Source of the DNA: an uncultured Desulfobacterales bacterium
Lineage (GTDB): Bacteria; Desulfobacterota; Desulfobacteria; Desulfobacterales; C00003060
Assembly: GCA_964429315.1 (NCBI GenBank)
Contig: CAYSBQ010000001.1
Location: 1-54,767 of the forward strand
Length of the DNA stretch: 54,767 nt
Reading direction: 5' to 3'
Part shown: piece after piece, positions 1-54,767 of the stretch
Position numbering within the stretch: position 1 is the stretch's first letter
How the letters are laid out: the number at the start of each line of letters is the position of its first letter
Position numbers and translations under genes: made by a program
Notes under the pieces: generated by a model
What the model was told of the DNA's origin: nothing
The model's database searches: none
Seen by the model: only the letters and a program-made list of their open reading frames with translations

Positions 1-1559
1 TTCTTCTTGGCAACCTTCTTCTTGGCAGGGTTCTTCTTGGGGTTTCCACGCAGGGCACGTCGTATCGCCGAGTGGTCGACTTCCGCCTCCCAGACGTCTT
101 CTTCCCTCGTAGACAACGGAGCGAATTCGTTTACAACATCAAACCCCTTCGACCCGGGCACGTATGCGTCCGCAGCGCTCTCAATCAACTCGGACTTGAG
201 CAGACTGTTCGCCGTCTCTTTTCCGAACTTCTTATGCGCCAGCCTCTTCGAATAAGGCGCGTGCCTGGCCACATTGAAAAGAAGACTCTTTTCCTTGGGC
301 CTCAGTGCCGGGTTCCGGCGGCGCTTGGCGACCTTCTTCTTGGTAGGGTTCTTCTTCGGAGCACCCTTGAGCTGCCGCTCATTCGATTTCTCAATCGCCT
401 TGAGAAGCTCGTCTGCATCCTTGCCGTGGAAGTGAAAGCCTACGCAGGGGTTCGCCTTGCGTCGAAGCTTGATGAGCGACTTGCGGACAGCGTTGACGTC
501 CGACGCCCACTGCCTCTGGTCGGCCTTGCTCCACTCGGACCTAGCGGCCGAAGGGATGCGTCCCTGGAACTCCTCGAGTTCGTGGAGGAACGACTCGACG
601 GTATCCTTATCCATCTTGTCGCCGGTGAGGCGAGTCTGAATCTTTCCCACCATGCTGGTGAGAGCGCGCTTCGATTCAGCGTACGTACGTAGAGCGCTTT
701 GCTGCTTCGTGCGATTATGAATGTCCTTCATGCGACGGATGATGCGCTGGATATCAGATTTGACGATCTCCTGCCCCCGCTTCGCTTTCACATCGAGCGC
801 AGAGAACTGGCGATCGACCCACGCCACATCTTCCGGGACGACGTTGTCCCGCGTCATCTTTTGCTCTTTATCATCGAATGTAATGAGCAGTCTTCTTCCG
901 TCGTTATCGAGAACCTTACCAACCCCGTGGTCCTTATGGTAGACCTCCGCGCCTCGAATGAAGAAGACCTGATGCTTGACGGCATGCTTCCGGATTTGGT
1001 TCCATCGTTTCTCCGCGCTTGCCAATAGGTTCGTCATCTCAGCCTTGGTTCGATCGGCTCGGCTCGAAGTCTTTTTCGGCTCTGGCGCGTAGATCGTTAT
1101 CTCTTTCTCGAGCGTGACGATTCCACCCATTGCACTGGCAATAGGCTTGCGCAGATCTATTCCCTTACGACGCGCAAGATTTTCGATCTTGAATACGTCT
1201 CGTTTGATTGCACGGATCTCATTGCGACGAAGCGCAGACATTGGCGAGGCCTCGAGCCGGTCGAGTCTGCTATTCATCCGCTTGACCATCGCATTCGTGT
1301 AACGGGCAATCAGGCCGTCGAGCAGCTTGACTCTTTTCTTGTCAGCCTGAAGCCTAGCGCGCGCTTCTGCGGGAAGCCTTCTGGGTGGATCTTCGTTGCT
1401 GAGACGCTGTTCGATTTGCTCGAGGGTCTGAATGTCATCGTTCAGAGTTTCGTGCTCCTCATACGCCAGGTCTACTGCCGCGGCCGATCCAGCAACAAGC
1501 TCGTCGACGTCTCCGGTGAGATCTTCAGCCTCGGGATTTGATTTTCTTCTTCTAGCCAT
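1..1559 (-). CDS. Hypothetical basic protein, C-terminus runs off the window edge (partial)
   Basis: Manual reverse-complement reading finds ATG at 1559-1557, directly after the stop (1561-1563) of the upstream gene. The frame then stays open to position 3. It is absent from the supplied track because no stop is reached. Lys/Arg-rich, ending ...RGNPKKNPAKKKVAKK, with an earlier APKKNPTKKKVAKRRRNP. The plus-strand ORFs listed here look like antisense shadows. Confidence 0.6.
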   Translation of the reverse strand, partial: MARRRKSNPEAEDLTGDVDELVAGSAAAVDLAYEEHETLNDDIQTLEQIEQRLSNEDPPRRLPAEARARLQADKKRVKLLDGLIARYTNAMVKRMNSRLDRLEASPMSALRRNEIRAIKRDVFKIENLARRKGIDLRKPIASAMGGIVTLEKEITIYAPEPKKTSSRADRTKAEMTNLLASAEKRWNQIRKHAVKHQVFFIRGAEVYHKDHGVGKVLDNDGRRLLITFDDKEQKMTRDNVVPEDVAWVDRQFSALDVKAKRGQEIVKSDIQRIIRRMKDIHNRTKQQSALRTYAESKRALTSMVGKIQTRLTGDKMDKDTVESFLHELEEFQGRIPSAARSEWSKADQRQWASDVNAVRKSLIKLRRKANPCVGFHFHGKDADELLKAIEKSNERQLKGAPKKNPTKKKVAKRRRNPALRPKEKSLLFNVARHAPYSKRLAHKKFGKETANSLLKSELIESAADAYVPGSKGFDVVNEFAPLSTREEDVWEAEVDHSAIRRALRGNPKKNPAKKKVAKK

Positions 1560-1560
1560 C

Positions 1561-2886
1561 TTAGCCTCGAGTCTTTTTCTTCAGTTCTTCGCGCACAACT
1601 TTGGCGCTCGCTTTTGCCTTATTCAGGCCGGTCTTATGACCAGAGTATTTGTACTCCCTCACCGCCATCTCGTAATACTTGTATGCGTCAAGCAAGCAGG
1701 CATCGGATAGCGTCGAGCTATACTTATCCATTGCGGCATCAGCCTTATTCAAAAGGTCGTCGCCAAGCTTGTGGTGAGTTTCTTTACCGGGATTCTCCTT
1801 AGTGCTAAAGGTGCCGCGCTTCGACAGGTGCTTGTAGCAAGTATTGAAAATCCCGATAATCGAATCTCGGACCCCGACTCGAATCTCACCTACCGCTTCT
1901 GCTTCCTTCTCTTTCCCTGCCAAGAAAAGATTCGCCCTGGCGTTCTCGAGGGAGTCGTACGCTCTCATGAGGGACCTGAAATCAGGACGGTCGGACTTGA
2001 GGGATTCCTCCCACTTGGCTTTGTACTTTTTGGATTGAGCCAGAGACTTTTTAGCCTGTGACTCAGCCGAAGCTTCTGAGTGCTTGAACGAGGAGAATAC
2101 CCCGGGATTCTTTCGTGGAATATACCCAAGGCTTCTATCTGGATTAGCCTTGCGCCCGGACACCTTCTCCTCGAGCAGTCTCTTCTTGCGCTCTTGAGCC
2201 TGCTTCTTCTTTCTCTGGATACGGGCGGCCTCTGATTCCTCTCGGGAGATATCCGCTCTATCGGAGGCGCTCCGGCGATAGACGCCGCGGCCTGCTGACT
2301 TCGAGCGACGGGTCTTTTCCCTTGGGGTAATGCCTCTTTCGTCGTACCAAATCATTGCCGCGTTCACGACGCGACGCGCGGCAATTTCGGCTTCGTCTTT
2401 ATTTCTGAAGGTTCGTTGGAGGGCCTGATTGTCGTAGATCTTCGGCGCCTTCTCATCTTCAATGACGCGCCTACCCTTGCGTGTGACTTTTACAATGCAG
2501 TCTCCGCTATCGAGTTCGCCGACTTCGAAGATGAATCCATCCACCTTGCCAGTTGTGCGTGAAATTATACCCTTGGGATCTTTCTTCACTTTTTTCCTCG
2601 TCGCTGCAGGTTTCTTCGATTCTGCTCGTTCGCGCTTATCGATGGCGCTGTGTATTCTCGCCGCTTTAGCTTCTGCGAGTTCGCGGGCTATTGCTCTCAT
2701 GTCACCGATCAACTCGGCGGCTAGGGCGTCTCGTGTTGGCCCTGGTGACAGGGATAGAATGGTCTGGGGCGGCCGGACTTCGAACAGTTGGCGGAGTTCG
2801 GCTTTACCCTCCTCGCCATGCTTCGAAATCTCATGGGCGAGAGCCTTGATTAGGTTCTTGACCTTGTCTGTATTTGGTCTGGACAT
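1561..2886 (-). CDS. Hypothetical Lys/Arg/Glu-rich protein (441 aa)
   Basis: Longest ORF locally, co-directional and abutting its neighbours. Charged low-complexity centre with recurring K-x-NP motifs (KENPGK, RKNPGV, RKANPD). No family recognised. Confidence 0.7.
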   Translation of the reverse strand: MSRPNTDKVKNLIKALAHEISKHGEEGKAELRQLFEVRPPQTILSLSPGPTRDALAAELIGDMRAIARELAEAKAARIHSAIDKRERAESKKPAATRKKVKKDPKGIISRTTGKVDGFIFEVGELDSGDCIVKVTRKGRRVIEDEKAPKIYDNQALQRTFRNKDEAEIAARRVVNAAMIWYDERGITPREKTRRSKSAGRGVYRRSASDRADISREESEAARIQRKKKQAQERKKRLLEEKVSGRKANPDRSLGYIPRKNPGVFSSFKHSEASAESQAKKSLAQSKKYKAKWEESLKSDRPDFRSLMRAYDSLENARANLFLAGKEKEAEAVGEIRVGVRDSIIGIFNTCYKHLSKRGTFSTKENPGKETHHKLGDDLLNKADAAMDKYSSTLSDACLLDAYKYYEMAVREYKYSGHKTGLNKAKASAKVVREELKKKTRG

Positions 2887-2912
2887 GGGCTCTCTATTCA
2901 GGTTACCTAGAT

Positions 2913-3122
2913 TCAGCCGGGAAGGTTATTGCGAATGTTTCGCAATCGGTCGCCGTCGGCTTCGGCCTTAGCGAGTAGTTCGTCAGGGATGAGTCCACCA
3001 TTGCGAACGTCCGCGGCCATTTGCTCGAGGCTCTTGGCCAGCGCTTCTCGCGTGACCTTTGCAACCTTGGCAATGCCAGTGATGATCGATGTGATGAGGG
3101 TGGTGATTTCTGCTGCGCCCAT
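2913..3122 (-). CDS. Small hypothetical protein (69 aa)
   Basis: Track ORF 2913..3173 trimmed to the internal ATG at 3122-3120 (MGAAEITTLITS...). The upstream gene ends at 3127, and a purine-rich GGGAAGATAAGAAA precedes this ATG. Confidence 0.5.
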   Translation of the reverse strand: MGAAEITTLITSIITGIAKVAKVTREALAKSLEQMAADVRNGGLIPDELLAKAEADGDRLRNIRNNLPG

Positions 3123-3126
3123 TTTC

Positions 3127-3576
3127 TTATCTTCCCGTAAGCTTCTTGAGTTTGGATACGAGCTTGTCCCCATCGGGTAGAAGCTCGAGCAAACTGATTG
3201 CTGATTCTAGCAGAGCGTTGGTCGCCGCCTTGCGCTCCTCTTCGCTGCCTTCGACGATCTGCATCACGGATGAATGAACCTTTGCGGCTTCGTAATACAC
3301 ATCGATGGCAAGCTCGATCTTCTCGTGGGTCGCATTCTCGTACTTCGGACCCATGCATTTATCGAGTTCGGACTTCGTGATGACGTCTGGACTTTCCGGA
3401 TTGCACGAATCTCCAGCGCAGCACTCATCAATCTTTTTATTGAATTGCTCGCTATAGATTCCGTAGGATTCAGTCGAGAATTGCTTCGTCACCGCGCCGG
3501 TGACATAGGAAGCTTTGTATCCGACCGCGCATCCTGCGGAAAGAACCAAAGAGAGCCCAAGGGCCGTTCGTCGCAT
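3127..3576 (-). CDS. Putative lipoprotein
   Basis: N-terminus MRRTALGLSLVLSAGC has a basic n-region, a hydrophobic core and a lipobox-type ...SAG-C. The mature part carries several Cys. Confidence 0.7.
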   Translation of the reverse strand: MRRTALGLSLVLSAGCAVGYKASYVTGAVTKQFSTESYGIYSEQFNKKIDECCAGDSCNPESPDVITKSELDKCMGPKYENATHEKIELAIDVYYEAAKVHSSVMQIVEGSEEERKAATNALLESAISLLELLPDGDKLVSKLKKLTGR

Positions 3577-3634
3577 GGCACAAGGCTACCATTTTTCTAA
3601 TCGCGCTTCTAGCGCTGCGTGGTAAGATCGGCGT

Positions 3635-4543
3635 ATGGATCCTCGTTTCCTCCTGGGGGCAGCCGCGCTCGGCATTGTCGCAGCAGCTGGTAGCTCCAAG
3701 TCCTCCAAGACTTCCAAGGGGGGAGGTTCGAGTTTTCAAAAGCGGAGCCCCCAATCTACTCTTTTGAATCCTTCCAACGCCATGAAGGCCATCGGGATAC
3801 CTCAGGATGATTGGCCTGAGATGGCATTCGAAATACCATTCGCTGCGGGGTCGGCAAGTCCGAAGTGGCCTATCATAACAAATAGCGACAAGAAGTTCGT
3901 CGTTTGCTATCGGACCGTTACTGGTAGATATGAGGGCAATGGATCTCGCCGATTCATGGTCGATCGTGACGGCGGAAGCAGATACCACGCGGGCGTAGAC
4001 TTATATGGCAATGCGGACGACCCCATTGTTGCCATGGAGTCTGGCACAATCTCAAATCACTATCACTTCTATCACGGGACCTACGCATTGTTCGTTCAAT
4101 GCGATTCAGGATTAGTGATTAACTACGGTGAAGTCAAAAAGGATTCTTGGAAAGAGTTCGGTCTTTCGAATGGATCTAAGGTCAAAAAAGGGCAGCCAAT
4201 TGCACGCGTCGGATTGATGAGTGGCGGAAGTCACATGTGTCACTTCGAAACGTACATGCCTCCGACGGAGCAGAACAAGAAGTACCACGGCGGAGACGCT
4301 GGACCTCTTCTGAATCCGACTTACTACCTCCTGCTCGCTCGAATCGTAGCCGGCGCTGGACGCGCTTACGCTGGGATTGACTGCATGGCTGCAGCGTCAA
4401 TGAATAGACCGATCCCCGAGTCTCTCATCCCCATTGCCGAAGAGGACGAGCGCGTAGGCGACCGTGGTGGCAATTCCATTCTCCCTGAGCTGCTCACCGA
4501 TGATGAGTGGCGACCCCAAAAAGACATGTCCGATGGACCCTGA
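3635..4543 (+). CDS. M23/LytM-family peptidoglycan metallopeptidase with N-terminal hydrophobic anchor
   Basis: Shows YHAGVDLYG (HxxxD) and GGSHMCHFE (HxH) with the expected beta-rich segment between them. The N-terminus MDPRFLLGAAALGIVAAAGSSKSSKTSK resembles the GG-helix plus basic module of the late genes. Confidence 0.8.
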   Translation: MDPRFLLGAAALGIVAAAGSSKSSKTSKGGGSSFQKRSPQSTLLNPSNAMKAIGIPQDDWPEMAFEIPFAAGSASPKWPIITNSDKKFVVCYRTVTGRYEGNGSRRFMVDRDGGSRYHAGVDLYGNADDPIVAMESGTISNHYHFYHGTYALFVQCDSGLVINYGEVKKDSWKEFGLSNGSKVKKGQPIARVGLMSGGSHMCHFETYMPPTEQNKKYHGGDAGPLLNPTYYLLLARIVAGAGRAYAGIDCMAAASMNRPIPESLIPIAEEDERVGDRGGNSILPELLTDDEWRPQKDMSDGP

Positions 4544-4558
4544 TAGAATCGAGCAACC

Positions 4559-5026
4559 ATGAAGAGCGCACTACCACTTCTCGTCGCCGGCGGCGCCGCA
4601 CTGCTACTGATGGGCGGTAAGAAGAAAAAATCCAGCGAGAAGCCCGTTGAAGATTCCGACGAAATGGATTCCGACGAAATGGATTCCGACGATGAGGAAA
4701 TCGATGAGGGAGACGGGCCGGACTCGAATGAGGATGAGGGATACGGAAAGGTCGCATCCGGAACTCGGACGGACCGACTCGGTGGGCATGGTTGGAGGAT
4801 CATGTACGATGCGGACGGCTACCACGCTCTACTCATGGTAAGCCCTGGGAATTTCTCTCCAGTGGATACGGAACTCGGAGTCGCCGCCTCACTCAAGGCT
4901 GCGAAAGGGCTCCTGAGAGATCACTACAATCAAGCAATTCTCGACGCGGGATTCACCCAATCCGACTTCCTCGAAGACCCTGTGGCCCCGAGAACCGTCA
5001 GCCGCGTTCGCGGCCTATCTCTTTAG
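4559..5026 (+). CDS. GG-helix/poly-Lys N-terminal module protein with an acidic repeat region
   Basis: N-terminus MKSALPLLVAGGAALLLMGGKKKKSS, followed by DSDEMDSDEMDSDDEE. Starts 16 nt after the M23 gene. Confidence 0.75.
   Translation: MKSALPLLVAGGAALLLMGGKKKKSSEKPVEDSDEMDSDEMDSDDEEIDEGDGPDSNEDEGYGKVASGTRTDRLGGHGWRIMYDADGYHALLMVSPGNFSPVDTELGVAASLKAAKGLLRDHYNQAILDAGFTQSDFLEDPVAPRTVSRVRGLSL
4652..4692 (+). repeat. In-frame 15-nt tandem repeat GATTCCGACGAAATG x2 plus a partial third copy
   Basis: Read directly: 4652-4666 and 4667-4681 are identical, and 4682-4692 repeats the first 11 nt. Encodes DSDEM DSDEM DSD. Confidence 0.9.
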
Positions 5027-5044
5027 CCATGATAAAATGGGTTC

Positions 5045-5236
5045 GTGGAACTCGTTCAGGTTGAGTATGAGACGATAATCCAGGAGTCGAGTGATGCAGC
5101 CGTTTTTCTCATAGGTGGAAACGAGGTGCTTATCTCCAAAGACTCCATGGACAGATACGATTACGAAGGGCGCATTTGGATGCGTGTAGAAGTCGCAGTT
5201 AAAATGGGGCTAAACTATCTCGTCGTATTCGGATAG
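5045..5236 (+). CDS. Possible small protein (63 aa, GTG start)
   Basis: ORF with protein-like composition (AVFLIGGNEVLISKDSMDRYDYEGRIWMRVEV). It has a GTG start and its 3' end overlaps the convergent gene by 27 nt, so the call is weak. Confidence 0.3.
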   Translation: MELVQVEYETIIQESSDAAVFLIGGNEVLISKDSMDRYDYEGRIWMRVEVAVKMGLNYLVVFG

Positions 5237-5416
5237 CTTGCCTTCAGGAATGAACTTCACGAGCATTCCGCAGTGCACGCAGCACTGCATCTGACGCTCC
5301 AGTCCGGTTTCCTTTTCTATGCATACAAGCTCCGACTCCACGAAGTTGTGCTCGCAGCGGTCGGCCTCTTCTGGGTCCCACAGTTGAACTTGAAAGGTTT
5401 GTTTTTCAACAGACAT
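5210..5416 (-). CDS. Small Cys-containing protein (68 aa)
   Basis: Track ORF 5210..5548 trimmed to the ATG at 5416-5414 (MSVEKQTF...) because the upstream gene ends at 5406. Contains C..C and CCVHC, suggesting a zinc-ribbon-like fold. Confidence 0.5.
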   Translation of the reverse strand: MSVEKQTFQVQLWDPEEADRCEHNFVESELVCIEKETGLERQMQCCVHCGMLVKFIPEGKLSEYDEIV

Positions 5417-5693
5417 TGTTTTCCTCGTACTTATTGATGGCCTCGAGGAAATGTTCCTCTCCCCAGTCACTTGAGTGCCACCACTCCAGCGCCTTCCACA
5501 CATCGCGTATACCGAACGACGCGTCCCATATACTTCCAGCGAGTTCATGGATTTTCTCGTGCGCTTTTATTATTTCATCTGTCCGAGCGCGAGCTGCCGA
5601 TCCCTCAGGAAGTGCGTCGCGCATCCTGAGGAGATCTTCCGGAACCTCTGCCAGTTCCCTGTTGCACAAATATCCAAAACTTCCACCGCTCAT
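5406..5693 (-). CDS. Hypothetical protein (95 aa)
   Basis: Starts 2 nt after the stop of the macro-domain gene. Trp-rich (ALEWWHSSDWGEEHF). No family recognised. Confidence 0.6.
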   Translation of the reverse strand: MSGGSFGYLCNRELAEVPEDLLRMRDALPEGSAARARTDEIIKAHEKIHELAGSIWDASFGIRDVWKALEWWHSSDWGEEHFLEAINKYEENNVC

Positions 5694-5694
5694 C

Positions 5695-6186
5695 TCAATC
5701 TCCTAGGTCGTACACGTAGCACTCTATATCCCAAAGGTTTTCCTCGATCAACTCGCCGACGACGTCCCAAGTTCCACCCGCGAGACCGCATCCTATGCGA
5801 GGCATATGAACCGTCACCTTGTCTTTGGGGTTCAGGAACTGAAGCGAGCGGACTGCGGCTGCCAATTTACCAAGGCAGCCCTCGAGGCTGTCGTATCGTA
5901 TAGGCCTATAGTTGACCAAGTCCCGGCTGATGCCATGCTGCGCAATCATGTTCATGATGGCCAAGTTTAGATCTACGAATACGCAGTAGACCTCCCCCAG
6001 TCCGAAGCTCTTCGAAAATTTCGCCTTCGCCATGTAGCTCTTCCTGGCTTCGGGCCATTCCCTAGAAACGACACCGGAGAACCCGGCGCCCCACTTGCCT
6101 GCGTCATTACAAACGTGAGCAATGAGGCGAATGCCTTCTTGGACGCATGGCTTGGTTGCATCACCTACGCGATAGTGGATTGGCAT
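5695..6186 (-). CDS. Macro domain protein (ADP-ribose binding/hydrolase fold)
   Basis: GDATKP...IAHVCNDAGKWGAGFSGVV...WPE near the N-terminus and HMPRIGCGLAGGTW near the C-terminus match the two glycine-rich ligand loops of macro domains. Size (163 aa) is typical. Confidence 0.7.
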   Translation of the reverse strand: MPIHYRVGDATKPCVQEGIRLIAHVCNDAGKWGAGFSGVVSREWPEARKSYMAKAKFSKSFGLGEVYCVFVDLNLAIMNMIAQHGISRDLVNYRPIRYDSLEGCLGKLAAAVRSLQFLNPKDKVTVHMPRIGCGLAGGTWDVVGELIEENLWDIECYVYDLGD

Positions 6187-6212
6187 TCTGCCTCACAAGA
6201 AGACTCAAACAT

Positions 6213-6773
6213 CTAGAAAAGCTCTACCTGGAAAATCTTCTTTCGCAACTTAGCAACGTCTGATGGCCTGGCAAGATTGTACACAGGTATCCCTCTGCTG
6301 CGTGCGAGTTTGATGGCGTGACCTGTTCCACCGATCACCTTCCCTTCGGGCGTCCAGCAGACTACGAACTCAACGGGCGTTCTTAAGTCTTCTCCGAGAA
6401 CCTGATGCATATTTCGGGCAAGTATCATTCGCACGGCGACGTTCCGGTCTTCGAACCCGTCGATAACCCGTTGGGCTAGGGCGACCGCTGCGTCGGTTGC
6501 GCCTTGGAAGTATGTCGCTCCTGGCGACGCGTCCTTGGATATCGGGCGCTTGTTGAATCCGTCCCAAGGTAAGAATATTTCCTTTTTCGTCGCGCCCTCT
6601 TCGAAGTAGGTGTCCGCACCATCGGCTCCGCCTGACCTGAGTGTGTACCCCTGCCTGTTTAGCTCGAGGGCGATCTCCCGGATTCTATTTCGCTCTTCGG
6701 GTGGAGTTTTTCTCGACCCGATACCTGCGTAGTATTTAGGCTGGGACGAATTCATCGTATACGGTACCGTCAC
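6213..6773 (-). CDS. SLOG/DprA-like Rossmann-fold protein
   Basis: YYAGIGSRKTP...LRSGGADGADTYFEEGA...EIFLPWDGFN matches the GSR ... SGGA-G-D signature of the Smf/DprA-LOG (SLOG) superfamily as seen in phage-encoded members. Confidence 0.6.
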   Translation of the reverse strand: MTVPYTMNSSQPKYYAGIGSRKTPPEERNRIREIALELNRQGYTLRSGGADGADTYFEEGATKKEIFLPWDGFNKRPISKDASPGATYFQGATDAAVALAQRVIDGFEDRNVAVRMILARNMHQVLGEDLRTPVEFVVCWTPEGKVIGGTGHAIKLARSRGIPVYNLARPSDVAKLRKKIFQVELF

Positions 6774-7251
6774 TGTTTGTGGTGGCCACGGTGATGCCGA
6801 GGACTTTACCTTTACCCATGTCTACCATCACGACGCCCTGGTGCTTTGTAATCGGCAAATCTTCCTTCTTATCGTCGTACACCGTCATAGGCAGAACGCT
6901 TGAGCATCTGGATAATTCAGAGAAGGTCCACCCTCTGTAGTGGCCGTTGGTTTTAGCCTTGTTCAATGCGGAGATGAAGCTGGCGCCGGACAAGTTGGAT
7001 AAATCGTCTTCGTACTCGTCTTCGGGGTCGAGGATAAAATCCGCTCGCTCCATGAGCTTTACAGCGCGGGCATGTGGGCATTCATCTTCGCCAAGGTAGT
7101 TGTGCGCCTGACAGGCGCCGTTGTGGTCAAGAGCGCATTCGTCCGAATACGCCATGTCGCAGAGAGCTGATCGCAGATCTCTCGCAAGGGCAAATAGTGC
7201 TTCGTTTGTTATATCGGCCATATCGATTTTCTGCTTCGTGTTATTCATCAT
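6736..7251 (-). CDS. Hypothetical Cys/acidic protein (171 aa)
   Basis: Track ORF 6736..7383 trimmed to the ATG at 7251-7249 (MMNNTKQK...) because the upstream gene ends at 7241, giving an 11-nt overlap. Confidence 0.6.
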   Translation of the reverse strand: MMNNTKQKIDMADITNEALFALARDLRSALCDMAYSDECALDHNGACQAHNYLGEDECPHARAVKLMERADFILDPEDEYEDDLSNLSGASFISALNKAKTNGHYRGWTFSELSRCSSVLPMTVYDDKKEDLPITKHQGVVMVDMGKGKVLGITVATTNSDGTVYDEFVPA

Positions 7252-7660
7252 TCCAACAGTGGCATTTATATAGAGGGTCAACGCGCATGCAGCCGTGACA
7301 GAACTCCGAGAATACTTCCATGCGCTCCTCATCTGAAAGCGAGTGAAGGTACCGCTTGCCACCTTGAACGGTCCTAGGCTCATCGCAGAACGCCTCGGTC
7401 CGAAAGAGGAACCCTGGCGTGTGCTCTCCGACGTACGCGCCTAGGGTATTGAACTCAAGGTATTCTGTGACCATCTCATAGTCGCTGCCGTCTCTCTCTA
7501 TGAGATGGTCAACACACTTGTCGTAGTCGTACAGGGCTACGATTTTATTGAATATTCGTACGGCACCGATCAACCCGGGGTCGAGCCCATCGCAGAAGAG
7601 CATGTCCGGATTCAAATCGGAAAGCTCTTCCCGCCTCTCCATAAATTTATCCTTGCTCAT
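7241..7660 (-). CDS. Hypothetical protein (139 aa)
   Basis: Trimmed to the ATG at 7660-7658 (MSKDKFMERREEL...), which is preceded by AGGAGA with short spacing. Confidence 0.6.
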   Translation of the reverse strand: MSKDKFMERREELSDLNPDMLFCDGLDPGLIGAVRIFNKIVALYDYDKCVDHLIERDGSDYEMVTEYLEFNTLGAYVGEHTPGFLFRTEAFCDEPRTVQGGKRYLHSLSDEERMEVFSEFCHGCMRVDPLYKCHCWNDE

Positions 7661-7729
7661 CGTTCTCCTAGATATCGTCGATGTAGAGGAGGACGATGGC
7701 AAATGATTGTAATACGATACTCAGTATCA

Positions 7730-7912
7730 TTAGTTCTTTTCCTGATCTTCAAATTGAGATTTGTGATGGATGGCGTGCGGAAGGCAGAGGTGCCACATCA
7801 CCATGTCCCCATCATCAGTGTCGTGCATGACGATGGCTCTCACGGCATCCGAGTCACAGCCATCCTCTATACACGATCTAGATATTTCGAAGTCTCCGAT
7901 GTAGATGCTCAT
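7730..7912 (-). CDS. Small hypothetical protein (60 aa)
   Basis: Co-directional ORF filling the gap between neighbours. His/Asp/Cys-rich. No family recognised. Confidence 0.4.
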   Translation of the reverse strand: MSIYIGDFEISRSCIEDGCDSDAVRAIVMHDTDDGDMVMWHLCLPHAIHHKSQFEDQEKN

Positions 7913-7980
7913 GATTTAACAGCCTCACATTCGTCTAGTGTCCCATCGCTGGGCTGGCGTTTCTGAACCATAGGATTCGC

Positions 7981-8487
7981 TCATTCATCCTCCGGCGATG
8001 CGAGTGCTTTATGAAGCGGCGTCGTGGCCAGCTGGTGCAGGCGAGGTTCGAGCTTGTCGTAGACCGTCATGCCTTCTGAATCCTCGAGCCACGGAAGCAA
8101 TAGGGCTTCGGCCGGCATGATGCCTTCGTCGATCGCTTCAAACATGTTCTTGAGGAGATTGAGCAATATACGATGCTCCCTCTTTCCGCGATCCATCTTG
8201 ATTCGCTCGTATTTCTTTTCAGAGAACTGATTGTTACGCTTGTCGATAGCAAGCTCACGAAGGTCTTCGTCGCTGTCTAGTTCTACGCGGAATCTAGCGA
8301 CGAGCGTAGTGTAGTCGTCTCGCTTCCAGCGAAACCTGAGGGTTGCGAAACCTTTTTCGTAATCGTCCTCCCACTGAATGCCGGAGACGCCCCACTTCCG
8401 AATGATTTCGTCGATATTCTCACGAGACTTACTGACGGCTACGGTCGTATTGTCATACGCCTTATTACGCCTTCCTTTTTTTGCCAT
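7981..8487 (-). CDS. Hypothetical protein (168 aa)
   Basis: Clean ORF whose start overlaps the upstream stop by 1 nt. Basic N-terminus MAKKGRRNKAY. No family recognised. Confidence 0.65.
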   Translation of the reverse strand: MAKKGRRNKAYDNTTVAVSKSRENIDEIIRKWGVSGIQWEDDYEKGFATLRFRWKRDDYTTLVARFRVELDSDEDLRELAIDKRNNQFSEKKYERIKMDRGKREHRILLNLLKNMFEAIDEGIMPAEALLLPWLEDSEGMTVYDKLEPRLHQLATTPLHKALASPEDE

Positions 8488-8684
8488 CAGTTTTTACTTT
8501 CTATGAGCATGCGATATTCTCCGAGGAGGCCAGATATTTCGAGGTCGAGCGCCGCGTTCTCTTTGTCGAGCCTGCGCTCTTGTTCCCTCAGTGAAATGCT
8601 GGGCTCCCTGTCGTATTCTCGTTGGCATTTATATTGCGCCGACATCAGAAGCCCGATGGCTGTGAAACACCAAAAAGCAATCAT
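8487..8684 (-). CDS. Small membrane protein (65 aa)
   Basis: Trimmed to the ATG at 8684-8682, which forms an ATGA overlap with the RHH gene stop. MIAFWCFTAIGLLMSAQY is a hydrophobic helix followed by a charged coiled segment. Confidence 0.5.
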   Translation of the reverse strand: MIAFWCFTAIGLLMSAQYKCQREYDREPSISLREQERRLDKENAALDLEISGLLGEYRMLIESKN

Positions 8685-8896
8685 TGCGTATCTTCCTTTC
8701 GTAGCTGAAGCTGCTCGAGCATCGTTTCGTATCCCGGCTCCCCAAGGGTGGCAAGGAGGATCGCCCGAGCGGCCTGATGACGTGAGACCGGTTGCCACGC
8801 CATGCGCGGAGAGGACAGCTCCTTCGCAATCTCCATCAACCTATCGGCCGCCTGAACCGGAACCTTGAAGCTGATAACCGTGTCGTACCCTGCCAC
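8681..8896 (-). CDS. Ribbon-helix-helix (CopG/Arc-like) DNA-binding protein, GTG start
   Basis: ISFKVPVQAADRLMEIAKE...SRHQAARAILLATL fits a beta-strand/helix/helix pattern. It is the first gene after a 228-nt intergenic region containing GTATAC repeats. Confidence 0.55.
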   Translation of the reverse strand: MAGYDTVISFKVPVQAADRLMEIAKELSSPRMAWQPVSRHQAARAILLATLGEPGYETMLEQLQLRKEDTQ

Positions 8897-8898
8897 CT

Positions 8899-8931
8899 CA
8901 TAGATGTATACCAGGTATACGTGTATGTCAA
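8899..8931 (-). promoter_or_regulatory. Candidate promoter with overlapping operator-like GTATAC repeats
   Basis: The minus strand reads TTGACA-15 nt-TATACA just upstream of the RHH start. The spacer is short for sigma70. TGTATAC (8905-8911), GGTATAC (8914-8920) and GTGTATG (8921-8927) overlap it. Confidence 0.35.
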
Positions 8932-8975
8932 AAAAGCAGGGAGGCCCAGCGACTCTTCAAGAACCCGGACCTCCC
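8930..8975 (-). terminator. Candidate intrinsic terminator of the upstream minus-strand operon
   Basis: On the minus strand GGGAGGTCC (8975-8967) pairs with GGGCCTCCC (8947-8939), 9 bp with one G-U, followed by TGCTTTTTT. The 19-nt loop is large. Confidence 0.4.
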
Positions 8976-9124
8976 CTACAAGCCTCTCTGCCTGCATGTC
9001 GCCTTCCCGTTTGAAGAGCCGGGACTCTGAGGGCGCCACTGAGATTCAGGGGCAGGTCCACCATCTACCGGACGATCGGCAGAGACTTTGAGAGCTTGGC
9101 CCTCGAACTCTATTTTGGAATCCG

Positions 9125-9379
9125 CTAGGTAGGCTCACCGGTTACGGGGTCAATCCACTCAGATCTATCTGTATCCTGCTCCCTCGCCATGCTCGCAATC
9201 ATCATCGCACACATCGGGCACACGGTGCCGCGAAGGGAGAACATCCAACCTTGAATCTTGGCCTTGTACCCGGCACCAGTGACAATGTCGATCAGCTCGC
9301 GCTCGTACTCTTCCCCTTCAGGAGCGAATTCCCCGCAACATGAATCTGAGAAATCTGCCGTGCATTCAGATTGGTACAT
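9125..9379 (-). CDS. Small Cys-rich protein (84 aa)
   Basis: Trimmed to the ATG at 9379-9377 (MYQSECTADFSDSCCGEF...) because the upstream gene ends at 9381. The CC and CPMC pairs suggest metal binding. Confidence 0.55.
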   Translation of the reverse strand: MYQSECTADFSDSCCGEFAPEGEEYERELIDIVTGAGYKAKIQGWMFSLRGTVCPMCAMMIASMAREQDTDRSEWIDPVTGEPT

Positions 9380-9380
9380 T

Positions 9381-9863
9381 TTACTTCCTGAACTCAGCGA
9401 GATTGAATATAGACATTGCGTTATGTATCGCGGAATCCTTGACCAGGGACGAAGGAACGGACAGGCAGTATTCGGAATTGAATTTATCAAGGGCATCATC
9501 CGGGATACCTTCAAACCCACCGAACTTGTCGCACATCTCCTCGTGAGCCTCTGCGTGCCCATCGACTACGGGAATCCGAAGCGGCCCCATTTTATCTGGG
9601 GTGAGCATTGCGTATGTCAAACCAAGCAGTAAACCAAAGTCCAGATTGATAACCGGTATGTTACCCGTCGGAAGGAGTCGGGCTATTACAGGTGTAAGCA
9701 TAGCTTTAGCGAAGCCCTCCCTAGACCTGTAAGAAGACCTGGGTCCTTTGGGCCTCTCTTTTTCTCGGCCTTTATATTTAGCATCTTCCTTTTTCGATTT
9801 CTCCACCAGGGTTATGTACGCGTCGATACTTTCTTGAATATTGCCTCGCTCTTCTTTTGTCAT
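9381..9863 (-). CDS. Hypothetical protein (160 aa)
   Basis: Clean co-directional ORF with an ATGA-type overlap to the upstream gene. No family recognised. Confidence 0.65.
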   Translation of the reverse strand: MTKEERGNIQESIDAYITLVEKSKKEDAKYKGREKERPKGPRSSYRSREGFAKAMLTPVIARLLPTGNIPVINLDFGLLLGLTYAMLTPDKMGPLRIPVVDGHAEAHEEMCDKFGGFEGIPDDALDKFNSEYCLSVPSSLVKDSAIHNAMSIFNLAEFRK

Positions 9864-10327
9864 GATCTAGCTTCCCTCAGGGCGCGATAGATATCGTCGG
9901 TAAGCGAATCGCCCGTACCGACTTCCAGGACGTCATCGATACTCGGCGTCTCGGCATCGCGGATGAACTTGTAGAAGGGAATGGTCCCGACTTCCTCCTG
10001 ATCGACCATGACGAGTACACCTGTATCACCCTCGCGTACCGTCTCGAAAGCCCGGTCCATCTTGAATTTAACACGACCCTTGGTGCCGTTCTTTCTGGAA
10101 TACACGAGGGTGATCTCCTCATCCATTACCCGCACGGCCCGACTCCTATACATTCCGACGTGCTCGTTGACGAGGTCTATCGCTAACGCCGACCTTTGCT
10201 CTGGACCAGCAGGAAGCATCCTTTGCTGATTGACCGATAGGTAAAGCCTCTTCCCGAGATTCACCCCGGCGTATCCGACGCCGGCTACTATGAGCGCTAC
10301 GGTGATGGCGAGTAATGGCGTCGTCAT
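9860..10327 (-). CDS. N-terminally anchored membrane protein (155 aa)
   Basis: Trimmed to the ATG at 10327-10325 (MTTPLLAITVALIVAGVGYAGVNLGKR) because the amidase gene ends at 10339. Lies immediately downstream of the lysin, so it is a possible holin/spanin-type partner, though this is unproven. Confidence 0.55.
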   Translation of the reverse strand: MTTPLLAITVALIVAGVGYAGVNLGKRLYLSVNQQRMLPAGPEQRSALAIDLVNEHVGMYRSRAVRVMDEEITLVYSRKNGTKGRVKFKMDRAFETVREGDTGVLVMVDQEEVGTIPFYKFIRDAETPSIDDVLEVGTGDSLTDDIYRALREARS

Positions 10328-10338
10328 AGGTATGTCTT

Positions 10339-11403
10339 CTATCTCTCGTGCAAGGGCTTCGAGTTCAGCTCGATGCAGTGCTCGAGCAGGTAGCGCCCGT
10401 CGGCATGGCTGGCGAAGTCTCGGTGACAGACAATTCCCGGCCCAGTCTTCGCACCATCCTTCCACCCTTCGATCCTCGTATTACGAGAATTCAATTCCGC
10501 CGTTGGGAACTCGAGCGGTAGCCCTGGGATGACCTCAGACAGAAACTTCACCAAGGGGAAGATGGCTCGCATCTGAGCCGGCGTGGGCAGCGTGTAGACG
10601 CGCTCGCGCCCCTTCGGTTTCCAGCACCACCACGGGCCCTTGATGGTCTCCGTGAATGGAGAGGCGGCGTACCCAGGGTTGTACGGGTTCACGACCTCAA
10701 GCCCGATCGAGTCATCGTTCATCTGGTTCCCGTGAACCAGGCGATGGTGAATCAAATCCGCATGACAGGAAATGTGGCCGTCAGGGCACAGGTTCAGATG
10801 GATGCCGTAGTCCCAACCCTTACCGCCGTTGTTGCCTTTTGCCGCAGACTTCTTTCGCTTCGAATCTAGGATTCGGTTCGTTTGGGCCGCGGACATCGTC
10901 ACCGATTCGTGGATGACGAATACAGAGACACTCTTGCGATCTCTGTATTGTCCGAACCGATGCTCGTCATCGTCTTCGTAATTCGAAGCGGTGATACCGA
11001 GGTCGGTCATTTCATCGGGCAGGTGAACTGACTTACCGCCGATGATGAGGCGATTCGAAACTCCAGTCCTTGCGGGAGCGAAGTGCTGGTCAGCCGACTT
11101 CGGGAAGGCGATCGTTCCCTCCTTAGCCTCGAAGTCATGTCCAGCCTCGCTCTCCGGCGCCGCAGGCTTGGCCGTCTTCATGATGGCTAAGGTTGCGGGC
11201 CCGAGGTACCCGTCCGGCTTGAGGCCGTGGATCTGCTGAAATGCAGCAACTACGAAAGCGAACCCTTGCGAATCTGACTTGCAGATAAATCCCATTGTGG
11301 GGACCTGCATTGAAAGCGGCCATGGCAGCTCTGCCTGATTCCAAAGCTTCCCAGCTTTCTTTTTGTTGTAGTTGATTGCTCCGGTGAGATTGATTCCCTG
11401 CAT
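10339..11403 (-). CDS. Peptidoglycan-binding domain + N-acetylmuramoyl-L-alanine amidase (amidase_2/PGRP-type) lysin
   Basis: Trimmed to the ATG at 11403-11401. AAFQQIHGLKPDGYLGPATLAIMK is a PG_binding_1 motif. VFVIHES..., GIHLNLCPDGHISCHADL, NDDSIGLEVVN and CHRDFASHAD fit the amidase_2 zinc-site layout. Confidence 0.75.
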   Translation of the reverse strand: MQGINLTGAINYNKKKAGKLWNQAELPWPLSMQVPTMGFICKSDSQGFAFVVAAFQQIHGLKPDGYLGPATLAIMKTAKPAAPESEAGHDFEAKEGTIAFPKSADQHFAPARTGVSNRLIIGGKSVHLPDEMTDLGITASNYEDDDEHRFGQYRDRKSVSVFVIHESVTMSAAQTNRILDSKRKKSAAKGNNGGKGWDYGIHLNLCPDGHISCHADLIHHRLVHGNQMNDDSIGLEVVNPYNPGYAASPFTETIKGPWWCWKPKGRERVYTLPTPAQMRAIFPLVKFLSEVIPGLPLEFPTAELNSRNTRIEGWKDGAKTGPGIVCHRDFASHADGRYLLEHCIELNSKPLHER

Positions 11404-11415
11404 GATTGACCTGAA

Positions 11416-11443
11416 CGAAAAACCCGGCCTGAGCCGGGTTTTG
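11416..11443 (-). terminator. Intrinsic terminator after the H1-like gene
   Basis: The minus strand reads AAACCCGGC-TCAG-GCCGGGTTTTT, a perfect 9-bp stem with a 4-nt loop and a T-run. An A-run on the other side makes it potentially bidirectional. Confidence 0.65.
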
Positions 11444-11458
11444 GTTTGGAGTGATAGT

Positions 11459-12022
11459 CTAAGTCCAGCGAACCCTGGATGCCAGGTCCGCGATGGCCGT
11501 GTCGAGCGAGACCCCCGTGGCCGCTGAGGCTCTGTATGCAAGCAGGTAGTCGAGCACGACCGCTTCGCTGCCGGGCTCGATGTTCACTGCGGGGGGTGCG
11601 GCTGACGCCTTCTTCTCCCCCTTGCCCTTGGCGGCCTTCTTGGGAGCCTTGGCCTTCTTTGCAGCCTTCTTCTTAGTCGTCTTCTTCCCGGGCTTCAGGG
11701 GGGCCTTCTTCTTGGTTGTCTTGGCCGTCTTGACCTTCTTCTTCGAAGTCGACTTCGTCTTAGCCTTGGCGCCCTTCTTCGCGGCTCGAGCCTGAGCCTT
11801 GGCCTCTTTGGCTTTGGCGGCTTCCTTGTTCATCTTCGCGCGAGTCTTCTCGGTGATCTCCCCGGCCTGAGACGGACTCAGAAGGTATTGAGAGAGCGTG
11901 GCCCTCCAACCGTTGGCCTCGTAGAACTCGCAGATTTCCTTGTGGTATTCGCGGAGTTCGGACTTGGGCATTCCACCCGTGTCTCGTGCTCCTACGCCTT
12001 TTCCAGTCTTGTTTTTCGCCAT
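11459..12022 (-). CDS. Histone H1/AlgP-like Lys/Ala-rich DNA-binding protein
   Basis: The central ~85 aa are KAKEAKAQARAAKKGAKAKTKSTSKKKVKTAKTTKKKAPLKPGKKTTKKKAAKKAKAPKKAAKGKGEKK, flanked by globular-looking N- and C-terminal segments. Confidence 0.7.
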   Translation of the reverse strand: MAKNKTGKGVGARDTGGMPKSELREYHKEICEFYEANGWRATLSQYLLSPSQAGEITEKTRAKMNKEAAKAKEAKAQARAAKKGAKAKTKSTSKKKVKTAKTTKKKAPLKPGKKTTKKKAAKKAKAPKKAAKGKGEKKASAAPPAVNIEPGSEAVVLDYLLAYRASAATGVSLDTAIADLASRVRWT

Positions 12023-12043
12023 GTTGTTTCCTGGTTTGATTCT

Positions 12044-12727
12044 TCAAGTGGCGGGCAGTGCCATTTGTATACCAGGAAGCTCTACCTGGGCAAGTTTTTC
12101 TTTGGCCGCGTCAAACGTCTTCACGGAGGACGTATATCCAACGTATCTGATGCCGCGCCTTCGGGTCCATAAGGCCATCTGACTGGATTTATGCATGAAC
12201 GGTTCGACGACTCTCCGGGTCTCGTATTGGAGACCCCTGCGAGGGCTTTCGAGAATGTCGTCCAAAAGAAATCTCATCGCATGCGAAGAGCCGGGGCCAC
12301 GTCGGCCGCGCTCGTCGAGTAGCACCTTCGAGTCGAAGTCGAGCAGAGATGGACCCTTGGAGTAAACGTAACCGATGTTCATTCCGCTCTTATCGCCTGA
12401 CACGATGTTTGCTTGAGCCATCCATCCACCCGTATCGCCGAGTAGATCTACCTCCGTCTGGTGAAGCTCGCGCAGCGGGAGCCATAGGACGAGGTGGCCG
12501 CCTGACTGGGTGTAGTCAAAGGAGCGCTTGAGGAGGCCGTTGATGTCCTTAGGTTGGAGTATAGAGCCCGGAGACCCCGGCCACCTTGGCGGAGAGATAT
12601 TCCAAAGCGACACCTTCATGTTCATTTTATTGAACCTTTTGAAGGAGAACTTTCTGTTGTTGATAACTGTGAATTTTTTATCACTACTATCAACTGCGTT
12701 CGGCAGCATGAACTTCTTCTTGCTCAC
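12044..12727 (-). CDS. Divergent N4/N6 DNA methyltransferase-like protein (motifs degenerate)
   Basis: The order of elements matches beta-class MTases: NISPPRW (where D/SPPY is expected), GGHLVLW, then VVEPFMHKSSQ...RRRGIRYVGYTSSVKTFDAAKEKL (where VLDPFxGSGTT...GRxxIGxE...Y..A..R is expected). The glycine-rich AdoMet loop is missing. Confidence 0.4.
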   Translation of the reverse strand: MSKKKFMLPNAVDSSDKKFTVINNRKFSFKRFNKMNMKVSLWNISPPRWPGSPGSILQPKDINGLLKRSFDYTQSGGHLVLWLPLRELHQTEVDLLGDTGGWMAQANIVSGDKSGMNIGYVYSKGPSLLDFDSKVLLDERGRRGPGSSHAMRFLLDDILESPRRGLQYETRRVVEPFMHKSSQMALWTRRRGIRYVGYTSSVKTFDAAKEKLAQVELPGIQMALPAT

Positions 12728-12993
12728 AACAGCGAATCCTCGTCGATGTCTATGAAGAATACGGTCTCAGAGTAAGGCCAGCCTGTCTCGGCATCGAACT
12801 CTTTGAGCCTCAGATACATCGCTTTGTATTTGAGGCGCCACTCCAAGGTTGTACCTCTTACACCCTTGACCGAGAGTATCACCCCGTACTCCGCTAGTTT
12901 GCGCACAAGCTCTTGAGACTGCTTGGGTGATCTAAACTCATGTGCAGCCTCCTCAGCCGCTCGCATTCTCATTTCCTCTGGACTCTTCACCAA
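12724..12993 (-). CDS. Hypothetical protein (89 aa)
   Basis: Co-directional ORF with 4-7 nt overlaps at both ends. No family recognised. Confidence 0.6.
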   Translation of the reverse strand: MVKSPEEMRMRAAEEAAHEFRSPKQSQELVRKLAEYGVILSVKGVRGTTLEWRLKYKAMYLRLKEFDAETGWPYSETVFFIDIDEDSLL

Positions 12994-13418
12994 TCACCCC
13001 TTTGAATTCTATACACCCAGCTCTCGGAACAGTTATTCCTTTGGGCGATATCCTTTTTACTATAGCCCAATTTTAGGTCACTCAAAATCCCCTCCTTGCT
13101 GACCATCCTCGGACGATGCGGACGGCGGGCTACACCTTCAGCGCAAAGCCATTTCGAAAGCGTAGCAGGGTATACCCCGTGCTTCACAGCAACCTTCTTC
13201 ATGCTTATCTCTGGGTGCGCCACGTAAAACTCAATCGCCTTAGCCCGCGTATCCTTCGCGTGATCTATTCGGGAGTGGGTATCGACTCCAGCCTTCAGGA
13301 TCCACTTCCTCGCTGTGGAAGGCGCGCATCCGATAACCTGGGATATCTTTAGATACCCCCACCCCTTGCGGTGCAGTCGTACAGCCGCATTCCGATCGAC
13401 TTCGGTGTAATCGGTCAT
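12987..13418 (-). CDS. Double helix-turn-helix DNA-binding protein
   Basis: Two HTH-like segments, GWGYLKISQVIGCAPSTARKWI and SMKKVAVKHGVYPATLSKWL, plus a third (KKDIAQRNNCSESWVYR). Resembles transposase/terminase-small-type HTH arrays, but function is not assignable. Confidence 0.55.
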   Translation of the reverse strand: MTDYTEVDRNAAVRLHRKGWGYLKISQVIGCAPSTARKWILKAGVDTHSRIDHAKDTRAKAIEFYVAHPEISMKKVAVKHGVYPATLSKWLCAEGVARRPHRPRMVSKEGILSDLKLGYSKKDIAQRNNCSESWVYRIQRGDW

Positions 13419-14032
13419 GCGCCCTCGCGCTCTCTTTCTTCACGCTCTTCCATCATTCGAATGACGGTCACCAGCGCCAACGCGCTTGTCTCTGCATCAT
13501 ATACTGGGTGGTGAATCGATTTGATGGGTGGGTCTTGGGGTGGCCATTTTATCAAATCCATTGCAAGCTTCACCCGCTTTTCATTGGGGTCTAACCCGGC
13601 GCCCGCGAGCACTGAGGCAAGGTCGAGTAAGGGATATGGGCTGAACACTTCCTCGATGTGCATGTCCATCGTACCGTTTCTGCGAGAAGCATAGTAAATG
13701 GCATCGTACAAGAACTTGCAGTCTACAGGGAATCCTGTATCCACCAATACGATTGCACTTTCATTTTTCCCCATCATCTTGCATAACCAGGATACGAAAT
13801 CGGCCTGCATTTTTAGAAGGCTGTCATGGGTCTCTGCTACTTCTTCTAACGCCGGGATGACGTGTTCTAGAACCCATTCATCTTCAACTTGGTCAAGCGG
13901 ACATCTGGCCAAGAACTCATTGATGACCCTCCCGCCCCAATCCATCTCGACGGCGCCTACGCAAAACGGCTGACCGTACAGGCCGTTGGATTCCACATCG
14001 ATGGATATGATGTTTCTTTTACTCAGATACAT
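13415..14032 (-). CDS. DEDDh-type 3'-5' exonuclease (DnaQ-like fold)
   Basis: ISIDVESNG (Exo I, DxE), VLVDTGFPVDCKFL (Exo II) and HHPVYDAETSA (Exo III, Hx4D). Start placed at the ATG 14032-14030; the track start at 14074 has no SD. Confidence 0.65.
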   Translation of the reverse strand: MYLSKRNIISIDVESNGLYGQPFCVGAVEMDWGGRVINEFLARCPLDQVEDEWVLEHVIPALEEVAETHDSLLKMQADFVSWLCKMMGKNESAIVLVDTGFPVDCKFLYDAIYYASRRNGTMDMHIEEVFSPYPLLDLASVLAGAGLDPNEKRVKLAMDLIKWPPQDPPIKSIHHPVYDAETSALALVTVIRMMEEREEREREGA

Positions 14033-14120
14033 GGCGCCCCTGCAACGCGAATGGTGCGAATGTCGGATATCCATTCATGCTGTTCATCTATCGTGAGCGA
14101 CCTATCAGATACGGTGATCA

Positions 14121-14744
14121 TCACTCCGTCGAATCTTCAGATGGGGCACGAACGGTGATATGTTTACTACGCTGAGAGCGCAGTCTAGACTTTATTCTTT
14201 CGCTTACTGTTATTTTATACGTACACTCTGATTCGCCTGACTCTTTGAGATCGTCGTTCATCACCGCCAACAATCCTGCGGATACGTATTTTCCAAGAAC
14301 GACAGATGATGACAGACGTCCTGATAGTGACTCGGTGAATACCTTCTTGTACTGGCACCCTCCCACCATGCGGTATAGTTCTATATCCGAGAATGGATAA
14401 TTCTCGACAATGAAAGAGTAAATCTTACTCTCAATAGATTGTGACTCCGGCAAATGAATCCACCACTTCACCGCATCATCAGGGACGCTCGAGTAGCCCC
14501 AGAAGGTGTCGCCCTCCTCGGTAGGGACCGCGGGGATCCTGTTGCCTATTTTATCACCCCTCTCCCCTAGCTCCACACCCTGTTCTATCTCAGAGCATAG
14601 TTTACAAGTCAGGGATTGCGCGCTGACGAACGTATTCCACCTCCTCCACAGCCGGATACCTGACGCTCCGCACCCGCCGCATTTGTAGACGATTACGCCT
14701 TCAGCCGTTTCCTCAAGCGGTTTTATTTCCATCTTCAATTCCAT
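14121..14744 (-). CDS. Hypothetical zinc-ribbon-containing protein (207 aa)
   Basis: YKCGGCGASG...TCKLCSE are paired CxxC motifs near the N-terminus. Clean ORF. Confidence 0.6.
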   Translation of the reverse strand: MELKMEIKPLEETAEGVIVYKCGGCGASGIRLWRRWNTFVSAQSLTCKLCSEIEQGVELGERGDKIGNRIPAVPTEEGDTFWGYSSVPDDAVKWWIHLPESQSIESKIYSFIVENYPFSDIELYRMVGGCQYKKVFTESLSGRLSSSVVLGKYVSAGLLAVMNDDLKESGESECTYKITVSERIKSRLRSQRSKHITVRAPSEDSTE

Positions 14745-15012
14745 TTTGAACCCTCCCTTTGATCTTGTTCAGCAATTCCCCAAGTCTCTTTGAGTCTCCA
14801 TTCGCAAACGCTCGACTAGCCTCGAGCGCGTCACAGACAAGGAGATCGTATTCCTTGATAATCGAATTGGATTCATCGAGCGCTGAACCGAGTAGGGTCA
14901 CCGTTCTTTCGAGCATTATCACCTTATCCGAATCTCTCATCCACCGCGCACAGTAAAGTCCAAGCAGGAAGAACGCGAGCGAAGACAGTACTACGAAAGA
15001 CATGTCAGTCAT
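14713..15012 (-). CDS. Small N-terminally anchored membrane protein (99 aa)
   Basis: MTDMSFVVLSSLAFFLLGLYCARW is a hydrophobic helix. ATGA overlap with the upstream gene. Confidence 0.55.
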   Translation of the reverse strand: MTDMSFVVLSSLAFFLLGLYCARWMRDSDKVIMLERTVTLLGSALDESNSIIKEYDLLVCDALEASRAFANGDSKRLGELLNKIKGRVQNGIEDGNKTA

Positions 15013-15710
15013 GAGACATCCTCTGCATAATTGATGGCCGCCAACCTTGCGTCGTCGAGCGTCCTGATATACTCGGTGCCGTTTTCCTGCGGCGGAGTCC
15101 TAGGCGAATCGAAGGACTCTTCGTATATCATGTCTCCGATACCGAAACCTGCAATCGCTCTATGTGACCATCCGTACCATTTTCTTTCGCGGATACAAAA
15201 GCCTATCGTGCAAACAGAATTACCTGGCTTGGACACCTCTGGATCGATACCCATTTTGTCACAAAGCATTTCGGCAGCGCTCACCTCTCCGATGTAGTCA
15301 CCGGATTTGTTCTGGGCACCTTTCATTGAGAAAGAGTTCGGATTGTGCAGGTCTTCGAAAAGAACGATGTTGTACAACTTCTTTTTCTCGAGGACCGTTA
15401 CTTTGTATGCCCCATCCTGTAGGCTGGCACTGAATACCCTGCACACCTCGTGAAGAACGCCGCTCGTCTTCCATCTCAAGCTGATATTATAATCAACTTC
15501 ATCTTCATCCCTACCAAGGAAGTCGCAATCGATTACGCCTAGGCAATAACCGTGCGCATAGTCAGCGCTCAGTAATTCAGAAGTCGCAATGATGTATGCC
15601 GAGTCGCCGCCGCGTTTCATTCTGGATACACGAACTGATTCACCTTTGAACCCAGGGTGTATCTTACCGGCGATCCATCCGGCTATTTGTTTTCTTTCAT
15701 CTACTTTCAT
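15009..15710 (-). CDS. Hypothetical protein (233 aa)
   Basis: Clean ORF with 4-nt overlaps at both ends. No family recognised. Confidence 0.65.
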   Translation of the reverse strand: MKVDERKQIAGWIAGKIHPGFKGESVRVSRMKRGGDSAYIIATSELLSADYAHGYCLGVIDCDFLGRDEDEVDYNISLRWKTSGVLHEVCRVFSASLQDGAYKVTVLEKKKLYNIVLFEDLHNPNSFSMKGAQNKSGDYIGEVSAAEMLCDKMGIDPEVSKPGNSVCTIGFCIRERKWYGWSHRAIAGFGIGDMIYEESFDSPRTPPQENGTEYIRTLDDARLAAINYAEDVS

Positions 15711-16561
15711 CTTTTATCCTTATATATCTGGCACCAGTCGCATTTACCCTCACCTCCGCATCTGCATTTACCTGATGGGTGAAGTATGTCATTTTGCTGC
15801 TGGGGCGTTGGGGAGTTTAGACCCTTGCTGGTAAAGGTCAACCCGCAGGGGCCAGAGCATAGATCCATCTCAGTCCTGGCCGCCTCGAGTAAGGCTCGCA
15901 GGTCGCCACACTCCTTCTCGGCCTTCTCCGCTCTGTCGGTCAGCTTGTTGATTACGCTCATAAGGTAGGCGCTCTCGCCGTCACCCCCTCCGTCGCGGTT
16001 GGCCCTTCCGTATTCTAGACCTTCAATAGCCATCCTTAACCCTTCTGCGATGTCTTGCTCTACAGCCCCATGCGTCAGCTTTGGATCGGATGGGGCGTTG
16101 TAGTAGGTGGATGCCTTTTCTTTAACGTGGTCTATGAACTCTCTTGGCGGCCTCACGCCGTGACGCTTTACGTAATGAGAAAACCCTGACGGCCAGATAA
16201 ACTTATCGTCACCGATGCATGTTGAACCATTCCTGTTCCCGCAAATCCTGCAGTTCGAGTAACCTCTCCACTTGATAGCTATCTTAGGGCCATAGTTTCC
16301 TTCCGACCTAGAATCGAGATAGCTGACTACCATCTTTCTTTCTTTCTCGTCCCACTTCTCGTCTACGAAGTTTGTAGGGTGCTGAAGCGGCACACCTCTC
16401 ATAAGGGATGAAACCATCTCAATGACGAAGCTCGTTCCACCCATCCCTTCCTTTATATTGTTCCAGTACCCGATGGCAATTCGCCTCTCGCTTGGTCTGT
16501 TGGGGTGGCTCACCACAATCATGTGGCGGTGAGGATCTAGTTCATTTAGAGGGTTTTTCAT
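15707..16561 (-). CDS. Hypothetical Cys-rich protein (284 aa)
   Basis: NCRICGNRNGSTC and a C-terminal CSGPCG...CRCGGEGKCDWC cluster. No family recognised. Confidence 0.65.
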   Translation of the reverse strand: MKNPLNELDPHRHMIVVSHPNRPSERRIAIGYWNNIKEGMGGTSFVIEMVSSLMRGVPLQHPTNFVDEKWDEKERKMVVSYLDSRSEGNYGPKIAIKWRGYSNCRICGNRNGSTCIGDDKFIWPSGFSHYVKRHGVRPPREFIDHVKEKASTYYNAPSDPKLTHGAVEQDIAEGLRMAIEGLEYGRANRDGGGDGESAYLMSVINKLTDRAEKAEKECGDLRALLEAARTEMDLCSGPCGLTFTSKGLNSPTPQQQNDILHPSGKCRCGGEGKCDWCQIYKDKR

Positions 16562-16874
16562 TTTCGCCTTCTTTCTTGAATTCCATCACGGCCTCGAACA
16601 TGTGAACCTCGAGGTGAGTCGGTGCCCTGCTACCTGTGTCGTATTCGTAGAACACGGTCTCGCCGCCGTAGTAATCTACGTCGTTCCAGGCTACCCTCTC
16701 TTCTCCCATGAACTCCTCGAACTTTATCGTGATGATGTAATCCGATGAATTCTCGTCTTTGTGTATCCTTAGAACCGAGTAGGCCTTCTTCCTTTGACCC
16801 TTCCGCCTCCACACGTAATATATGATGGACGGAATCAGGATAAAAATGACGGTGATGAGCAGCAAGTCAGCCAT
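16542..16874 (-). CDS. N-terminally anchored membrane protein (110 aa)
   Basis: MADLLLITVIFILIPSIIYYVWRRKGQRKK is a hydrophobic helix followed by a basic cluster. Confidence 0.6.
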   Translation of the reverse strand: MADLLLITVIFILIPSIIYYVWRRKGQRKKAYSVLRIHKDENSSDYIITIKFEEFMGEERVAWNDVDYYGGETVFYEYDTGSRAPTHLEVHMFEAVMEFKKEGENEKPSK

Positions 16875-17235
16875 CGTCCTTCACCCTCCTGCTCGGATTC
16901 GCCTCAAGGAATTCTTGGGTCACCCAAAGTCCATGTGTGCATTTCTCGTATCCGTTTTCGATGGCGATTCGTTCGAGTTCATGTGTCAGGCCGTCCATGC
17001 CGCTCTTCTTTTGGCCATTGCTGTAGCACCCCATATATCGAAGGAGTGCCTCTTTCCACATATCCGGAAGCTCCGGAATGACTGGCAGCGGACTGTTGCA
17101 AGATGAGCATCTGTTCTTGTTCTTGCACCTCGCGCAAAGCGTATTCGAGCTGCGCTCTTGGTGGTGCTCGACGAGCTTCTCGAGCGCGTCTGCTATCCGC
17201 TCTTCTGGTGTTGTTATTCTTATATTCAGCTTCAT
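16867..17235 (-). CDS. Hypothetical protein (122 aa) with a CxxC...CxxC cluster
   Basis: CARCKNKNRCSSC. Co-directional and tightly packed. Confidence 0.6.
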   Translation of the reverse strand: MKLNIRITTPEERIADALEKLVEHHQERSSNTLCARCKNKNRCSSCNSPLPVIPELPDMWKEALLRYMGCYSNGQKKSGMDGLTHELERIAIENGYEKCTHGLWVTQEFLEANPSRRVKDDG

Positions 17236-17236
17236 T

Positions 17237-17509
17237 TCAAACCCCGTTCGGATTATCCTTTTCCATATTCATGGCAACGTCTTCCGCCTCTCTGAGTAGC
17301 CGGGATTGCTCGTCGTTGTTTTTCTCCGAAGATAGAAGATGGCCCTCGACCTTGACCTCGTCGCTTCTCCATACTGTCTTGAACTTCCTTCTGCCGAACC
17401 TTCTTCTTGGCCCGTAATAAGTGACAATGGAATACCAGGCTACAGGCCTGTCGCTCTCACGGCGAGCTGTGACGGCCGCGTGGTATCCTGGATTTGGATC
17501 CCACGCCAT
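17237..17509 (-). CDS. Hypothetical protein (90 aa)
   Basis: Its start overlaps the upstream stop by 1 nt (TAATG). No family recognised. Confidence 0.55.
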   Translation of the reverse strand: MAWDPNPGYHAAVTARRESDRPVAWYSIVTYYGPRRRFGRRKFKTVWRSDEVKVEGHLLSSEKNNDEQSRLLREAEDVAMNMEKDNPNGV

Positions 17510-17745
17510 TAGTTGACCTCCGTGATCGATTCGCTTTGACCGATAACTTCTGCGGCGGATTCGGTGAGTTCAACCCAACACGATTTACAAATCCTTGTCT
17601 CCTGAATACCCGTACGAATAACGAGAACATTCGCTCGGGCTGGACAGCACATGCACCATGCGTCTCCAGCCCTTCCCATCTTTACTGATGGTGATGCTTC
17701 TCTCATCTGACACCCCACACAGAAGGGGCGATCTTGGAAAAGCAT
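17509..17745 (-). CDS. Small zinc-finger-like protein (78 aa)
   Basis: CVGC...CMCC...CKSC are three Cys pairs. Confidence 0.55.
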   Translation of the reverse strand: MLFQDRPFCVGCQMREASPSVKMGRAGDAWCMCCPARANVLVIRTGIQETRICKSCWVELTESAAEVIGQSESITEVN

Positions 17746-18365
17746 TTCATCGGAATGTGGGTTCCCGAATACTTCTTGTAGACCAACTCCGCCGACAGCT
17801 TCATGTTGTCCGCGTCAGGCATCTCAAGCTCGAGACTTGGATCGTCCGTCATGAAGAAGTGATGCGTGTAGTACTCCTCGTCGTAAGCCGGCGTCTCAAT
17901 CCCGAGGAGGCGCCCCTCTGCATACGTGTAGACAAGAAAGAAGTACGCACCCATGCGGGTCTGCTGACGCGCATGGACCTCCTCGTGTCGAAGGAATCGA
18001 ACCCAATCAAGATGGTCATCACCCTTTTGGTCGAAGCATTCCTGGGAAATGTAGACGTGACCGGGCAGCGTGATCCCGCACGGATTGTGAGACAAGTCCG
18101 TGACAGCGTTGTATCCGGGCGGACGGCCGATCGTCAGCCTATAGCCAAGCGACTCGAGACGCTTCAGCGTATCCTCCCTCGCCTGCTTTGTCGCTGTGCC
18201 GGGCTCGATAGGCGGCGGCTTATCCTGCTTGTCGTGGGCCATGTCGATGTAAGAGCGGTCGCTCGGCTCGCACGTTTCTTCATTCCAATCCGGCGGCACG
18301 GGAGGGGTCCTGATTCCGCATCCGGATGCGCCGGTGATGCTCAGTAGTATTGCGATCTTTTTCAT
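17703..18365 (-). CDS. Lipoprotein with HExxH zincin motif (putative metallopeptidase)
   Basis: MKKIAILLSITGASGC is a signal peptide with a lipobox Cys. FLRHEEVHARQ carries HExxH. Confidence 0.6.
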   Translation of the reverse strand: MKKIAILLSITGASGCGIRTPPVPPDWNEETCEPSDRSYIDMAHDKQDKPPPIEPGTATKQAREDTLKRLESLGYRLTIGRPPGYNAVTDLSHNPCGITLPGHVYISQECFDQKGDDHLDWVRFLRHEEVHARQQTRMGAYFFLVYTYAEGRLLGIETPAYDEEYYTHHFFMTDDPSLELEMPDADNMKLSAELVYKKYSGTHIPMKCFSKIAPSVWGVR

Positions 18366-18381
18366 TGTGATTCCTTATCTG

Positions 18382-18900
18382 CTAGTAAGTCTCGTATGAC
18401 GGCTTGTTGTCGAACGGCAAAGAATGCGGATCTTCACCTTTGAGTATTGCGCCCACGCAGTTCGAGGCATCTCGGATTGAATACATTCCAGAGCTGACAC
18501 CAAGCATGGAGGCGCATAGGTAAAGAGCATACTTAGGGTTTCCGGAGACTAAGGCCTTTGCCGCATTCCATGCCTCGTTAAAGGCGAGGGCCATGGGCAT
18601 GCTCGCGTGCCTGTAAACTGCGTCATCTGTGTCGGAAAACAATTCGAGTGCGGCGCCTGTATCTTGTGGATGGAGAAGAGGAAAGCTTCGCCTCACCTCC
18701 GGTATCGTCCAACTAAATGGCAGCCACCTTCGAACGCTTAGGTCCACAATTGTCTCCGTGTGATCTTCGGTCACCGCATCCAATAGTCCTACATTTATGA
18801 GGGCCTTCAGACTGTGTGGGAGGCTTCCGGACCTAGTGTGCGAGCCCCCTGGATAATGCCTAGACATAAACATCACAAAGTCCGAAAGCGCACTATCCAT
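18382..18900 (-). CDS. Hypothetical protein (172 aa)
   Basis: Clean ORF with a 1-nt overlap to the upstream gene. No family recognised. Confidence 0.6.
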   Translation of the reverse strand: MDSALSDFVMFMSRHYPGGSHTRSGSLPHSLKALINVGLLDAVTEDHTETIVDLSVRRWLPFSWTIPEVRRSFPLLHPQDTGAALELFSDTDDAVYRHASMPMALAFNEAWNAAKALVSGNPKYALYLCASMLGVSSGMYSIRDASNCVGAILKGEDPHSLPFDNKPSYETY

Positions 18901-19136
18901 CAGTCGTCCCTCCCAAAGCCCTCAACCTCAAAGTAGTGAAAGAGGAGTTGGTCAACCTCATCCAAATAAGCATCGGAGATCCACCACTGCTTCTTATCCT
19001 TATCCCACCTCCTCTCATCCTCCGGCACGGCCGACTTCATGTCGACAAGGAAGTCCTTGTTGCTTTCGTGATACGGAAGTTCGAGAAACATTCCCCACTT
19101 TGCCGTTTGCCATTCTGGTCTATGATTCGATGCCAT
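18900..19136 (-). CDS. Hypothetical protein (78 aa)
   Basis: Trp-rich small ORF (RPEWQTAKWGMF...KKQWWISDAY), co-directional. Confidence 0.55.
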   Translation of the reverse strand: MASNHRPEWQTAKWGMFLELPYHESNKDFLVDMKSAVPEDERRWDKDKKQWWISDAYLDEVDQLLFHYFEVEGFGRDD

Positions 19137-19338
19137 ACTGTTTCATCTTTCTGTACATGGTCGACTTGCCTATCCCGAGTTCCACCGCCGCAGCGCGACC
19201 TCCCATTTTTTTGTCCAGGGCTTTTCTGATAAGTATTTCGTGAGACATTGAATCGAACTCTAATATACTCGTGATGTCATGCTTTTCAATAAGCCTCTTG
19301 ATAGCCGCGTAGAGAATTTCAGACGGCGACTCGGCCAC
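19120..19338 (-). CDS. Fis-type (HTH_8) DNA-binding protein
   Basis: The C-terminus GGRAAAVELGIGKSTMYRKMKQYGI matches the Fis/NtrC-type HTH consensus (N..AA..LGI.R.TLYRKLK.YGI). Confidence 0.7.
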   Translation of the reverse strand: MAESPSEILYAAIKRLIEKHDITSILEFDSMSHEILIRKALDKKMGGRAAAVELGIGKSTMYRKMKQYGIES

Positions 19339-21116
19339 TATTTAGGAACCTCCTCCATAACTTCCTCGAGGCATTGGTATAGTATTCGGTAGTCATCAAT
19401 CAGCATGTTCTGCCCTCTATTCAGGACTACGCCGGTAAGCTCCTTGTAAGCCTCCTTGGGTGACACACGTCGCTTCAAAACTGTCTCACAGTACTTCTTT
19501 AGAAGAGGCGTGGCGAGTTGCCGCAGCTTTGCGACGTCTTCAATGTTGTCGATATCGACTTCCTCATTATCGCCGGGCGCTTTCGCCTCCGGGGGCGCCG
19601 CGGTAGTTTCGACCACCTCACCTCCAACGCTCGGGTCGTGATCAACCTTTACCTCCTCAGGGACCCTCTCCTTATCTGGGGAATCTTTCTTTTCGTTTTC
19701 CACTGGCGGCTCAGGCTCTTTCTCTTCACGCTTTTTACGACGGTCTTCCTTGCCCCAGCGATTCAGCCGAACTTCAAACCCAGAATCGAGCAGTAGTCGG
19801 ATAGCGAATTTATCCTTCTTCGATCCAGCCACCTTCATGACCTTTTCCCCATCGAAGTATGAGTCTCCCTCTTTCCATTTTTTGCCACCCTCGCTTTCGT
19901 CAGACCTGTCTCTCCGGTCTACCTCGAGCCCATCATCGCTTACCGTGACACGCTGACCGCTATCGAGGGCAAGGACGGTTCTCCCGTACTTTTTGGCAAC
20001 AAGGATGATTCTTTCCTCCTTGTTGTACTTATCAAAGACTTTGAATCCGCCACGGGGAATTCCTACGTACTCACCCTTTGACCCCGCCGGCTCGCTCTCT
20101 TCATTATAGATACTCTGACTGGTTTGTCTTGGGCTTTCGAGCCCTGTCTCTTCTGAGCTTACTTCTCTGCCTCTGCTTTTCTCTAGCTGTTGCGGCGGTT
20201 CAACTGGTGGCTCAGGGACGATGACGGTGTACTCTTGTCCATCCTCACAAGACTGAAAAGCTCTACGCAGAGCCTGGCGCTCAGCCGCGACGGCCAGTTG
20301 ATTGTTAGGCTTCTCTGCCCAAACATGATTAGGCACCTTTTTTCCAGTTGTACGATTGTCTTTCCACTCATTGACGAGCTGTACAAATTCCCCGTATCTA
20401 GCCTCCCCAACGAATGCTGACCTTTGTCCACCTGGGCCATATCGATAGACAGTGACACTCGCAATCATCTCGTCCGCGTCGTTGATCTTCTCGATTCGAA
20501 ACACAGGTGCGTCTACCCCAGCGTAGAGGCCAGTCCTGGCTGCGACGGCACGGTATCCGTCAATCGTCTTGTCCCAGGTGATTCGATTCACATCGATCTT
20601 TTGCTTGTTGCCGCGCTCGTCTGTAATCGTCTTTTTGTATTTTCGGGAGTTCGGCCATAGCTGATTGTGAAAAATTGACAGACCAGTTTCCTCTTGCTCG
20701 ATGATACACATCGACACTTGGTCTTCTGTCAGCTCGAGGTCCCAATCATTTCTACATTTGAGACGAATCTTCTCTCTGGTATCTTCGTCGTGAATCGCGC
20801 TTTTTGGAGGCATTGGTTTTCTCTCTTCGTTTCCGGAGGCCCCGGATACTACAAACTCTCTAGGGTTCGTCATGTGCTTGAGCAACCCTTTACTTTTATC
20901 CGTGTCGTACCAACTGTACGACATTGTCACTACGCCATCGTTCGACATGACGGTGTAGCGCTTGGAGGTTTCACCTTTATTTATCTCGTGGCTAGTTACC
21001 TCGAGTATGAAGTCACCGAACGGATAAGCTCCGACCGGTGGGTCTTCATCAAATTTCCAGGCAGCTCGAGCTTCATCGATCTTCTTGAGAATTAGATCTA
21101 CCGACGTTGGCTGCAT
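19338..21116 (-). CDS. RecT/Redbeta-family single-strand annealing protein with a long charged C-terminal extension
   Basis: IDGYRAVAARTGLYAGVD...VTVYRYG...AFVGEARYGEF...VWAEKPNNQLAVAAERQALRRAF matches the RecT/Bet core, including the terminal A-E-x-x-A-L-R-x-A-F helix. About 280 extra residues, Glu/Lys-rich, follow. Confidence 0.65.
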   Translation of the reverse strand: MQPTSVDLILKKIDEARAAWKFDEDPPVGAYPFGDFILEVTSHEINKGETSKRYTVMSNDGVVTMSYSWYDTDKSKGLLKHMTNPREFVVSGASGNEERKPMPPKSAIHDEDTREKIRLKCRNDWDLELTEDQVSMCIIEQEETGLSIFHNQLWPNSRKYKKTITDERGNKQKIDVNRITWDKTIDGYRAVAARTGLYAGVDAPVFRIEKINDADEMIASVTVYRYGPGGQRSAFVGEARYGEFVQLVNEWKDNRTTGKKVPNHVWAEKPNNQLAVAAERQALRRAFQSCEDGQEYTVIVPEPPVEPPQQLEKSRGREVSSEETGLESPRQTSQSIYNEESEPAGSKGEYVGIPRGGFKVFDKYNKEERIILVAKKYGRTVLALDSGQRVTVSDDGLEVDRRDRSDESEGGKKWKEGDSYFDGEKVMKVAGSKKDKFAIRLLLDSGFEVRLNRWGKEDRRKKREEKEPEPPVENEKKDSPDKERVPEEVKVDHDPSVGGEVVETTAAPPEAKAPGDNEEVDIDNIEDVAKLRQLATPLLKKYCETVLKRRVSPKEAYKELTGVVLNRGQNMLIDDYRILYQCLEEVMEEVPK

Positions 21117-23367
21117 GTCCGGAGTCCCCTCTGTTTTCTTTCACCTGGGCCAAGAACTTATCAGCCTCTTCGTAGGTGCGCTTGGCAGTGTCGATCTCAT
21201 TGATGATGCCAACATTGTCGAGCGCCATGTCAAGGGCGTGCTTGAGTGATGCTGCTGAAACGGTGAAGACCTTGGATAGTCTCTTTAGAAAATCCTCTCT
21301 CTTTGTAGTCTTGACTGTTCCGCCATAGGCGTACTTCTTCTTTTCCTTGTCGGCATCATGCTGTTCGACTGCCTGGTTTTTCTGGTTCTGGTTCTTGATG
21401 ACGTCAAGCATCCGGTCGGCGTCGTCTGGGTTCTCTTCGATGAATCGGGAGATCTCCCTTCGCCATACGTTCTCGCATATCTTGCGAACGACGTCGCCCG
21501 TAGCGCCTTCGAGTCGCTTGGCGGCTGCATTCCATATCTCTTCCGTGTAGTCATCCGATAGCGGAAGGACGGACATGAATTGTTTTAGCAGATGCACCCT
21601 CTGCTCTTGGTCTAGTTTTCCGACAATCGATACGAGGGAGAATCGACGGATCATCGGCATTGGGATTCGGTCGGGGCTATTAGTCGTGCCCCAAACTGAA
21701 ACGCCAGGGTACTCGACCACGCCATCCATGATCATCTGGAACTCGAGGGATAGATTCATCTTCCCTGTTGACCAGTCGTTGTTGAGCACCGAATCGATTT
21801 CGTCGATGAGAATGTGTACGTGACGTCCGGATTCCTTGTGCAGCTTGATGGCTGCTTCGAACAATCGCTTAGGGTTCTTTTGGGCCTCGCCCATCCATGC
21901 TGTCAGGAAGTCTGAGCCCTGCGCAAAGATAGCGATGCTGTCCTCTTCGTTTGCGACAGCTCTCATGCACTCAGTTTTACCGCAACCCTGAGGGCCAATG
22001 AGGAGTACGTTGTTGCGATCTACAGACTTACGAGGCGAAGTCATAAGGTAGAGCGGTGACCACTTCTTCAGCGCTTTGATGTGGTCTACGAACTTCTTCA
22101 CATCCTCGAACCCGCTGCCCACGATTCTATCGAAGCTCGCGTATGGCTTCTTTCCTGGCACGACCTCGAGGTGCCCACTGCCCTGACCGAGCATGGGGTT
22201 ACCCTGAGAGATTCGGCACTGATAGAAGCTGTTGTCGACCAGGTAGTGATTCTGAAGCTCCTTGCACTTCTCCCAGACGTAATCCGCAATCTCGCCGGGT
22301 TGGGACTTCTCGTCTTTAAGCATGGAGCAGATTTCTCCAATGACCTCGTTTTTGAATTCGAGGTCGTGGATCTCCTGCTCAGTCATCGGTGACCCCAGAT
22401 CGCGGTACTTCACCCGGTTTGGATCCATATCCTCAAGTCCCCTCAAATTAGATTCGAACTTAGACCCTGAATCAAGCTTGATGCGACGATGCTTTAGAGC
22501 TGCAAAGTCTCCCATTTCATCTGAGTAAAGCTCCTCGAGAACCTTTGAGAACTTAGTTAGATCACGAAGGCGCGATCGGATGTGATATGAGAATGAAGAG
22601 CTGTCGCTAATTAGAATGTCTTTAAAATCAGGATTCTTGATCCACTCAATAAGCTCAATCGCCTTGCGACGAGAATACGCCGAGATTTCCGTACGGCTCG
22701 ATTCTTTTGAGACCTCGCCGTGATGTCGAATGTTCTCGAAGATCGTCAGCGCGAAGTCCGTGAGGATAGGGGTGTGCCAAACCTTCAGACCCATCTTACC
22801 GTGTCGGTCGGTTAGATTTACGAAGTACTTCTCCATAATTCGCAACATCTGAGCGGATAGATCGGTGACCGAATGCCTAAAGGCTGGCAAGTCCTCGAGC
22901 CCCTTAGTGAATTTAGCAACAGACGGTCCGTTCACCTGCTGCTCGAGCGATATATCTGCAAGTCGTTCTCTTTTCGTCAGGTTCTCTTCGCCATCCTCAT
23001 CGATATCCTCTAGATCTGGTATGTCAAACTGATTTGCGATTTGAACAAGGATCTGCCAGGCGCCGAGTATTCCGTGTGCGAAGTTCGCATGCATGTGGAC
23101 GAAGCTCGAGCTACCTCCGAAAGCGTGCTCTACATTGCGTGAGTCCCTCTCGTATTCGTCCATGTCCTGAAGCTCTCGAGAGAACCTCATGGTATCTCGA
23201 GCAGCCTCTCGAATAGATTGAATCCCACTCGATGTCGCCCTGTGTATATCTTCGGCTTCGTACAGCTTCTCTAATATTCTGCCCTGAGATTTTTCAAGCT
23301 TATCTTTATTTTTAGCCCCCTTAGAAACGATCTTCTTGATCTGTCTGTAGTTATGGATACTAATCAT
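21073..23367 (-). CDS. AAA+ ATPase (classic AAA clade) with a ~450-aa N-terminal region of unknown function
   Basis: LLIGPQGCGKTE (Walker A), HILIDEIDS (Walker B) and WGTTNSPDRIPMPMIRRF (second region of homology with Arg fingers). Confidence 0.85.
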   Translation of the reverse strand: MISIHNYRQIKKIVSKGAKNKDKLEKSQGRILEKLYEAEDIHRATSSGIQSIREAARDTMRFSRELQDMDEYERDSRNVEHAFGGSSSFVHMHANFAHGILGAWQILVQIANQFDIPDLEDIDEDGEENLTKRERLADISLEQQVNGPSVAKFTKGLEDLPAFRHSVTDLSAQMLRIMEKYFVNLTDRHGKMGLKVWHTPILTDFALTIFENIRHHGEVSKESSRTEISAYSRRKAIELIEWIKNPDFKDILISDSSSFSYHIRSRLRDLTKFSKVLEELYSDEMGDFAALKHRRIKLDSGSKFESNLRGLEDMDPNRVKYRDLGSPMTEQEIHDLEFKNEVIGEICSMLKDEKSQPGEIADYVWEKCKELQNHYLVDNSFYQCRISQGNPMLGQGSGHLEVVPGKKPYASFDRIVGSGFEDVKKFVDHIKALKKWSPLYLMTSPRKSVDRNNVLLIGPQGCGKTECMRAVANEEDSIAIFAQGSDFLTAWMGEAQKNPKRLFEAAIKLHKESGRHVHILIDEIDSVLNNDWSTGKMNLSLEFQMIMDGVVEYPGVSVWGTTNSPDRIPMPMIRRFSLVSIVGKLDQEQRVHLLKQFMSVLPLSDDYTEEIWNAAAKRLEGATGDVVRKICENVWRREISRFIEENPDDADRMLDVIKNQNQKNQAVEQHDADKEKKKYAYGGTVKTTKREDFLKRLSKVFTVSAASLKHALDMALDNVGIINEIDTAKRTYEEADKFLAQVKENRGDSGHAANVGRSNSQEDR

Positions 23368-23369
23368 TT

Positions 23370-23849
23370 CTATTCATCCTCATCAGACTCATCGTCGGAG
23401 TCGTCGTCGGATTCGTCAGACTCGTCGTCCCAATCCTCGTCATCTTCATCTTCATCTTCGTCTTCGTCGAGATCGTCACCTTCTTCTTCGCCTTCCCCTT
23501 CTTCATCATCCCCCTCCTCATCGTCATCTTCATCTTCGCCATTCTCAGACTCTTCATCTGTTGCCTCTTTCGTGATGAGCGCATGCGCTGCAGCCTCTTC
23601 CGAATCGAAGTACCCCAAGAACGGTCCGAACCCTTCTTCGTGATCGACATTGGTAACCTCTGTGATTACGTCGCCTTCAACGAATTGGCCCACAACTTCG
23701 TCGGCGTCGTCAGGATTTAACCTTTCAATTAGAGACCAGCAAACGATACGCTCGACTCTTCTTTGAATATCGTTTTCCTTGTCAGGAAGAAAAGCAGCAA
23801 AGTAATCTCGGCTTGTGGGGATAATGGTCTTGATTTTGGGAGGTTTCAT
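23370..23849 (-). CDS. Poly-acidic protein (159 aa)
   Basis: The C-terminal ~75 aa are almost pure Asp/Glu (EESENGEDEDDDEEGDDEEGEGEEEGDDLDEDEDEDEDDEDWDDESDESDDDSDDESDEDE). First gene of the minus-strand block after the divergent intergenic region. Confidence 0.7.
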   Translation of the reverse strand: MKPPKIKTIIPTSRDYFAAFLPDKENDIQRRVERIVCWSLIERLNPDDADEVVGQFVEGDVITEVTNVDHEEGFGPFLGYFDSEEAAAHALITKEATDEESENGEDEDDDEEGDDEEGEGEEEGDDLDEDEDEDEDDEDWDDESDESDDDSDDESDEDE

Positions 23850-24065
23850 TGCTCAGGGTCAGCGCCCGTCTGGCGACTGTCCATCCGCGCGGGAGTGTAG
23901 GTACGCTGCAGTTGCACGTCAACTTCTCATTATGAGGAAATAGATGACGTCTATCACCCCTTCCTCACCCTGCGTAGATCGCGCTTGTTGTCAGCAGGGT
24001 GCCCGCTTGTTAGTCTGCTCGTCCGGCCTTTCCCTTCGACCTCCAACCTCCCTCACGCCCATGAA
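23850..24065. promoter_or_regulatory. Divergent intergenic region between the minus-strand early block and the helicase gene
   Basis: 216 nt are non-coding once the helicase is started at the ATG 24066. Contains the small palindrome CTCAT-t-ATGAG (about 23925-23935). No confident -35/-10 pair identified. Confidence 0.35.
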
Positions 24066-25622
24066 ATGAAGCTACGCCCATATCAGGAGGACGCGATCCA
24101 ACGCGTCCGGGAAGAGATGCTTGCGGGACGCAGGCGTGTCCTTCTCGTCATCGCCACAGGTGGAGGAAAGACCGTTACCTCGAGCAGCATCATTAAGGGT
24201 GCTGTTGCGAAGGGTAAGCGATGTATCTTTCTTGCCCATAGAAGCGAGTTGATCCAGCAGTGCAGTAAGACACTCTCGTTTCTCGGGGTAGATCATGGAG
24301 TGATTAGACGGGGCCATCCTAAGCTAGACTTGAAGAAGCCCGTTCAGGTCGCGTCGATCCAAACGCTCATCAAGAGGGATCACTGGCCTGCAGATCTAGT
24401 CGTCATTGACGAAGCCCACCGTAGTATGGCGGCGACGTACCAGGAACTAGTGTCCCGGTACGAGCAAAACAACGCTGCAATTCTCGGGCTGACTGCTACG
24501 CCTTATAGGCTCGACGGTAAGCCTCTTGGTGAGATTTACAACTCTCTGGTTGAGACTGTAACAACACAGGAGCTTATTGATGATGGGTATTTGGTCAGCC
24601 CCACAGTCTTCGGCTCGTCCGATGTAGACCTGTCCAAAGTAGATGTTGGATCGCGCGGTGATTACAAGAAGAGCCAGCTCGGGGCGGCCATGGCGTCCAC
24701 CATCATCCATGGTGAGTTGCTCACGAACTGGGCAAGGCTTTGCGGAAATGCCCTTGGCTCCGAAACCGTTTGGTATAAAGACTCCGAGGGACGTGATCGG
24801 GTATCAGAAACAAACTGCGATGCATGCACTGTAATCTTCGCCCCGAACGTGAAGAAGTCTATCGAGATAGCTGAACAGTTTCAGCAGGCCGGCGTAAAGG
24901 CAGCTCACATTGATGGGACGACCAAGACTCGTGAGAGAAGGAGAATCTTAGAGGGCTTGGCCGAGGGTAAGATTCACGTTGTATCTAACGTCGATTTGGT
25001 TACTGAAGGATGGGATTTGCCAAGACTCGAATGCGTGATCGGTGCAAGGCCTACCCGCTCTAAGAATATCTACAAGCAAATGGGTGGTCGTCTCATGCGT
25101 CCTGATGATGAGAAGAGAATCGCCTTCCTTTTGGACCACGCGAACTGGACTCGCACACATGGGTTCCTTTATGAGCCCACAAATCACTCTCTCAATAAAC
25201 CTGAGAAGAGACCGCGGCGTGGATCTGACGGCGCCCCCTTGAAGGAGTGCCCTCAGTGCGAGACTGTCAGCTTCATCGGCGCTACCAAGTGCCATGAGTG
25301 TGGATACATCTGGCCAAAGGGCTCGATAGAGACTACAGATGATGAACTCGTCGAACTCGACAGTCAGATGGTCAACAGGGACGAGGTTGTCCCCCGGGAT
25401 GAGCGCCAGAGCGCTTTCGAAAAACTTGCTACGAAATGCGTGGCCATGGAGCGTAAGCCGAACTGGGCCCGCGTCATGTACAAGAACGCTTACGGAAAAT
25501 GGCCAGGCCCTGGCTGTGGTATTTCCACTCCTTATTTTTTCAAAAAGTACGAGCGTGATTTCAAGAAGAAACTTGAACAACAGATGCTCGCCCAGGCAGC
25601 CGCTGACGCCGTCGCTACCTGA
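24066..25622 (+). CDS. Superfamily 2 DEAD/DEAH-box DNA helicase with a C-terminal zinc ribbon
   Basis: LRPYQEDAI, IATGGGKT (motif I), VVIDEAHR (motif II), LGLTATPYR (motif III), GWDLP and QMGGRLMR (motif VI), then CPQC...CHEC. The track start 23985 is a TTG, so it is trimmed to ATG 24066 (MKLRPYQ). Confidence 0.85.
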   Translation: MKLRPYQEDAIQRVREEMLAGRRRVLLVIATGGGKTVTSSSIIKGAVAKGKRCIFLAHRSELIQQCSKTLSFLGVDHGVIRRGHPKLDLKKPVQVASIQTLIKRDHWPADLVVIDEAHRSMAATYQELVSRYEQNNAAILGLTATPYRLDGKPLGEIYNSLVETVTTQELIDDGYLVSPTVFGSSDVDLSKVDVGSRGDYKKSQLGAAMASTIIHGELLTNWARLCGNALGSETVWYKDSEGRDRVSETNCDACTVIFAPNVKKSIEIAEQFQQAGVKAAHIDGTTKTRERRRILEGLAEGKIHVVSNVDLVTEGWDLPRLECVIGARPTRSKNIYKQMGGRLMRPDDEKRIAFLLDHANWTRTHGFLYEPTNHSLNKPEKRPRRGSDGAPLKECPQCETVSFIGATKCHECGYIWPKGSIETTDDELVELDSQMVNRDEVVPRDERQSAFEKLATKCVAMERKPNWARVMYKNAYGKWPGPGCGISTPYFFKKYERDFKKKLEQQMLAQAAADAVAT

Positions 25623-25665
25623 CCTCAACAATACGTTCGATTTCTGATCAAGCTCTAGGCTTGGT

Positions 25666-28608
25666 ATGGCACCTCCATCTCCAAAATCCCTCCGTGACCT
25701 CGCCCTAAAATGGGTGAAGGCAGGCGTATCAGTCGTACCTATCAAAGCAGATGGCACGAAGTCGCCTGCCGTTACGAAGTGGAAAATTTGGCAATCTCAG
25801 CTTCCCACTGAGGAGGAGATTGATAAGCACTTCAAACCCGGTCTCGGAATCGGAGTCATTGGGGGTGCCATCTCAGGTAATCTTGAGATGCTCGACTTCG
25901 ACGTCCCAAAGGAGAAGACGAATAAGTATCACGGGCACTGCTTCTTCGACGAGTGGATAGAACAGCTTCCATACGAGCTGGTTGAACTCGTCCAGTCGAT
26001 GCCAACGGTTAGCACGCCGGGTGGAGGTGTCCATCTATACTATCGATGTGAAAGTCTCGAGGGGAACACAAAGCTCGCGTGCGTACCTAATCCTCCAGGT
26101 ACGCAGCCTCCGAAGGAGACGATTATTGAGACTCGTGGTGAGGGCGGCTATGTACTCGCGCCGGGATGTCCTCCCGATTGCCATCCTACCGGCAAGACCT
26201 ACGACCTGACGATCGGCAGCTTCGAAGACGTTCCAACTATTACCGGAGAGCAGCGAACCGCATTGTTTGCGATGGCTAGGTCTTTCGATGAAACAGATCT
26301 AGACGGTAAAGAGGCTCGACGGAAAAAGAAGAGCCGCGGAAGCGATAGCCCGACTGCAGAGGGGAACCGTCCCGGTGACGACTATAACAGGAGGGGTGAT
26401 TGGCATGAGTTGCTCGAGCCTCTCGGATGGACGCTTGCATTCACGCGCCGCGATGGCGCGGAGATGTGGTGCCGACCGGGCAAGTCAAAGCGAGATGGTA
26501 TATCCGCTACAGTTCGTGACTTTGAAGGCGTCGAGCTTTTTCACGCATTCGCGTCAAACAGTGATCCATTTCCATCCGAAGAATCGATAACCAAGTTTGC
26601 TGCGTACACGCTCATCTTTCATAACGGTGACTATGAGGCATCAGCAAGGCAACTTGGCAAAGATGGCTATGGCGATCAATCACGGGGAAGAGATTGGGTC
26701 GCCGAAACATTCGAAGCCAAGAGAGACGATGCCGTCCCCTGGGGAGATTCCCCACCAGACATTCGTGAATCAAAGGTAGGCGAAGTCGACTTCGATATGG
26801 AGGGCGACCTATACGACATCCCTTTTTCCATACCGACAAAGACGCCCCCTGAAGCGTCTATCTTTAATGAGGAAATAGATCCACTTGAGTCTCAGGTGAA
26901 TCGGGATAAAGAAGAGAGCCTCAAGGCTAGTGAAGAAAAATCTATCGAGATCAAGTTTAGCAAGCGCGCTCGAATGATGGCCCGAGGTCCAGGCATGCTC
27001 GTCTGGCAAGACTCCGGTGATCCACCTGTAAAAAAATACGTCAAGAAAAAGGGTAACAAGCTCATCAAGACGCACGCGACGCGCCCGCGCAATACAGCTT
27101 GGCATATCCTGAACGATAAATTCTCCGCTGGAGAAAGCATGCGGAAGCTCCATTACCAAAATGGAGAGTTCATCCTTTGGAGAAACGGGAAGTACACGCG
27201 ACTGCGCGACGATAACATTCGAGCGAAGGTCGCAAGCTATCTGACTCACTTCGCCGCCTTCGAGAATAAGGATAAGGAGACAGGCAAAGCGATCTACAAA
27301 GAGTTTGAAGTTCGTAAGCATGCTGTGACGGAGATGATGCAGACGATCATGGATATGTCCGTCGTCGGCGAAGAATACCTGGACCCATGCTGGCTGTGCG
27401 AACCTGAAGAGGATGAAGAGCCCCTGCCGGATCCTCGTGAGATCGTATGCTGCAAAAACGGTCTATTCGACATTGTAAATAGGAAGCTCCTCCCTCCTAC
27501 TCCATCGTTTTATTCGTACACGAATACTGGCATCACCTACGACGAGGACATTGGGGAGCCCGAGGCATGGCTAAATTTTCTTGATACGACACTGGAGGAC
27601 GAGGAGTCGAAGATGCTCTTGCAGGAGTGGTTCGGATACTGCCTCGTGCAGGACACCCGCAAGCAGAAGATGCTCATGGTTGTCGGAAAACCTGGCTCTG
27701 GCAAAGGTACGGCGGTCACTGTTTTGCAATGGCTACTCGGAAAGGGTTCATACTGCTCGATGAGCTTCGAGAAGATTGGTGGAAATTTCGCCATGCAAGT
27801 TGCGCTCGGTAAATCCCTCATGATTTTCCCTGACGCCAGGCAGAGCTTTGGCAACACCAGAGGCGATGTGATCAGCACCCTCCTCTCCGTATCCGGAGAA
27901 GATGACATTTTTATCGATAGAAAAAACGTCCCGCCGGTCACGCAGAAGCTGAACTCGCGGATCATGATCGTCTCGAACGACGTCATCAATCTCTCGGACC
28001 CCTCAGGCGCGCTGAATCGCCGCATGCTCTGGGTCCGATTCCCCGGATTCAGAGGGAAGGAAGACACCAATCTCAAGCGCAAGCTGCAGGGCGAGCTGTC
28101 GGGGATCCTCAACTGGGCCATCGAGGGCTACCACCGGGTCATGGAGACCGGGAAGTTCACAGAGCCCTCGAGCGCCGACTACCTACGAGAGTCCTTCCAG
28201 GAGCAGGCATCCCCCATCAAAGCGTTCCTTGAGGACATGTGCGAGGTAGGCAGCGACTACAGCCAGCCTACGGCGGAGATCTACAAGCACTGGTCCATCT
28301 GGAGAAAACACAAAGGGTACAAAGGCGCCCAAAGTGAGTCCGCATTCGGGAAGCAGTTAATCTCTGCTGACATGAGAATTATCAAAAGAAGGGTTCAGAT
28401 GGGCGGGAAAAGAAAGAAGATATACGTTGGTATATCACTAGACCCAGATAAGGTTCAGGATTTCATCATCGAAAACATTGGTGAGAAATCTTGGGAAAAA
28501 GCAAAAGAAGAATACGATCGACAGAGCAACGCTGACATCATCGATATCTTCGAATGGGCAAGCAAGAAAGATAAGATTGATAAAGCTGCGGATACAGTAG
28601 ATTTCTAA
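25666..28608 (+). CDS. Bifunctional primase-polymerase (prim-pol) fused to a D5/P4-type SF3 helicase
   Basis: The N-terminus WVKAGVSVVPIKADGTKSP...W, LEMLDFD, GGGVHLYYRC and ETRGEGGYVLAPG fits the prim-pol domain. The C-terminus MLMVVGKPGSGKGT (Walker A), MIFPD, IMIVSN and LNRRMLWVRF fits the D5_N/P4 primase-helicase NTPase. Confidence 0.85.
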   Translation: MAPPSPKSLRDLALKWVKAGVSVVPIKADGTKSPAVTKWKIWQSQLPTEEEIDKHFKPGLGIGVIGGAISGNLEMLDFDVPKEKTNKYHGHCFFDEWIEQLPYELVELVQSMPTVSTPGGGVHLYYRCESLEGNTKLACVPNPPGTQPPKETIIETRGEGGYVLAPGCPPDCHPTGKTYDLTIGSFEDVPTITGEQRTALFAMARSFDETDLDGKEARRKKKSRGSDSPTAEGNRPGDDYNRRGDWHELLEPLGWTLAFTRRDGAEMWCRPGKSKRDGISATVRDFEGVELFHAFASNSDPFPSEESITKFAAYTLIFHNGDYEASARQLGKDGYGDQSRGRDWVAETFEAKRDDAVPWGDSPPDIRESKVGEVDFDMEGDLYDIPFSIPTKTPPEASIFNEEIDPLESQVNRDKEESLKASEEKSIEIKFSKRARMMARGPGMLVWQDSGDPPVKKYVKKKGNKLIKTHATRPRNTAWHILNDKFSAGESMRKLHYQNGEFILWRNGKYTRLRDDNIRAKVASYLTHFAAFENKDKETGKAIYKEFEVRKHAVTEMMQTIMDMSVVGEEYLDPCWLCEPEEDEEPLPDPREIVCCKNGLFDIVNRKLLPPTPSFYSYTNTGITYDEDIGEPEAWLNFLDTTLEDEESKMLLQEWFGYCLVQDTRKQKMLMVVGKPGSGKGTAVTVLQWLLGKGSYCSMSFEKIGGNFAMQVALGKSLMIFPDARQSFGNTRGDVISTLLSVSGEDDIFIDRKNVPPVTQKLNSRIMIVSNDVINLSDPSGALNRRMLWVRFPGFRGKEDTNLKRKLQGELSGILNWAIEGYHRVMETGKFTEPSSADYLRESFQEQASPIKAFLEDMCEVGSDYSQPTAEIYKHWSIWRKHKGYKGAQSESAFGKQLISADMRIIKRRVQMGGKRKKIYVGISLDPDKVQDFIIENIGEKSWEKAKEEYDRQSNADIIDIFEWASKKDKIDKAADTVDF

Positions 28609-28639
28609 AGGCATAGTATGCCCATTAAACGAAGGCTGT

Positions 28640-28670
28640 AGAGCTGACCCGAAAGTGTCAGCTCTTTTTT
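28640..28670 (+). terminator. Intrinsic terminator after the primase-helicase gene
   Basis: AGAGCTGAC (28640-28648) pairs with GTCAGCTCT (28657-28665) around an 8-nt loop, followed by TTTTTT. Confidence 0.7.
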
Positions 28671-28799
28671 ATTGCTTAGATTTAACGATTCCTCGATCTT
28701 TAGCCAGGTGGACCCCGGCGCGTCTGCCGCAATATGGGCACCCCCGGGTAAGGCCGAAACTGAAATCTATCGTTTAAAATCTAGTGATTTAAATTGAAG

Positions 28800-29121
28800 T
28801 GGCCCACTTGGAACGAAGGGTTAGAAACCGCTCTGCATGTGCACTGATCGTTCTATTGGTTCATTTTCGTAGTGAATGTGCAAATTGCACCAGGTGGCCC
28901 ACTTGGTGGCCCACCAGTGGCCTAGGACGCTATTCACGCACTTATTCTATTTTTGGACAGCTATATATATATTAAACACTGTATGGCCTAGGTGGCCTAG
29001 GTGGCCTAGGAGTTTGTAAGTAGCCTATAACCAGAGGCCGAATTTCGAAGGCCCCCTACCCCCTTTCCCTGTGTTTCAGCTACAATTGGAATTACCTAGG
29101 CCACCTGGGCCACCTAGGCCA
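28800..29121. repeat. Iteron-like repeat field (TGGCCYA core) with an AT-rich (TA)n stretch; candidate replication origin
   Basis: Direct TGGCCYA copies start at 28800, 28895, 28907, 28918, 28984, 28993 and 29002; the last three form three contiguous perfect 9-mers TGGCCTAGG. Three contiguous inverted 9-mers CCTAGGCCA/CCTGGGCCA/CCTAGGCCA lie at 29095-29121. TATATATATAT lies within 28961-28978, and the palindrome GTGCAA-a-TTGCAC at 28878-28890. Confidence 0.6.
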
Positions 29122-29380
29122 CTCCCGCAATTCGCGCAGGCTTTTTACGCTGAACGCGCACGTGCTTCCAAAAGAGGGATCACAGAAAATAAGGAAAAAA
29201 ACAGAGATAAAACAGAGATAATTCTCAGCCACTGTTTGATCACGTCAGCTAACCGTTAAAAAATCGGAGAGCCCGAAGGGTGACAAAAGGGTTAGAAATA
29301 TGCCCGGTCCCAAATTGGGACTATTATTTCCACTCGAATCCCTTGCGCAAGCGAACCATCTGAGTGACGGTTTCGAGTGA

Positions 29381-29710
29381 ATGGAATCCTTCGCTCAGGG
29401 GGAACCTCTAGTGGTAAAGGTGAAACGTCTAAGCGCTGAGGATATCGTCCGTCGAAAAGACAGGCAGCTAGAATGCCCTCGCTGTTGGAGGTCGATGCGG
29501 TACAAACCTGTACCAGATCGAATGGCCAAGTGGTCCCCGGGGCCTTATGCTTGGCGGTGCCCGTTTTGCTCAGTCGTTTTCCTCGACGGTTCGATAGACC
29601 CAAACGAGAGGACGTGGGATCACCGAATCAAGGAAGACGGCAAAAGGAGAATCTCGAGCTACCTCTCGTCGATTTTGAGAAGCCACAAAAAAAGTGAGCC
29701 CGAGAACTAA
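29381..29710 (+). CDS. Possible zinc-ribbon protein (109 aa)
   Basis: CPRC...(26 aa)...CPFC and a basic C-terminus. The SD is weak and the ORF lies in a repeat-containing region, so the call is tentative. Confidence 0.45.
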   Translation: MESFAQGEPLVVKVKRLSAEDIVRRKDRQLECPRCWRSMRYKPVPDRMAKWSPGPYAWRCPFCSVVFLDGSIDPNERTWDHRIKEDGKRRISSYLSSILRSHKKSEPEN

Positions 29711-29826
29711 ATCCCGGGCCCACTTGGCCTTTACCTCAAACATCAAGACCTCCTCTCGATGCCCGTAAGCATGTAGAGTCTATACTGACTCATAGAGTAG
29801 TCAAGCAGAAAGAAGAAGAAGGGAAA

Positions 29827-30909
29827 ATGGCAGATCAAAATACTCCGCAAACACCGCGAGTCGGTGTCGTAGGTAATCAGGGTCAACCTGCACAAGCGCC
29901 GCAGCCGGCTCCGCAAGGAGTGCCGGGTGTTCAGGGGCCGCCTGTTCCGTCGCCCGAGCAGATTGCAAAGGTCATGGCAGAGCAGGCGGCCAGGACACAG
30001 AGGGATATCCAAATAGCCCAAAAGCGAGCTGGATATGACGGCGCTCCACAGGCACAATCTACAGCTCCAGCCAATAGCCGTTTCGCTGGGACGTCGCCGC
30101 AAGCTCCAGCTCCACAAAACGCAGCTCCAGCTCCAGCGCCACAACCGGCGCCTCAGCCTGAGCGTTCGAATATTCCGCAAAACATCGCGGCTCAAATGCC
30201 GCCGTCCATGCGGACTCAACAGCCATCTCAACAACAACCCGCGCCACAACCTGCGCCGTCGCCGATACCAGGCATGACCGCAGAGCAGGTTTTAGCCGGC
30301 CCACCAAGGCAGCAGCCCGTGACCCAACAACAACCACAACAACAAGGCACACAGTTCTCCCAGTTCTCCCAGCCAAAAGAGACGACCAAAGATATCGTAT
30401 ACTGGTATCCGGTGCGCGGACCAAATGGAGCCGTCGATATTGAGCTTACGGATTACATTCTGAAAAATGTACCTAAAGACGGGATCCAAGCTGAGAGTGA
30501 CCCGGGTGCAAAGGTCGTGCTCGCACTGTTCTCGGAAGTGCTTGCTCTTCGAGAACAGGTAGCATGGCTCGCTCAGAATTCTCAGCAACCGCAGGTCGAC
30601 CAAGGTCTTGCTCAACGCGTTCACTCCCTCGAGGCCACTCTCTTCGAACAGAGAAATGCCCTTGGTCAGCGAGCGCGCGGAGTCCGTGAGCAGATCGAGC
30701 TGGCTCAATCCCAGGGTTTGACCCCTGAGGAAATTCTCGCAACCTTAAGCGGTCAACAGGTTGTAGCCCAGCAAATGGCTCAAGGCGGAAGCCTTCCGCC
30801 TGCTCAGCACATCCACGCAGACCAGCAAGCTGATGCCCAGGCCAAAATGGTTGCACAAGGCACAGGGCAATCTCCGGAGTCTCAGAAAGTCTCTCCGGAT
30901 ACCGAATAG
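29827..30909 (+). CDS. Pro/Gln/Ala-rich protein with a helical C-terminal half (structural or scaffold candidate)
   Basis: The N-terminal ~170 aa are low complexity (QGQPAQAPQPAPQGVPGVQGPPVP, APAPQNAAPAPAPQPAPQP, QQPSQQQPAPQPAPSP). The C-terminal half is ordinary, with heptad-like segments. A purine-rich stretch precedes the ATG. Confidence 0.7.
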   Translation: MADQNTPQTPRVGVVGNQGQPAQAPQPAPQGVPGVQGPPVPSPEQIAKVMAEQAARTQRDIQIAQKRAGYDGAPQAQSTAPANSRFAGTSPQAPAPQNAAPAPAPQPAPQPERSNIPQNIAAQMPPSMRTQQPSQQQPAPQPAPSPIPGMTAEQVLAGPPRQQPVTQQQPQQQGTQFSQFSQPKETTKDIVYWYPVRGPNGAVDIELTDYILKNVPKDGIQAESDPGAKVVLALFSEVLALREQVAWLAQNSQQPQVDQGLAQRVHSLEATLFEQRNALGQRARGVREQIELAQSQGLTPEEILATLSGQQVVAQQMAQGGSLPPAQHIHADQQADAQAKMVAQGTGQSPESQKVSPDTE

Positions 30910-30925
30910 GTAAAACGACAAATGC

Positions 30926-30955
30926 AAAAAGGGACCCATGTGGGTCCCTTTTTTA
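30926..30955. terminator. Bidirectional intrinsic terminator between convergent genes
   Basis: AAAAAGGGACCCA-TG-TGGGTCCCTTTTT is a perfect stem flanked by an A-run and a T-run. Confidence 0.75.
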
Positions 30956-30971
30956 TTGCCTGAGATCCGTC

Positions 30972-31307
30972 CTACTTAGACTCTTCATCTACATCAGGAG
31001 CATCATCACTACGCCCCTCGCCACTATCACTCGTCCGGCTATCACCCCTCTTATCTTTGAAAGGCCATGACTTTTTGATAAAGTAATCTATCACGCCGAG
31101 CGTCGACAACTCTTCGTAAATCTTGAGAGCAAGATTTTTGTTCGATTCCATTTTTTCTTTCTCCCTTTCTATCGAGTCCATCTTTTCATCTATGAGAGCC
31201 CTGCATAGATCGGATGTCATTTCCGCCATTGCATTATTTTGAGAGTGGATCCTCTCGATGTAATCGACTACAGATTGGTCCAGAATTGTTTTTTCTTTTT
31301 CTTTCAT
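30972..31307 (-). CDS. Hypothetical helical protein (111 aa)
   Basis: Clean ORF with charged coiled-coil-like composition and an acidic C-terminus. Confidence 0.6.
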   Translation of the reverse strand: MKEKEKTILDQSVVDYIERIHSQNNAMAEMTSDLCRALIDEKMDSIEREKEKMESNKNLALKIYEELSTLGVIDYFIKKSWPFKDKRGDSRTSDSGEGRSDDAPDVDEESK

Positions 31308-31321
31308 CTTCTTCTTCCCTT

Positions 31322-32695
31322 CTATTGGCTCATAGCGATCTCTAGAAGCTTGTCTACATACTTGCGTTGATCTTTATCAAGTTTGTCCTCGAGCTTCATA
31401 AGTCGACGTGCGCCCTTCATTTCGTATAGCTTTTTGAGGAGCTTGTGGATCTTCTTGTCTTCGTCGGACTTCATGATCTTCTTGAAGATCACCATCTGTT
31501 CCTTAGATAAGGTCTCCTCGACAAGGTCCCATTGGTCCTTTTCATCGATCATCATCTTCAGAATCTCAACCATTACGGCAGTCGGGTTATCCTGAGCCTT
31601 CTTTAGTCCGGACTCCTCGAATACCTCGATGACTTGATCTTGTGTAAGCTCATCTCCATTCTCGATGGCCTTAACGATATCACTGCTAAGCGGTATATCT
31701 TTTCCGGACTTCGCATTGGAAGATTCTTTTTTACCGTCAAACTTCTTTCGTTTTTTAAACTTAGGCTTACCTGACCTCTGCTTTGCCTTATCGAGCTTTG
31801 AAGTTCTGGACTCTTTGCCATGCCCTTCATCCCCCTTTACCTTAGAGGTCATCGGCTTAGAGGATGCCTTAGGCTTCGACTTCGGCGTATCGTCATCGTC
31901 GTCATCGTCATCGTCATCTCCGCCTTTGCTGTTCACCTTCTTGAGGAGCGCCTTCATGAGCCCCTCGAGCGCTCCGGATTCCTTGATGGTCCCCATCGTC
32001 TCCCTCCATCGCTCAGACTTCATCTCCTCCTTTGCCTCTTCGAGCTTAAGATTGTCGTTGTGCATCTTAAGCTCTAGCTCATGCTTCATTCTTTCTCGTT
32101 CGATTTCAGCATGTTTGCGAGACGCATCCGAGATGATCTTAGACATCTCCTTATGCTCCTGCAGTAGAGGCTTAACAATGTTGTGCACAGTCTCCGACAT
32201 TGCAACGATCTGCGAGTGAAGCTCTCCGATGTACTCGCCTTGTTTGTCGACGAGATCGCCTTCCGACATCATCGTCTTCGAACGAGCCATTCCATCGCCA
32301 TCGCCGAGGTCGACGTGCTTGCTTCTTTCGAACCTTCCTCGTCCAGGTGGGCCAATCAGCATGACTCGGTAGGTTCCCGGGTCGTCTGATTTATCTATTT
32401 CAGCCTGCATGCACATCATGCAGTAGTCAGCGATATCTTCAGGGCTGGCAGTAGGCTTCGATTGCTTGTTCGGATTCTCCTGACAAAGGACCGTTGCAAT
32501 CTGTTCGTACTTTCCCCTCCTGACCATTCTGGAGATGATCGCCTTGTGGAGACCGAGGTGGCATTCCTCCAGCAGCGAAATCAAATCCGGGGGCGGACTC
32601 GGTGCATTCGGTGGCAAATCGAATTCCGGAGTGTGGGTCAAATCCTCGAAACTCATGGGAAGATCATACCAAGAATAGATTACAAAAGTCTCCAA
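31322..32695 (-). CDS. Highly charged coiled-coil protein with a poly-Asp run (scaffold-like)
   Basis: Long Lys/Glu-rich helical segments and an uninterrupted D-run (GGDDDDDDDDDDTPK). The track start 32695 is a TTG; the first in-frame ATG is at 32656 (MSFEDLTH). Neither start has a clear SD. Confidence 0.65.
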   Translation of the reverse strand: METFVIYSWYDLPMSFEDLTHTPEFDLPPNAPSPPPDLISLLEECHLGLHKAIISRMVRRGKYEQIATVLCQENPNKQSKPTASPEDIADYCMMCMQAEIDKSDDPGTYRVMLIGPPGRGRFERSKHVDLGDGDGMARSKTMMSEGDLVDKQGEYIGELHSQIVAMSETVHNIVKPLLQEHKEMSKIISDASRKHAEIERERMKHELELKMHNDNLKLEEAKEEMKSERWRETMGTIKESGALEGLMKALLKKVNSKGGDDDDDDDDDDTPKSKPKASSKPMTSKVKGDEGHGKESRTSKLDKAKQRSGKPKFKKRKKFDGKKESSNAKSGKDIPLSSDIVKAIENGDELTQDQVIEVFEESGLKKAQDNPTAVMVEILKMMIDEKDQWDLVEETLSKEQMVIFKKIMKSDEDKKIHKLLKKLYEMKGARRLMKLEDKLDKDQRKYVDKLLEIAMSQ

Positions 32696-32878
32696 CGTAT
32701 CTAAGTGTATGAAAACACTTGTAAAGCATTAGTTTTCTAGTTTTGTTCTGCTGTTGTTTTTCTGTTTTGACTCTGCCAGATTCGATACTCGAGAGCGCCG
32801 AGCGTTTAGTGTTCGGGGCCAACCAACCACAAGGCGCTTGTTGCGCACTCGAAACTCAAAAAGAGAAAGATCTCAAAA

Positions 32879-33328
32879 ATGGCAAAAGAAGCTGCACTCA
32901 AGGACGTCTCCAAGCAAGAACTCGCAGAGAGCTACTCCAAGCTCAAGTCGCGCACCAAGAACGCTCAGGTCCAGGCCAAGCGCGAAGGTGAAGCTCTTGT
33001 CGAAGACGTCATCACGATCGCCGCCGGTGGCGGACTTGGCTACATCATGGGTCAGCGTCACGCTGATGCTGCGGAAGCCGCACTCAAGGAAGGCCACACC
33101 GAAGGCGACGAGAAGTACAACGAAGCTGTCGCTGCCGGTGGCCAAGTTGCCGGAATCGACCTCGACCTTCTGGTCGGTGGTGCCGCGGCTGCAGCTGGTG
33201 TGCTCAAGCTTGGTGGCAAGATGAGCAACACCGTCCGCAAGGTCGGAATCGGTGGTCTCACCGCTTATGCAGCACGCATGGGCTACGAGAAGGGCGAAGA
33301 CTCCGTCACCGAGGCGGAAGAAGAGTAA
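32879..33328 (+). CDS. Gly/Ala-zipper membrane-associated protein (149 aa)
   Basis: Three Gly/Ala-rich hydrophobic segments (VITIAAGGGLGYIMG, LLVGGAAAAAGVLKLGG, VGIGGLTAYAARMG) between amphipathic charged helices. First gene after a 183-nt divergent intergenic region. Confidence 0.7.
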   Translation: MAKEAALKDVSKQELAESYSKLKSRTKNAQVQAKREGEALVEDVITIAAGGGLGYIMGQRHADAAEAALKEGHTEGDEKYNEAVAAGGQVAGIDLDLLVGGAAAAAGVLKLGGKMSNTVRKVGIGGLTAYAARMGYEKGEDSVTEAEEE

Positions 33329-33356
33329 GAATCACGTTCGAGTCCTCGAGGAAAGG

Positions 33357-33421
33357 ATAGGGGGATCTAGGCCGGTAGGAGGCCTCCCCTATTCCAAGAG
33401 GTAGCCGGGGGCTTCCCCCGG
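33357..33421 (+). other. Two GC-rich hairpins in the intergenic region (structured RNA or attenuator; no T-run)
   Basis: ATAGGGGA (33357-33364) pairs with TCCCCTAT (33385-33392). CCGGGGG (33405-33411) pairs with CCCCCGG (33415-33421) around the loop CTT. Confidence 0.4.
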
Positions 33422-33517
33422 ATTCGGAAAACAGGACAGATCCTCCTCTTTTCGAATCAGGACAAAAACACAACTCTGGGATGCTCCCAGAATCAAAGAA
33501 AAAAGAGAGAAAAGACA

Positions 33518-34156
33518 ATGTCTGGATTCCGTTTTGCACAAAATTCCAATCAGGGCGGCCTCGCCCAATACGCCGGTTCGCAGAGTGCTGCGTACGCCGC
33601 CAGCGCTCCGACCATGCGTGGTCGCGGTCAAGGTAGCGAAGGCATGGTCCAGTTTGGCCATGGTGGCGACAAGTTCTACGCTGGCCAAGGTGGCGTAGAA
33701 ACCTACCCCGGCTGCTACGGCCTGCCCACCTACTGTGGTTGGCAGCAAGTCGCAGGTTCGGCTGATATCGGTGCTGGCGCTGCCGGTGTCGTTTCGGTCG
33801 TGCCGACCGTCAGTCCGTTCTTCGAGCCCAAGGCCGTGTACCTTTTCGGTATCGACCCCAACGCTCCCGGAACGAACTTGCGTTTCACGGTTGGCGCCGT
33901 GACCGTGGGTGGTAGCCCGCAGCTGGCGATCAACACCCTTACCCCTGCGGGTGGTGGTGCTGGTTCGCCCGCTGAGCTGTTGAGCGACGTGTTCAACCGT
34001 TCGGACGAGCCGCTCCTGGTGAACTGGTCGGTCTTCTCGACCGTCGGTCTTGCCCGCGAGTTGCAGATCAGCGTGTTCAACTTGAACGCTCAGGCCATGC
34101 GAATCTTCGCATGCATCTGGGGCAACGCTGTGACGTCGCTCGACTGCTACGCGTAA
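33518..34156 (+). CDS. Small beta-rich structural protein (212 aa); candidate major virion or jelly-roll-type protein
   Basis: A Gly/Ala/Gln-rich N-terminal arm is followed by alternating hydrophobic beta-like segments (AVYLFGIDP, LRFTVGAVTVGG, LLVNWSVFS, LQISVFNLN, RIFACIWGNA). Long purine-rich leader, and the gene is followed directly by a strong terminator. Confidence 0.7.
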   Translation: MSGFRFAQNSNQGGLAQYAGSQSAAYAASAPTMRGRGQGSEGMVQFGHGGDKFYAGQGGVETYPGCYGLPTYCGWQQVAGSADIGAGAAGVVSVVPTVSPFFEPKAVYLFGIDPNAPGTNLRFTVGAVTVGGSPQLAINTLTPAGGGAGSPAELLSDVFNRSDEPLLVNWSVFSTVGLARELQISVFNLNAQAMRIFACIWGNAVTSLDCYA

Positions 34157-34178
34157 GCGATAGCAGGGTTCGACCCCC

Positions 34179-34221
34179 GAAAGGGTCCTGGGGACACCCC
34201 CGGGACCCTTTCTTGTTTTTT
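34179..34221 (+). terminator. Intrinsic terminator after the 212-aa structural gene
   Basis: GAAAGGGTCCTG (34179-34190) pairs with CGGGACCCTTTC (34201-34212), allowing a G-U, around a 10-nt loop, followed by TTGTTTTTT. Confidence 0.65.
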
Positions 34222-34256
34222 ATCCAAGCAGGTACAATAAGGTCTGGAGACTCGTA

Positions 34257-35387
34257 GTGGGCGCAAAGGGGCAGACGGGACAAAGCAGATTCGCTCTGAC
34301 ATCATCCGCGCAAGGCGCGGTGGTTACTCGGCCGACGACTGGGCAGATTCGGAATGCTCAACGGGCTGAGGTTTCTCGTTTTAACGATCCGAGGGTAGCC
34401 CTTCCGAATCCAACGGCGGATGCACCTTTCGATCGGACCAGGCCGCAGCCGTACGAATCGAAGGTCAAGGGCCTTGGTCTGGCGCCGAATGTACCACGTC
34501 ATTTCTGGCAGCTCATAAAAGGTGACGCTGGAGCCGGAAGTTCTATCTTTCGGCGGATCAGCCTTTTTCAGCAGCTCGCTGTTTCGGGCGCTCGAGTTGC
34601 TTCGACTCCTTATAGCAAGGCGATCCAAGTCGCTACGATGAGGTCGACAGATCAACGACCGCGCTATTTCCAGGTCAGCCTGTTTTCGACCGGTCGAGTT
34701 ATCGAGACGGATGTACCGATTGGTCCAGTTCCGGATGATGAGATTCTAAGATTCTCTCCGGGTGTACCCCAAAGCTTTGTTCCTCTCGCGGGATTCGATG
34801 TAGCTCGAGCTGTCCCTCTTGTTTCGACGACGAAGTTCCGGATTATGGTTCATGACGAATCCGGACAGAGATTCTTCGACGTCGATGTTGTTGGAACGAG
34901 GAGTCTGAACCTTTATGCGTGGGGTGTAACTGTTTTCGCCCTCATAAAGGAAGAGGGCTACGAGATCGATCGACAAGGCGCCGATCAAGAGCAGTTCAAT
35001 GGAATGCTCGACCAGGCCATTGCCGGCGCGCGAATCATTCCTATTCGTTCAAACTTCACGCAAAACGTGAATCAGAGAACGGTATCGATTTTTATTCCGG
35101 CGGAGATTGCGATCTCCATTGTCCCGATCCCCCCTGGCGCGAAGACTGTACAGGCGTTTTGCGCTGATGGGTCCGCAGGATTCGCTAGGTTCTCCGTTTT
35201 ATTTGTAGACATTGACCCAATCAACAGCGGCGTCTCCGGCGCTATCGGGACGCTGGGGGTGATCGATCCTGAGCCAGGCACCGGGACATCTGAGATTTAT
35301 AGGATCCCCGACTCGAATGCGATATTCTTGGTTCGACTCGGAGTAGACCCAGCTATCTTCACGTTCGTGTTCGAGGAGACGCCATGA
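34257..35387 (+). CDS. Capsid-candidate paralogue 1 (376 aa, GTG start)
   Basis: Homologous over its full length to the next two genes. Shared blocks: FNDPRV.LPNP...PFDRT.P, GDAGAG.S.(F/Y)RR, R(Y/F)(F/W).(V/I)S, (I/V)MV(H/F)DESGQRF(F/Y)DVDV.G.RS...YAWGV, GAR(I/V).PI, NRT(V/I), (V/I)PIPPGA..VQ and a C-terminal F(V/I)FE. GGAGA lies 7 nt upstream of the GTG. Confidence 0.75.
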   Translation: MGAKGQTGQSRFALTSSAQGAVVTRPTTGQIRNAQRAEVSRFNDPRVALPNPTADAPFDRTRPQPYESKVKGLGLAPNVPRHFWQLIKGDAGAGSSIFRRISLFQQLAVSGARVASTPYSKAIQVATMRSTDQRPRYFQVSLFSTGRVIETDVPIGPVPDDEILRFSPGVPQSFVPLAGFDVARAVPLVSTTKFRIMVHDESGQRFFDVDVVGTRSLNLYAWGVTVFALIKEEGYEIDRQGADQEQFNGMLDQAIAGARIIPIRSNFTQNVNQRTVSIFIPAEIAISIVPIPPGAKTVQAFCADGSAGFARFSVLFVDIDPINSGVSGAIGTLGVIDPEPGTGTSEIYRIPDSNAIFLVRLGVDPAIFTFVFEETP

Positions 35388-36463
35388 CCAGAAAAAGAAT
35401 CGGTACTGGCGATATAAGGGATATGCAGCGTGCGGATGTTCAGCGCTTCAATCGCAACGGCGTCTACCTTCCAAATCCAACAACGTCGCCAACGCTAGAT
35501 CGCCATAAGCCGATACCAAGCGACGAAAAAGCTCGAGCGTTTGGACTTGAGCCGGTTTCTCCGAAGCGTCTGTTCGATCTACCTGCCGGAGACGCTGGCG
35601 CGGGTCAATCTGTCTATCGTCGCATCCATGCTTTTTATGGGCAAGGGATAACCCAGGCCGCGCGGACGAACTACACAAAGGCGCTGGCGATCATCACAAA
35701 CAGGTCTTCGACCCAAACTGCGAGATACTTCCACGTATCGATCTACGGATTCGGAGTACGAAGAACTGGGAACGGCGTCGTACCATTCAATCCTCTGAGT
35801 ATTGCGGAAGCGCAAGATCGTCAATTTGAACAGATCTACCTAGACGACGTCGCTCAGACTCCGATTACGCCAAGATTCGTACCTTCGGTTCTTACCGCTC
35901 AAGCTCGAGTGATGGTCCACGATGAATCTGGCCAAAGGTTCTACGATGTTGACGTTATCGGTAGTAGATCTTTCAGCGTGTACGCCTGGGGCGTATCTGT
36001 ATTCTTACTCGTAAAGCCCGATGGGTACGAGGTAGATGCTCAGAACCCCGAAGGAAGTGAGCCGATACTCTCTGACGTCGGTGTAGAAGACGATGTTGTC
36101 GGCGCCCGTGTGCTTCCGATTTTCACCAACCTTACAGAAAATCAGCAGAACAGGACGATAACAATCACGATAGACCCTGCAGTATCTGTCGCTCGAAGAA
36201 TCATTCCGATTCCGCCAGGCGCGAGACGCGTTCAAATCTTCTCCAATGAGCCCGACCCAGGTGCGGTTCCATGGGAGATGGATTTTTGGACAGGGCGAGC
36301 GGCGCTTGGAACAAGGCCCGATCTTGGAATCATTGACTGGGAGCCCGGCCAAGCGAAGACATCGATGGTGGAAATTCCAAATGCATCCGCCATCGCCATC
36401 CGCCCATTAGATCCAGGAGCCAGGGCAACAGGCTTCTCACTCGTATTTGAGGTCGAACCATGA
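35384..36463 (+). CDS. Capsid-candidate paralogue 2 (359 aa)
   Basis: Shares the same conserved blocks. ATGA overlap with paralogue 1, GAGGAG SD, N-terminus MTRKRIGTG. Confidence 0.8.
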   Translation: MTRKRIGTGDIRDMQRADVQRFNRNGVYLPNPTTSPTLDRHKPIPSDEKARAFGLEPVSPKRLFDLPAGDAGAGQSVYRRIHAFYGQGITQAARTNYTKALAIITNRSSTQTARYFHVSIYGFGVRRTGNGVVPFNPLSIAEAQDRQFEQIYLDDVAQTPITPRFVPSVLTAQARVMVHDESGQRFYDVDVIGSRSFSVYAWGVSVFLLVKPDGYEVDAQNPEGSEPILSDVGVEDDVVGARVLPIFTNLTENQQNRTITITIDPAVSVARRIIPIPPGARRVQIFSNEPDPGAVPWEMDFWTGRAALGTRPDLGIIDWEPGQAKTSMVEIPNASAIAIRPLDPGARATGFSLVFEVEP

Positions 36464-37707
36464 CCAGAAAAAGAAATCTCAAGAACAGGATTCATACGCC
36501 GCCTGATGTTCAGCAGCAGCATGCAGATCACCTGGCCAATATTGCGAACATGCTTTCACAGGAGCAGACCGGCAATCATGGAGTGATGTACCCGAACGGA
36601 AGGCCGAACATCAGTCAGGTGAGGGATCTCGAGCGGGCGATGCAGCAGCCGTTTAACGATCCACGCGTCATGCTGCCCAATCCATCGGCAAGCGCACCTT
36701 TCGATCGCACCGAACCGCTCGACCGTGTTGCAAAGAATGAGGCGTTCGGATTCCAGGTCCAGCCTGATCGGATTATCGATCTACCGCCCGGCGATGCCGG
36801 CGCTGGGCAATCCGTCTATCGTAGAACGCACATCTTCGCGCGTCTCAATGCGTCGACTGCTCCAGATGACCCTGTTGCAGGAAATCCATTCGACAAGGCT
36901 ATCGGAATGGCGACCTACAGGTCGAGCGATTGCCGCCCTCGATTTTGGCATATCTCATTCTTCGGAATCGGTGTTCAGCGAGTCGCTAACAATGTACCGC
37001 TAAGCCCTCTCACAAACAATGAGATCCTCAGTCAGCAACTAGACCCTGTCACCAACAACGTATTGCCTACTGGAAGATTCATTCCTTCAATCTCGCAGAT
37101 GAAGGGGCGAATCATGGTCTTCGATGAGTCGGGGCAGAGGTTCTACGACGTCGACGTTTTAGGTAATCGGAGTCTCGATATCTACGCCTGGGGTGTAACC
37201 GCATTCATTCTTGCGCCTGGAAACAACTATGATGGTCAGCCAGATCAATCCGCCTATGAGGTAAACGCTCAAAATGGAGGAACCCCAATCCCTCAAACAC
37301 AGCTCGAGGGATTGGTTGAAGACTCTTTGATCGGAGTACGCATTGTCCCGATCGTAATTAACAGTACTCAGAATACTGAAAACAGAACGATCACGGTTGT
37401 GACGCCCGGCGGCGCCGATCCAGGGCCAACGAGAGTCCCGATCCCTCCAGGCACCCTGAGGGTTCAGGTTCTATGCCATGACGGAGCGACGGTTGCGGCG
37501 ACATACCGCCTTGAATTCGACGCTGGAGATGACGGCACATTTCTGGGAAGGAGTGATCTTGGTTTGCTCGAGTTCAATACGGGTCAAGCAAGAACTGATC
37601 TAATGCTCGTGCCCAATTGCTCACAGATTATTATAAATCCACCAGTCGCGCCTCCGCTTGTAGGCACTGTTGGATGGTCATTCATCTTTGTCGTGGAGGC
37701 GCAGTAA
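36460..37707 (+). CDS. Capsid-candidate paralogue 3 (415 aa)
   Basis: Shares the same conserved blocks, with a longer N-terminal arm and insertions. ATGA overlap with paralogue 2. N-terminus MTRKRNLKNR. Confidence 0.8.
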   Translation: MTRKRNLKNRIHTPPDVQQQHADHLANIANMLSQEQTGNHGVMYPNGRPNISQVRDLERAMQQPFNDPRVMLPNPSASAPFDRTEPLDRVAKNEAFGFQVQPDRIIDLPPGDAGAGQSVYRRTHIFARLNASTAPDDPVAGNPFDKAIGMATYRSSDCRPRFWHISFFGIGVQRVANNVPLSPLTNNEILSQQLDPVTNNVLPTGRFIPSISQMKGRIMVFDESGQRFYDVDVLGNRSLDIYAWGVTAFILAPGNNYDGQPDQSAYEVNAQNGGTPIPQTQLEGLVEDSLIGVRIVPIVINSTQNTENRTITVVTPGGADPGPTRVPIPPGTLRVQVLCHDGATVAATYRLEFDAGDDGTFLGRSDLGLLEFNTGQARTDLMLVPNCSQIIINPPVAPPLVGTVGWSFIFVVEAQ

Positions 37708-37708
37708 G

Positions 37709-38176
37709 ATGGCAGAATACAAATTTGTCATTCGAACTGAAGACGACAATGTATCTGATGACGAAATGATTCAGCAGGGGCTCGCCGCCATCTGGTCAGC
37801 AATCAAGATAAACATACTTTATTTTAAACGCAATCCAGACGCTGTATGCGCGCTCGCTTGCGGCAAAGTGAAGTACGACTCAAAAAACAAGGACGTTCTA
37901 TCTATGATTGGGGAGATCAGCACGGCGCCGATTCTCATCAAAGATGGAATGGGTCTTTGCATCGACATTGTTGCATTCGATGTAGCGACAAAGCTTTACG
38001 AGGGGCTCGAGGTGTGGCCTCACATTTTTTCGCGTGGAGGAGGTATCTACCATGTTGTGACGCAGGGTTACGATGGAGCCGGTCAGGTGATAGAATACGA
38101 CCCATCCGCAGAACTTGAACAAAGAGGCTTCGCGGTCTCGCATCAGCCTGACAGTTGCCAGGCCTGCCACGTCTAG
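37709..38176 (+). CDS. Transglutaminase-like / papain-fold cysteine protease candidate (155 aa)
   Basis: Trimmed to the ATG 37709, with GGAGG 9 nt upstream. GMGLCIDIVAF (Cys), about 37 aa later GGIYHVVTQ (His), about 17 aa later VIEYDPS (Asp). This reproduces the C-H-D order and spacing of the transglutaminase-core fold. Confidence 0.5.
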   Translation: MAEYKFVIRTEDDNVSDDEMIQQGLAAIWSAIKINILYFKRNPDAVCALACGKVKYDSKNKDVLSMIGEISTAPILIKDGMGLCIDIVAFDVATKLYEGLEVWPHIFSRGGGIYHVVTQGYDGAGQVIEYDPSAELEQRGFAVSHQPDSCQACHV

Positions 38177-38190
38177 AAAGGCAAAAGAAA

Positions 38191-40050
38191 ATGGCATCGA
38201 GAAGAACCCGCTCAAAAAAATCAAAGTCCAATCGAGGTGCTCGTCGCTACGGCGATTGTCGCCCACACGCGCCATGCGCAGAGTCAGAAGGCGGAGCCCG
38301 AAAGTACGGATCTATCGGCCATGTCGTTTCCGGATTTGACCATTATGGCTATCCAATCGTTCGGAACATGAGGCTGCCCAAGCCGTTCTCGATTCAGGAT
38401 GGTCGCAAATATGGCGCTGCCCAAAGCATGATTCAACCGATGCGCCTCGTCGCCGTCGGACCCAATGGGGTTCCGCCAGTGCCTAAGCCGGGGATCGCCA
38501 AGGTCGGAGTGTTCAAGCTCAAGCCTTCACCATCGGTGCCTGGCGCTCCGGATAGCCTCCCGTCTCAATACAAGTTCTGCGTGCAAAAAGGCGAGCACGG
38601 ATATTTTTATCGGTTCCGAAACGCGAAGACCTCTTTGCACGGCGCCGAGGCTGAGGTGCTGGGATGTGAGCCCGACGAGAACGGGATGGCCATCTGCACG
38701 GTCAAGATGCCTGGGAGTGATCGGCCTTATAAGGCTCCGCTTTGCGAGGATGCTGGATCTGACAAAGAGCCCGTCCCCGTCGACTGCTGCGTCAAGCTTC
38801 TTGGTGACGAGTCTGGCCAGATCATCTGCCCGGGATCGTCTTACGACCTGCTTGTCGTGAATGTCGTGACGACCTCACCGGTAGGCGGCGTCTTGGTTGC
38901 ATCCGTTTCTCACCCGGACATCCCAGGCGGCGGTGTCCGTTTGCCGATTTGCGAATCCATCGATGAGACTCCGGAAGATCGCCCTTGTTGTATCGAGGAA
39001 AAGACCGGGCTCATTGTGTGTCCCGAGGGTGTCGACTTCCCGCTGTCCGGTAAAAAGATTCCTCTCGAGTTCCTTGTGTTCGCAACAGAGGCAGACGGAA
39101 GCCGAGTTGCGCGCCTGAAGTGCGGAGACATCATGGCGCTCGACCCGTCTCTGCGCGTATCGGATGCAACGCTCGATTCAATGTGGATGATTTGCGAAGA
39201 GTTGGGTGGATACATCTTCCCAATTTGCGATCGCCGGACGCCTGTGCCTCCGCCAAAAATTCGATTCCCTGACGCGCCTCCTCCACCAAAGGTTCCGGAT
39301 ATCTGTTGCTACGACCCTCAGACCGGAACTCTCGTGTGCGAGGGTACGCAATACCACGGCCTCCCTGTTGAGGTCGTGACTGAATCCACAATCGGCGGTA
39401 AGTTGATCGTTTCCGTTGCGAGCGACAAGCTTCCCGGTGGCGGTGCCCGACTTCCAATTTGCCCGCCACCTGCAGACATTCCTCGATTGCCCCCAGCCGA
39501 TTGCTGCGTCATCGAGTCATCTGCTGGCCTTGTCCTTCTGTGCGACCCGAAAGACCACCCTTGGAACAACAAGGACGTCAGCCAATTTGGGCAATGCATA
39601 GATACTCCAAACGGCCGGATGTGCGTGCTGAAGTGGACGGATGAATACGGAGAGCACTTGCTCGAGGTTCCAGCCTGCCCACCTCCGCCCCCTGCTCGAA
39701 CCCCACCGGGTGGAGAGGTCCCTCCTCCGCCTGCAGTCCGACCCGATCCAGTACCGCGTCTTCCACCACCTTCGCGCCCGCCTGCTGATGCATGCGACAC
39801 GGTTGAGGGTAAGCGGTGTCGAGCGCTTTGGGATGAGATGATCTCCAAGCCTGCGAAGATGACCAAGTGCGATAAGAAGTGGACCGAGCTTCTCAAGAAA
39901 GTTCGTGAGCAACGCACTGGACCTGGGCGTCGAGCAAGCTCGATGGATAACCACAAATCGAAGGCTCGCAAATACGGAATGGGCATCCCACCCGAGAGCC
40001 GAAGGTATGCTCGATTCCCGGGGCTTCGGGGTGGAAGGAATACGATCTAA
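38191..40050 (+). CDS. Cys/Pro-rich modular structural protein (619 aa) with a basic N-terminus
   Basis: Trimmed to the ATG 38191 (MASRRTRSKKSKSNRGARRYG). Four modules open with CC-x(6-8)-G-x-(I/L)-(I/V/L)-C and close with (L/F/V)P(I/A)C, for example CCVKLLGDESGQIIC...GGGVRLPIC and CCYDPQTGTLVC...GGGARLPIC. Also has poly-Pro tracts and four [AG]R[RK]YG motifs. Confidence 0.75.
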   Translation: MASRRTRSKKSKSNRGARRYGDCRPHAPCAESEGGARKYGSIGHVVSGFDHYGYPIVRNMRLPKPFSIQDGRKYGAAQSMIQPMRLVAVGPNGVPPVPKPGIAKVGVFKLKPSPSVPGAPDSLPSQYKFCVQKGEHGYFYRFRNAKTSLHGAEAEVLGCEPDENGMAICTVKMPGSDRPYKAPLCEDAGSDKEPVPVDCCVKLLGDESGQIICPGSSYDLLVVNVVTTSPVGGVLVASVSHPDIPGGGVRLPICESIDETPEDRPCCIEEKTGLIVCPEGVDFPLSGKKIPLEFLVFATEADGSRVARLKCGDIMALDPSLRVSDATLDSMWMICEELGGYIFPICDRRTPVPPPKIRFPDAPPPPKVPDICCYDPQTGTLVCEGTQYHGLPVEVVTESTIGGKLIVSVASDKLPGGGARLPICPPPADIPRLPPADCCVIESSAGLVLLCDPKDHPWNNKDVSQFGQCIDTPNGRMCVLKWTDEYGEHLLEVPACPPPPPARTPPGGEVPPPPAVRPDPVPRLPPPSRPPADACDTVEGKRCRALWDEMISKPAKMTKCDKKWTELLKKVREQRTGPGRRASSMDNHKSKARKYGMGIPPESRRYARFPGLRGGRNTI

Positions 40051-40877
40051 TGACATGGAGAATTAATCGTCGCTATTCGAAGACTGGCGGTCGCGGGTAC
40101 GGAGAGGATTCCGCACCTGCCGCTAGGCCTGAGCCTCCGCGCCCAGTGCCATCCGCCCGTCCACCTGGGAGACCGACTAATCCAGGTCCAACCCAAGGCT
40201 TCATTCCGAACCGTGGGAATACCCAGGGGTTCATTCCGATGCCTGGGCCGACCCTGAAGTTCATTCCCAAGGGTGACAACACTCCGTTCCACCCCCCTGG
40301 CCCAGGTATCGGAATCCGCCCAGGACCACCGCCTGCGCTAGGTCGACCTGGGATTCTCCCTCGGGACCATGGCTCATGGAAGAACGACAGCTGCTTCTCT
40401 CCTGGTAGTCGAGGATGGAAGCCGGACATCATGTCCATCGGTGACGCGCATACGTGCCCAGGCGAGAAGGGTCCGCAAAGCCCTTTTCGTCCACCGAACA
40501 CGAGCGGTGATTCCTATGGCTACAACACAAAGCTGTTCCGTGATGAGGACAGCGTTGGCGAGGCGCTTAATTATATCGGATATAGATCACCCGATGGAAA
40601 TGCGATGCTGCGAGATTTTCAGAGGCACTGGAACGCAGTCATTTCTGCGCTAGCGCTTTCGCCAATGCGTTTCGCAAACATGATGTTCAAGATTCTGCCT
40701 GAGGGCAATCTGCAGGTCGACGGTGATATCGGACCTAATGTCCTCAACGCTCTCGAGGCCGCATCCATCAACCAGAAGTTTTCGAACCTTCGCTGGCCGG
40801 ACATTGTCGAGATCACCACGACTTCCGATAATGGATACGGACGAACGCGACTCTACAACGCTGCTGAGGGAATGTGA
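40050..40877 (+). CDS. Basic-leader protein with a Pro/Gly-rich region and a PG_binding-like C-terminal domain
   Basis: MTWRINRRYSKTGGRGYG, short repeats TQGFIPNRGN/TQGFIPMPGP/TLKFIPKGDN, then PPNTSGDSYGYNTKLF...ALNYIGY...FQRHWN...VDGDIGPNVLNALE. TAATG overlap with the previous gene. Confidence 0.7.
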   Translation: MTWRINRRYSKTGGRGYGEDSAPAARPEPPRPVPSARPPGRPTNPGPTQGFIPNRGNTQGFIPMPGPTLKFIPKGDNTPFHPPGPGIGIRPGPPPALGRPGILPRDHGSWKNDSCFSPGSRGWKPDIMSIGDAHTCPGEKGPQSPFRPPNTSGDSYGYNTKLFRDEDSVGEALNYIGYRSPDGNAMLRDFQRHWNAVISALALSPMRFANMMFKILPEGNLQVDGDIGPNVLNALEAASINQKFSNLRWPDIVEITTTSDNGYGRTRLYNAAEGM

Positions 40878-41476
40878 TGTCGAGCCCACCGAACTTGTCA
40901 AAAGACCCTGATGGGTACAACCGAAAAATGTTCCGCAGCGAGCGAGCGGTGCGACGCGGGTTCATGATGATTGGGTACCCAGTAAACCCAGGGGTACACA
41001 GGGTGCCGAAGGAGACTGTCCTTCAGTTTCAAAAGGACTACAACAAGTGCTCCGATAGATTCGGCCAATGGGGAAAGATTGTAGAGAATAGTTCTCTCGA
41101 TATCCCGAGCCTAAACGCGCTCGAGCACGCCATACGATGGTCGAAGAAGCGTGAGAACAAAGAGGGGATCCCCACAGCTCGGTCCTGGCAATCGCTTTGC
41201 CACGCCGCGCCCGGAGATTCATGCGGCGGAGAGAGGCGAATCATCGCTTCTCGAATTGAGGAGCCTGCGGCATACGAGACGAAATACATCGAGGTAGCCC
41301 CTCAGGGCACCGCAAAACTTCGGGACACCGAGACCGATCTAGCTCTCAGAGCCGAAGTCGTCGGCTTTGAGAGGGACGGCAATGTCGTATTCGCCATTGT
41401 GAAAATCCCACCCCAGGCTGATCTTCCTGGTGGCCGCGAAGCTCCGTTCCGTTGCCCTTGCGTATTGGGACGATAG
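40874..41476 (+). CDS. PG_binding-like domain protein (200 aa), paralogous to the C-terminus of 40050..40877
   Basis: PPNLSKDPDGYNRKMF...GFMMIGY...FQKDYN...IPSLNALEHAIRW aligns with the neighbouring genes. ATGA overlap. Confidence 0.7.
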   Translation: MMSSPPNLSKDPDGYNRKMFRSERAVRRGFMMIGYPVNPGVHRVPKETVLQFQKDYNKCSDRFGQWGKIVENSSLDIPSLNALEHAIRWSKKRENKEGIPTARSWQSLCHAAPGDSCGGERRIIASRIEEPAAYETKYIEVAPQGTAKLRDTETDLALRAEVVGFERDGNVVFAIVKIPPQADLPGGREAPFRCPCVLGR

Positions 41477-41485
41477 GAGATTTAG

Positions 41486-41980
41486 ATGACCAGAAGATAC
41501 GGAAGACACGGCAGAAAGATGAACGGCGGGCGCACCTATGCGGCTCCCCCAGATGGTCGCGCCGCGTTACTTCGTCTTCTCGATCAATTCCATGCGTCCT
41601 ACCTTATCTATCGAGAGGGGCACTGGACCGTAAAGGGAAAAGGTTACTATGGTAATCATCTTCTTTTGGAGAGGGTCTATAGTGAAACCGAGAAGGAGAT
41701 TGACGATCTCGCTGAGATGATCGTTGGATCATTCGGACCGGGCATCATCGGAAGCAGGGACGATAGCTCTTCGAGGTGGGCGGAGGATTTCAGGAATCCA
41801 GTCGACCCAATGAGAGGCGCTCTGAAAGCAGCCCGAGTTGTCCGAGCTAGTATCGATGACTCGTATAGATCCCTCAAGGAGTCCGGAGAGATGACCACTG
41901 GGTGGGATGACTTACTGATGTCGTTGGCCCAGGAGAAAGACAAACATCTGTACCTGCTTCAGCAGGCCACCGCGGAATAG
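41486..41980 (+). CDS. Dps-like (ferritin superfamily) protein with a basic N-terminal leader
   Basis: LLRLLDQFHASYLIYREGHWTVKGKGYYGNHLLLERVYSETEKEIDDLAEMI matches the Dps signature (L..Y.k...HW.V.G..F..LH..fee.Y.e....D.iAErI). It includes both His and the D/E of the ferroxidase site. EKDKHLYLL lies near the C-terminus. The leader is MTRRYGRHGRKMNGGR. Confidence 0.7.
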   Translation: MTRRYGRHGRKMNGGRTYAAPPDGRAALLRLLDQFHASYLIYREGHWTVKGKGYYGNHLLLERVYSETEKEIDDLAEMIVGSFGPGIIGSRDDSSSRWAEDFRNPVDPMRGALKAARVVRASIDDSYRSLKESGEMTTGWDDLLMSLAQEKDKHLYLLQQATAE

Positions 41981-41989
41981 GAAAAGACC

Positions 41990-42535
41990 ATGACCAGAAG
42001 AAACGGAAGACACGGAACTAGATACAATCGCATGGGGGGACCAGTCAGGGGAGGCGCATCCAGAGGTCTGGCAGCCCCAGCCCCCAATGTCCCGCCTAAT
42101 CTAAGTGGCAATCCTGCGGGCTACAATAAAGTTCGCTTCCCAAGCACCAAAAGTGTTATCTCGGAGCTTCAGGGGCTCGGGTACACGGCGATCTACAATC
42201 CCAAGGCTGCCTTCGTGAGATTTCAGCAGGATTATAATATCGTCCATAAGTATAGCCCCAAGCATGCTCCAGGTACCCTGGTACCCGATGGAGTTCCTGG
42301 GATAAACACTCTGAACGGTATGGACTGGGCGACTCGCATGGTCAAGACCATGCCTAAGAGCTGGATTTACTACGTCAAAAAATTCCGCTCGATGGGAACC
42401 GACAAGCCGAGCAGCCCAGTGCCTCTTTTCCCTAAGCCTAAGCCTAGCGGTCCAACGCGTCCGGGAAAGCCTAAGCCTAAGCCTGGTGCGAGTAAACCGA
42501 TAGGTCGTCGCCGCAGCCGTCGCCGTAGCCGGTGA
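41990..42535 (+). CDS. Basic-leader protein with a PG_binding-like domain and an Arg-rich tail
   Basis: MTRRNGRHGTRYNRMGG, then PPNLSGNPAGYNKVRF...LQGLGY...FQQDYN...VPGINTLNGMDWATRM, then a KPKP-rich tail ending GRRRSRRRSR. Confidence 0.7.
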   Translation: MTRRNGRHGTRYNRMGGPVRGGASRGLAAPAPNVPPNLSGNPAGYNKVRFPSTKSVISELQGLGYTAIYNPKAAFVRFQQDYNIVHKYSPKHAPGTLVPDGVPGINTLNGMDWATRMVKTMPKSWIYYVKKFRSMGTDKPSSPVPLFPKPKPSGPTRPGKPKPKPGASKPIGRRRSRRRSR

Positions 42536-42564
42536 CCCATCAGGAACTTTCTACGGGGTAGGAA

Positions 42565-43263
42565 ATGACACATCGATTCGGAAGAGCAACAAGAGTTTTT
42601 AATGCCATGGGTCCTGCTGGCGTAGCCGGCATGGAGCTTGCGCCCTCGGCGCGTGCAGAGGCTGAGTCTCATCCGGCCGTCACCTACCAATCTGGATATG
42701 GATCGATGATGGCGTCGGGGGCATCTCCAAATGCTCCCATGAGAGTGGGCGCAATGGAGTACACGATGCCTCCGAATCGGATGCTCGAACCTCATCGACA
42801 AGGTGAGCAGAGTCGAATGCTGTGGCATCAGACTGGGCGTAGATTCGGGAATCCACCACCTGGGTGGATTGGTGCTGGCGGGGTTGCCCAGATCCCCCAC
42901 CCGAATATGGGTATGAGGCCTGCCCCCGACCGCTCCTTTGGTCCCGGTCTAAGCGCAGGCCAAGGCGGCGTCCAGTCATTTCAAGGCGGAGCTGGACCCA
43001 TGGCGGTTCAAACCTACGGAAGCCTAGGGTACGCGAGTATGGGCGACGGGAGCATGGACATGGCCGTGCGTCAGGGTCGTAGATTCTCAAAGGTTTCGGA
43101 TTACGAAAACACGGTTACTTGCAACTGGTGGTGCTCGAAACACCCGGATTCCCAGTACTGCAAGCCGGGCGGTCTATGTACGGATAGCTATTTCCTTCCC
43201 AGCCCGACTAAGCGTCGAATCAGAAGCAAGAGCCCGGCCAGGAAAAGAAGGAGAAAAAGATGA
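42565..43263 (+). CDS. Basic-leader Gly/Met/Pro-rich protein with an Arg-rich tail (232 aa)
   Basis: MTHRFGRATRVFNAMG at the N-terminus, a C-terminal Cys cluster (CNWWCSKHPDSQYCKPGGLC) and the tail KRRIRSKSPARKRRRKR. Confidence 0.65.
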   Translation: MTHRFGRATRVFNAMGPAGVAGMELAPSARAEAESHPAVTYQSGYGSMMASGASPNAPMRVGAMEYTMPPNRMLEPHRQGEQSRMLWHQTGRRFGNPPPGWIGAGGVAQIPHPNMGMRPAPDRSFGPGLSAGQGGVQSFQGGAGPMAVQTYGSLGYASMGDGSMDMAVRQGRRFSKVSDYENTVTCNWWCSKHPDSQYCKPGGLCTDSYFLPSPTKRRIRSKSPARKRRRKR

Positions 43264-43532
43264 CCATCAAAAAAGGTAGATTAGGGAGAAAGTTCAATCG
43301 CGCAGCCATGGCTGACCCCAGGGGCAGCTGGGCTGCGGGCGTACCAGCAAGCGCTGGATTCTATCCCGAGCAAGGTGTCCGATTCTCCGGTACGATAGAT
43401 CCGCTGTCGTGCCCCGCCGCCCCTGCGTGCAGCTCGACTGACGAGAGTGGCGGATCTACTACGGAGCGTCGATACGCGAGAACATCCCTCAAGCCAAAGC
43501 GCCGCGGATTACGACGCCGCAGCCGTAGGTAA
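43260..43532 (+). CDS. Small basic-leader protein with an Arg-rich tail (90 aa)
   Basis: MTIKKGRLGRKFNRAAM ... RRYARTSLKPKRRGLRRRSRR. ATGA overlap and AAGGAGA SD. Confidence 0.65.
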   Translation: MTIKKGRLGRKFNRAAMADPRGSWAAGVPASAGFYPEQGVRFSGTIDPLSCPAAPACSSTDESGGSTTERRYARTSLKPKRRGLRRRSRR

Positions 43533-43535
43533 TCA

Positions 43536-43922
43536 ATGGCCAAGACAGATCTAAGACCCGCCGCCCTCGCCGCCGGCATCTTCGTCATCGGCGGAGTCGT
43601 GCTTTTTTCGAGAAAGAAAAGAAAGGCATGCCTTGAGCTTCCTGACATCTGGTCAGAAGAAGGTCCAATGCACATGACGCAAGGGTCTCAAGATGAGGCT
43701 ATTGAGTTGACCCGATACAAGATTAGGGAGTACGTTCTTTCTGCGAAGTCGTACACTCGCTCCGATATCGTGATGGCTGTCGCCGATGGGCTAAGAGAAT
43801 GCAAGTGGGAGAATCTCGAGACCGACCAACAAAAACAAGTGTGGGAAGGCATCGAACAGATCGTAAAAAGCGAGATTCAGGCGTATAATCAGAGTCCAGA
43901 TGCCTGGATGGCATCCTTCTGA
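43536..43922 (+). CDS. GG-helix/basic N-terminal module protein (128 aa)
   Basis: MAKTDLRPAALAAGIFVIGGVVLFSRKKRK. Starts 3 nt after the previous stop. Confidence 0.7.
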   Translation: MAKTDLRPAALAAGIFVIGGVVLFSRKKRKACLELPDIWSEEGPMHMTQGSQDEAIELTRYKIREYVLSAKSYTRSDIVMAVADGLRECKWENLETDQQKQVWEGIEQIVKSEIQAYNQSPDAWMASF

Positions 43923-43936
43923 TTCGGGAATAGATA

Positions 43937-44728
43937 ATGGCTATACAGCAGGGAAAAGTTCTAATCCTAGCGGGCGCGGGAGCCCTGCTGTTCATTTCAG
44001 CTGGGAAAAAGAAGAAGCGGAAAAAAACTTCTTCGAGTGCGGCTCCTGAACCTGCAGAGGATATGGATAGCACCGAAGGCCCCGCGTTTGAACCGGACGA
44101 AGTAGCGGGCGAGGCGGACGGCGCTGAGCCTGAGGCTCCACCCAAAATCGAGACAGCCATCAGCAAGTACATGTCCCCCGACGGCAAGGCGCAACTCGGC
44201 GCGTTTTACCAGATACGCCCTGGTGACACGCCGCTCGAGATTTGCCGCGAAGCTTTATTTGGATCGAGAGAGCCGGTTACGAGCCAGGTCATGCGGCAGG
44301 CTGCCAAAGACCTTCTTGTCAGAATCGACTGCGGCCCCTGGAACCAAGCTGTATATGGAGTATCTCTGAGCAAGCTGACCCCTGGTCACGCTGCAATCGA
44401 TGAGTACTGGACGCAGCAAGGCGTCTCTTTGTACCCGGTTTATTCGGACAATTCCGATCGAATGTCAAAGGGACTCTCTGCGAGCGGGGCGAGCGGAGAG
44501 AGCTTTGCTTTGATTTGGATTCCAATGATCAACCTCGATAAGTTCGACATGGAAGGTATTGTGTCGACAGAAGGTATGTATCACCCTGACACTCCGAATG
44601 GACTAGGCGGGAGCATGATCGATCCACCCCTAGAAATTCTGAGCCTCGGATTCGATGATGTGTCCGAAAAGACAGTCGGATGCGACCTGCCAGAGGGCGA
44701 CTTCAGAAGAAATCTGATCGCTAACTGA
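43937..44728 (+). CDS. GG-helix/poly-Lys module protein (263 aa), possible LysM-like segment
   Basis: MAIQQGKVLILAGAGALLFISAGKKKKRKK. FYQIRPGDTPLEICREAL loosely resembles the LysM start (Y.V..GDTL..IA), but this is a weak match. Confidence 0.7.
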   Translation: MAIQQGKVLILAGAGALLFISAGKKKKRKKTSSSAAPEPAEDMDSTEGPAFEPDEVAGEADGAEPEAPPKIETAISKYMSPDGKAQLGAFYQIRPGDTPLEICREALFGSREPVTSQVMRQAAKDLLVRIDCGPWNQAVYGVSLSKLTPGHAAIDEYWTQQGVSLYPVYSDNSDRMSKGLSASGASGESFALIWIPMINLDKFDMEGIVSTEGMYHPDTPNGLGGSMIDPPLEILSLGFDDVSEKTVGCDLPEGDFRRNLIAN

Positions 44729-44847
44729 TGGCTAAAAGATGCCGCCCTTCGCGCTGCAACTCACATCGTACAATACCAGTCCCCGACCCCCAATCTCCCC
44801 TCTCTTCTAACCGTCGCAACGCACAAGAAAACGGCACTTCCTAAGCG

Positions 44848-44876
44848 TTGAATCATGCCTTGCAAAATGGTAAAGT
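44848..44876 (+). promoter_or_regulatory. Candidate sigma70-type promoter in the 169-nt gap inside the late block
   Basis: TTGAAT (44848-44853), a 17-nt spacer, then TAAAGT (44871-44876), 21 nt upstream of the ATG at 44898. Confidence 0.4.
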
Positions 44877-44897
44877 TTAAGGCGGAAGAAGAACCCT

Positions 44898-45383
44898 ATG
44901 TCAAAGAAGAAGTACGATACAAGCGAACCAATTCTCGTCATTGTTAGGCGCGGTCGAAAGGGTCGTGGATTCACGGTCGCCCCAGTGGAGGACGCGTCGA
45001 ATCCGGCAATGTGCGGGACAATTGAAGAGCTTGGCGAAGTGCTTGAGGAAATGCTGAACGATGAGTATCAGTCCCGAGTGGACCTCGCCGCAATGTTGTC
45101 AGCCGGAATGGAAGGCTCAGAATCCCCAAGAGGCCGAGCGCCCGAAGAGGGTGAGCCAGAATACGACGATGGCGATGAGGATGAGGACGAAGACGAGGCT
45201 GAAGGCGGCGAAGAAGACGGCGGACTATTCGAAGGCGTCGCAGGCGCTGCAGATCCAGCAGACCAGCTCCTCATCAATGTATTTTCCTGGGCCGCGAAAA
45301 AAGGCCAATCAATGAGCAGCAAGCCTCGCGCTCCACGAGCCCGAACCAGAAGGCGACGCCCTTCTGGTAAAAAGAGATCATAA
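44898..45383 (+). CDS. Acidic-core protein with an Arg-rich tail (161 aa), no hydrophobic module
   Basis: EGEPEYDDGDEDEDEDEAEGGEEDGG in the centre and PRAPRARTRRRRPSGKKRS at the C-terminus. Confidence 0.65.
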   Translation: MSKKKYDTSEPILVIVRRGRKGRGFTVAPVEDASNPAMCGTIEELGEVLEEMLNDEYQSRVDLAAMLSAGMEGSESPRGRAPEEGEPEYDDGDEDEDEDEAEGGEEDGGLFEGVAGAADPADQLLINVFSWAAKKGQSMSSKPRAPRARTRRRRPSGKKRS

Positions 45384-46103
45384 ATGGACCCCGTCACCCT
45401 TGCAGTCCTCGCCCTAGGCAGCGCCTTTCTCCTCAAAGGGAAGAAAGGTCGCGGCAGTAGGTCCGCGCCCAGCGGCAGTAGGTCCGCGCCCAGCGGCGGA
45501 TGGGGTGTAAAGGGTGACGAAGACCGCCTTCACTGGCTCAATGAGATTCGCTCAATGTCTCACTGGTACACCCAAAAATTTGGGTCAATGCCATACCTAG
45601 CCGACTACCTCACGGTCGTTGGCTATATCGAAGCGAACTTCAACCCGGCCTCGCGGAATCCGGAATACAAAACCAACCCCGCGAACGCGGCTAGAGGGCT
45701 CGGCGGAATGCGTCCTGATACGGCGTTCAAAGAAAAATACGGGACCGAGTTCATGGCCCCATACCCGGACGCCCTCCTGAATCCTCGATGGGCTTTCGTC
45801 ATGGCGGTCCATCACATCTGGTACGCTTGTGCTCGCGTCGATGAGCTGCAGACTGGAGTGATTGATTGGGCTGCAGTAAGACGTTGGTGGGGGAGGCCCA
45901 CCACTGTCCACGATTTCAATTTCGACAATCCGTATTCATCCGGAAACCTCGAGCGATTCGTGGATAAATTGCACGAGTGCAATAAGAATTACGGCACCAA
46001 TATCGATCCAGATTTCGTATGGGAGAAGGTTTCCGGATGGCGAAATTATCCTGGTATAGAAGTGATGATTGAGTCATTCGGTCTCAAAGGCGTTTACGCA
46101 TAG
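45384..46103 (+). CDS. Membrane-anchored lytic transglycosylase (SLT-like) candidate
   Basis: MDPVTLAVLALGSAFLLKGKKGRG, then GYIEANFNP (catalytic Glu context, where E-S-x-F-N-P is expected) and ANAARGLGGMRP (where GA.GLMQ is expected), followed by PYPDALLNP. Confidence 0.55.
   Translation: MDPVTLAVLALGSAFLLKGKKGRGSRSAPSGSRSAPSGGWGVKGDEDRLHWLNEIRSMSHWYTQKFGSMPYLADYLTVVGYIEANFNPASRNPEYKTNPANAARGLGGMRPDTAFKEKYGTEFMAPYPDALLNPRWAFVMAVHHIWYACARVDELQTGVIDWAAVRRWWGRPTTVHDFNFDNPYSSGNLERFVDKLHECNKNYGTNIDPDFVWEKVSGWRNYPGIEVMIESFGLKGVYA
45453..45494 (+). repeat. Perfect in-frame 21-nt tandem duplication
   Basis: GGCAGTAGGTCCGCGCCCAGC at 45453-45473 is repeated at 45474-45494. Encodes GSRSAPS GSRSAPS just after the membrane module. 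Confidence 0.9.
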
Positions 46104-46109
46104 GTAAAT

Positions 46110-46805
46110 ATGGCAGCTCCAGCAATCCCCCTATTGGCCGCGGCAGGAGCCGCTCTTCTTCTTTCCGGTGGCAAGAAAAAGAAGAAGAGCGGCCCGAGGA
46201 CTGGCCAGAAATGTGATGACTCCCTGAGTCCGCCTAGTGGATTCACCTGCGACGATGGGTTGCTGAAAGAGGAATCGATCGAAGAAGGGGATCTAGATAG
46301 CGATGCAGATCTCTCCAAGGAGGATTCCGGGGACTTCGAAACGTACCAAGAGGATGTCGGGCTTTCTGATGGTGAGGAGCACGGCGATCTAGAAGAGCCG
46401 GAAGACCCCGCGCCTGACCCGGTGAAGACTTGCGAGGAGTTCATGAGCGCAGTCCATGTGGACTCGACGGATGACGGCGAGTTACCCATCAACGCTGTAG
46501 CTGTCGAGGAGTCGGTGCTGCCGGCAATGAGGGCGAACGCGGCGAGCATTGCTGAGTCAATTGGGACTCCGCTCGACCACGAGTCGGTAAGTCCAGTATT
46601 GGTTGTCACGGGTCTCAAGTCCCTCATTCCAGTGTGCGAATGGAAGTACGACGTGGACGACGGATTCACCTATAACAACGGAACCGCAATAATTTCGGAT
46701 GAGGCGAAGGACGTCATATACGGACTTATCGAGTTGTCCGTAAGCGTGATCGACGAGATCAACAACCCCGTGACTAACACCGCAACACTGCAGCCGGAAG
46801 GATAG
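46110..46805 (+). CDS. GG-helix/poly-Lys module protein with an acidic ectodomain (231 aa)
   Basis: MAAPAIPLLAAAGAALLLSGGKKKKKSG, followed by an Asp/Glu-rich region. Confidence 0.75.
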   Translation: MAAPAIPLLAAAGAALLLSGGKKKKKSGPRTGQKCDDSLSPPSGFTCDDGLLKEESIEEGDLDSDADLSKEDSGDFETYQEDVGLSDGEEHGDLEEPEDPAPDPVKTCEEFMSAVHVDSTDDGELPINAVAVEESVLPAMRANAASIAESIGTPLDHESVSPVLVVTGLKSLIPVCEWKYDVDDGFTYNNGTAIISDEAKDVIYGLIELSVSVIDEINNPVTNTATLQPEG

Positions 46806-46808
46806 AAT

Positions 46809-46994
46809 ATGGCGAAAAAGAAAAAAGAGGACGACGATGCGTTCAACAAAATTTTGTGGGTTGCCGGGGCCGCTGGCGTGACAGCGTTTGCCATGTTCTA
46901 CGTGAACAAGCATCTCAACGAAAAGGAAGAGCTTAATCGATTGCGGAGCAATGGGCACCAGCCTCAGCTTAGCGGTGGGGACGGCGAAGAATGA
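46809..46994 (+). CDS. Small membrane protein, basic cluster before the helix (61 aa)
   Basis: MAKKKKEDDDAFNKILWVAGAAGVTAFAMFYV. The order of the poly-Lys and the hydrophobic helix is inverted relative to its neighbours. Confidence 0.6.
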   Translation: MAKKKKEDDDAFNKILWVAGAAGVTAFAMFYVNKHLNEKEELNRLRSNGHQPQLSGGDGEE

Positions 46995-47503
46995 AAGATC
47001 TGGCAGAAATGGAGGTATGGGGGCTTGAGCAGTTCTCCCAGCAATGGGAGCGCTCGTTAGATCTACGCGACATCTTGTCGAAGCTTCCTGGCCAACTGGT
47101 TTTGAAATCAGGACTATCCGCTCGGCGGAATAAGCTTGTTGAGGGGTGGGACCAGCTCGAGTCCCCCGGCCTTGACGGCATCGTGTCTAATGAGTCCGCG
47201 ATCGCTCTGAAGAGATGGATCCATGAGGCGGAGATCTTCATCGCTCACATCATTCAAATCGGAAAGCAAGACAAACAGCAAGCGTTCGGCCGCGCGTTTG
47301 CAGGGACAGATGATGTCATTCAGTTCGAAACAGTCGAATCTATTGGCGAAGTTAATTTCGTTTCAGACGAATGGTCCTTTCCGTGGGCGGTAAAACGACA
47401 GTCGAATCGAGCGAAGAGCTTCGATAAAGAAAAGCTCTTTAAATACGGAACGCTCGGCGCCCTCGGCCTTATCGCTGTCGTCACATACATGGACGAGGAA
47501 TAA
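46991..47503 (+). CDS. Tail-anchored protein (170 aa)
   Basis: ATGA overlap with the previous gene. The only hydrophobic helix is C-terminal (YGTLGALGLIAVVTYM-DEE). Confidence 0.65.
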   Translation: MKDLAEMEVWGLEQFSQQWERSLDLRDILSKLPGQLVLKSGLSARRNKLVEGWDQLESPGLDGIVSNESAIALKRWIHEAEIFIAHIIQIGKQDKQQAFGRAFAGTDDVIQFETVESIGEVNFVSDEWSFPWAVKRQSNRAKSFDKEKLFKYGTLGALGLIAVVTYMDEE

Positions 47504-47505
47504 CG

Positions 47506-47949
47506 ATGAGCTTCCTACCAATACTCGTATTAGGCGGCGCCTATGTCGTTCTCTCCGGAAGGAAAAAGAGGAAGAGACGACCTAGCGGTGCAAAGGCGCT
47601 AACAGCCTCGGGTCGAGGCGAAGTCTTCAATGGGGGTGATCCTCCAGACGTCATCACCAACGCCGTTGGGATAAGATTCTCCGTTTCGTTCCCCGAAATA
47701 GCTGGCACGGGGTATGGATGGAAACTCTCCGCATCTCCGCCAGACAACTCCGTCACCCTAGTAAGCACAGAGTTTGACTCGATACCAAGCGACGACGGCA
47801 TCGTTGGCGGGCATTCGGGGAACCGAGTCTTCGTTTTCGAAGGCGCGAAAAAAGGCTCAGGCTCGCTGGTGTTCCACCTTCAGGCCCCATGGAAAGATGG
47901 GAAAGAGCCACCGGCAGAAATAGTCGAGATTCAAACGGAAATCTCGTAG
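47506..47949 (+). CDS. Membrane-anchored chagasin-like (I42-type) cysteine-protease inhibitor candidate
   Basis: MSFLPILVLGGAYVVLSGRKKRKRR, then AGTGYGW (where NPTTGY.W is expected), about 33 aa later VGGHSG (for G.GG), and about 27 aa later QAPW (for RPW). The order and spacing match the three chagasin loops in a ~110-aa beta domain. Confidence 0.55.
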   Translation: MSFLPILVLGGAYVVLSGRKKRKRRPSGAKALTASGRGEVFNGGDPPDVITNAVGIRFSVSFPEIAGTGYGWKLSASPPDNSVTLVSTEFDSIPSDDGIVGGHSGNRVFVFEGAKKGSGSLVFHLQAPWKDGKEPPAEIVEIQTEIS

Positions 47950-47967
47950 AATACACAAGGCAGAACC

Positions 47968-48546
47968 ATGGCAAACAAAGTACTACCACTACTCGTAGCC
48001 GGCGGAGCCGCGCTTCTTTTCCTTCCCAAAAAGAAGAAGACGGAGAGCACCTCTGGAAAAAAATCGAACGGAGAAGTCGGGGGCGATTCAAATGGAGATA
48101 TCTCCAAGACCGGAACGCTTTTCGGATGGAATTATCGAGTACGAAAGGCGAAGACCGTAGAAGGCTTCTCCGTTCAATACTTCGGTGAGGTTCAAGCACC
48201 AGATTCCAAGACTTGGGTGAAGGCTCATCAAGACGCTCGAACCGATCCAGAAGCCGCCCGATTCCTCGCTATGGAAGCGATCGCCACCCGCGTCGCAGCC
48301 GCCGACACGCCAGAGGACAATCTTGTGTTCAACTCCGGTTCGATGTCCGACTGGAACTGGAGAGTTATGCGAACCGTACCAATGGAAGGGTTCGGTGTCG
48401 CATACTTCGGAGAGATGCAGGCTCCCGATTCGCAACAATGGACTCGAGTCCATAATGACGCCCGGGTTGATCCCGAAGCCGCTCGCCTGCTCGCCCTAGA
48501 GGCGATCGCAATGAAGCTCGAAGAACTGGCTAACGCCGGCAACTAG
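47968..48546 (+). CDS. GG-helix/poly-Lys module protein with an internally duplicated ~65-aa domain
   Basis: MANKVLPLLVAGGAALLFLPKKKKT. The repeats are WNYRVRKAKTVEGFSVQYFGEVQAPDSKTWVKAHQDARTDPEAARFLAMEAIA and WNWRVMRTVPMEGFGVAYFGEMQAPDSQQWTRVHNDARVDPEAARLLALEAIA. Confidence 0.75.
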   Translation: MANKVLPLLVAGGAALLFLPKKKKTESTSGKKSNGEVGGDSNGDISKTGTLFGWNYRVRKAKTVEGFSVQYFGEVQAPDSKTWVKAHQDARTDPEAARFLAMEAIATRVAAADTPEDNLVFNSGSMSDWNWRVMRTVPMEGFGVAYFGEMQAPDSQQWTRVHNDARVDPEAARLLALEAIAMKLEELANAGN

Positions 48547-48562
48547 CCGGCCAGCCCACTTG

Positions 48563-49714
48563 ATGGGAGTACCGGTGGCCAGCGAAAACCTCCAGACGAT
48601 CATCGTCTCAAAAGAGATTGCGAGAACGCGCCTAGCTGCAGAAAAGCTGGCGCGTCCTTACGCGCGCGGTCCTCTTTATCCGACCGAAAAAAAGTCGAGC
48701 TGGCGCTTTCTGCAAAAGCCGCCGAGCGACTTTGTCCGCAATTCTTTTCGGGCCGTACCCATTCCTACCCAGGAGGGGATCGTCCTCGTCTATGGCAAGC
48801 TCAAGAGGCAGAGCAACCCCTCGGACCAGCGCTGGCTCCAATTCAGAGATGGAGACAGACGCGAGACGGTGATGGCCGAGTGGGACTTCTGGATGACCTG
48901 GAGGCCGAATGTAGCCAAGGCTAAGGATGCGGATGGGCTCCGAAAGCTCATCGCCTCTGCCGACAAGAGGGAGGTTCGAAGCGTGTTGGTGCGAGGTTTA
49001 ATCGATCAGGACATTGCTGAAAGAGCAAGGGTTTTGAAGATTACCAGGATGCCGAAATCTGTTGAGGCGGACGAGAGGATAGTAGATCTCCTGAGGCGCG
49101 GCAGAATGGGTAATCCAGGTCAGCCCCCGAAGGTCAACAAAGGCAGCTCACCGAAATCGGCTAAGAAAAAAGCCAGAACGAGGACTACTAAGCACATCGT
49201 TCTTCGCTCTCCTAAAACCATGCCAGATCCAGGGCCATGCTCATGGCTTGGGTCGATGGTCGAATGGGCATGGGTGATGCCAAGAGGGGAAACGGCTAAG
49301 AAAATCGACGAGGATGGCAATGCGCTTTGGACACCTAACTCCGAATGGATGTTCATGTGGGCCCCTAAGTACAAGGCAGTTGTATCGATCAGAAAGCCTC
49401 GGAACATGTACAGGCTTGCCAAGGTTTCTAGGCATGGTGGCGCGGCAAAAATGTTCGAAACATTCATGGCTCGCCCGGCTGAAAATTCATTCGAGATTAG
49501 CGTCCCTGACATTCCTATCCATCACGTTGGCCAAAAGGCTGCAGCGATTGTGTATAGGTCTGATAAGTGGTCGCCGAAGAGGCTCGAATCTGACTACATT
49601 CACAAGTTCGGGAAGGGCGTGCAACTTTACTGCGGTCCAAGCATTGAGCATCCCGACGTTTTCATTTGCTTCGGTGGCAAGCTTACGCTGACAAAGCGCG
49701 GGCTCGTCTGGTAG
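48563..49714 (+). CDS. Hypothetical soluble basic protein (383 aa)
   Basis: The track start 48560 is a TTG, so the adjacent ATG 48563 is used. No hydrophobic module. Basic patch NPGQPPKVNKGSSPKSAKKKARTRTTKH. No family recognised. Confidence 0.65.
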   Translation: MGVPVASENLQTIIVSKEIARTRLAAEKLARPYARGPLYPTEKKSSWRFLQKPPSDFVRNSFRAVPIPTQEGIVLVYGKLKRQSNPSDQRWLQFRDGDRRETVMAEWDFWMTWRPNVAKAKDADGLRKLIASADKREVRSVLVRGLIDQDIAERARVLKITRMPKSVEADERIVDLLRRGRMGNPGQPPKVNKGSSPKSAKKKARTRTTKHIVLRSPKTMPDPGPCSWLGSMVEWAWVMPRGETAKKIDEDGNALWTPNSEWMFMWAPKYKAVVSIRKPRNMYRLAKVSRHGGAAKMFETFMARPAENSFEISVPDIPIHHVGQKAAAIVYRSDKWSPKRLESDYIHKFGKGVQLYCGPSIEHPDVFICFGGKLTLTKRGLVW

Positions 49715-49729
49715 AATCAGGATATCGTT

Positions 49730-50404
49730 ATGGCCAGAAAGAAACACTGCAGGAATCGTCTAGTCGTCCATGCAGAGAACCGTTTGTATTCGCCTCGTTA
49801 CGACTGGGAGGGCGCCGATGGATTGGCGCAAACCAGTTTTGAATTCATCGACGCTGACGCAATGTGTTTTTGGGGTGTATGTGACAGCGATAGCTACAAC
49901 GCGTGGGTGAAGGCGACCGAGAAGTACATCAACGGCGAGCTTGTCCCTCATTACAAGAAGGTGCTTGCACGGGCGAATGCTCAGGCTGCTGGTGCTCCGC
50001 TGAAGACTGAGCTTCAGGATAAATTCAATAAGATCAAAGCGTTTATCCAGAAGTGGGATGACGCCGGATACGAGCCGAACAAGGATTGGACGGATACTCT
50101 TTCTCATCCCTTTGCCACGTATTGGTGGGGTGAAATTCGAAGCATCATCGAGTACTTCGACGAAGCTGCCTGTTACTTCGACACTCTCGACGTGATCGCC
50201 GCAGACGACCTGCTGTCACCAGCCCTTGCAAAGGGTGCTCCCAAGCGCACGCTCGAGCCGTCGCCGACCGGCAGTTATTTGGATGGGTCGGGCGGCCCAA
50301 GCGGCGGCGGTGGCGGTGGCAGCTCGAGCTTTGCGACCAAGGCGGTTGGCATTATGGCCATTGGTGCTGCCGGATATTTCGGATTCAAGGTTCTTACGGA
50401 GTAA
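49730..50404 (+). CDS. Tail-anchored protein (224 aa)
   Basis: Soluble N-terminal domain, a Gly-rich linker (GGPSGGGGGGSSS), then the C-terminal helix AVGIMAIGAAGYFGFKVL. Confidence 0.65.
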   Translation: MARKKHCRNRLVVHAENRLYSPRYDWEGADGLAQTSFEFIDADAMCFWGVCDSDSYNAWVKATEKYINGELVPHYKKVLARANAQAAGAPLKTELQDKFNKIKAFIQKWDDAGYEPNKDWTDTLSHPFATYWWGEIRSIIEYFDEAACYFDTLDVIAADDLLSPALAKGAPKRTLEPSPTGSYLDGSGGPSGGGGGGSSSFATKAVGIMAIGAAGYFGFKVLTE

Positions 50405-50407
50405 AGA

Positions 50408-51157
50408 ATGCCTAAAAAATCATCTGCACTCCCACTCGTAGCTGGCGGCGCTGCCCTGCTCATGATTTCTTCTGGGAAGAAGAAAAAGAAGAAGGCATCT
50501 GGCCATCGTTCTCGTTGGGGAGTTTTGGTCAGCAAGGATTGCAACTCGGTAGAGGTTGTCGACTCTGTCATGTTCCAGAGGTTTACCTACGGGGCATACG
50601 ACGAGCTTGTGTCGATCGATCCAAGTCTCTCCTTGATTCAAATCACCGATGCTCTTTTCGGTGAGGTGGCCCCCGAGTGTTCCGGATTCCCCGAGGAGCC
50701 AGAGAGCGCGGAGGTCGCTGAGCTTTACGCCGTGATTGCACGTGGTGTGGCTTCTTATCTTGCGACCGATCCACGAACGAAGGATTCCATGGGGAGCCTC
50801 GTAGACGAGGCTACGCAGATCTCCTTCATCGACTGGTATCGCGGATGGAGAAACTATCCATCCGCTGACCTTCCGAACGGGCCGTCAGGACAAGTTGTTT
50901 TCTCAAGCGATATGTCCAACTATAAAATCGGCGACAGCTGGTTCGAGGATATCGTTCGTCCATTCGTTCAGCATGAACAAAATGAGGGCCGTCTCGAGTT
51001 CGCATTTGAAGACTTTGTGAACGAGCTGGGCGTGAAGGTCGGGCAATTTGCGATGCCTATCAAAGAGCTTCCGCAGGACGCTCCGACCGTTCAGGATTTC
51101 ATGAACAAGCTAGAGCAGGCCATCGATATGGCCACAGCCGAAGTATTCAAGGGATGA
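50408..51157 (+). CDS. GG-helix/poly-Lys module protein (249 aa)
   Basis: MPKKSSALPLVAGGAALLMISSGKKKKKKASG. ACGGAG SD. Confidence 0.75.
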   Translation: MPKKSSALPLVAGGAALLMISSGKKKKKKASGHRSRWGVLVSKDCNSVEVVDSVMFQRFTYGAYDELVSIDPSLSLIQITDALFGEVAPECSGFPEEPESAEVAELYAVIARGVASYLATDPRTKDSMGSLVDEATQISFIDWYRGWRNYPSADLPNGPSGQVVFSSDMSNYKIGDSWFEDIVRPFVQHEQNEGRLEFAFEDFVNELGVKVGQFAMPIKELPQDAPTVQDFMNKLEQAIDMATAEVFKG

Positions 51158-51579
51158 ACAAGGACGACATCGTACCGTTCGCCCTTTTGGGCGCAGGCCT
51201 ATTCCTTTTGGGAAAGGCTGCCAAAAAAGGTCCAAGAAAACTCAAGGACCGAACGGGGGAGGCGTGTGATCCAAAAGATAACGCTCCATATGGGTACGAG
51301 TGCGGACAAGTCGTCGGCGGATGGGAGCTGATGGAGGAGAAAGGTAAATTCCTCGGGTTCGGTCCATATAACAATCGAGACGGTGTCGATACGGCTCTCT
51401 CGAGACTTGGATTTTCCGGCGGGAACCTAAAGGGGTTCCAGATGTATATGTCTTTGATCTCCGAGTGGGATTTACGTAAAGATGGCCAGCTCGACAGCGA
51501 AACGATCGTGGCTCTAGAAGAAGCCGAAGGCCTACTGAACAGGGACGAGTGGGTTCCGCCAAGGGGTAATCAGCCATGA
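51154..51579 (+). CDS. GG-helix/basic module protein with a PG_binding-like segment (141 aa)
   Basis: MNKDDIVPFALLGAGLFLLGKAAKKGPRK, then ALSRLGFSGGNLKGFQMYMSLISEWDLRKDGQLDSETIVALEEA. ATGA overlap. Confidence 0.7.
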   Translation: MNKDDIVPFALLGAGLFLLGKAAKKGPRKLKDRTGEACDPKDNAPYGYECGQVVGGWELMEEKGKFLGFGPYNNRDGVDTALSRLGFSGGNLKGFQMYMSLISEWDLRKDGQLDSETIVALEEAEGLLNRDEWVPPRGNQP

Positions 51580-52100
51580 GCGAAGATGAATCCAACGCGC
51601 CAAACTCTTCAGAAGGAATGCTCCTCGAGCCCGAGAAGAAGACCCTTGGCTCATGGCTGCTCCCCGCTGCTCTCGCTGCAGGTGGCGCAGCTCTGGTCTA
51701 CAGGGCTGCGAAGAAGGGCGACAAGAAATCGAAGCCTTCGGCCTCTGCCCCCGCCGCTAGCGCTAGCGAGGTCGCGTTCTCTGCGAACCACAGTAGCTAC
51801 TCAATGGGAAAAGATTACGAGCAGCTTGTGCTCGAGCCGTATCTCGCAGAGCAGGCTGAAGATGGGAACCTGCATTTAAAGGGGCAGGGCTCTGGATTCG
51901 TCGGGTCCATTCCTATGGTCGAGAATCTAATGCTCGACCATACGCGCAAGACGGTCATTTCCGCATTCAAATCTACTCACAAGGTGAAGGTGGGCAAGGA
52001 GTTTGTACAGATCTCCGCCCTCCCTCAAGGCAAGACAGGCGTTCAGAAGTTCAACGACTGGATTGAAGAGAAAACAAAAAGTTTCCAGGAGAACTACTGA
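51576..52100 (+). CDS. GG-helix/basic module protein with a longer N-terminal extension (174 aa)
   Basis: ...KKTLGSWLLPAALAAGGAALVYRAAKKGDKKSK. ATGA overlap. Confidence 0.7.
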   Translation: MSEDESNAPNSSEGMLLEPEKKTLGSWLLPAALAAGGAALVYRAAKKGDKKSKPSASAPAASASEVAFSANHSSYSMGKDYEQLVLEPYLAEQAEDGNLHLKGQGSGFVGSIPMVENLMLDHTRKTVISAFKSTHKVKVGKEFVQISALPQGKTGVQKFNDWIEEKTKSFQENY

Positions 52101-52996
52101 TGGCATTCAATCTACTACCACTCCTCCTCATCGGCGGCGCAGCTGCCTACGTCGTCACTTCCGACAAGAAAAAGAAAGAGGAGGAGAAAGAGTGCCCGCC
52201 TACGACGACTGTATCCCTTGGCGAGCTTAGCTCCGTGAGCACTCGGGCTACGGAGAAGTTCGGTCATAATGAAGACCCTTCCAAGGAGGCTTCATTTCTC
52301 GTGAACGAGCTTTTGCCGAATGGCTGCTCGCGTGCGAGCAAGGATTCGACTTTCAAGATCAGCATTCCCGAGGCGGATAAATCATGGGAGCTTTCGATAC
52401 CTGACGCGTACATGCTCTTGTTCGCAAGCGGCATCAGCGTACGGGTACATGCGTCCAAGCTGACCGAGCCTCAGGCCAAGAAGCTATGGACCCGAGAGCT
52501 TGATTGGTACAAGAAGCTTACCGGTAAGAACTTCGACCCATCGGAGTCCGCCATGGAACTCGCCAAGCTGGTAGGCGAGGCTCTATTCGGCAAGGTGGGC
52601 GGTGGAAATACTTCGGAGGATCTAATCCCCGAGGATTCCTGTCCGGGAACTCTCATATACGATATTGACGAAGCTGAACTTATCAAGCTCACGGAGGCCG
52701 AGGCTCGAGGCAGGCAGCTAAGCCCGAACGACCCATTCAAGATCGCTGACGTCGTATTCGCAGCGGTTGCTCCGCCCACCTGCACGAAAAAGGATTTTGG
52801 TACGATCGTGACGATGAGCATATCGATCGGAGGCGGGCCCCAGGTGTCCAGGTCGACAGACTTGGCGGCCCTCTACGCGATGTTCGTCATTGACGCCGCC
52901 AAGTCCATCAACCTTGGGCCCGCTCAAATGGCTGCCGTGGAGAGCAAGGTGGCCTCAAACTACAAGAAGCTCACCGGAAAAGATCTCACGCTGTAG
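52100..52996 (+). CDS. GG-helix/poly-Lys module protein (298 aa)
   Basis: MAFNLLPLLLIGGAAAYVVTSDKKKKEEEKE. 1-nt TGATG overlap. Confidence 0.75.
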   Translation: MAFNLLPLLLIGGAAAYVVTSDKKKKEEEKECPPTTTVSLGELSSVSTRATEKFGHNEDPSKEASFLVNELLPNGCSRASKDSTFKISIPEADKSWELSIPDAYMLLFASGISVRVHASKLTEPQAKKLWTRELDWYKKLTGKNFDPSESAMELAKLVGEALFGKVGGGNTSEDLIPEDSCPGTLIYDIDEAELIKLTEAEARGRQLSPNDPFKIADVVFAAVAPPTCTKKDFGTIVTMSISIGGGPQVSRSTDLAALYAMFVIDAAKSINLGPAQMAAVESKVASNYKKLTGKDLTL

Positions 52997-53005
52997 GAGT
53001 CCAAA

Positions 53006-53473
53006 ATGGCAAAAAGCGCAGCACCACTACTACTTCTCGGCGGAGCCGCCTTGTTGCTTGTGAGCAGCAAGAAGAAAAAGAAATCGTCGAACAACGTATG
53101 CACGATCGCTCGTTCATACGAAGAGTTCAAAGCGATTCTCGACAGTAACGAGCGCGTCGAATACCCTGTTTCGTTTATCTTTTACCCGGATGGCGAAGAG
53201 GCTCGAGGTGAGCAACTTTGCAAGACCCTCGCTCCGCAAGGAATCCGCACGCTTGTTGTCAGCGCCGCGAACGAGGCCAAGTGGGCCTATGAGATGTTGG
53301 ATTCTGGAATGCTCCAACCAGGCAGTGCGCTGCCTGGGGTAGATGAGATGAAGAAAAAGGCTGAGGGTGTATGGATCGTTTACAGCGCCAGCGACACTCA
53401 AACCGGGATACCCTGGGACTCGATACCGTGGGATAACACAAAATCGATTCTCAGCATTCTGAAGGGGCTATAA
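53006..53473 (+). CDS. GG-helix/poly-Lys module protein (155 aa)
   Basis: MAKSAAPLLLLGGAALLLVSSKKKKKSS. TAGGAG SD. Confidence 0.75.
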   Translation: MAKSAAPLLLLGGAALLLVSSKKKKKSSNNVCTIARSYEEFKAILDSNERVEYPVSFIFYPDGEEARGEQLCKTLAPQGIRTLVVSAANEAKWAYEMLDSGMLQPGSALPGVDEMKKKAEGVWIVYSASDTQTGIPWDSIPWDNTKSILSILKGL

Positions 53474-53479
53474 TCCGTC

Positions 53480-54013
53480 ATGGCAAAAAGCGCAGCACCA
53501 CTACTAATTCTCGGCGGAGCCGCCTTGTTGCTTATGAGCAGCAAGAAGAAAAAGAGCAGCGGCAGCGGAACTCTTCCAGAATTTCCATATGGGACATTCG
53601 ATCCGAGCGCAGACGATCCCGTTTACGGCGGTGAAACTCCGGCACCGTCTAGCGGTGGGGCAGAAGCCGATACTGCGAAATGGACGGCCATCCAAAAAGG
53701 ATTGAAGATCCTCGGATACACCGAGGTTGGCCAGCCCACCGGAAAGCCCAATGCGGCGACCTATACAGCCATCAAGTTGTTCCAGAAGGATTGGAACACA
53801 ATGATCGGGTACATGACCAGCATCGACTCGCCAGCTGTCGGAAAAACGGTGTACACCACGACTGTCGAAGATGGCGCATGGGGCCCTGCGACCAAGTATC
53901 GATATGATAAGGCTATGAATGCGTTTGGGAACCCACCGTTTGAGGTGGAGGGCCTGCTCATGTCACTCAACAGCTTTCGCGATATGGCCGCAGAACTCAA
54001 AAAGAAATTCTAA
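53480..54013 (+). CDS. GG-helix/poly-Lys module protein with a PG_binding-like domain (177 aa)
   Basis: MAKSAAPLLILGGAALLLMSSKKKKSS, then IQKGLKILGYTEVGQPTGKPNAATYTAIKLFQKDWN...EDGAWGPATKYRYDKAMN. Confidence 0.75.
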   Translation: MAKSAAPLLILGGAALLLMSSKKKKSSGSGTLPEFPYGTFDPSADDPVYGGETPAPSSGGAEADTAKWTAIQKGLKILGYTEVGQPTGKPNAATYTAIKLFQKDWNTMIGYMTSIDSPAVGKTVYTTTVEDGAWGPATKYRYDKAMNAFGNPPFEVEGLLMSLNSFRDMAAELKKKF

Positions 54014-54016
54014 GTC

Positions 54017-54682
54017 ATGTTATTACCACTTCCACTCATTCTCTTTGGCGGCGGTGCCGTTCTCCTTCTAAGCGGAAAGAAGAGTAGATCTACTAGACCT
54101 ACCGTACCAAGCGGCGCAGGTGGAGGCGGAAGCTCAAGCTCAAGTGATGGCTCTGACAAGACTCCAGACGGCTACGGGTCAGAAGATGAATCCATCATTG
54201 GCGGCTCAAGCGACGACTCAAAAGCTCCTTTACGAGCTGACGGCGAGCCATGGCCATCGACGACCGGAGTCCATGACTCGTCATATCCAGAGCCCATGTG
54301 GTCACCAGTGCATGGTGAGTTGCCACAAGATTCAGGATTGTGGTGGTGGAAGCAGACGAAGCTTTACGTCCTTGGCTACAACCGTGGATTAGAGGACGGC
54401 GGTATCGACGGCATCCCTGGGGGTACGACCACCAAGGCAATAGCCTCATTCCAGTCTGAATGGAATTTTTTCGTGGATTATCTTAACAAGATCAACCCTT
54501 CTATTGTATACAAAGATCCGTACACGAAGATTTCCTCTGATGGTTACTGGGGTCACAATACGGACTTGCGAGTCAATAAGGCTCTCAGTAAGTTCAATGG
54601 AACCGATCCAATCTATGTCGAGGAGATAGGGAAAAGCGTCCCTACATTCCACGATATGATTGTCGAAATACAGAAGCTCTAA
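54017..54682 (+). CDS. GG-helix/basic module protein with a PG_binding-like domain (221 aa)
   Basis: MLLPLPLILFGGGAVLLLSGKKSRS, then LYVLGYNRGLEDGGIDGIPGGTTTKAIASFQSEWN...SSDGYWGHNTDLRVNKAL. Confidence 0.75.
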   Translation: MLLPLPLILFGGGAVLLLSGKKSRSTRPTVPSGAGGGGSSSSSDGSDKTPDGYGSEDESIIGGSSDDSKAPLRADGEPWPSTTGVHDSSYPEPMWSPVHGELPQDSGLWWWKQTKLYVLGYNRGLEDGGIDGIPGGTTTKAIASFQSEWNFFVDYLNKINPSIVYKDPYTKISSDGYWGHNTDLRVNKALSKFNGTDPIYVEEIGKSVPTFHDMIVEIQKL

Positions 54683-54712
54683 CCATCAGAGCCTAATCAA
54701 ACGGAACAACAG

Positions 54713-54767
54713 ATGGCATCTCCACTCCCACTTTTGATCGTTGGCGGCGCACTTCTTCTCATCAGCG
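54713..54767 (+). CDS. Start of a further GG-helix module protein (partial, runs off the window)
   Basis: The ATG at 54713 begins MASPLPLLIVGGALLLIS, which reaches the window edge. Confidence 0.6.
   Translation, partial: MASPLPLLIVGGALLLIS

Follow-up and report, generated by a model that had tools for sequence, protein, structure and literature searches.

The question raised by this locus is what kind of genetic element it belongs to. The window, that is, the whole 54,767-nucleotide stretch of DNA that was analysed, is probably a fragment from the genome of a hitherto undescribed bacterial dsDNA virus, tailless and icosahedral, which falls, at the fold level, within the double-jelly-roll (DJR) lineage; the particle itself has not been observed. 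Since genes are truncated at both ends and a terminal repeat is absent, the 55 kb are regarded as a fragment. About 80 open reading frames (ORFs) are present, rather than the roughly 90 given in an earlier note on this DNA.

The same note recognized none of the hallmarks of tailed phages, and this was upheld by profile searches in which 20 large ORFs were run singly against Pfam, 20 singly against PHROGs, and 62 further ORFs against both libraries through an alignment wrapper, together with follow-up scans. Across the ~80 ORFs, the Pfam and PHROG searches identified no large terminase, portal, HK97 capsid, prohead protease, tape measure, baseplate or tail protein. The sole terminase matches were weak: Terminase_5 (E 0.0027), confined to residues 9-42 of a triple-HTH protein (12987-13418), and a small-terminase PHROG (E 0.0057; ORF not mapped).

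The capsid-like paralogues that had been proposed for the late region were found as three tandem genes (34257-37707) whose products share pairwise identities of 38-41%.

34257-35387, + strand: capsid paralogue 1 (376 aa), assigned to the double-jelly-roll type through its homology with paralogue 2 (40% identity)
35384-36463, + strand: capsid paralogue 2 (359 aa), double jelly roll predicted by the AF2 model
36460-37707, + strand: capsid paralogue 3 (415 aa), 41% identity to paralogue 2

Paralogues 2 and 3 have a common MTRKR amino terminus (DNA repeat D8), and paralogue 1 had no match in Pfam or PHROG searches. The family comprises 106 related clusters in which each paralogue forms a separate orthologue group (18 of the 106 matches for paralogue 1 and 42 of the 106 for paralogue 3), and all three were found in every relative read. 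An AlphaFold2 model of paralogue 2, calculated from 64 sequences (pLDDT 80.1), presented two eight-stranded beta sandwiches. When the model was searched against the PDB with Foldseek, the top nine matches were PRD1 P3, PR772 P3 and the STIV capsid protein, followed by PBCV-1, D13, phiCjT23 and Faustovirus, with E-values of 1e-5 to 1e-3 and a probability of ~0.99 for PRD1 and PR772 that decreased further down. The superposition was poor (TM only ~0.2, rmsd around 15 Å); therefore, the assignment of the DJR fold rests on the ranking of the matches and their E-values. Matches in BFVD include a virophage capsid and the GC1 tectivirus major capsid protein. Two observations count against the DJR reading: the BFVD matches are a mixture of jelly-roll proteins that also includes RNA-virus capsids and some tail proteins, and profile searches against PDB sequences found nothing. 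With the low TM-scores in mind, the models suggest that the virus most likely belongs, at the fold level, to the PRD1-adenovirus (DJR) lineage. Three anciently diverged DJR proteins would then be inferred to build pseudo-hexameric capsomers, either as heterotrimers or as homotrimers specific to position.

Immediately preceding the capsid genes is a second jelly-roll candidate.

33518-34156, + strand: single-jelly-roll protein (212 aa), candidate penton protein of the vertices from the AF2 model and conservation

No other protein of the lineage is as conserved: its identity in relatives is 84-91%, versus ~57-60% for the capsid paralogues. Its family comprises 86 representative clusters, some with two or three tandem copies of the domain. 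Residues 75-212 were modeled by AF2 as a beta sandwich with pLDDT above 90. The best PDB folds were single-jelly-roll capsid proteins, although these matches were weak (E at least 6e-3, thus above 1e-3; probability up to 0.99). The predicted structure makes the protein a candidate for one resembling small capsid or penton proteins, which the late operon would supply to the vertices.

Tail and decoration proteins can also contain jelly-roll domains, a point illustrated by some of the BFVD matches, and the window might be part of a jumbo tailed phage whose terminase, portal, HK97 and tail genes lie outside it and whose jelly-roll paralogues serve as decoration, receptor-binding or accessory proteins. 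The window is truncated at both ends, and its syntenic relatives reside on 117-221 kb contigs, each read over only ~21 kb. These contigs are mostly unread; therefore, hallmark genes beyond the region seen are not excluded, and host genes could be located there too. One relative also encodes, downstream, a small protein of 124 aa, part of which weakly matches a tail-fibre PHROG (E 7.7e-5). Such a phage is nevertheless quite unlikely, as no tailed-phage hallmark occurs on a composite map of at least 65 kb (the window and flanks taken from relatives), whose late operon, with more than 45 genes, looks complete, the jelly-roll genes at the head of that operon are tandemly triplicated and show the highest conservation, and IMG/VR, though rich in tailed phages, contains no relative.

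The remaining proteins in and around the late block, taken up here under the preferred reading of a tailless DJR virus, include several that are very basic.

31322-32695, - strand: acidic/basic coiled-coil-like conserved protein (457 aa), facing the late block
32879-33328, + strand: Gly/Ala-rich conserved protein (149 aa) with hydrophobic stretches, opening the late block
37709-38176, + strand: conserved 155-aa protein with an invariant Cys...His...Asp-Pro motif, 68-69% identity in three relatives
38155-40050, + strand: Cys/Pro-rich late protein (631 aa; 599-620 aa in relatives) with repeated R[RK]YG motifs
40050-43532, + strand: six late proteins, five basic by pI and one ferritin/Dps-like (PF00210)
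1-2886, - strand: two very basic proteins (pI ~10) with recurring (K/R)xNP motifs, the first truncated by the window end

Counterparts of the 457-aa protein (441-460 aa) occupy the same position in three related loci (L001, L003 and L004), and its sole, weak match was with a functionally unassigned PHROG. The 149-aa protein, for which a PHROG search found no match, is by eye ~85% identical to its counterpart in L001 (7477-7920) and somewhat less so to that in L004 (7550-7993); these identities were not computed. In the 155-aa protein, residues C85, H116 and D132 are invariant in three relatives. It may possibly be a cysteine protease, purely by inference, as no match was found in Pfam, NCBIfam or PDB sequences. 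The Cys/Pro-rich protein likewise matched no family in Pfam, PHROG or NCBIfam.

The suggestion of basic core-like proteins agrees with the calculated pI values at 40050-43532, 48560-49714 and 1-2886. The ORFs of the first region have a pI of 9.1-11.6 except for the ferritin-like protein at 41486-41980 (pI 7.0; PF00210, E 1.4e-7), and the ORF at 48560-49714 has a pI of 10.3. An MTRR[YN]GRHG amino terminus recurs among the 40050-43532 proteins (repeat D5), whose counterparts in L001 are fused into one protein of 654 aa. In L009, the counterparts of the 1-2886 proteins are followed by proteins of 116 aa and 766 aa, the latter of the same basic kind. The 40050-43532 proteins are candidates for core proteins that condense DNA. 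From these features, it is inferred that condensation would involve the MTRRxGRHG set, the ferritin/Dps-like protein, H1-like Lys-rich proteins and the (K/R)xNP proteins.

The right end of the window is dominated by membrane proteins, and domains directed at peptidoglycan occur both there and in the left arm.

43536-54767, + strand: array of ~18 genes, mostly for single-pass membrane proteins with an N-terminal anchor (PLLxxGGAALLL + poly-Lys)
3635-4543, + strand: membrane-anchored M23 peptidase (PF01551, E 6.4e-10; anchor at residues 5-21)
4559-5026, + strand: further anchor protein (anchor at residues 3-20)
45384-46103, + strand: SLT-like anchored protein, weakly supported by orthologues only
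47506-47949, + strand: anchored chagasin-type inhibitor (Inhibitor_I42, E 3e-13)
53480-54013 and 54017-54682, + strand: anchored PG_binding_1 proteins (E 1.4e-5 and 3e-4)
10339-11541, - strand: Amidase_2 + PG_binding_1 protein, candidate endolysin (PF01510, E 2.6e-6; PF01471, E 3.1e-6)

The earlier count of more than 20 small membrane proteins was about right: the window holds 19-21, with more in relatives past its right end. Sixteen have an N-terminal anchor followed by a Lys/Arg cluster, including the last ORF (54713-54767) that is truncated by the window end, three have an internal or C-terminal segment, and two are small early proteins; in relatives, at least ten further anchor proteins are located just downstream. 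The anchor is also repeated at the DNA level (repeat D2; 97% between 53006 and 53480). Of the membrane-anchored wall-degrading enzymes that had been proposed, the M23 peptidase is well supported, and its arrangement with the adjacent anchor protein (3635-5026) is repeated in L009-L011. The SLT-like enzyme has weak support only; the protein itself has no match, and PF01464 was detected in two of its four orthologues with a best E of 0.005. Lipoproteins with a lipobox are present, and L009 encodes a GH25 lysozyme in the same arm as the amidase of the window.

An internal membrane is inferred only. In the proposed arrangement, some 20-30 single-pass proteins would be targeted to a virus membrane under the capsid by their one common N-terminal anchor. 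By analogy to PRD1 P7, the anchored peptidoglycan-binding, M23 and SLT-like domains would open the cell wall at genome delivery, and the soluble amidase is inferred to bring about cell lysis. The anchored proteins may instead act in the host membrane, in lysis, superinfection exclusion, envelope remodelling or at an assembly site, and the virus may have a jelly-roll capsid without an internal membrane. At 13-21 uncharged residues, the hydrophobic segments are short, and the Lys/Arg residues after them predict an N-out/C-in orientation in the host membrane, which is no proof of incorporation into a particle. This alternative is considered unlikely in view of the organization of the anchored genes, which are co-oriented in one block with the capsid and core genes and syntenic across relatives, and because the number of anchored proteins (more than 25, window and flanks) and their domains directed at peptidoglycan correspond to the membrane proteomes of PRD1 and PM2.

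The left arm and center of the window carry the early genes, which also include a DprA-like protein and a macro-domain protein identified by family matches.

15009-15710, - strand: Tad6-domain protein, an inhibitor of the Thoeris anti-phage system (PF25188, E 5.8e-34)
19338-21116, - strand: RecT/Bet-like recombinase with a long C-terminal extension (PF03837, E 1.2e-6; TIGR01913, E 1e-7)
21073-23367, - strand: 764-aa protein with one classic AAA+ domain, CdvC/Vps4- and Cdc48-like (PF00004, E 6.1e-18)
23985-25622, + strand: SF2 helicase (ResIII, E 2.6e-27; Helicase_C, 8.2e-14)
25666-28608, + strand: PrimPol-D5 primase-helicase (Prim-Pol, 1e-13; DUF5906, 7.1e-12; D5_N, 6.3e-6)
28797-29122, no strand: inverted sets of tandem 9-mers, non-coding, after the primase-helicase gene; candidate replication origin

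The AAA+ protein is closest to p97/Cdc48 among PDB sequences (~1e-29 to 1e-30) and matches NCBIfam CdvC under the cutoff (E 2e-28). In 752 phage records, primase/helicase genes partially match the helicase and primase-helicase genes (23985-28608) at 29-35% identity. In the candidate origin, (TGGCCTAGG)x3 spans 28984-29010 and is 96% complementary to the set at 29095-29121; analogous but different iterons hold the same position in L001, L003 and L004. The identities of the early genes come from family matches and their roles are inferred from sequence. PrimPol-D5 would act by an iteron-type origin and, together with the SF2 helicase and the RecT-like, AAA+, DprA-like, macro-domain and Tad6 proteins, would replicate and protect the genome.

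As noted earlier from the letters alone, no FtsK/HerA-type packaging ATPase is visible: none was found in the window, where the AAA+ protein has the sole canonical Walker A motif, or in ~170 kb of related DNA (19 loci, several overlapping). The packaging motor is unidentified and would be encoded outside the DNA seen, or be of a type other than the usual FtsK/HerA ATPase. The missing ATPase is one reason to consider a non-viral megaplasmid or integrative element, in which the anchored proteins and hydrolases form an envelope-spanning apparatus or remodel the envelope and the jelly rolls are exapted. Wall hydrolases and numerous small membrane proteins are typical of conjugation systems too, DJR homologues are known from cells (PMC8812541), and one relative contig of 221 kb has a name ending in '_c' that may mean circular. 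This explanation is quite unlikely. VirB4, VirD4, relaxase, partition and plasmid-replication families were absent from all scans, the best folds are virus capsid proteins rather than cellular DJR enzymes, and the abundant basic core-like proteins, candidate endolysin and anti-defence gene fit a lytic virus. No relatives were found in 72,556 plasmids and 185,579 GTDB species genomes, which was counted as evidence against a common chromosomal feature, or in the phage collection, IMG/VR and the literature searched. A bacterial virus is the best reading because phage-type replication, recombination and anti-defence genes are accompanied by peptidoglycan enzymes. Its host may possibly be a member of the Planctomycetota, the only name among the relatives being Planctomycetota MAG, which is a metagenome-bin label alone; the host was not observed.

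Among known viruses, the Tectiviridae (PRD1, PR772, GC1) provide the best structural matches of the capsid paralogue. In both, a small jelly-roll protein adjoins the capsid genes, many small membrane proteins occur with membrane-associated wall hydrolases, and the hosts are bacterial. In PRD1, these hydrolases are P7 and P15. In contrast, tectiviruses have linear genomes of ~15 kb, a family B polymerase that is protein-primed, a single capsid gene and the P9 FtsK/HerA-type ATPase, whereas the window is a 55-kb fragment alone with PrimPol-D5, an SF2 helicase and three capsid paralogues; no PolB, FtsK/HerA-type ATPase or sequence similarity was found. The Helvetiavirae (Thermus phage P23-77, SH1) and Salisaeta phage SSIP-1 are likewise tailless viruses of prokaryotes that contain a membrane, and the genomes of some are larger (SH1 ~31 kb, SSIP-1 ~44 kb). 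The phage collection yielded no sequence relative. The earlier proposal of a PRD1/PM2/P23-77-type virus, drawn only from missing hallmarks and the make-up of the proteins, is supported on the PRD1-like side by the DJR and single-jelly-roll models and by gene content. The P23-77 type is the wrong subgroup and was rejected, as it has two separate single-jelly-roll capsid proteins and each paralogue of the window has two jelly rolls in one chain.

The Corticoviridae, Autolykiviridae and other DJR phages of the PM2 group, the main group found in metagenomes (PMC5894146), are also tailless bacterial viruses with an internal membrane. They differ in having genomes of 7-18 kb (PMC5894146), one capsid gene and a recognizable packaging ATPase, and none of their families was detected in the window with Pfam or PHROGs. 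The outsized genome that had been suggested is confirmed, as a 55-kb fragment already exceeds the ~7-18 kb of described prokaryotic DJR viruses (PMC5894146) and the < 50 kb of Preplasmiviricota (PMC11071308). The genome is most likely several times larger than that of any described bacterial virus with a capsid of the PRD1/adenovirus type. The verdict is a new lineage of double-jelly-roll virus, of which the full genome size is unknown.

The Nucleocytoviricota and their small relatives (e.g. mriyaviruses, PMC11253617) also pair a DJR capsid with a D5-like primase-helicase. They resemble this lineage further in having basic core proteins, an internal membrane with numerous membrane proteins and, in some cases, multiple capsid paralogues, and the fold matches of the window capsid include PBCV-1, Faustovirus and D13. 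They differ in having eukaryotic hosts, an A32 ATPase, PolB, VLTF3 and transcription genes of their own, none of which was found in the window. The window, in contrast, encodes peptidoglycan enzymes, lipobox lipoproteins, RecT, DprA and an anti-Thoeris gene, and thus a bacterial host is indicated.

The three capsid-like paralogues that lie in tandem on the plus strand (34257-35387, 35384-36463 and 36460-37707) are 359-415 aa in length and share a pairwise identity of 38-41%. A search of 5.8 billion proteins returned 106 related clusters, among which the only annotation was "hypothetical protein, Planctomycetota bacterium (MAG)". Of these clusters, 46, 42 and 18 make up the three orthologue groups, from which it follows that the triplication is older than the sampled diversity. 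All three paralogues occur in every relative read, including one in the related locus L001 that was overlooked by the gene caller. The middle paralogue was modelled with AlphaFold2 from 64 sequences (mean pLDDT 80.1); in the model, an amino terminal helix and arm precede two sets of about eight strands each (residues 77-210 and 233-357). When the model was searched against the PDB with Foldseek, places 1-9 were taken by PRD1 P3, PR772 P3 and the STIV capsid protein, followed by capsid proteins of PBCV-1, vaccinia (D13), phiCjT23 and Faustovirus (E 1e-5 to 1e-3; Foldseek probability of about 0.99 for PRD1 and PR772, lower further down). A BFVD search returned further jelly-roll capsids, among them capsid proteins of virophage and of tectivirus GC1.

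The TM-scores of these matches are about 0.2; superposition is poor and the hit list gives only the fold class. One possible cause is a wrong orientation of the halves relative to each other in the model. A profile of the capsid family matched no PDB sequence, leaving no sequence-level link to any solved structure, and hhalign detected no similarity between this family and the single-jelly-roll family described below. The predicted fold makes it probable, but does not prove, that the capsid paralogues are double jelly roll (DJR) proteins, and since the TM-score is so low, the Bamfordvirae feature of two vertical jelly rolls per major capsid protein chain is considered met with moderate confidence. 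If the assignment is true, three anciently diverged capsid paralogues would offer a natural case for studying capsomer diversification. Directly after the capsid genes, a conserved 155-aa protein (37709-38176, plus strand) has an invariant Cys, His and Asp-Pro. This pattern may be the triad of a transglutaminase-like or papain-like maturation protease; searches of PDB sequences, NCBIfam and Pfam lent the guess no support.

Adjoining the capsid paralogues directly upstream is a gene (33518-34156, plus strand) for a 212-aa protein with 84-91% identity in relatives, against only about 57-60% for their capsid paralogues. An exhaustive search identified 86 representative clusters, some proteins having the domain two or three times in tandem. 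With the alignment from this search, residues 75-212 were modelled as one beta sandwich (pLDDT >90) for which the best PDB folds, all weak (E >= 6e-3), were small jelly-roll capsid proteins of a nanovirus, of bromoviruses and, in one chain, of Sulfolobus polyhedral virus 1 (SPV1). The protein fits a penton by position and fold; its role at the vertex is inferred, from position only. An unannotated, virus-like 25-kb contig (L013, Logan SRR20820740) encodes a protein with three tandem single-jelly-roll domains (10001-11083) and a DprA-like gene 63% identical to that of the window (6213-6773). No relatives of the DJR paralogues were found in the 18.6 kb of this contig that were read. The single-jelly-roll family thus reaches other unknown viruses.

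The early genes point to a virus whose bacterial host has peptidoglycan; neither a eukaryotic virus nor a housekeeping locus fits. The signals that indicate a bacterial host are the peptidoglycan enzymes, the Tad6 domain and the lipobox lipoproteins.

Early genes and bacterial-host signals of the window (coordinates, strand, product)
23985-25622, plus, SF2 helicase (ResIII, E 2.6e-27)
25666-28608, plus, PrimPol-D5 primase-helicase
19338-21116, minus, RecT/Bet-like recombinase
21073-23367, minus, AAA+ domain nearest CdvC/Vps4 and Cdc48 (D2 domain)
6213-6773, minus, DprA-like protein (Pfam DNA_processg_A, E 2.9e-5)
5695-6186, minus, macro domain, weak match
15009-15710, minus, Tad6 anti-Thoeris domain (E 5.8e-34)
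10339-11541, minus, Amidase_2 and PG_binding_1 domains
3127-3576, 17703-18365 and 11459-12022, all minus, two lipobox lipoproteins and an H1-like protein

The primase-helicase partially matches primases in 752 phage records, at 29-35% identity. None of the scans returned a DNA polymerase family, and the replication genes are the PrimPol-D5 protein and the SF2 helicase. A match to phrog_768 (E 7e-54) obtained in a pooled scan probably belongs to the same DprA-like ORF. Tad6 is an inhibitor of type I Thoeris and stands as a strong match inside an otherwise unannotated lineage, which implies that the host carries Thoeris defence. The two lipoproteins have the classic lipoboxes LSAGC and ASGC, with an HExxH motif in the second, and the H1-like protein of the early arm is rich in Lys and Ala.

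The earlier note had recognized neither tailed-phage hallmarks nor an FtsK/HerA-type packaging ATPase, and both absences were borne out, the former at the sensitivity of profile HMMs. Twenty large ORFs were run singly against Pfam and 20 singly against PHROGs, with 62 more run against both through an alignment wrapper. Across these approximately 80 window ORFs there was no large terminase, portal, HK97 capsid, prohead protease, tape-measure, baseplate, tail-fibre or FtsK/HerA family. Twenty late-block proteins gave no Pfam match and just two PHROG matches, both weak. A weak Terminase_5 match (E 0.0027) falls on the helix-turn-helix part of a triple-HTH protein (12987-13418). In the DNA searched, the Caudoviricetes feature of an HK97-fold capsid, portal, large terminase and tail module is not met. 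A jumbo tailed phage with its hallmarks encoded elsewhere is considered improbable; the search relied on profiles alone and reached only part of the genome, and the flanking genes of the relatives hold no tailed-phage gene save a weak, partial tail-fibre PHROG match (E 7.7e-5) in one protein of about 120 aa. This match could equally denote a vertex spike domain. Paralogous proteins of this size lie past the late array of anchored proteins in relatives (L016 1647-2021 and 2121-2483; L008 12965-13327) and may be receptor-binding spikes.

For an FtsK/HerA-superfamily (A32/P9-like) ATPase, NCBIfam likewise gave no match in the window, and the sole canonical Walker A motif found there is in the classic AAA+ protein at 21073-23367. 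A Walker A scan of every ORF of all related loci (about 170 kb) identified no packaging ATPase, and only the AAA+ protein qualifies. The AAA+ domain of this 764-aa protein follows an N-terminal part of about 450 aa without known identity; the protein might conceivably act in remodelling of membranes or in packaging. The gene for a packaging ATPase may sit in unread parts of the genome. If the virus belongs to the DJR lineage, either a very divergent packaging ATPase is hidden or the DNA is packaged another way.

The window (54,767 bp, about 53% G+C) contains 79 genes in a greedy ORF set and about 80 after refinement against the relatives, arranged in four blocks.

Gene blocks of the window (coordinates, strand)
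1-23849, mostly minus
23985-30909, plus
30972-32695, minus
32879-54767, plus, a single long block

A tRNA search found none and an Rfam search gave no match. The genes are truncated at both ends and no terminal repeats were found, so the window is a fragment of a larger genome. The order of helicase, primase-helicase, single-jelly-roll protein, three paralogues, Cys/Pro-rich protein, basic proteins and anchor array is conserved on contigs of 221,287 bp (ERZ26692762 ctg83676), 193,387 bp (ERZ23486764 CAOS20-1 scaffold_67) and 117,077 bp (GCA_004196255.1 SDBU01000088.1) from separate projects; another related contig, which carries P0023, has 168,626 bp. About 21 kb of each of the first three was read, and reading of the 117-221 kb contigs was confined to within 10 kb of the capsid genes. 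An outward walk by means of end-gene homologues found few of them, on short contigs. To the right, relatives extend the map by about 10 kb with at least 10 more anchor proteins, an H1-like Lys-rich protein, the two proteins of about 120 aa and then proteins of 295, 643 and 116 aa. To the left, about 3 kb encode a 116-aa protein and a very basic 766-aa protein. Neither extension revealed an ATPase or tail module. From this composite map a genome larger than about 65 kb is inferred, and it may be as large as 100-220 kb, provided that the long contigs prove to be viral from end to end.

Described prokaryotic DJR viruses have genomes of 7-18 kb (PMC5894146), and those of the Preplasmiviricota are below 50 kb (PMC11071308). 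The small-genome feature of Preplasmiviricota/Tectiliviricetes is therefore not met by the window alone, truncated as it is at both ends. The Tectiviridae criterion of a terminal protein and a family B DNA polymerase primed by it was not fulfilled in the window scans. The Helvetiavirae (P23-77/SH1) have two separate single-jelly-roll major capsid proteins, whereas the modelled paralogue has two beta-sandwich halves, the other two align with it at about 40%, and the window has just one single-jelly-roll gene. The Nucleocytoviricota set (PolB, A32 ATPase, VLTF3, D5, DJR capsid and a eukaryotic host) is not met either, only a D5-like primase-helicase and a DJR-like capsid being shared. The element falls short of every described family on several features, namely genome size, polymerase or replication type and, above all, the FtsK/HerA ATPase that was not found.

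The best reading, in which we place reasonable confidence, is a tailless bacterial DJR virus from a new lineage, a known kind of virus in strongly divergent form, similar to PRD1 or PM2 in its working but on a larger scale. The suggestion of an outsized relative or new lineage of tailless virus gains support from the DJR-type fold and the genome of at least 55 kb. Of the proposed PRD1/PM2/P23-77 type, the PRD1-like fold agrees with the Foldseek result and the P23-77 type does not, given two halves in one chain. Within the DJR capsid lineage, large genomes have to our knowledge been seen only in viruses of eukaryotes. A bacterial DJR genome of at least 55 kb, perhaps much larger, would if true mean that genome growth in the lineage is not limited to eukaryotic hosts.

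The late region was described at the outset as holding capsid-like paralogues, basic core-like proteins and many membrane proteins, which is accurate. Sixteen window proteins, including an ORF truncated at 54713, start with an uncharged segment of 13-21 residues followed immediately by a Lys/Arg cluster. The typical segment is xxPLLxxGGAALLLxxG, as in the peptide MAKSAAPLLLLGGAALLLVSSKKKKK, and the anchor is repeated at the DNA level with 97% identity over 76 nt (53006 versus 53480). With the positive charge placed after the hydrophobic core, the anchors are not classical signal peptides. Further membrane segments are internal or C-terminal in three proteins and N-terminal in two small early proteins. 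The anchors carry an M23 peptidase (3635-4543), PG_binding_1 (two proteins) and a chagasin-type peptidase inhibitor. As for the anchored wall-degrading enzymes that had been claimed, the M23 enzyme is anchored and has its Pfam match; the SLT-like one (PF01464), checked against PDB sequences, NCBIfam and Pfam, has only weak support through orthologues (2/4, best E 0.005). The inhibitor, of the chagasin (I42) family of cysteine-peptidase inhibitors, is fused to its anchor at 47506-47949 (plus strand) and kept in relatives; virion or membrane proteins do not usually carry such a cargo.

Between the capsid genes and the anchor array are five basic proteins (pI 9.1-11.6), with one ferritin/Dps-like protein (pI 7.0) among them. 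MTRRxGRHG-type N-termini and R[RK]YG motifs recur in the basic late proteins. The MTRR[YN]GRHG N-terminus also recurs as a DNA repeat, R[RK][YF]G is internal (40050-43532, 38155-40050), and two more very basic proteins at the left end have (K/R)xNP motifs; all three may be protease-processing or binding motifs. L001 (16173-18137) encodes as a single 654-aa chain what the window has as separate basic proteins.

In the favoured reading of a tailless DJR virus, the virion would be built of three capsid proteins and a vertex protein, the basic proteins would condense the DNA, and a membrane populated through the common anchor would bear the wall-opening enzymes. This anchor has the look of a signal that directs proteins to the virion membrane. 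A lipid membrane under the capsid is inferred from indirect evidence only, namely the 16 window proteins with the common anchor and the additional ones in the flanking DNA of relatives. The alternative of a jelly-roll virus in which the anchored proteins work in the host membrane alone is regarded as not very likely. A more far-reaching proposal, tentative and rather doubtful at present, is that the lineage comprises jumbo DJR viruses infecting Planctomycetota, with genomes of about 100-220 kb that may be circular, three-protein capsomers, an anchor-targeted virion membrane and no canonical FtsK/HerA packaging ATPase. Packaging might then be performed by the Cdc48/Vps4-like AAA+ protein instead. 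Very few viruses are known to us for Planctomycetota, and such viruses, if real, would be the bacterial equivalent of eukaryotic giant viruses.

Megablast of both window halves against 50,697 phage records gave no match, and exact matches to window proteins were located only on fragments below 3 kb (runs SRR8943089, SRR8943090 and SRR8943092). Profiles of both jelly-roll families found no relatives in IMG/VR or in 185,579 GTDB species genomes. By tblastn, neither the capsid paralogue nor the single-jelly-roll protein matched phage records, and the capsid paralogue matched no plasmid. No description of the lineage was found in the literature searched. A non-viral element has a slim chance of being the correct reading. 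This rival, the tailed phage and the virus with anchors confined to the host membrane all remain open because the long contigs are mostly unread and no particle has been seen. With the lineage apparently absent from IMG/VR and phage collections, current virus-detection pipelines miss it, a gap that affects estimates of tailless virus diversity.

Directly after the PrimPol-D5 gene, in the non-coding stretch 28608-29380, tandem 9-mers form inverted sets (28797-29122), consisting of (TGGCCTAGG)x3 and its complement with 84 nt between. Analogous iterons of different sequence occupy the same place in three related loci (L001 3073-3427, L003 1993-2347 and L004 3797-4139), a pattern suggestive of a replication origin and an initiator that evolve together.

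What the first reader, a model, noticed from the sequence alone, without database searches (positions are those of the whole stretch)
28609..29826. A 1.2-kb largely non-coding region with an iteron field, inverted iteron triplets and a (TA)n stretch: candidate origin of replication or master regulatory hub
This region lies between the primase-helicase terminator and the first late gene. The TGGCCYA core occurs as seven direct copies, starting at 28800, 28895, 28907, 28918, 28984, 28993 and 29002. The last three are a perfect contiguous 3 x TGGCCTAGG.

Three contiguous inverted copies lie 84 nt further on (29095-29121), so the two triplets face each other.

The 11-mer GGCCCACTTGG is exact at 28801, 28896 and 29717. 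A one-mismatch inverted copy lies at 29524-29536, and GCCCACTTG recurs at 48554, just upstream of gene 48563.

A TATATATATAT-containing AT-rich stretch (28931-28980) lies immediately left of the direct triplet, and the palindrome GTGCAA-a-TTGCAC is at 28878-28890.

Iterons next to an AT-rich unwinding element, adjacent to the initiator/primase gene, form a classic origin architecture. The extra copies near late-gene starts could instead be operator sites for a transcription factor.
Basis: partly seen in the sequence, partly recalled or inferred. Interest (0 to 1): 0.62.

Follow-up and report, generated by a model that had tools for sequence, protein, structure and literature searches.

The report
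Iteron replication origin beside primase-helicase
The repeat-filled gap just after this uncultured virus's primase-helicase gene is most likely the replication origin, where that enzyme's own DNA-binding tail docks; this is a known kind of device, seen here in a new virus group.

Summary
The repeats are real and far beyond chance. Ten of the 19 TGGCCYA copies in 54.8 kb lie within 322 bp, and this is the only such cluster in the 3-Mb bin.

Sixteen related metagenomic viruses (primase-helicase 50-79% identical) keep the same layout after the gene's terminator:
- three phased direct sites;
- about 55 bp of easily melted DNA;
- three contiguous 9-bp direct sites;
- an ~84-bp spacer;
- three inverted sites.

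The 9-bp word itself changes between lineages (at least nine words).

The word changes in step with one residue (918) in the wing of the enzyme's C-terminal winged-helix domain. The model of this domain resembles RFX1 and the phage P4 origin-binding domain. A distant branch of the family shows the same link: ACCGTC goes with D/N and ACTGTC with Q/M/L, on the same wing strand.

Among 174 distant homologues, 52% carry an iteron cluster right after the gene, against 0.7% of background windows.

Best reading: a SaPI/P4/pRN1-type origin bound by the self-loading primase-helicase (confidence about 0.75).

- The "extra copies" at 29717 and 29524 are a covarying hairpin arm and coding sequence of a conserved zinc-ribbon gene.
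- 330 nt of the region are therefore coding.

Verdict: a new member of a known kind.

The parts
25666..28608 (+). Initiator gene of 980 aa. Domains: N-terminal PrimPol, D5_N, SF3 (D5-type) helicase, and a C-terminal winged-helix domain (about residues 855-930, nt 28228-28455). The specificity-linked wing residue K918 is at nt 28417-28419.
   Evidence: - Pfam: Prim-Pol 1e-13, DUF5906 7e-12, D5_N 6e-6, weak RFX_DNA_binding and Pox_D5.
- PDB 7OLA (a chain the PDB calls 'DNA primase'; from memory the SaPI5 PriRep structure), E 1.1e-9.
- AF2 model and Foldseek: 1DP7, 8ZJR, 1KA8.
- Covariation.
28620..28626 (+). [quoted passage not shown] Close relatives have a good site at this position (+14/15).
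28640..28672 (+). Intrinsic terminator of the primase-helicase operon.
   Evidence: 9-bp stem followed by TTTTTT. A terminator sits at the same place in relatives.
28799..28811 (+). Solitary site GTGGCCCACTTGG. It lies inside a ~220-nt stretch (28672-28890) that the closest relatives lack.
28894..28926 (+). Array A: three direct sites spaced 12 and 11 nt apart (GTGGCCCACTTGG, GTGGCCCACCAG, GTGGCCTAGG).
   Evidence: Relatives have it at the same position and spacing.
28927..28983 (.). A-B spacer. It contains the constant box ATTCACGCA (28932-28940; ATCGCGCA in relatives), the (TA)n run, and the constant box TTAAACACTGT (28972-28982). It is the least stable duplex of the contig and a candidate unwinding element.
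28984..29010 (+). Array B: three contiguous direct 9-bp sites (TGGCCTAGG x3).
   Evidence: Present in all 16 relatives, each with its lineage-specific word.
29011..29094 (.). 84-bp spacer between the facing arrays, ending in the constant box CAATTGG (29083-29089). It is AT-rich in most relatives (0.51-0.67, against a locus mean of 0.41-0.56).
29095..29121 (-). Array C: three contiguous inverted 9-bp sites.
   Evidence: The start-to-start distance from B to C is 110-114 bp in most relatives.
29184..29224 (.). AT-rich stretch (78% AT) to the right of array C, with an 11-nt tandem repeat AAAACAGAGAT x2.2. Seven relatives also have their most AT-rich 40-mer about 200 nt after the start of B.
29307..29367 (+). 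Not part of the iteron field. It holds the conserved palindrome GTCCCAAaTTGGGAC and the conserved box TTGCGC-N12-TGAGTGA, upstream of the zinc-ribbon gene. It is a candidate promoter or operator.
29381..29710 (+). Conserved 109-aa zinc-ribbon gene (two CxxC motifs; MAxWSPxPYAW).
29692..29725 (+). Conserved hairpin spanning the stop codon of the zinc-ribbon gene.
   Evidence: 10 of 11 pairs show compensatory changes across 15 relatives.

Best explanation
The 28.6-29.25 kb gap is the virus's replication origin, or one of its origins. It is of the 'rep-ori' type used by self-loading SF3 primase-helicases.

Proposed sequence of events:
1. The early operon ends at the terminator at 28640-28672.
2. 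The 980-aa PrimPol/SF3 helicase binds the short sites GTGGCCYA(G)G through the beta-hairpin wing of its C-terminal RFX/P4-alpha-type winged-helix domain.
3. Three site sets are used: array A (phased about one helical turn apart), array B (contiguous, 9-bp period) and array C (the mirror image of B, 84 bp away).
4. Assemblies facing each other on B and C, helped by A, melt the neighbouring low-stability DNA. Candidates are the A-B spacer in this genome, and the B-C spacer or the AT-rich patch right of C in relatives.
5. The helicase loads itself, and its PrimPol domain makes the first primers.

Shown here: the sequence anatomy, its conservation, the change of word between lineages, the covariation with the wing, and the family-wide link between gene and repeats.

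Inferred: binding, melting, loading and origin firing.
For: 1. Clustering far beyond chance, unique in the contig and in the bin.

2. Sixteen relatives (primase-helicase 50-79% identical) keep the same order and distances after the terminator:
- site at +14;
- array A at +108/120/132;
- array B at +196/205/214;
- array C at +306/315/324;
- constant boxes ATCGCGCA, TTAAACACTGT and CAATTGG.
The word itself differs between lineages: TGGCCYAGG, TGSCATAGG, TGGTATAGG, TGTCCCTAG, TGTCCCC, GGTCCTAG, TGTCCATAG, TGTCCAGGG, TGTCCARTG, GGTCATAGG.

3. Residue 918 lies in wing strand beta-3, between invariant R916 and Y920.
- It ranks first of about 960 alignment columns for association with the word.
- It is the only column that differs in all 8 nearest different-word contrasts while staying conserved in all 5 same-word groups.
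- L088 and L245 are otherwise distant but share both Y918 and the word TGTCCC.

4. Independent replicate in a distant subfamily: 15 loci with ACCGTC iterons have D/N and 15 with ACTGTC have Q/M/L at the wing column aligned to residue 916. This is the only column of the tail-domain alignment with disjoint residue sets.

5. The neighbouring zinc-ribbon protein shows no such column.

6. Among 174 distant homologues, 52% have 5 or more copies of a 7-mer in the 400 nt beginning at the gene's stop. Only 0.7% of 37,798 background windows do. Direct and inverted sets occur there too.

7. Structure of the tail domain:
- The model (pLDDT 80-90 in the winged-helix core) matches RFX1-DNA 1DP7 (E 3.7e-4, TM 0.79) and the P4 origin-binding domain 1KA8 (probability 0.99).
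- The helicase plus tail match PDB chain 7OLA (listed as 'DNA primase'; from memory the SaPI5 PriRep structure) at E 1e-9.

8. Literature:
- SaPI origins lie immediately downstream of rep, with iterons on both sides of an AT-rich centre pointing in opposite directions, read by the C-terminal winged helix (PMC9371898).
- pRN1 ORF904 has the same PrimPol-SF3-winged-helix order, and its origin lies after the gene's terminator (PMC2777425 and PMC4234260).
- In RFX1 the wing reads the major groove (PMC4333399).

9. The gap holds the least stable duplex of the contig, and it lies between a terminator and the next promoter-like box.
Against: - There is no experimental or replication-mapping evidence. 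Only assembled contigs of public runs were available, so coverage could not be used.
- GC skew follows gene orientation. Its sign change is at about 23.9 kb, 5 kb to the left, not at the field. The contig is only about a quarter of a genome of roughly 200 kb.
- The position of the most AT-rich stretch is not fixed among relatives. In this genome the B-C spacer is only 51% AT.
- The covariation rests on 17 sequences and 9 words, and the tail domain lies next to the repeats on the DNA, so joint inheritance contributes. The signal does not separate every pair: N/Q serve two different words.
- One relative (L253) has no field directly after the gene.
- Binding by the winged helix would also fit autoregulation of the operon.
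Confidence: 0.75

Rival explanations
1. Operator array or regulatory hub. The sites bind a transcription factor, or the primase-helicase acting only as an autorepressor. This would control the end of the early operon and the start of the zinc-ribbon and late genes, without origin function.
For: - The field lies at the early/late boundary.
- One site lies in the 3' untranslated end of the operon, before the terminator.
- A conserved palindrome and a promoter-like box follow within 200 nt.
Against: - The word is confined to this one place in 54.8 kb and in the bin.
- The supposed copies near late genes are a hairpin arm, coding sequence or isolated matches.
- The same gene-plus-repeats link holds in 174 distant elements with quite different neighbours.
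- The arrays lie between a terminator and the next promoter-like box rather than over a promoter.
- The zinc-ribbon protein does not covary with the word.
Confidence: 0.1
2. Another cis-acting DNA site built from repeats: a partition centromere (parC/parS/tubC type), a packaging signal, or arm-type sites of an integrase attachment site.
For: These sites are also clusters of short direct and inverted repeats, with lineage-specific words that coevolve with a binding protein.
Against: - Pfam finds no ParA, ParM, TubZ, ParB, integrase or terminase among 78 ORFs of the contig.
- The spacer that would hold an attachment core is not conserved, even in the closest relative.
- The covarying protein is the replicase's own winged helix.
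- The position immediately after the replicase gene is conserved family-wide.
Confidence: 0.07
3. A structural element. The 27-nt arms pair as a long hairpin in a transcript, or as a cruciform in DNA, and the fold rather than the individual sites is what is recognised. This is what was proposed for pRN1.
For: - The fold-back is strong in this genome: -40 kcal/mol, z -7.4. It is also strong in L243 and L247.
- In pRN1 the integrity of a stem-loop of about 100 bp after the replicase gene is required (PMC4234260).
Against: - Arm-to-arm complementarity is not conserved: 13-26 of 27 in relatives, with z falling to -3.1 and -1.3. Site number, orientation and position are kept nonetheless.
- There is no Rfam match.
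- The field lies downstream of a strong terminator.
- Arrays A and the +14 site have no partner arm.
Confidence: 0.08

Closest known systems
SaPI (Staphylococcus aureus pathogenicity island) replication modules: Pri, Rep or fused PriRep5, plus ori
   Same: - A primase plus an SF3 self-loading helicase with a C-terminal winged helix.
- The origin lies immediately downstream of the gene.
- It is made of 6-12 short iterons in two sets of opposite orientation around a central region.
- The word is specific to each element (PMC9371898).
- Direct sequence similarity of the helicase and tail to PDB chain 7OLA, which I recall as the SaPI5 PriRep structure (E 1e-9).
   Different: - The primase here is a PrimPol (archaeo-eukaryotic type).
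- The words are 9 bp rather than 5-6 bp.
- There are three arrays with fixed distances, plus three constant boxes.
- The AT-richest stretch lies beside the facing arrays rather than between them in this genome.
- The carrier is a large virus (relatives are on contigs of 193 and 221 kb), not a 15-kb satellite.
Satellite phage P4: alpha protein with ori and crr
   Same: [quoted passage not shown]
- The tail model matches the solved P4 origin-binding domain 1KA8.
- Short iterons occur in direct and inverted orientation (from my own knowledge of P4).
   Different: - P4 alpha has a DnaG/Toprim primase.
- P4 needs a second site (crr) 4.5 kb away. No second array was found in the 54.8 kb or in the bin, though most of the genome is missing.
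pRN1 ORF904 and its downstream stem-loop origin (Sulfolobus plasmid), with the similar elements noted in phages such as BIP-1
   Same: - Identical domain order: PrimPol, D5_N/SF3, then a winged helix with the same two weak Pfam matches (PF03288 and PF02257).
- A terminator follows, then an inverted-repeat element of about 100-140 bp whose sequence differs between relatives (PMC2777425 and PMC4234260).
   Different: - In pRN1 the fold itself was reported as essential, and no iterons or specific binding were found.
- Here the arms are plainly arrays of 9-bp sites, and the fold decays in relatives while the sites persist.
RFX1 DNA-binding domain (1DP7)
   Same: - It is the best structural match to the tail domain (TM 0.79, rmsd 2.2 A), and the only profile match in the PDB (E 0.018).
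- In RFX1 the wing reads the major groove (PMC4333399). That fits the word-linked residues lying in wing strand beta-3.
   Different: RFX1 is a eukaryotic transcription factor. The resemblance concerns the fold and the probable reading mode only.

Membership tests
Rep-ori modules of self-loading SF3 primase-helicases (SaPI, P4, pRN1 type) | The initiator is an SF3/D5-type helicase fused or adjacent to a primase. | tested here: met
   Pfam Prim-Pol, D5_N and DUF5906. PHROG DNA primase families. PDB chain 7OLA ('DNA primase'; from memory SaPI5 PriRep), E 1.1e-9.
Rep-ori modules of self-loading SF3 primase-helicases (SaPI, P4, pRN1 type) | A C-terminal winged-helix origin-binding domain. | tested here: met
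   - By prediction only: the AF2 model has a winged-helix core at pLDDT 80-90.
- Foldseek: 1DP7 at 3.7e-4, 8ZJR at 5.6e-4, and 1KA8 (P4 origin-binding domain) at 0.025 with probability 0.99.
- Weak Pfam matches to RFX_DNA_binding and Pox_D5.
Rep-ori modules of self-loading SF3 primase-helicases (SaPI, P4, pRN1 type) | A cluster of short iterons immediately downstream of the initiator gene. | tested here: met
   Found in 16 close relatives. Found in 52% of 174 distant homologues against 0.7% of background windows.
Rep-ori modules of self-loading SF3 primase-helicases (SaPI, P4, pRN1 type) | Iteron sets of opposite orientation on either side of an AT-rich region. | tested here: inconclusive
   - Opposite orientation of arrays B and C is conserved.
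- The spacer between them is AT-enriched in most relatives but only 51% AT here.
- The least stable DNA of the contig lies between A and B, and a 78% AT patch lies right of C.
Rep-ori modules of self-loading SF3 primase-helicases (SaPI, P4, pRN1 type) | Iteron word and initiator DNA-binding domain are matched, giving element-specific pairs. | tested here: met
   Residue 918 in the wing. Independent replicate at the column aligned to residue 916 in a distant subfamily. Negative control with the zinc-ribbon protein.
Rep-ori modules of self-loading SF3 primase-helicases (SaPI, P4, pRN1 type) | The initiator binds the iterons, and the fragment supports initiator-dependent replication. | not testable with these tools
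   This needs EMSA or footprinting and an origin-plasmid or replication-mapping experiment.
Classical iteron plasmid origins (RepA, pi, TrfA class) | 17-22-bp direct iterons bound by a Rep_3-type (WH1-WH2) initiator, with DnaA boxes and AT-rich 13-mers. | tested here: not met
   The sites are 9 bp. No Rep_3-type protein was found among 78 ORFs. The initiator is a primase-helicase. DnaA boxes were not scanned for.
pRN1-type stem-loop origin | A conserved fold-back of about 100 bp after the replicase terminator, with the fold rather than the sequence conserved. | tested here: inconclusive
   The fold-back is strong here (z -7.4) and in some relatives, but weak or absent in others (z -3.1 and -1.3). 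Arm complementarity is 13-26 of 27.
Partition centromeres (parC, parS, tubC) | Repeat array next to a ParA/ParM/TubZ gene plus a centromere-binding protein gene. | tested here: not met
   No such Pfam family was found among 78 ORFs of the contig. The rest of the genome was not available.
Known structured RNA families (Rfam) | A match to a curated covariance model. | tested here: not met
   No match at gathering threshold anywhere in the window. No tRNA or tmRNA.

The most novel reading that the evidence does not exclude
This virus clade may be a natural library of orthogonal origin-initiator pairs.

- One or two side chains on one face of the winged-helix wing strand (positions 916 and 918) would set which 9-bp word is read. 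That would give a simple, transplantable recognition code for RFX/P4-type origin-binding domains.
- The words would diversify because related viruses meet in the same cells and must not fire, or be hijacked at, each other's origins.
- Consistent with this, contigs with different words come from the same samples: Ga0114919 gave L084 and L091, Ga0209986 gave L083 and L096, and SDBT01 gave L085 and L092.

It would also reinterpret pRN1-type 'stem-loop origins' as facing iteron arrays.
Probability: 0.25. Interest if true: 0.6.

Novelty: new member of a known kind. Interest (0 to 1): 0.4.

Why it matters
It gives a first, testable map of where and how an undescribed group of large viruses starts DNA replication. 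These viruses are probably membrane-containing; relatives sit on contigs of 193 and 221 kb, and their helicase homologues lie mostly in Planctomycetota genomes.

The comparative series pairs at least nine iteron words with residues of one wing strand. A clean single-base, single-residue pairing also appears in a distant branch: C with D/N, T with Q/M/L. Together these make a ready-made experiment on how RFX/P4-type winged helices of replication initiators read DNA. They could also yield orthogonal origin-initiator pairs as tools.

The device itself is classical, and this scan has met it many times.

Tried and rejected
- Rfam and tRNA scans of the window found nothing.
- DNA search of the region against 50,697 phage records found no match.
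- IMG/VR and GTDB genome scans with the primase-helicase gave only distant relatives, at most 41% identical. They were useful only for the family-wide test.
- Read-coverage and termini test: all 20 runs holding the region are kept as assembled contigs. These break at the repeats and carry no local depth, so this was a dead end.
- GC skew follows gene orientation and the contig is partial, so it is uninformative.
- A whole-record search of the 221-kb relative for a second array was not possible, because the record is not held.
- Fixed-difference partition of the primase between TGGCCYA and TGGTATA lineages gave only 5 scattered columns. The signal became clear only with more relatives and a contrast-based test.
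- The zinc-ribbon protein as the iteron reader was rejected, because no column covaries.
- An invertible segment between the inverted arrays was rejected. In the aligned relatives the CAATTGG box, or its variant, always lies next to array C.
- The divergent promoter gap at 23850-23984 as an alternative origin: no repeats there.
- One ORF of the contig has a strong HTH_23 match. Two further Pfam calls did not locate it, so it remains an untested alternative binder.
Full report
**1. The observation**

- TGGCCYA occurs 19 times in the window on both strands, against 9.6 +/- 3.3 in shuffles. Ten copies lie between 28800 and 29121.
- With the flanking G (GTGGCCYA), 9 of the 10 window copies are in the field.
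- In the whole 3.02-Mb bin to which the contig belongs, this is the only place with four or more copies in 400 nt.
- The sites form three arrays:
  - A: 28894-28926, spacing 12 and 11 nt;
  - B: 28984-29010, three contiguous 9-mers;
  - C: 29095-29121, three contiguous inverted 9-mers.
- B and C are 26 of 27 complementary, with 84 nt between them.
- A solitary copy identical to A1 lies at 28799-28811.
- The gap 28609-29380 is the largest gene-free stretch of the contig.
- It contains the least stable 40-mer duplex of the contig (28941) and three of the four most AT-rich 40-mers (28761, 28942, 29184).

**2. The setting**

The window is a whole contig with open ends and no terminal repeat. It is a fragment of a virus-like genome whose proteins are mostly unknown to PHROGs.

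- Earlier agents of this scan described jelly-roll capsid-type genes and membrane-anchored proteins further right. I did not re-test that.
- Relatives lie on contigs of 193 kb and 221 kb, so the window is perhaps a quarter of the genome.
- The contig's G+C (53.0%) differs from the rest of the bin (47.5%), so the binning says little about the host.
- The nearest cellular homologues of the helicase are overwhelmingly in Planctomycetota genomes.

To the left of the field lie a ResIII helicase gene and a 980-aa gene with these domains:
- Prim-Pol, D5_N and DUF5906 (SF3 helicase);
- weak C-terminal matches to RFX_DNA_binding and Pox_D5.

That gene ends in a strong intrinsic terminator at 28640-28672.

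**3. Relatives: same geometry, different word**

A metagenome scan, a protein search and contig look-ups gave 16 independent loci. Their primase-helicase is 50-79% identical to the window's.

All have the same order after the terminator. In the closest group the coordinates relative to the stop codon are almost identical:
- one site at +14/15, before the terminator;
- array A at +108/120/132;
- array B at +196/205/214;
- array C at +306/315/324.

The window differs by an extra stretch of about 220 nt that carries the solitary site.

Three short boxes stay constant: ATCGCGCA after A, TTAAACACTGT before B, and CAATTGG before C.

The repeated word does not stay constant. The words seen are TGGCCYAGG, TGSCATAGG, TGGTATAGG, TGTCCCTAG, TGTCCCC, GGTCCTAG, TGTCCATAG, TGTCCAGGG, TGTCCARTG and GGTCATAGG.

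L089 and L090 have nearly identical flanks and 93% identical primase-helicases, yet they have different words.

Constant architecture with a changing word is the signature of binding sites that coevolve with a specific protein.

**4. Sites, not a hairpin**

- The near-perfect complementarity of B and C in this genome is not conserved. In relatives the best register gives 13-26 of 27.
- The single-strand fold-back ranges from z -8.3 to z -1.3.
- Site number, orientation and position persist regardless.
- There is no Rfam match, and the field lies behind a terminator.
- Cruciform extrusion may still help in some members, as claimed for pRN1, but it is not what is conserved.

**5. Which protein reads the word**

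I aligned the primase-helicases of 17 loci with known words.

- Residue 918 is the top column of about 960 for association with the word.
- It is the only column that differs in all eight nearest different-word contrasts while being conserved (N/Q allowed) in all five same-word groups.
- The pairings are:

| Residue at 918 | Word |
|---|---|
| K | TGGCCYA |
| N/Q | TGGTATA and TGTCCATA |
| T | TGSCATA |
| Y | TGTCCC |
| W | GGTCCTA |
| P | GGTCATA |
| R | TGTCCARTG |
| N | TGTCCAGG |

- Y with TGTCCC occurs in two otherwise distant proteins.
- Eleven of the 23 columns that change in at least 7 contrasts lie in the last 10% of the protein.
- Residue 918 sits between invariant R916 and Y920.

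The structure of the tail domain:
- An AlphaFold model of residues 806-980 has pLDDT 80-90 in the core. In it this segment is the second strand of the beta-hairpin wing of a winged-helix domain.
- The model's best PDB matches are RFX1 bound to DNA (1DP7, TM 0.79), RFX5, and the phage P4 origin-binding domain 1KA8.
- A sequence profile also finds 1DP7.
- In RFX1 it is the wing that reads the major groove (PMC4333399).

As a control, the zinc-ribbon protein encoded just downstream shows no such column, although it is more divergent.

**6. Family-wide tests**

I collected 174 more distant loci, 23-41% identical in the helicase and tail. Most are prophage-like elements and viral contigs with unrelated neighbours.

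- In 91 of them (52%), at least five copies of a 7-mer occur in a 400-nt window beginning at the gene's stop codon.
- In 120 of them (69%), at least four copies occur.
- Of 37,798 background windows in the same loci, 0.7% and 3.9% reach those counts. The downstream value is a maximum over about ten overlapping windows, so a fair background is at most a few per cent.
- Their layouts again combine direct and inverted sets around a spacer.

Within this distant set there is a clean natural experiment.
- Fifteen loci with ACCGTC iterons have D or N at the wing column aligned to window residue 916.
- Fifteen loci with ACTGTC iterons have Q, M or L there.
- This is the only column of the tail alignment with disjoint residue sets.
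- A carboxylate or amide opposite C, and an aliphatic side chain opposite the methyl group of T, is what major-groove reading would predict. This last point is my inference.

**7. Comparison with known systems**

- **SaPI.** The origin lies immediately downstream of rep. It has 6-12 short iterons, half on each side of an AT-rich centre and pointing in opposite directions. They are read by the winged helix at the C-terminus of a self-loading helicase that needs no loader (PMC9371898). The window's protein matches PDB chain 7OLA, listed as 'DNA primase' and, from memory, the SaPI5 PriRep structure, at E 1e-9.
- **pRN1.** ORF904 has the same PrimPol, SF3 and winged-helix order, with the same two weak Pfam matches. 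Its essential cis element is an inverted repeat of about 100 bp after the terminator of the gene, and similar elements are noted in phages (PMC2777425 and PMC4234260).
- **P4.** The alpha protein with ori and crr is the third analogue.

The present element fits this kind. It differs in:
- the 9-bp word;
- the three-array geometry with fixed distances;
- the constant boxes;
- the placement of the most meltable DNA;
- its carrier.

This scan has already recorded many iteron arrays after primase-helicase genes in other genomes.

**8.

- **Zinc-ribbon gene.** 29381-29710 encodes a 109-aa protein (CxxC...CxxC, MAxWSPxPYAW) conserved in all relatives. The inverted 'copy' at 29526 is the codons for MAKWSP.
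- **Hairpin.** The 'copy' at 29717 is the 3' arm of a hairpin spanning that gene's stop codon. Ten of its 11 pairs show compensatory changes in 15 relatives, and the arm sequence does not follow the local iteron word.
- **Isolated matches.** The 9-mer at 48554 and the 11-mer at 53277(-) are isolated.
- **Palindrome.** The palindrome at 28878 is not conserved.
- **Other conserved elements.** A conserved palindrome (29307-29321) and a conserved box TTGCGC-N12-TGAGTGA precede the zinc-ribbon gene. An invariant AGTCAAG box precedes the next gene. These are probably expression signals.

**9. Verdict**

It has not been tested by experiment.

- I put 0.75 on 'origin bound by the primase-helicase's winged helix'.
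- I put about 0.85 on the narrower claim that the arrays are that protein's cognate sites.
- Rivals: operator only, another cis site, or a fold-only element. Together they hold the rest.
- It is a new member of a known kind, of moderate interest mainly for the recognition-code series and for the unknown virus group that carries it.

Noticed in passing
window 29381-29710 (+): A conserved 109-aa zinc-ribbon protein (two CxxC pairs, motif MAxWSPxPYAW, basic C-terminus). It is present after the origin in every relative down to 50% primase identity. It has no Pfam or PHROG match. It may be a small late-gene regulator.
   Followed up: partly
window 29692-29725: A hairpin spanning the stop codon of the zinc-ribbon gene, with compensatory changes in 10 of 11 pairs across 15 relatives. 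It is preceded by an A-run and has no T-run on the + strand. Read on the - strand it looks like an intrinsic terminator, although no - strand gene lies upstream of it.
   Followed up: partly
window 29307-29367: The palindrome GTCCCAAaTTGGGAC is conserved in seven of the closer relatives. The box TTGCGC-N12-TGAGTGA lies about 15 nt before the zinc-ribbon ATG. Together they may be a promoter and operator, or the terminator of a short transcript.
   Followed up: partly
window 29799-29826: AGTCAAG is invariant (the last base in at least 90%) in the 15 aligned relatives. It is followed by a purine-rich leader directly upstream of the start of gene 29827. The combination occurs only once in the window.
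   Followed up: partly
window 28816-28827 and 29287-29298: The 12-mer AAGGGTTAGAAA occurs exactly twice in the window, as direct repeats 471 bp apart that bracket the core origin. It is absent from all relatives except the identical contig L095. It may be a trace of the event that added the window-specific ~220 nt (28672-28890).
   Followed up: partly
L245 (193-kb contig) and L247 (221,287-bp contig, record name ending in _c): Relatives with the same AAA, ResIII, PrimPol, origin and capsid-type gene order lie on contigs of about 200 kb. The virus is therefore probably jumbo-sized, and the window is only a part of it.
   Followed up: no
L245 13370-13400, L247 13300-13340, L251 6310-6345, L249 3470-3505, L097 1620-1660: The more distant members carry a fourth cluster of inverted sites about 90-100 nt beyond array C. 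The window lacks it.
   Followed up: no
whole contig against the rest of the bin: Contig C1 has 53.0% G+C and the other 290 contigs have 47.5%, so its membership in this bin is doubtful. Homologues of the helicase lie mostly in Planctomycetota genomes, including the cultured Fontivita pretiosa and Singulisphaera.
   Followed up: partly
window 15009-15710 (-): The C-terminal half of this 233-aa early-region protein matches Pfam Tad6, a type I Thoeris inhibitor, at E 5.8e-34. L247 has a homologous gene. It is a candidate anti-defence gene.
   Followed up: no
L163-L242, L008-L082, L098-L162 (distant homologues): [quoted passage not shown] A single wing residue tracks a single iteron base: ACCGTC with D/N, ACTGTC with Q/M/L.
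   Followed up: yes
metagenome samples Ga0114919, Ga0209986, SDBT01: Each of these samples yielded two related viruses with different iteron words (L084 and L091; L083 and L096; L085 and L092). Lineages with different origin specificities therefore coexist.
   Followed up: no

Follow-up and report, generated by a model that had tools for sequence, protein, structure and literature searches.

The known double jelly-roll viruses of bacteria and archaea have genomes of ~10–20 kb, and small genomes are the rule for the known jelly-roll-capsid viruses of these hosts. Among bacterial viruses, genomes larger than ~50 kb are known only from tailed phages, whose capsids have the HK97 fold. In the Helvetiavirae (P23-77 VP16/VP17; SH1 and HHIV-2 VP7/VP4), a small jelly-roll protein stands beside a larger partner that consists of a jelly-roll and an extra domain. 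The Nucleocytoviricota carry several diverged copies of a jelly-roll major capsid protein (MCP) in large genomes, and the number of copies varies by lineage. In the pseudo-T=3 capsids of picornaviruses, three diverged jelly-roll paralogues with N-terminal arms (VP1, VP2 and VP3) are supplied in equal amounts by polyprotein cleavage. Here we analysed a 54.8-kb contig (54,767 nt; the window), in which a small gene, encoding a predicted single jelly-roll protein of 212 residues (SJR-212), is followed by three tandem paralogues (par1, par2 and par3). An initial annotation had read these genes as a capsid module of three diverged paralogues and a small fourth beta protein. Our analysis does not support the paralogues as the main building blocks: SJR-212 looks like the abundant, candidate major component, and the paralogues do not.

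The four open reading frames named in that annotation are all present on the plus strand (Table 1; coordinates are numbered on the window). They belong to a conserved block with the order g457 (minus strand), g149, SJR-212, terminator, zero to three members of the paralogue family, and g168. The paralogue slot is syntenic across eight genomes, which carry 0, 1, 2 or 3 copies. Orthologues of g149 (38–83% identity), with one predicted hydrophobic segment in the window protein, lie 5′ of SJR-212 in all relatives. Orthologues of g168 (34–69% identity) likewise occur in all relatives and are always preceded by the slot; in the one-copy locus L012, g168 and the only family member share an ATGA overlap, and in the zero-copy locus L010 g168 lies directly 3′ of the SJR gene. 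For g457, same-position orthologues (36–58% identity) are found in seven related loci (L001, L005, L007, L009, L010, L011 and L012). Its sole family match is a weak one, to a PHROG of unknown function, with no match in Pfam or NCBIfam, and a role as scaffold or chaperone is only a guess. The leader 5′ of SJR-212 is moderately structured (minimum free energy of −65.3 kcal/mol versus −55.4 ± 4.3 kcal/mol for shuffled sequences; z = −2.29). The hairpin 3′ of the gene has a 15-pair stem with 10 G–C pairs, followed by the tail TTGTTTTTT, which bears out the proposed placement of SJR-212 between structured RNA and a terminator. A 12–17-bp hairpin occupies the same spot in the same seven loci, where structure but not sequence is kept, so that the terminator is found in eight genomes altogether. 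The module heads a long, late-operon-like stretch that encodes 12 or more proteins with membrane anchors, together with several very basic ones, and we presume that the block belongs to the virion operon.

Table 1 Features of the SJR-212–paralogue module, numbered on the window
Feature	Coordinates	Strand	Description
g457	31322..32695	-	Divergent transcription; very charged; poly-Asp run and Lys-rich region
g149	32879..33328	+	Small Gly/Ala-rich protein; hydrophobic glycine-zipper-like segments
Structured intergenic leader 5′ of SJR-212	33329..33517	+	Folding energy compared with shuffles
SJR-212 (212 aa)	33518..34156	+	Single jelly-roll and disordered Gly/Ala/Gln arm (AF2 model)
Intrinsic-terminator-like hairpin and T-tract	34179..34222	+	Immediately 3′ of SJR-212
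par1 (376 aa)	34257..35387	+	GTG start; paralogue 1; conserved N-terminal arm and two beta-sandwich domains
par2 (359 aa)	35384..36463	+	Paralogue 2; start overlaps par1 stop (ATGA); the modelled paralogue
par3 (415 aa)	36460..37707	+	Paralogue 3; longest N-terminal arm; start overlaps par2 stop (ATGA)
g168 (155 aa, from ATG at 37709)	37709..38176	+	Acidic, Cys-containing; 1 base after par3 stop

The three paralogues align end to end with 41–43% identity and ~100 invariant columns (alignment A1), and they contain all of the motif blocks on which their full-length paralogy had been proposed. Both junctions are ATGA overlaps within an identical 18-mer, CCATGACCAGAAAAAGAA, at 35382 and 36458, where no such repeat is expected by chance, and the translational coupling read from the sequence thus holds. 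Database searches recovered 106 relatives in three orthogroups (18, 46 and 42 clusters for par1, par2 and par3, respectively; par1 matches HMM A2 with E = 1e-140), with identities of at least 48% to the corresponding window paralogue and ~40% to the other two. That three stable orthogroups have been kept speaks for roles that are not redundant. An acidic hairpin, (H/F)DESGQRFYDVDV, is the most conserved motif; the His of (H/F)DESGQRF is replaced by Phe in par3. We considered the invariant GDAGAG(Q/K)S segment of the arm as an NTPase site and rejected it, as it is P-loop-like in form alone and sits in a low-confidence region of the model. In par2, conservation is even along the chain, with the disordered arm (66%) matching the folded domains (61–62%) and without a hypervariable tip; this pattern is more in keeping with an assembly protein than with a receptor binder and weakens a receptor-binding role. 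A profile comparison of A2 with A3 (hhalign) gave no relationship (probability 0.7%), and the paralogues are therefore not detectably duplicated SJR-212 domains.

The AF2 model of SJR-212 comprises a low-confidence, disordered arm (residues 1–70, pLDDT <50) and a beta domain (residues 75–212, pLDDT >90), in agreement with the arm and beta segments read from the sequence alone, and the modelled domain is an eight-stranded jelly-roll behind a flexible N-terminal arm. Its best Foldseek matches in the PDB (E 0.008–0.08, TM 0.24–0.45) are single jelly-roll capsid proteins, including those of a nanovirus, a tombusvirus-like virus, a nodavirus, a picornavirus, a sobemovirus, CMV, STNV and PCV2, a list that indicates the fold class without demonstrating homology. 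In the par2 model (pLDDT 80.4, pTM 0.64), a low-confidence arm (residues 1–76) precedes two beta-sandwich domains, with 8 strands in residues 77–246 and ~7–8 strands in residues 255–357; the second domain is only ~105 aa long, and we observed no helix between the strands corresponding to F and G. Foldseek aligned this model with double jelly-roll capsid proteins with E values down to 5e-7, but with TM scores of just 0.13–0.25 and an rmsd of 16–28 Å over the whole chain. The top matches are PR772 P3, STIV B345 and C381, a PBCV-1 capsid protein, Faustovirus MCP, vaccinia D13, tectivirus GC1 MCP, virophage and asfar-like MCPs, and a nodavirus capsid protein. Tail fibres, XepA and bicupins, which have similar beta-sandwiches, are also among the structural matches, and the viral ones include minor tail and tail-fibre proteins. 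The models thus place SJR-212 in the jelly-roll fold class and show jelly-roll-like beta-sandwiches for the paralogues. For both modelled proteins the best matches are viral capsid proteins but the scores are weak (TM ≤0.25 for par2). The capsid-module reading of the initial annotation is supported only in part, by fold class and late-block setting.

Copy number and expression proxies separate SJR-212 from the paralogues. L005/L006 and L010 lack the family in the syntenic slot, and as judged from this locus it is not universal in the lineage. The clade of these genomes, which include a 216.5-kb zero-copy relative (CCXVIB010000008.1), is nested among multi-copy lineages, and the zero-copy state is thus a nested secondary loss; in L005 and L010 the function is either dispensable or assumed by another gene. 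In L012, an SJR gene of 185 aa is followed by one 331-aa family member, an arrangement that matches the ancestral one-copy state. The 221-kb relative (ENA ERZ26692762 ctg83676; 221,287 bp) has a second family locus, in which a single-domain protein is followed by a tandem double-domain protein. Codon bias is strongest in the window for g149 (ENC 32.7), followed by SJR-212 (39.7), whereas all other window genes lie at 47–61 and the paralogues at 53–58. Across relatives, SJR-212 is 71–90% identical where the paralogues are 33–62% identical, and the paralogues diverge much faster; the 109 clusters of SJR-212 homologues include orthologues of 64–93% identity. More distant relatives of the SJR domain were also found, and the contexts of two of them (L014 and L015) are uninformative. 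Codon bias and the terminator that separates SJR-212 from par1 are only proxies for abundance, and by these proxies the paralogues are not the most abundantly expressed structural genes. Together with their 0–3 copy number, average codon bias and fast divergence make the paralogues unlikely to be the major capsid protein.

Both families occur only in metagenomic contigs, and the related contigs, of 90–221 kb, show conserved synteny. The sole host hint, from MAG binning, is Planctomycetota. That the element is viral rests on its genes for RecT, an SNF2-type helicase, a primase-polymerase/D5 protein, an amidase with a PG-binding domain, an M23 peptidase and Tad6. The window has zero tRNAs and zero Rfam matches, and its other large ORFs encode charged-helical or low-complexity proteins. 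Searches of Pfam, PHROGs and NCBIfam gave no match for SJR-212, par1–par3, g149, g168 or g631, sequence family libraries gave none for 48 distant family members, and profiles A2 and A3 matched no PDB sequence up to E 10. Tblastn searches with par2 and SJR-212 found no match in 50,697 phage records, IMG/VR and the GTDB representative genomes contain no relatives of either family, and we found no description of this virus group in the full-text literature. As judged by these sequence searches, the virus group and both protein families appear to be previously undescribed, being invisible to Pfam, PHROGs, NCBIfam, PDB sequences, IMG/VR and cultured-phage genomes. An HK97 capsid, portal or terminase, which the initial annotation had named as evidence against its reading, was not detected in the window (Pfam/PHROG on all ORFs of at least 275 aa and most smaller ones) or in ~150 kb of related loci (precomputed Pfam), each genome being covered in part. 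An FtsK/HerA-type (A32-like) packaging ATPase was not found in the same window and partial genomes either. P-loop proteins of the window number three: the SNF2-type helicase, the D5-type primase-helicase and an AAA+ protein of Cdc48/Vps4 type. The last, a 764-aa protein with the only strict Walker A motif, was considered as a packaging ATPase and turned out to be Cdc48/VCP/Vps4-like. The extra 10 kb of a 15.5-kb related contig are without an annotated hallmark gene.

The reading that we favour, tentatively, is that the paralogues form an equimolar hetero-oligomer of lower abundance that docks onto a structure built of SJR-212, with SJR-212 and g149 as the abundant components. The window would belong to large phage-like dsDNA viruses of an undescribed lineage, and the conserved block would open its presumed virion operon, with SJR-212 and g149 together forming the abundant major component. 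One ancestral gene, encoding a conserved N-terminal arm and two jelly-roll-like beta-sandwich domains, may have given rise to the three paralogues by lineage-specific tandem duplication. As they share one message with overlapping stop and start codons, the paralogues would be made in roughly equal amounts, at a level below that of SJR-212. We infer that they are virion proteins and most likely build a hetero-oligomer, such as a 1:1:1 complex, which may dock by its conserved arms onto the SJR-212 structure and serve as a specialised or accessory capsomer, or as a vertex or surface complex, and not as the bulk shell.

A comparison with described systems reveals partial likenesses. Like double jelly-roll capsid proteins, which stand at the top of their Foldseek lists, the paralogues are single chains of ~330–415 aa with two consecutive beta-sandwich domains, and as in those systems a small jelly-roll gene adjoins and membrane proteins are encoded in the same operon. 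Unlike them, the paralogues have no sequence similarity to known members, TM scores of at most 0.25 and a short second domain; the small protein is abundant by the proxies, copies number 0–3, no FtsK/HerA ATPase is seen and the genomes span 90–221 kb. The side-by-side small and larger genes of L012 recall the Helvetiavirae, and by this analogy an internal-membrane, icosahedral virion is plausible. However, VP16/VP17-type chains are not among the top 50 structural matches, no packaging ATPase adjoins the pair, and here the larger partner has been lost or triplicated. The three armed paralogues parallel the picornavirus VP1–VP3 set, with equal amounts here achieved by translational coupling, and enterovirus VP chains are among the SJR-212 matches. 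In these small RNA viruses, by contrast, each chain has a single jelly-roll, and the analogy lies in the logic alone, homology having no evidence behind it. Top matches from the Nucleocytoviricota include a PBCV-1 capsid chain and an asfar-like capsid homologue, but these viruses infect eukaryotes, neither their A32 ATPase nor their family B polymerase is seen here, and the sequences show no relationship. The Ena endospore-appendage subunits (7a02 and 9i0y), which also match SJR-212, share a small jelly-roll and a Cys-bearing N-terminal connector, although the matches have E ~0.02 and the context here is viral. SJR-212 carries Cys in YPGCYGLPTYCGWQQ, ahead of the jelly-roll, and in LDCYA at the C terminus, and disulfide cross-linking of SJR-212 is a speculation.

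The same evidence bears on three other explanations. That the paralogues are the main capsid building blocks, as first proposed, seems unlikely to us, although their strand count and top structural neighbours agree with double jelly-roll capsid proteins, and the small jelly-roll gene beside a larger one mirrors the capsid–penton pairs of PRD1-like viruses, polintons and virophages. A heterotrimer would likewise fit the equimolar coupling of the three paralogues, many membrane-anchored proteins are encoded downstream and the HK97 set is not seen in the parts covered. A penton protein, however, is much scarcer than the major capsid protein, whereas here SJR-212 combines strong codon bias and the highest conservation with a terminator of its own, and the paralogues are average. 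Two copies sit badly with a trimeric capsomer, as do zero copies with a major capsid protein. The low TM scores, the missing F–G helix and the lack of an FtsK/HerA ATPase in the window and loci weigh in the same direction.

We regard as improbable that the window comes from a tailed jumbo phage whose HK97 genes lie elsewhere, with the paralogues as tail-fibre, baseplate or receptor-binding proteins. As related contigs are 145–221 kb long, about three quarters of the genome is outside view, and because the genomes are covered in part, an HK97 head module may sit elsewhere; SJR-212, which matches the cyanophage Pam1 capsid accessory chain 7eel_H, could then be a head decoration or cement protein. 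The minor tail and tail-fibre matches, paralogue copy-number variation typical of host-range genes and the likeness of the replication genes to those of tailed phages point the same way. Against this, the paralogues lack a hypervariable tip domain, and ~32 kb of contiguous late genes (~22 kb of the window and 10 kb in L016) gave zero tail, baseplate, portal, terminase or HK97 matches, as did ten related loci of 15–21 kb (precomputed Pfam). Moreover, neither family is in IMG/VR or the phage records, though JGI metagenome contigs of 35–90 kb carry both.

Finally, the paralogues are very unlikely to be bicupin-like enzymes or effectors that act on the host or its envelope, expanded in an arms race and absent from the virion: vicilins, canavalin, oxalate decarboxylase and a PNGase are among their PDB matches, the acidic hairpin is their most conserved motif, their copy number is variable, and cell-wall enzymes and an anti-defence gene are on the same contig, but 59 sequences contain no invariant or nearly invariant His and hence no conserved His/Glu metal-binding motif, a long conserved disordered arm would be unusual in an enzyme, tight coupling links the genes within the conserved SJR–g168 block, and no Pfam (including cupin), NCBIfam or PDB sequence match was found.

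Beyond the preferred docking arrangement, the window may represent a new high-rank lineage of large (~90–220 kb), non-tailed, membrane-containing bacterial viruses, possibly of Planctomycetota, with particles made of an abundant single jelly-roll protein and one to three two-jelly-roll paralogues in heteromeric capsomers; we consider this unlikely. If true, the jelly-roll virus realm would have a jumbo-sized counterpart or sister among bacterial viruses, missed by current detection pipelines, and the second locus of the 221-kb genome would record a duplicated jelly-roll with two halves that can still be recognised as similar by sequence. Even on a conservative view, HMMs A2 and A3, built here, provide useful markers for finding a virus group that current pipelines miss. 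If particles are built from these proteins, the jelly-roll capsid architecture would extend to jumbo-size bacterial viruses, and the 0/1/2/3-copy genomes would provide a natural series for the duplication and specialisation of a capsid-type protein.

The genes par1, par2 and par3, a tandem set of paralogues, and the upstream gene for a 212-aa protein (hereafter SJR-212) were all found where the initial annotation had placed them. The three paralogues are 41-43% identical over their full length, as it had proposed, and about 100 alignment columns are invariant, including all of the motif blocks it had listed, among them LPNP, GDAGAG, DESGQRF.DVDV.G.RS, YAWGV and PIPPG...VQ. Translational coupling likewise holds: the par1-par2 and par2-par3 junctions are ATGA stop/start overlaps within an identical 18-mer, CCATGACCAGAAAAAGAA, which occurs in the window only at 35382 and 36458, with no occurrence expected by chance, and the next gene, g168, starts one base past the par3 stop. 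The predicted terminator directly 3′ of SJR-212 is a 15-bp hairpin with 10 G-C pairs, followed by TTGTTTTTT; its structure, and not its sequence, is kept in 8/8 genomes. The 5′ leader, also described as structured RNA, is structured, but moderately so (z = -2.3). At the end of the paralogues' N-terminal arm, an invariant GDAGAG(Q/S)S motif (GDAGAGKS in par3 of the related locus L001) resembles a P-loop in form only, and might instead be a hinge or maturation cleavage site.

Positions of the features discussed, in the window and in the related locus L005
Feature	Position	Strand	Description
Tad6 homologue	15009-15710	-	
AAA+ protein	21073-23367	-	764 aa
g457	31322-32695	-	
Leader of SJR-212	33329-33517		
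SJR-212	33518-34156	+	212 aa
Hairpin	34179-34222		
par1	34257-35387	+	376 aa, GTG start
par2	35384-36463	+	359 aa
par3	36460-37707	+	415 aa
g631	38155-40050	+	Cys-rich
g275	40050-40877	+	
g200	40874-41476	+	
Dps/ferritin-like protein	41486-41980	+	
g181	41990-42535	+	
Late ORFs	43937, 45384, 46110, 47506, 47968, 50408, 51154, 51576, 52100, 53006, 53480, 54017	+	Hydrophobic helix, poly-Lys
Late ORFs	46991, 49730		C-terminal anchor
L005 helicase	1-2174		LAGLIDADG intein
L005 TnpB (IS605 OrfB) insertions	10638-11813, 15333-16487		In the structural block; one exactly at the paralogue slot

Searches of Pfam, PHROGs and NCBIfam gave no match to either family, nor did profile searches against all PDB sequences, even at E values up to 10. 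An AlphaFold2 model of par2, built on a 59-sequence alignment (pLDDT 80.4, pTM 0.64), comprises a low-confidence arm with two short helices (residues 1-76), eight β-strands (residues 77-246) and about seven or eight further β-strands (residues 255-357). Its best Foldseek matches are statistically suggestive (E 4e-5 to 5e-7) but geometrically poor (TM 0.13-0.25, rmsd 16-28 Å). They include the capsid or turret proteins of nodavirus, PBCV-1 (a capsid chain), STIV (B345 and C381), PR772 (P3), vaccinia virus (D13), Faustovirus and tectivirus GC1, together with virophage and asfar-like capsid homologues, and also XepA, bicupins and some tail-fibre or minor-tail proteins. From these strands and matches, the predicted fold class of the paralogues is two jelly-roll-like sandwiches, an assignment that does not establish membership of the double jelly-roll capsid family.

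The SJR-212 model, built on 58 sequences, bears out the proposed disordered arm (residues 1-70) and β-rich domain, a very confident β-sandwich (residues 75-212, pLDDT >90). The PDB entries closest to the model are single jelly-roll capsid proteins, namely those of nanovirus, Panicum mosaic virus, nervous necrosis virus, enteroviruses, sobemovirus, CMV, STMV/STNV and PCV2. Further matches are a cyanophage Pam1 capsid accessory chain, Ena fibre subunits and nucleoplasmin. All of these matches are weak (E 0.008-0.08). For both families the models support a jelly-roll fold class, with weak or poorly superposed matches. No relationship between the two families was detected by hhalign (probability 0.7%). 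Two cysteines of SJR-212 lie in the connector that leads into the jelly-roll (YPGCYGLPTYCGWQQ) and two near the C terminus (FACIWG...LDCYA), an arrangement that recalls the disulfide-linked Ena spore-appendage subunits among its fold matches; its L012 orthologue is even more Cys-rich (GDCCDVPKACNW ... NPCHDCPL).

Codon bias, a proxy for expression, is strongest in g149 (ENC 32.7; lower values are more biased) and SJR-212 (39.7). Every other window gene lies at 47-61, including the paralogues (53-58) and genes as short as SJR-212 (52-61). Across the same relatives, SJR-212 is 71-90% identical, whereas the paralogues are 33-62% identical; among members of the par2 orthogroup, conservation is as high in the disordered arm as in the folded domains, and hypervariable regions are lacking. 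The block order (helicase, primase, g457, g149, SJR-212, hairpin, family members, g168, g631) is the same in 8/8 genomes. The slot between SJR-212 and g168 holds three paralogues in the window, L001 and L007, two in L009 and L011, one in the distant L012 and none in L005 and L006, where a TnpB gene occupies it, or in L010, where a 142-bp spacer does. In a tree of four flanking genes (892 columns, 200 bootstraps), the zero-copy genomes pair (200/200) and are nested inside multi-copy lineages (193/200); the zero-copy state is therefore a secondary loss.

Downstream, at least 12 consecutive late ORFs (43937-54682) encode an N-terminal hydrophobic helix followed directly by poly-Lys (for example, MAKSAAPLLLLGGAALLLVSSKKKKK), and two more carry C-terminal anchors; all lie on the + strand. 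With so many membrane-anchored proteins, the particle may contain lipid, or the host membrane may be heavily remodelled. Several very basic proteins are also encoded downstream. Late proteins at 41486, 41990, 42565, 40050, 35384, 36460, 38155 and 33518 have in common a basic N-terminal motif (MTRRYGRHG in the Dps-like protein, MTRRNGRHG in g181, MTHRFGR in g232, MTRKR in par2 and par3, repeated R(R/K)YG in g631, GFRFAQ in SJR-212 and RNRYSFSQ in its L012 counterpart), which could serve them all as a signal for targeting, packaging or cleavage. The g631 protein, with 29 cysteines and three or four CC...G..(I/L)(I/V)C(P/E)G repeats separated by proline-rich linkers, is kept in all relatives (39-63% identity) and could be a spike or fibre. 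A domain common to g275, g200 and g181 (tblastn cross-matches against the loci, 29-35% identity; g181 net charge +30) makes them a second small paralogue family of the operon. The g457 protein, adjoining the module in all relatives, contains an unbroken run of 11 Asp and then a basic stretch rich in Lys, Ser and Pro.

The window also encodes RecT, a Cdc48/Vps4-type AAA+ ATPase, an SNF2-type helicase, a primase-polymerase/D5 protein, an amidase with a peptidoglycan-binding domain, an M23 peptidase, a Tad6 anti-Thoeris homologue and a Dps/ferritin-like protein (Pfam Ferritin, E = 1.4e-7), the last inside the late block; such a gene complement is that of a phage-like virus whose bacterial host bears peptidoglycan. 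The strong match to Tad6, a type I Thoeris inhibitor (PF25188, E = 6e-34), marks an anti-defence gene and supports reading the contig as viral. The AAA+ protein beside RecT (Cdc48/VCP/Vps4-type domain, E = 4e-30 to p97), which also has a 450-residue N-terminal part, is unusual for a phage. The large ORFs left without annotation encode charged-helical or low-complexity proteins. Neither the window, nor the 10 kb past its right end in one relative, nor the Pfam annotation precomputed for the other loci yielded a gene for an HK97 capsid, portal, terminase, tail or FtsK/HerA ATPase. The canonical head set that the initial annotation had weighed against its multi-paralogue capsid module was not detected in the parts seen, about a quarter of a ~200-kb genome. 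The window itself is a whole 54,767-bp NCBI contig; related contigs measure 89.5, 145, 160, 168, 193, 216.5 (L005, CCXVIB010000008.1) and 221 kb.

We tentatively favour a reading, somewhat short of probable, in which SJR-212 and g149 would be the major abundant products and coupling would yield equal, lower amounts of the three paralogues. Retained as three distinct lineages, these would, as the most plausible arrangement, assemble into a hetero-oligomer that docks through its conserved arms onto an SJR-212-built structure in the virion, as a specialised capsomer, vertex or surface complex dispensed with by one lineage. Of this, the data show the paralogy and coupling, the fold class, the copy-number series with its polarity, the expression proxies and the synteny, whereas virion location, hetero-oligomerisation and stoichiometry are inferred. 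In working logic, the module resembles the capsid-plus-penton gene pairs of PRD1-like viruses, the paired small and large jelly-roll proteins of P23-77 and SH1-type viruses (above all in one-copy L012) and, by analogy, the picornavirus protomer with its three equimolar paralogues. The earlier model, a heterotrimeric double jelly-roll capsomer of paralogues with SJR-212 as penton, now appears unlikely: the two-sandwich fold class accords with it, but the paralogues superpose poorly on known jelly-roll capsid systems and, unlike a defining capsid protein, are neither universal in the lineage nor, on the proxies used, the most highly expressed, and no FtsK/HerA ATPase was seen in the window or the related loci covered. 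A tailed jumbo phage with head genes off the window, in which the paralogues would be fibre or baseplate proteins, would suit the tail-fibre matches; with no tail gene detected in the parts seen and no hypervariable region in the par2 orthogroup, we regard this as improbable. Bicupin-like enzymes or effectors, which the bicupin matches would suit, are very unlikely.

Relatives of par2 form 106 clusters, all metagenomic hypothetical proteins (one in a Planctomycetota MAG), which split cleanly into three orthogroups; those of SJR-212 form 109, with orthologues 64-93% identical. Exhaustive profile searching gave 83 paralogue-family clusters at 50% identity, of which about 50 are remote relatives, 270-330 aa long, whose match is confined to the β core and which carry no annotation. 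In L004 (a 221,287-bp ENA contig; record 2758-23534), a second locus at 10001-11886 encodes a 258-aa SJR-212 paralogue (54% identical, with a Lys/Arg-rich tail), then a 364-aa protein in which the same jelly-roll domain occurs twice in tandem (42% and 27% identity to SJR-212), a duplication that can still be seen in the sequence. Proteins with a comparable double domain occur elsewhere (P0208, P0210, P0215). Both families are absent from IMG/VR, GTDB representative genomes and 50,697 phage records, literature searches gave no description, and the families and the virus group appear undescribed. Conceivably, though we think it rather doubtful, they may represent a new lineage of jumbo bacterial viruses that lack tails, contain a membrane and have particles based on jelly-roll proteins.
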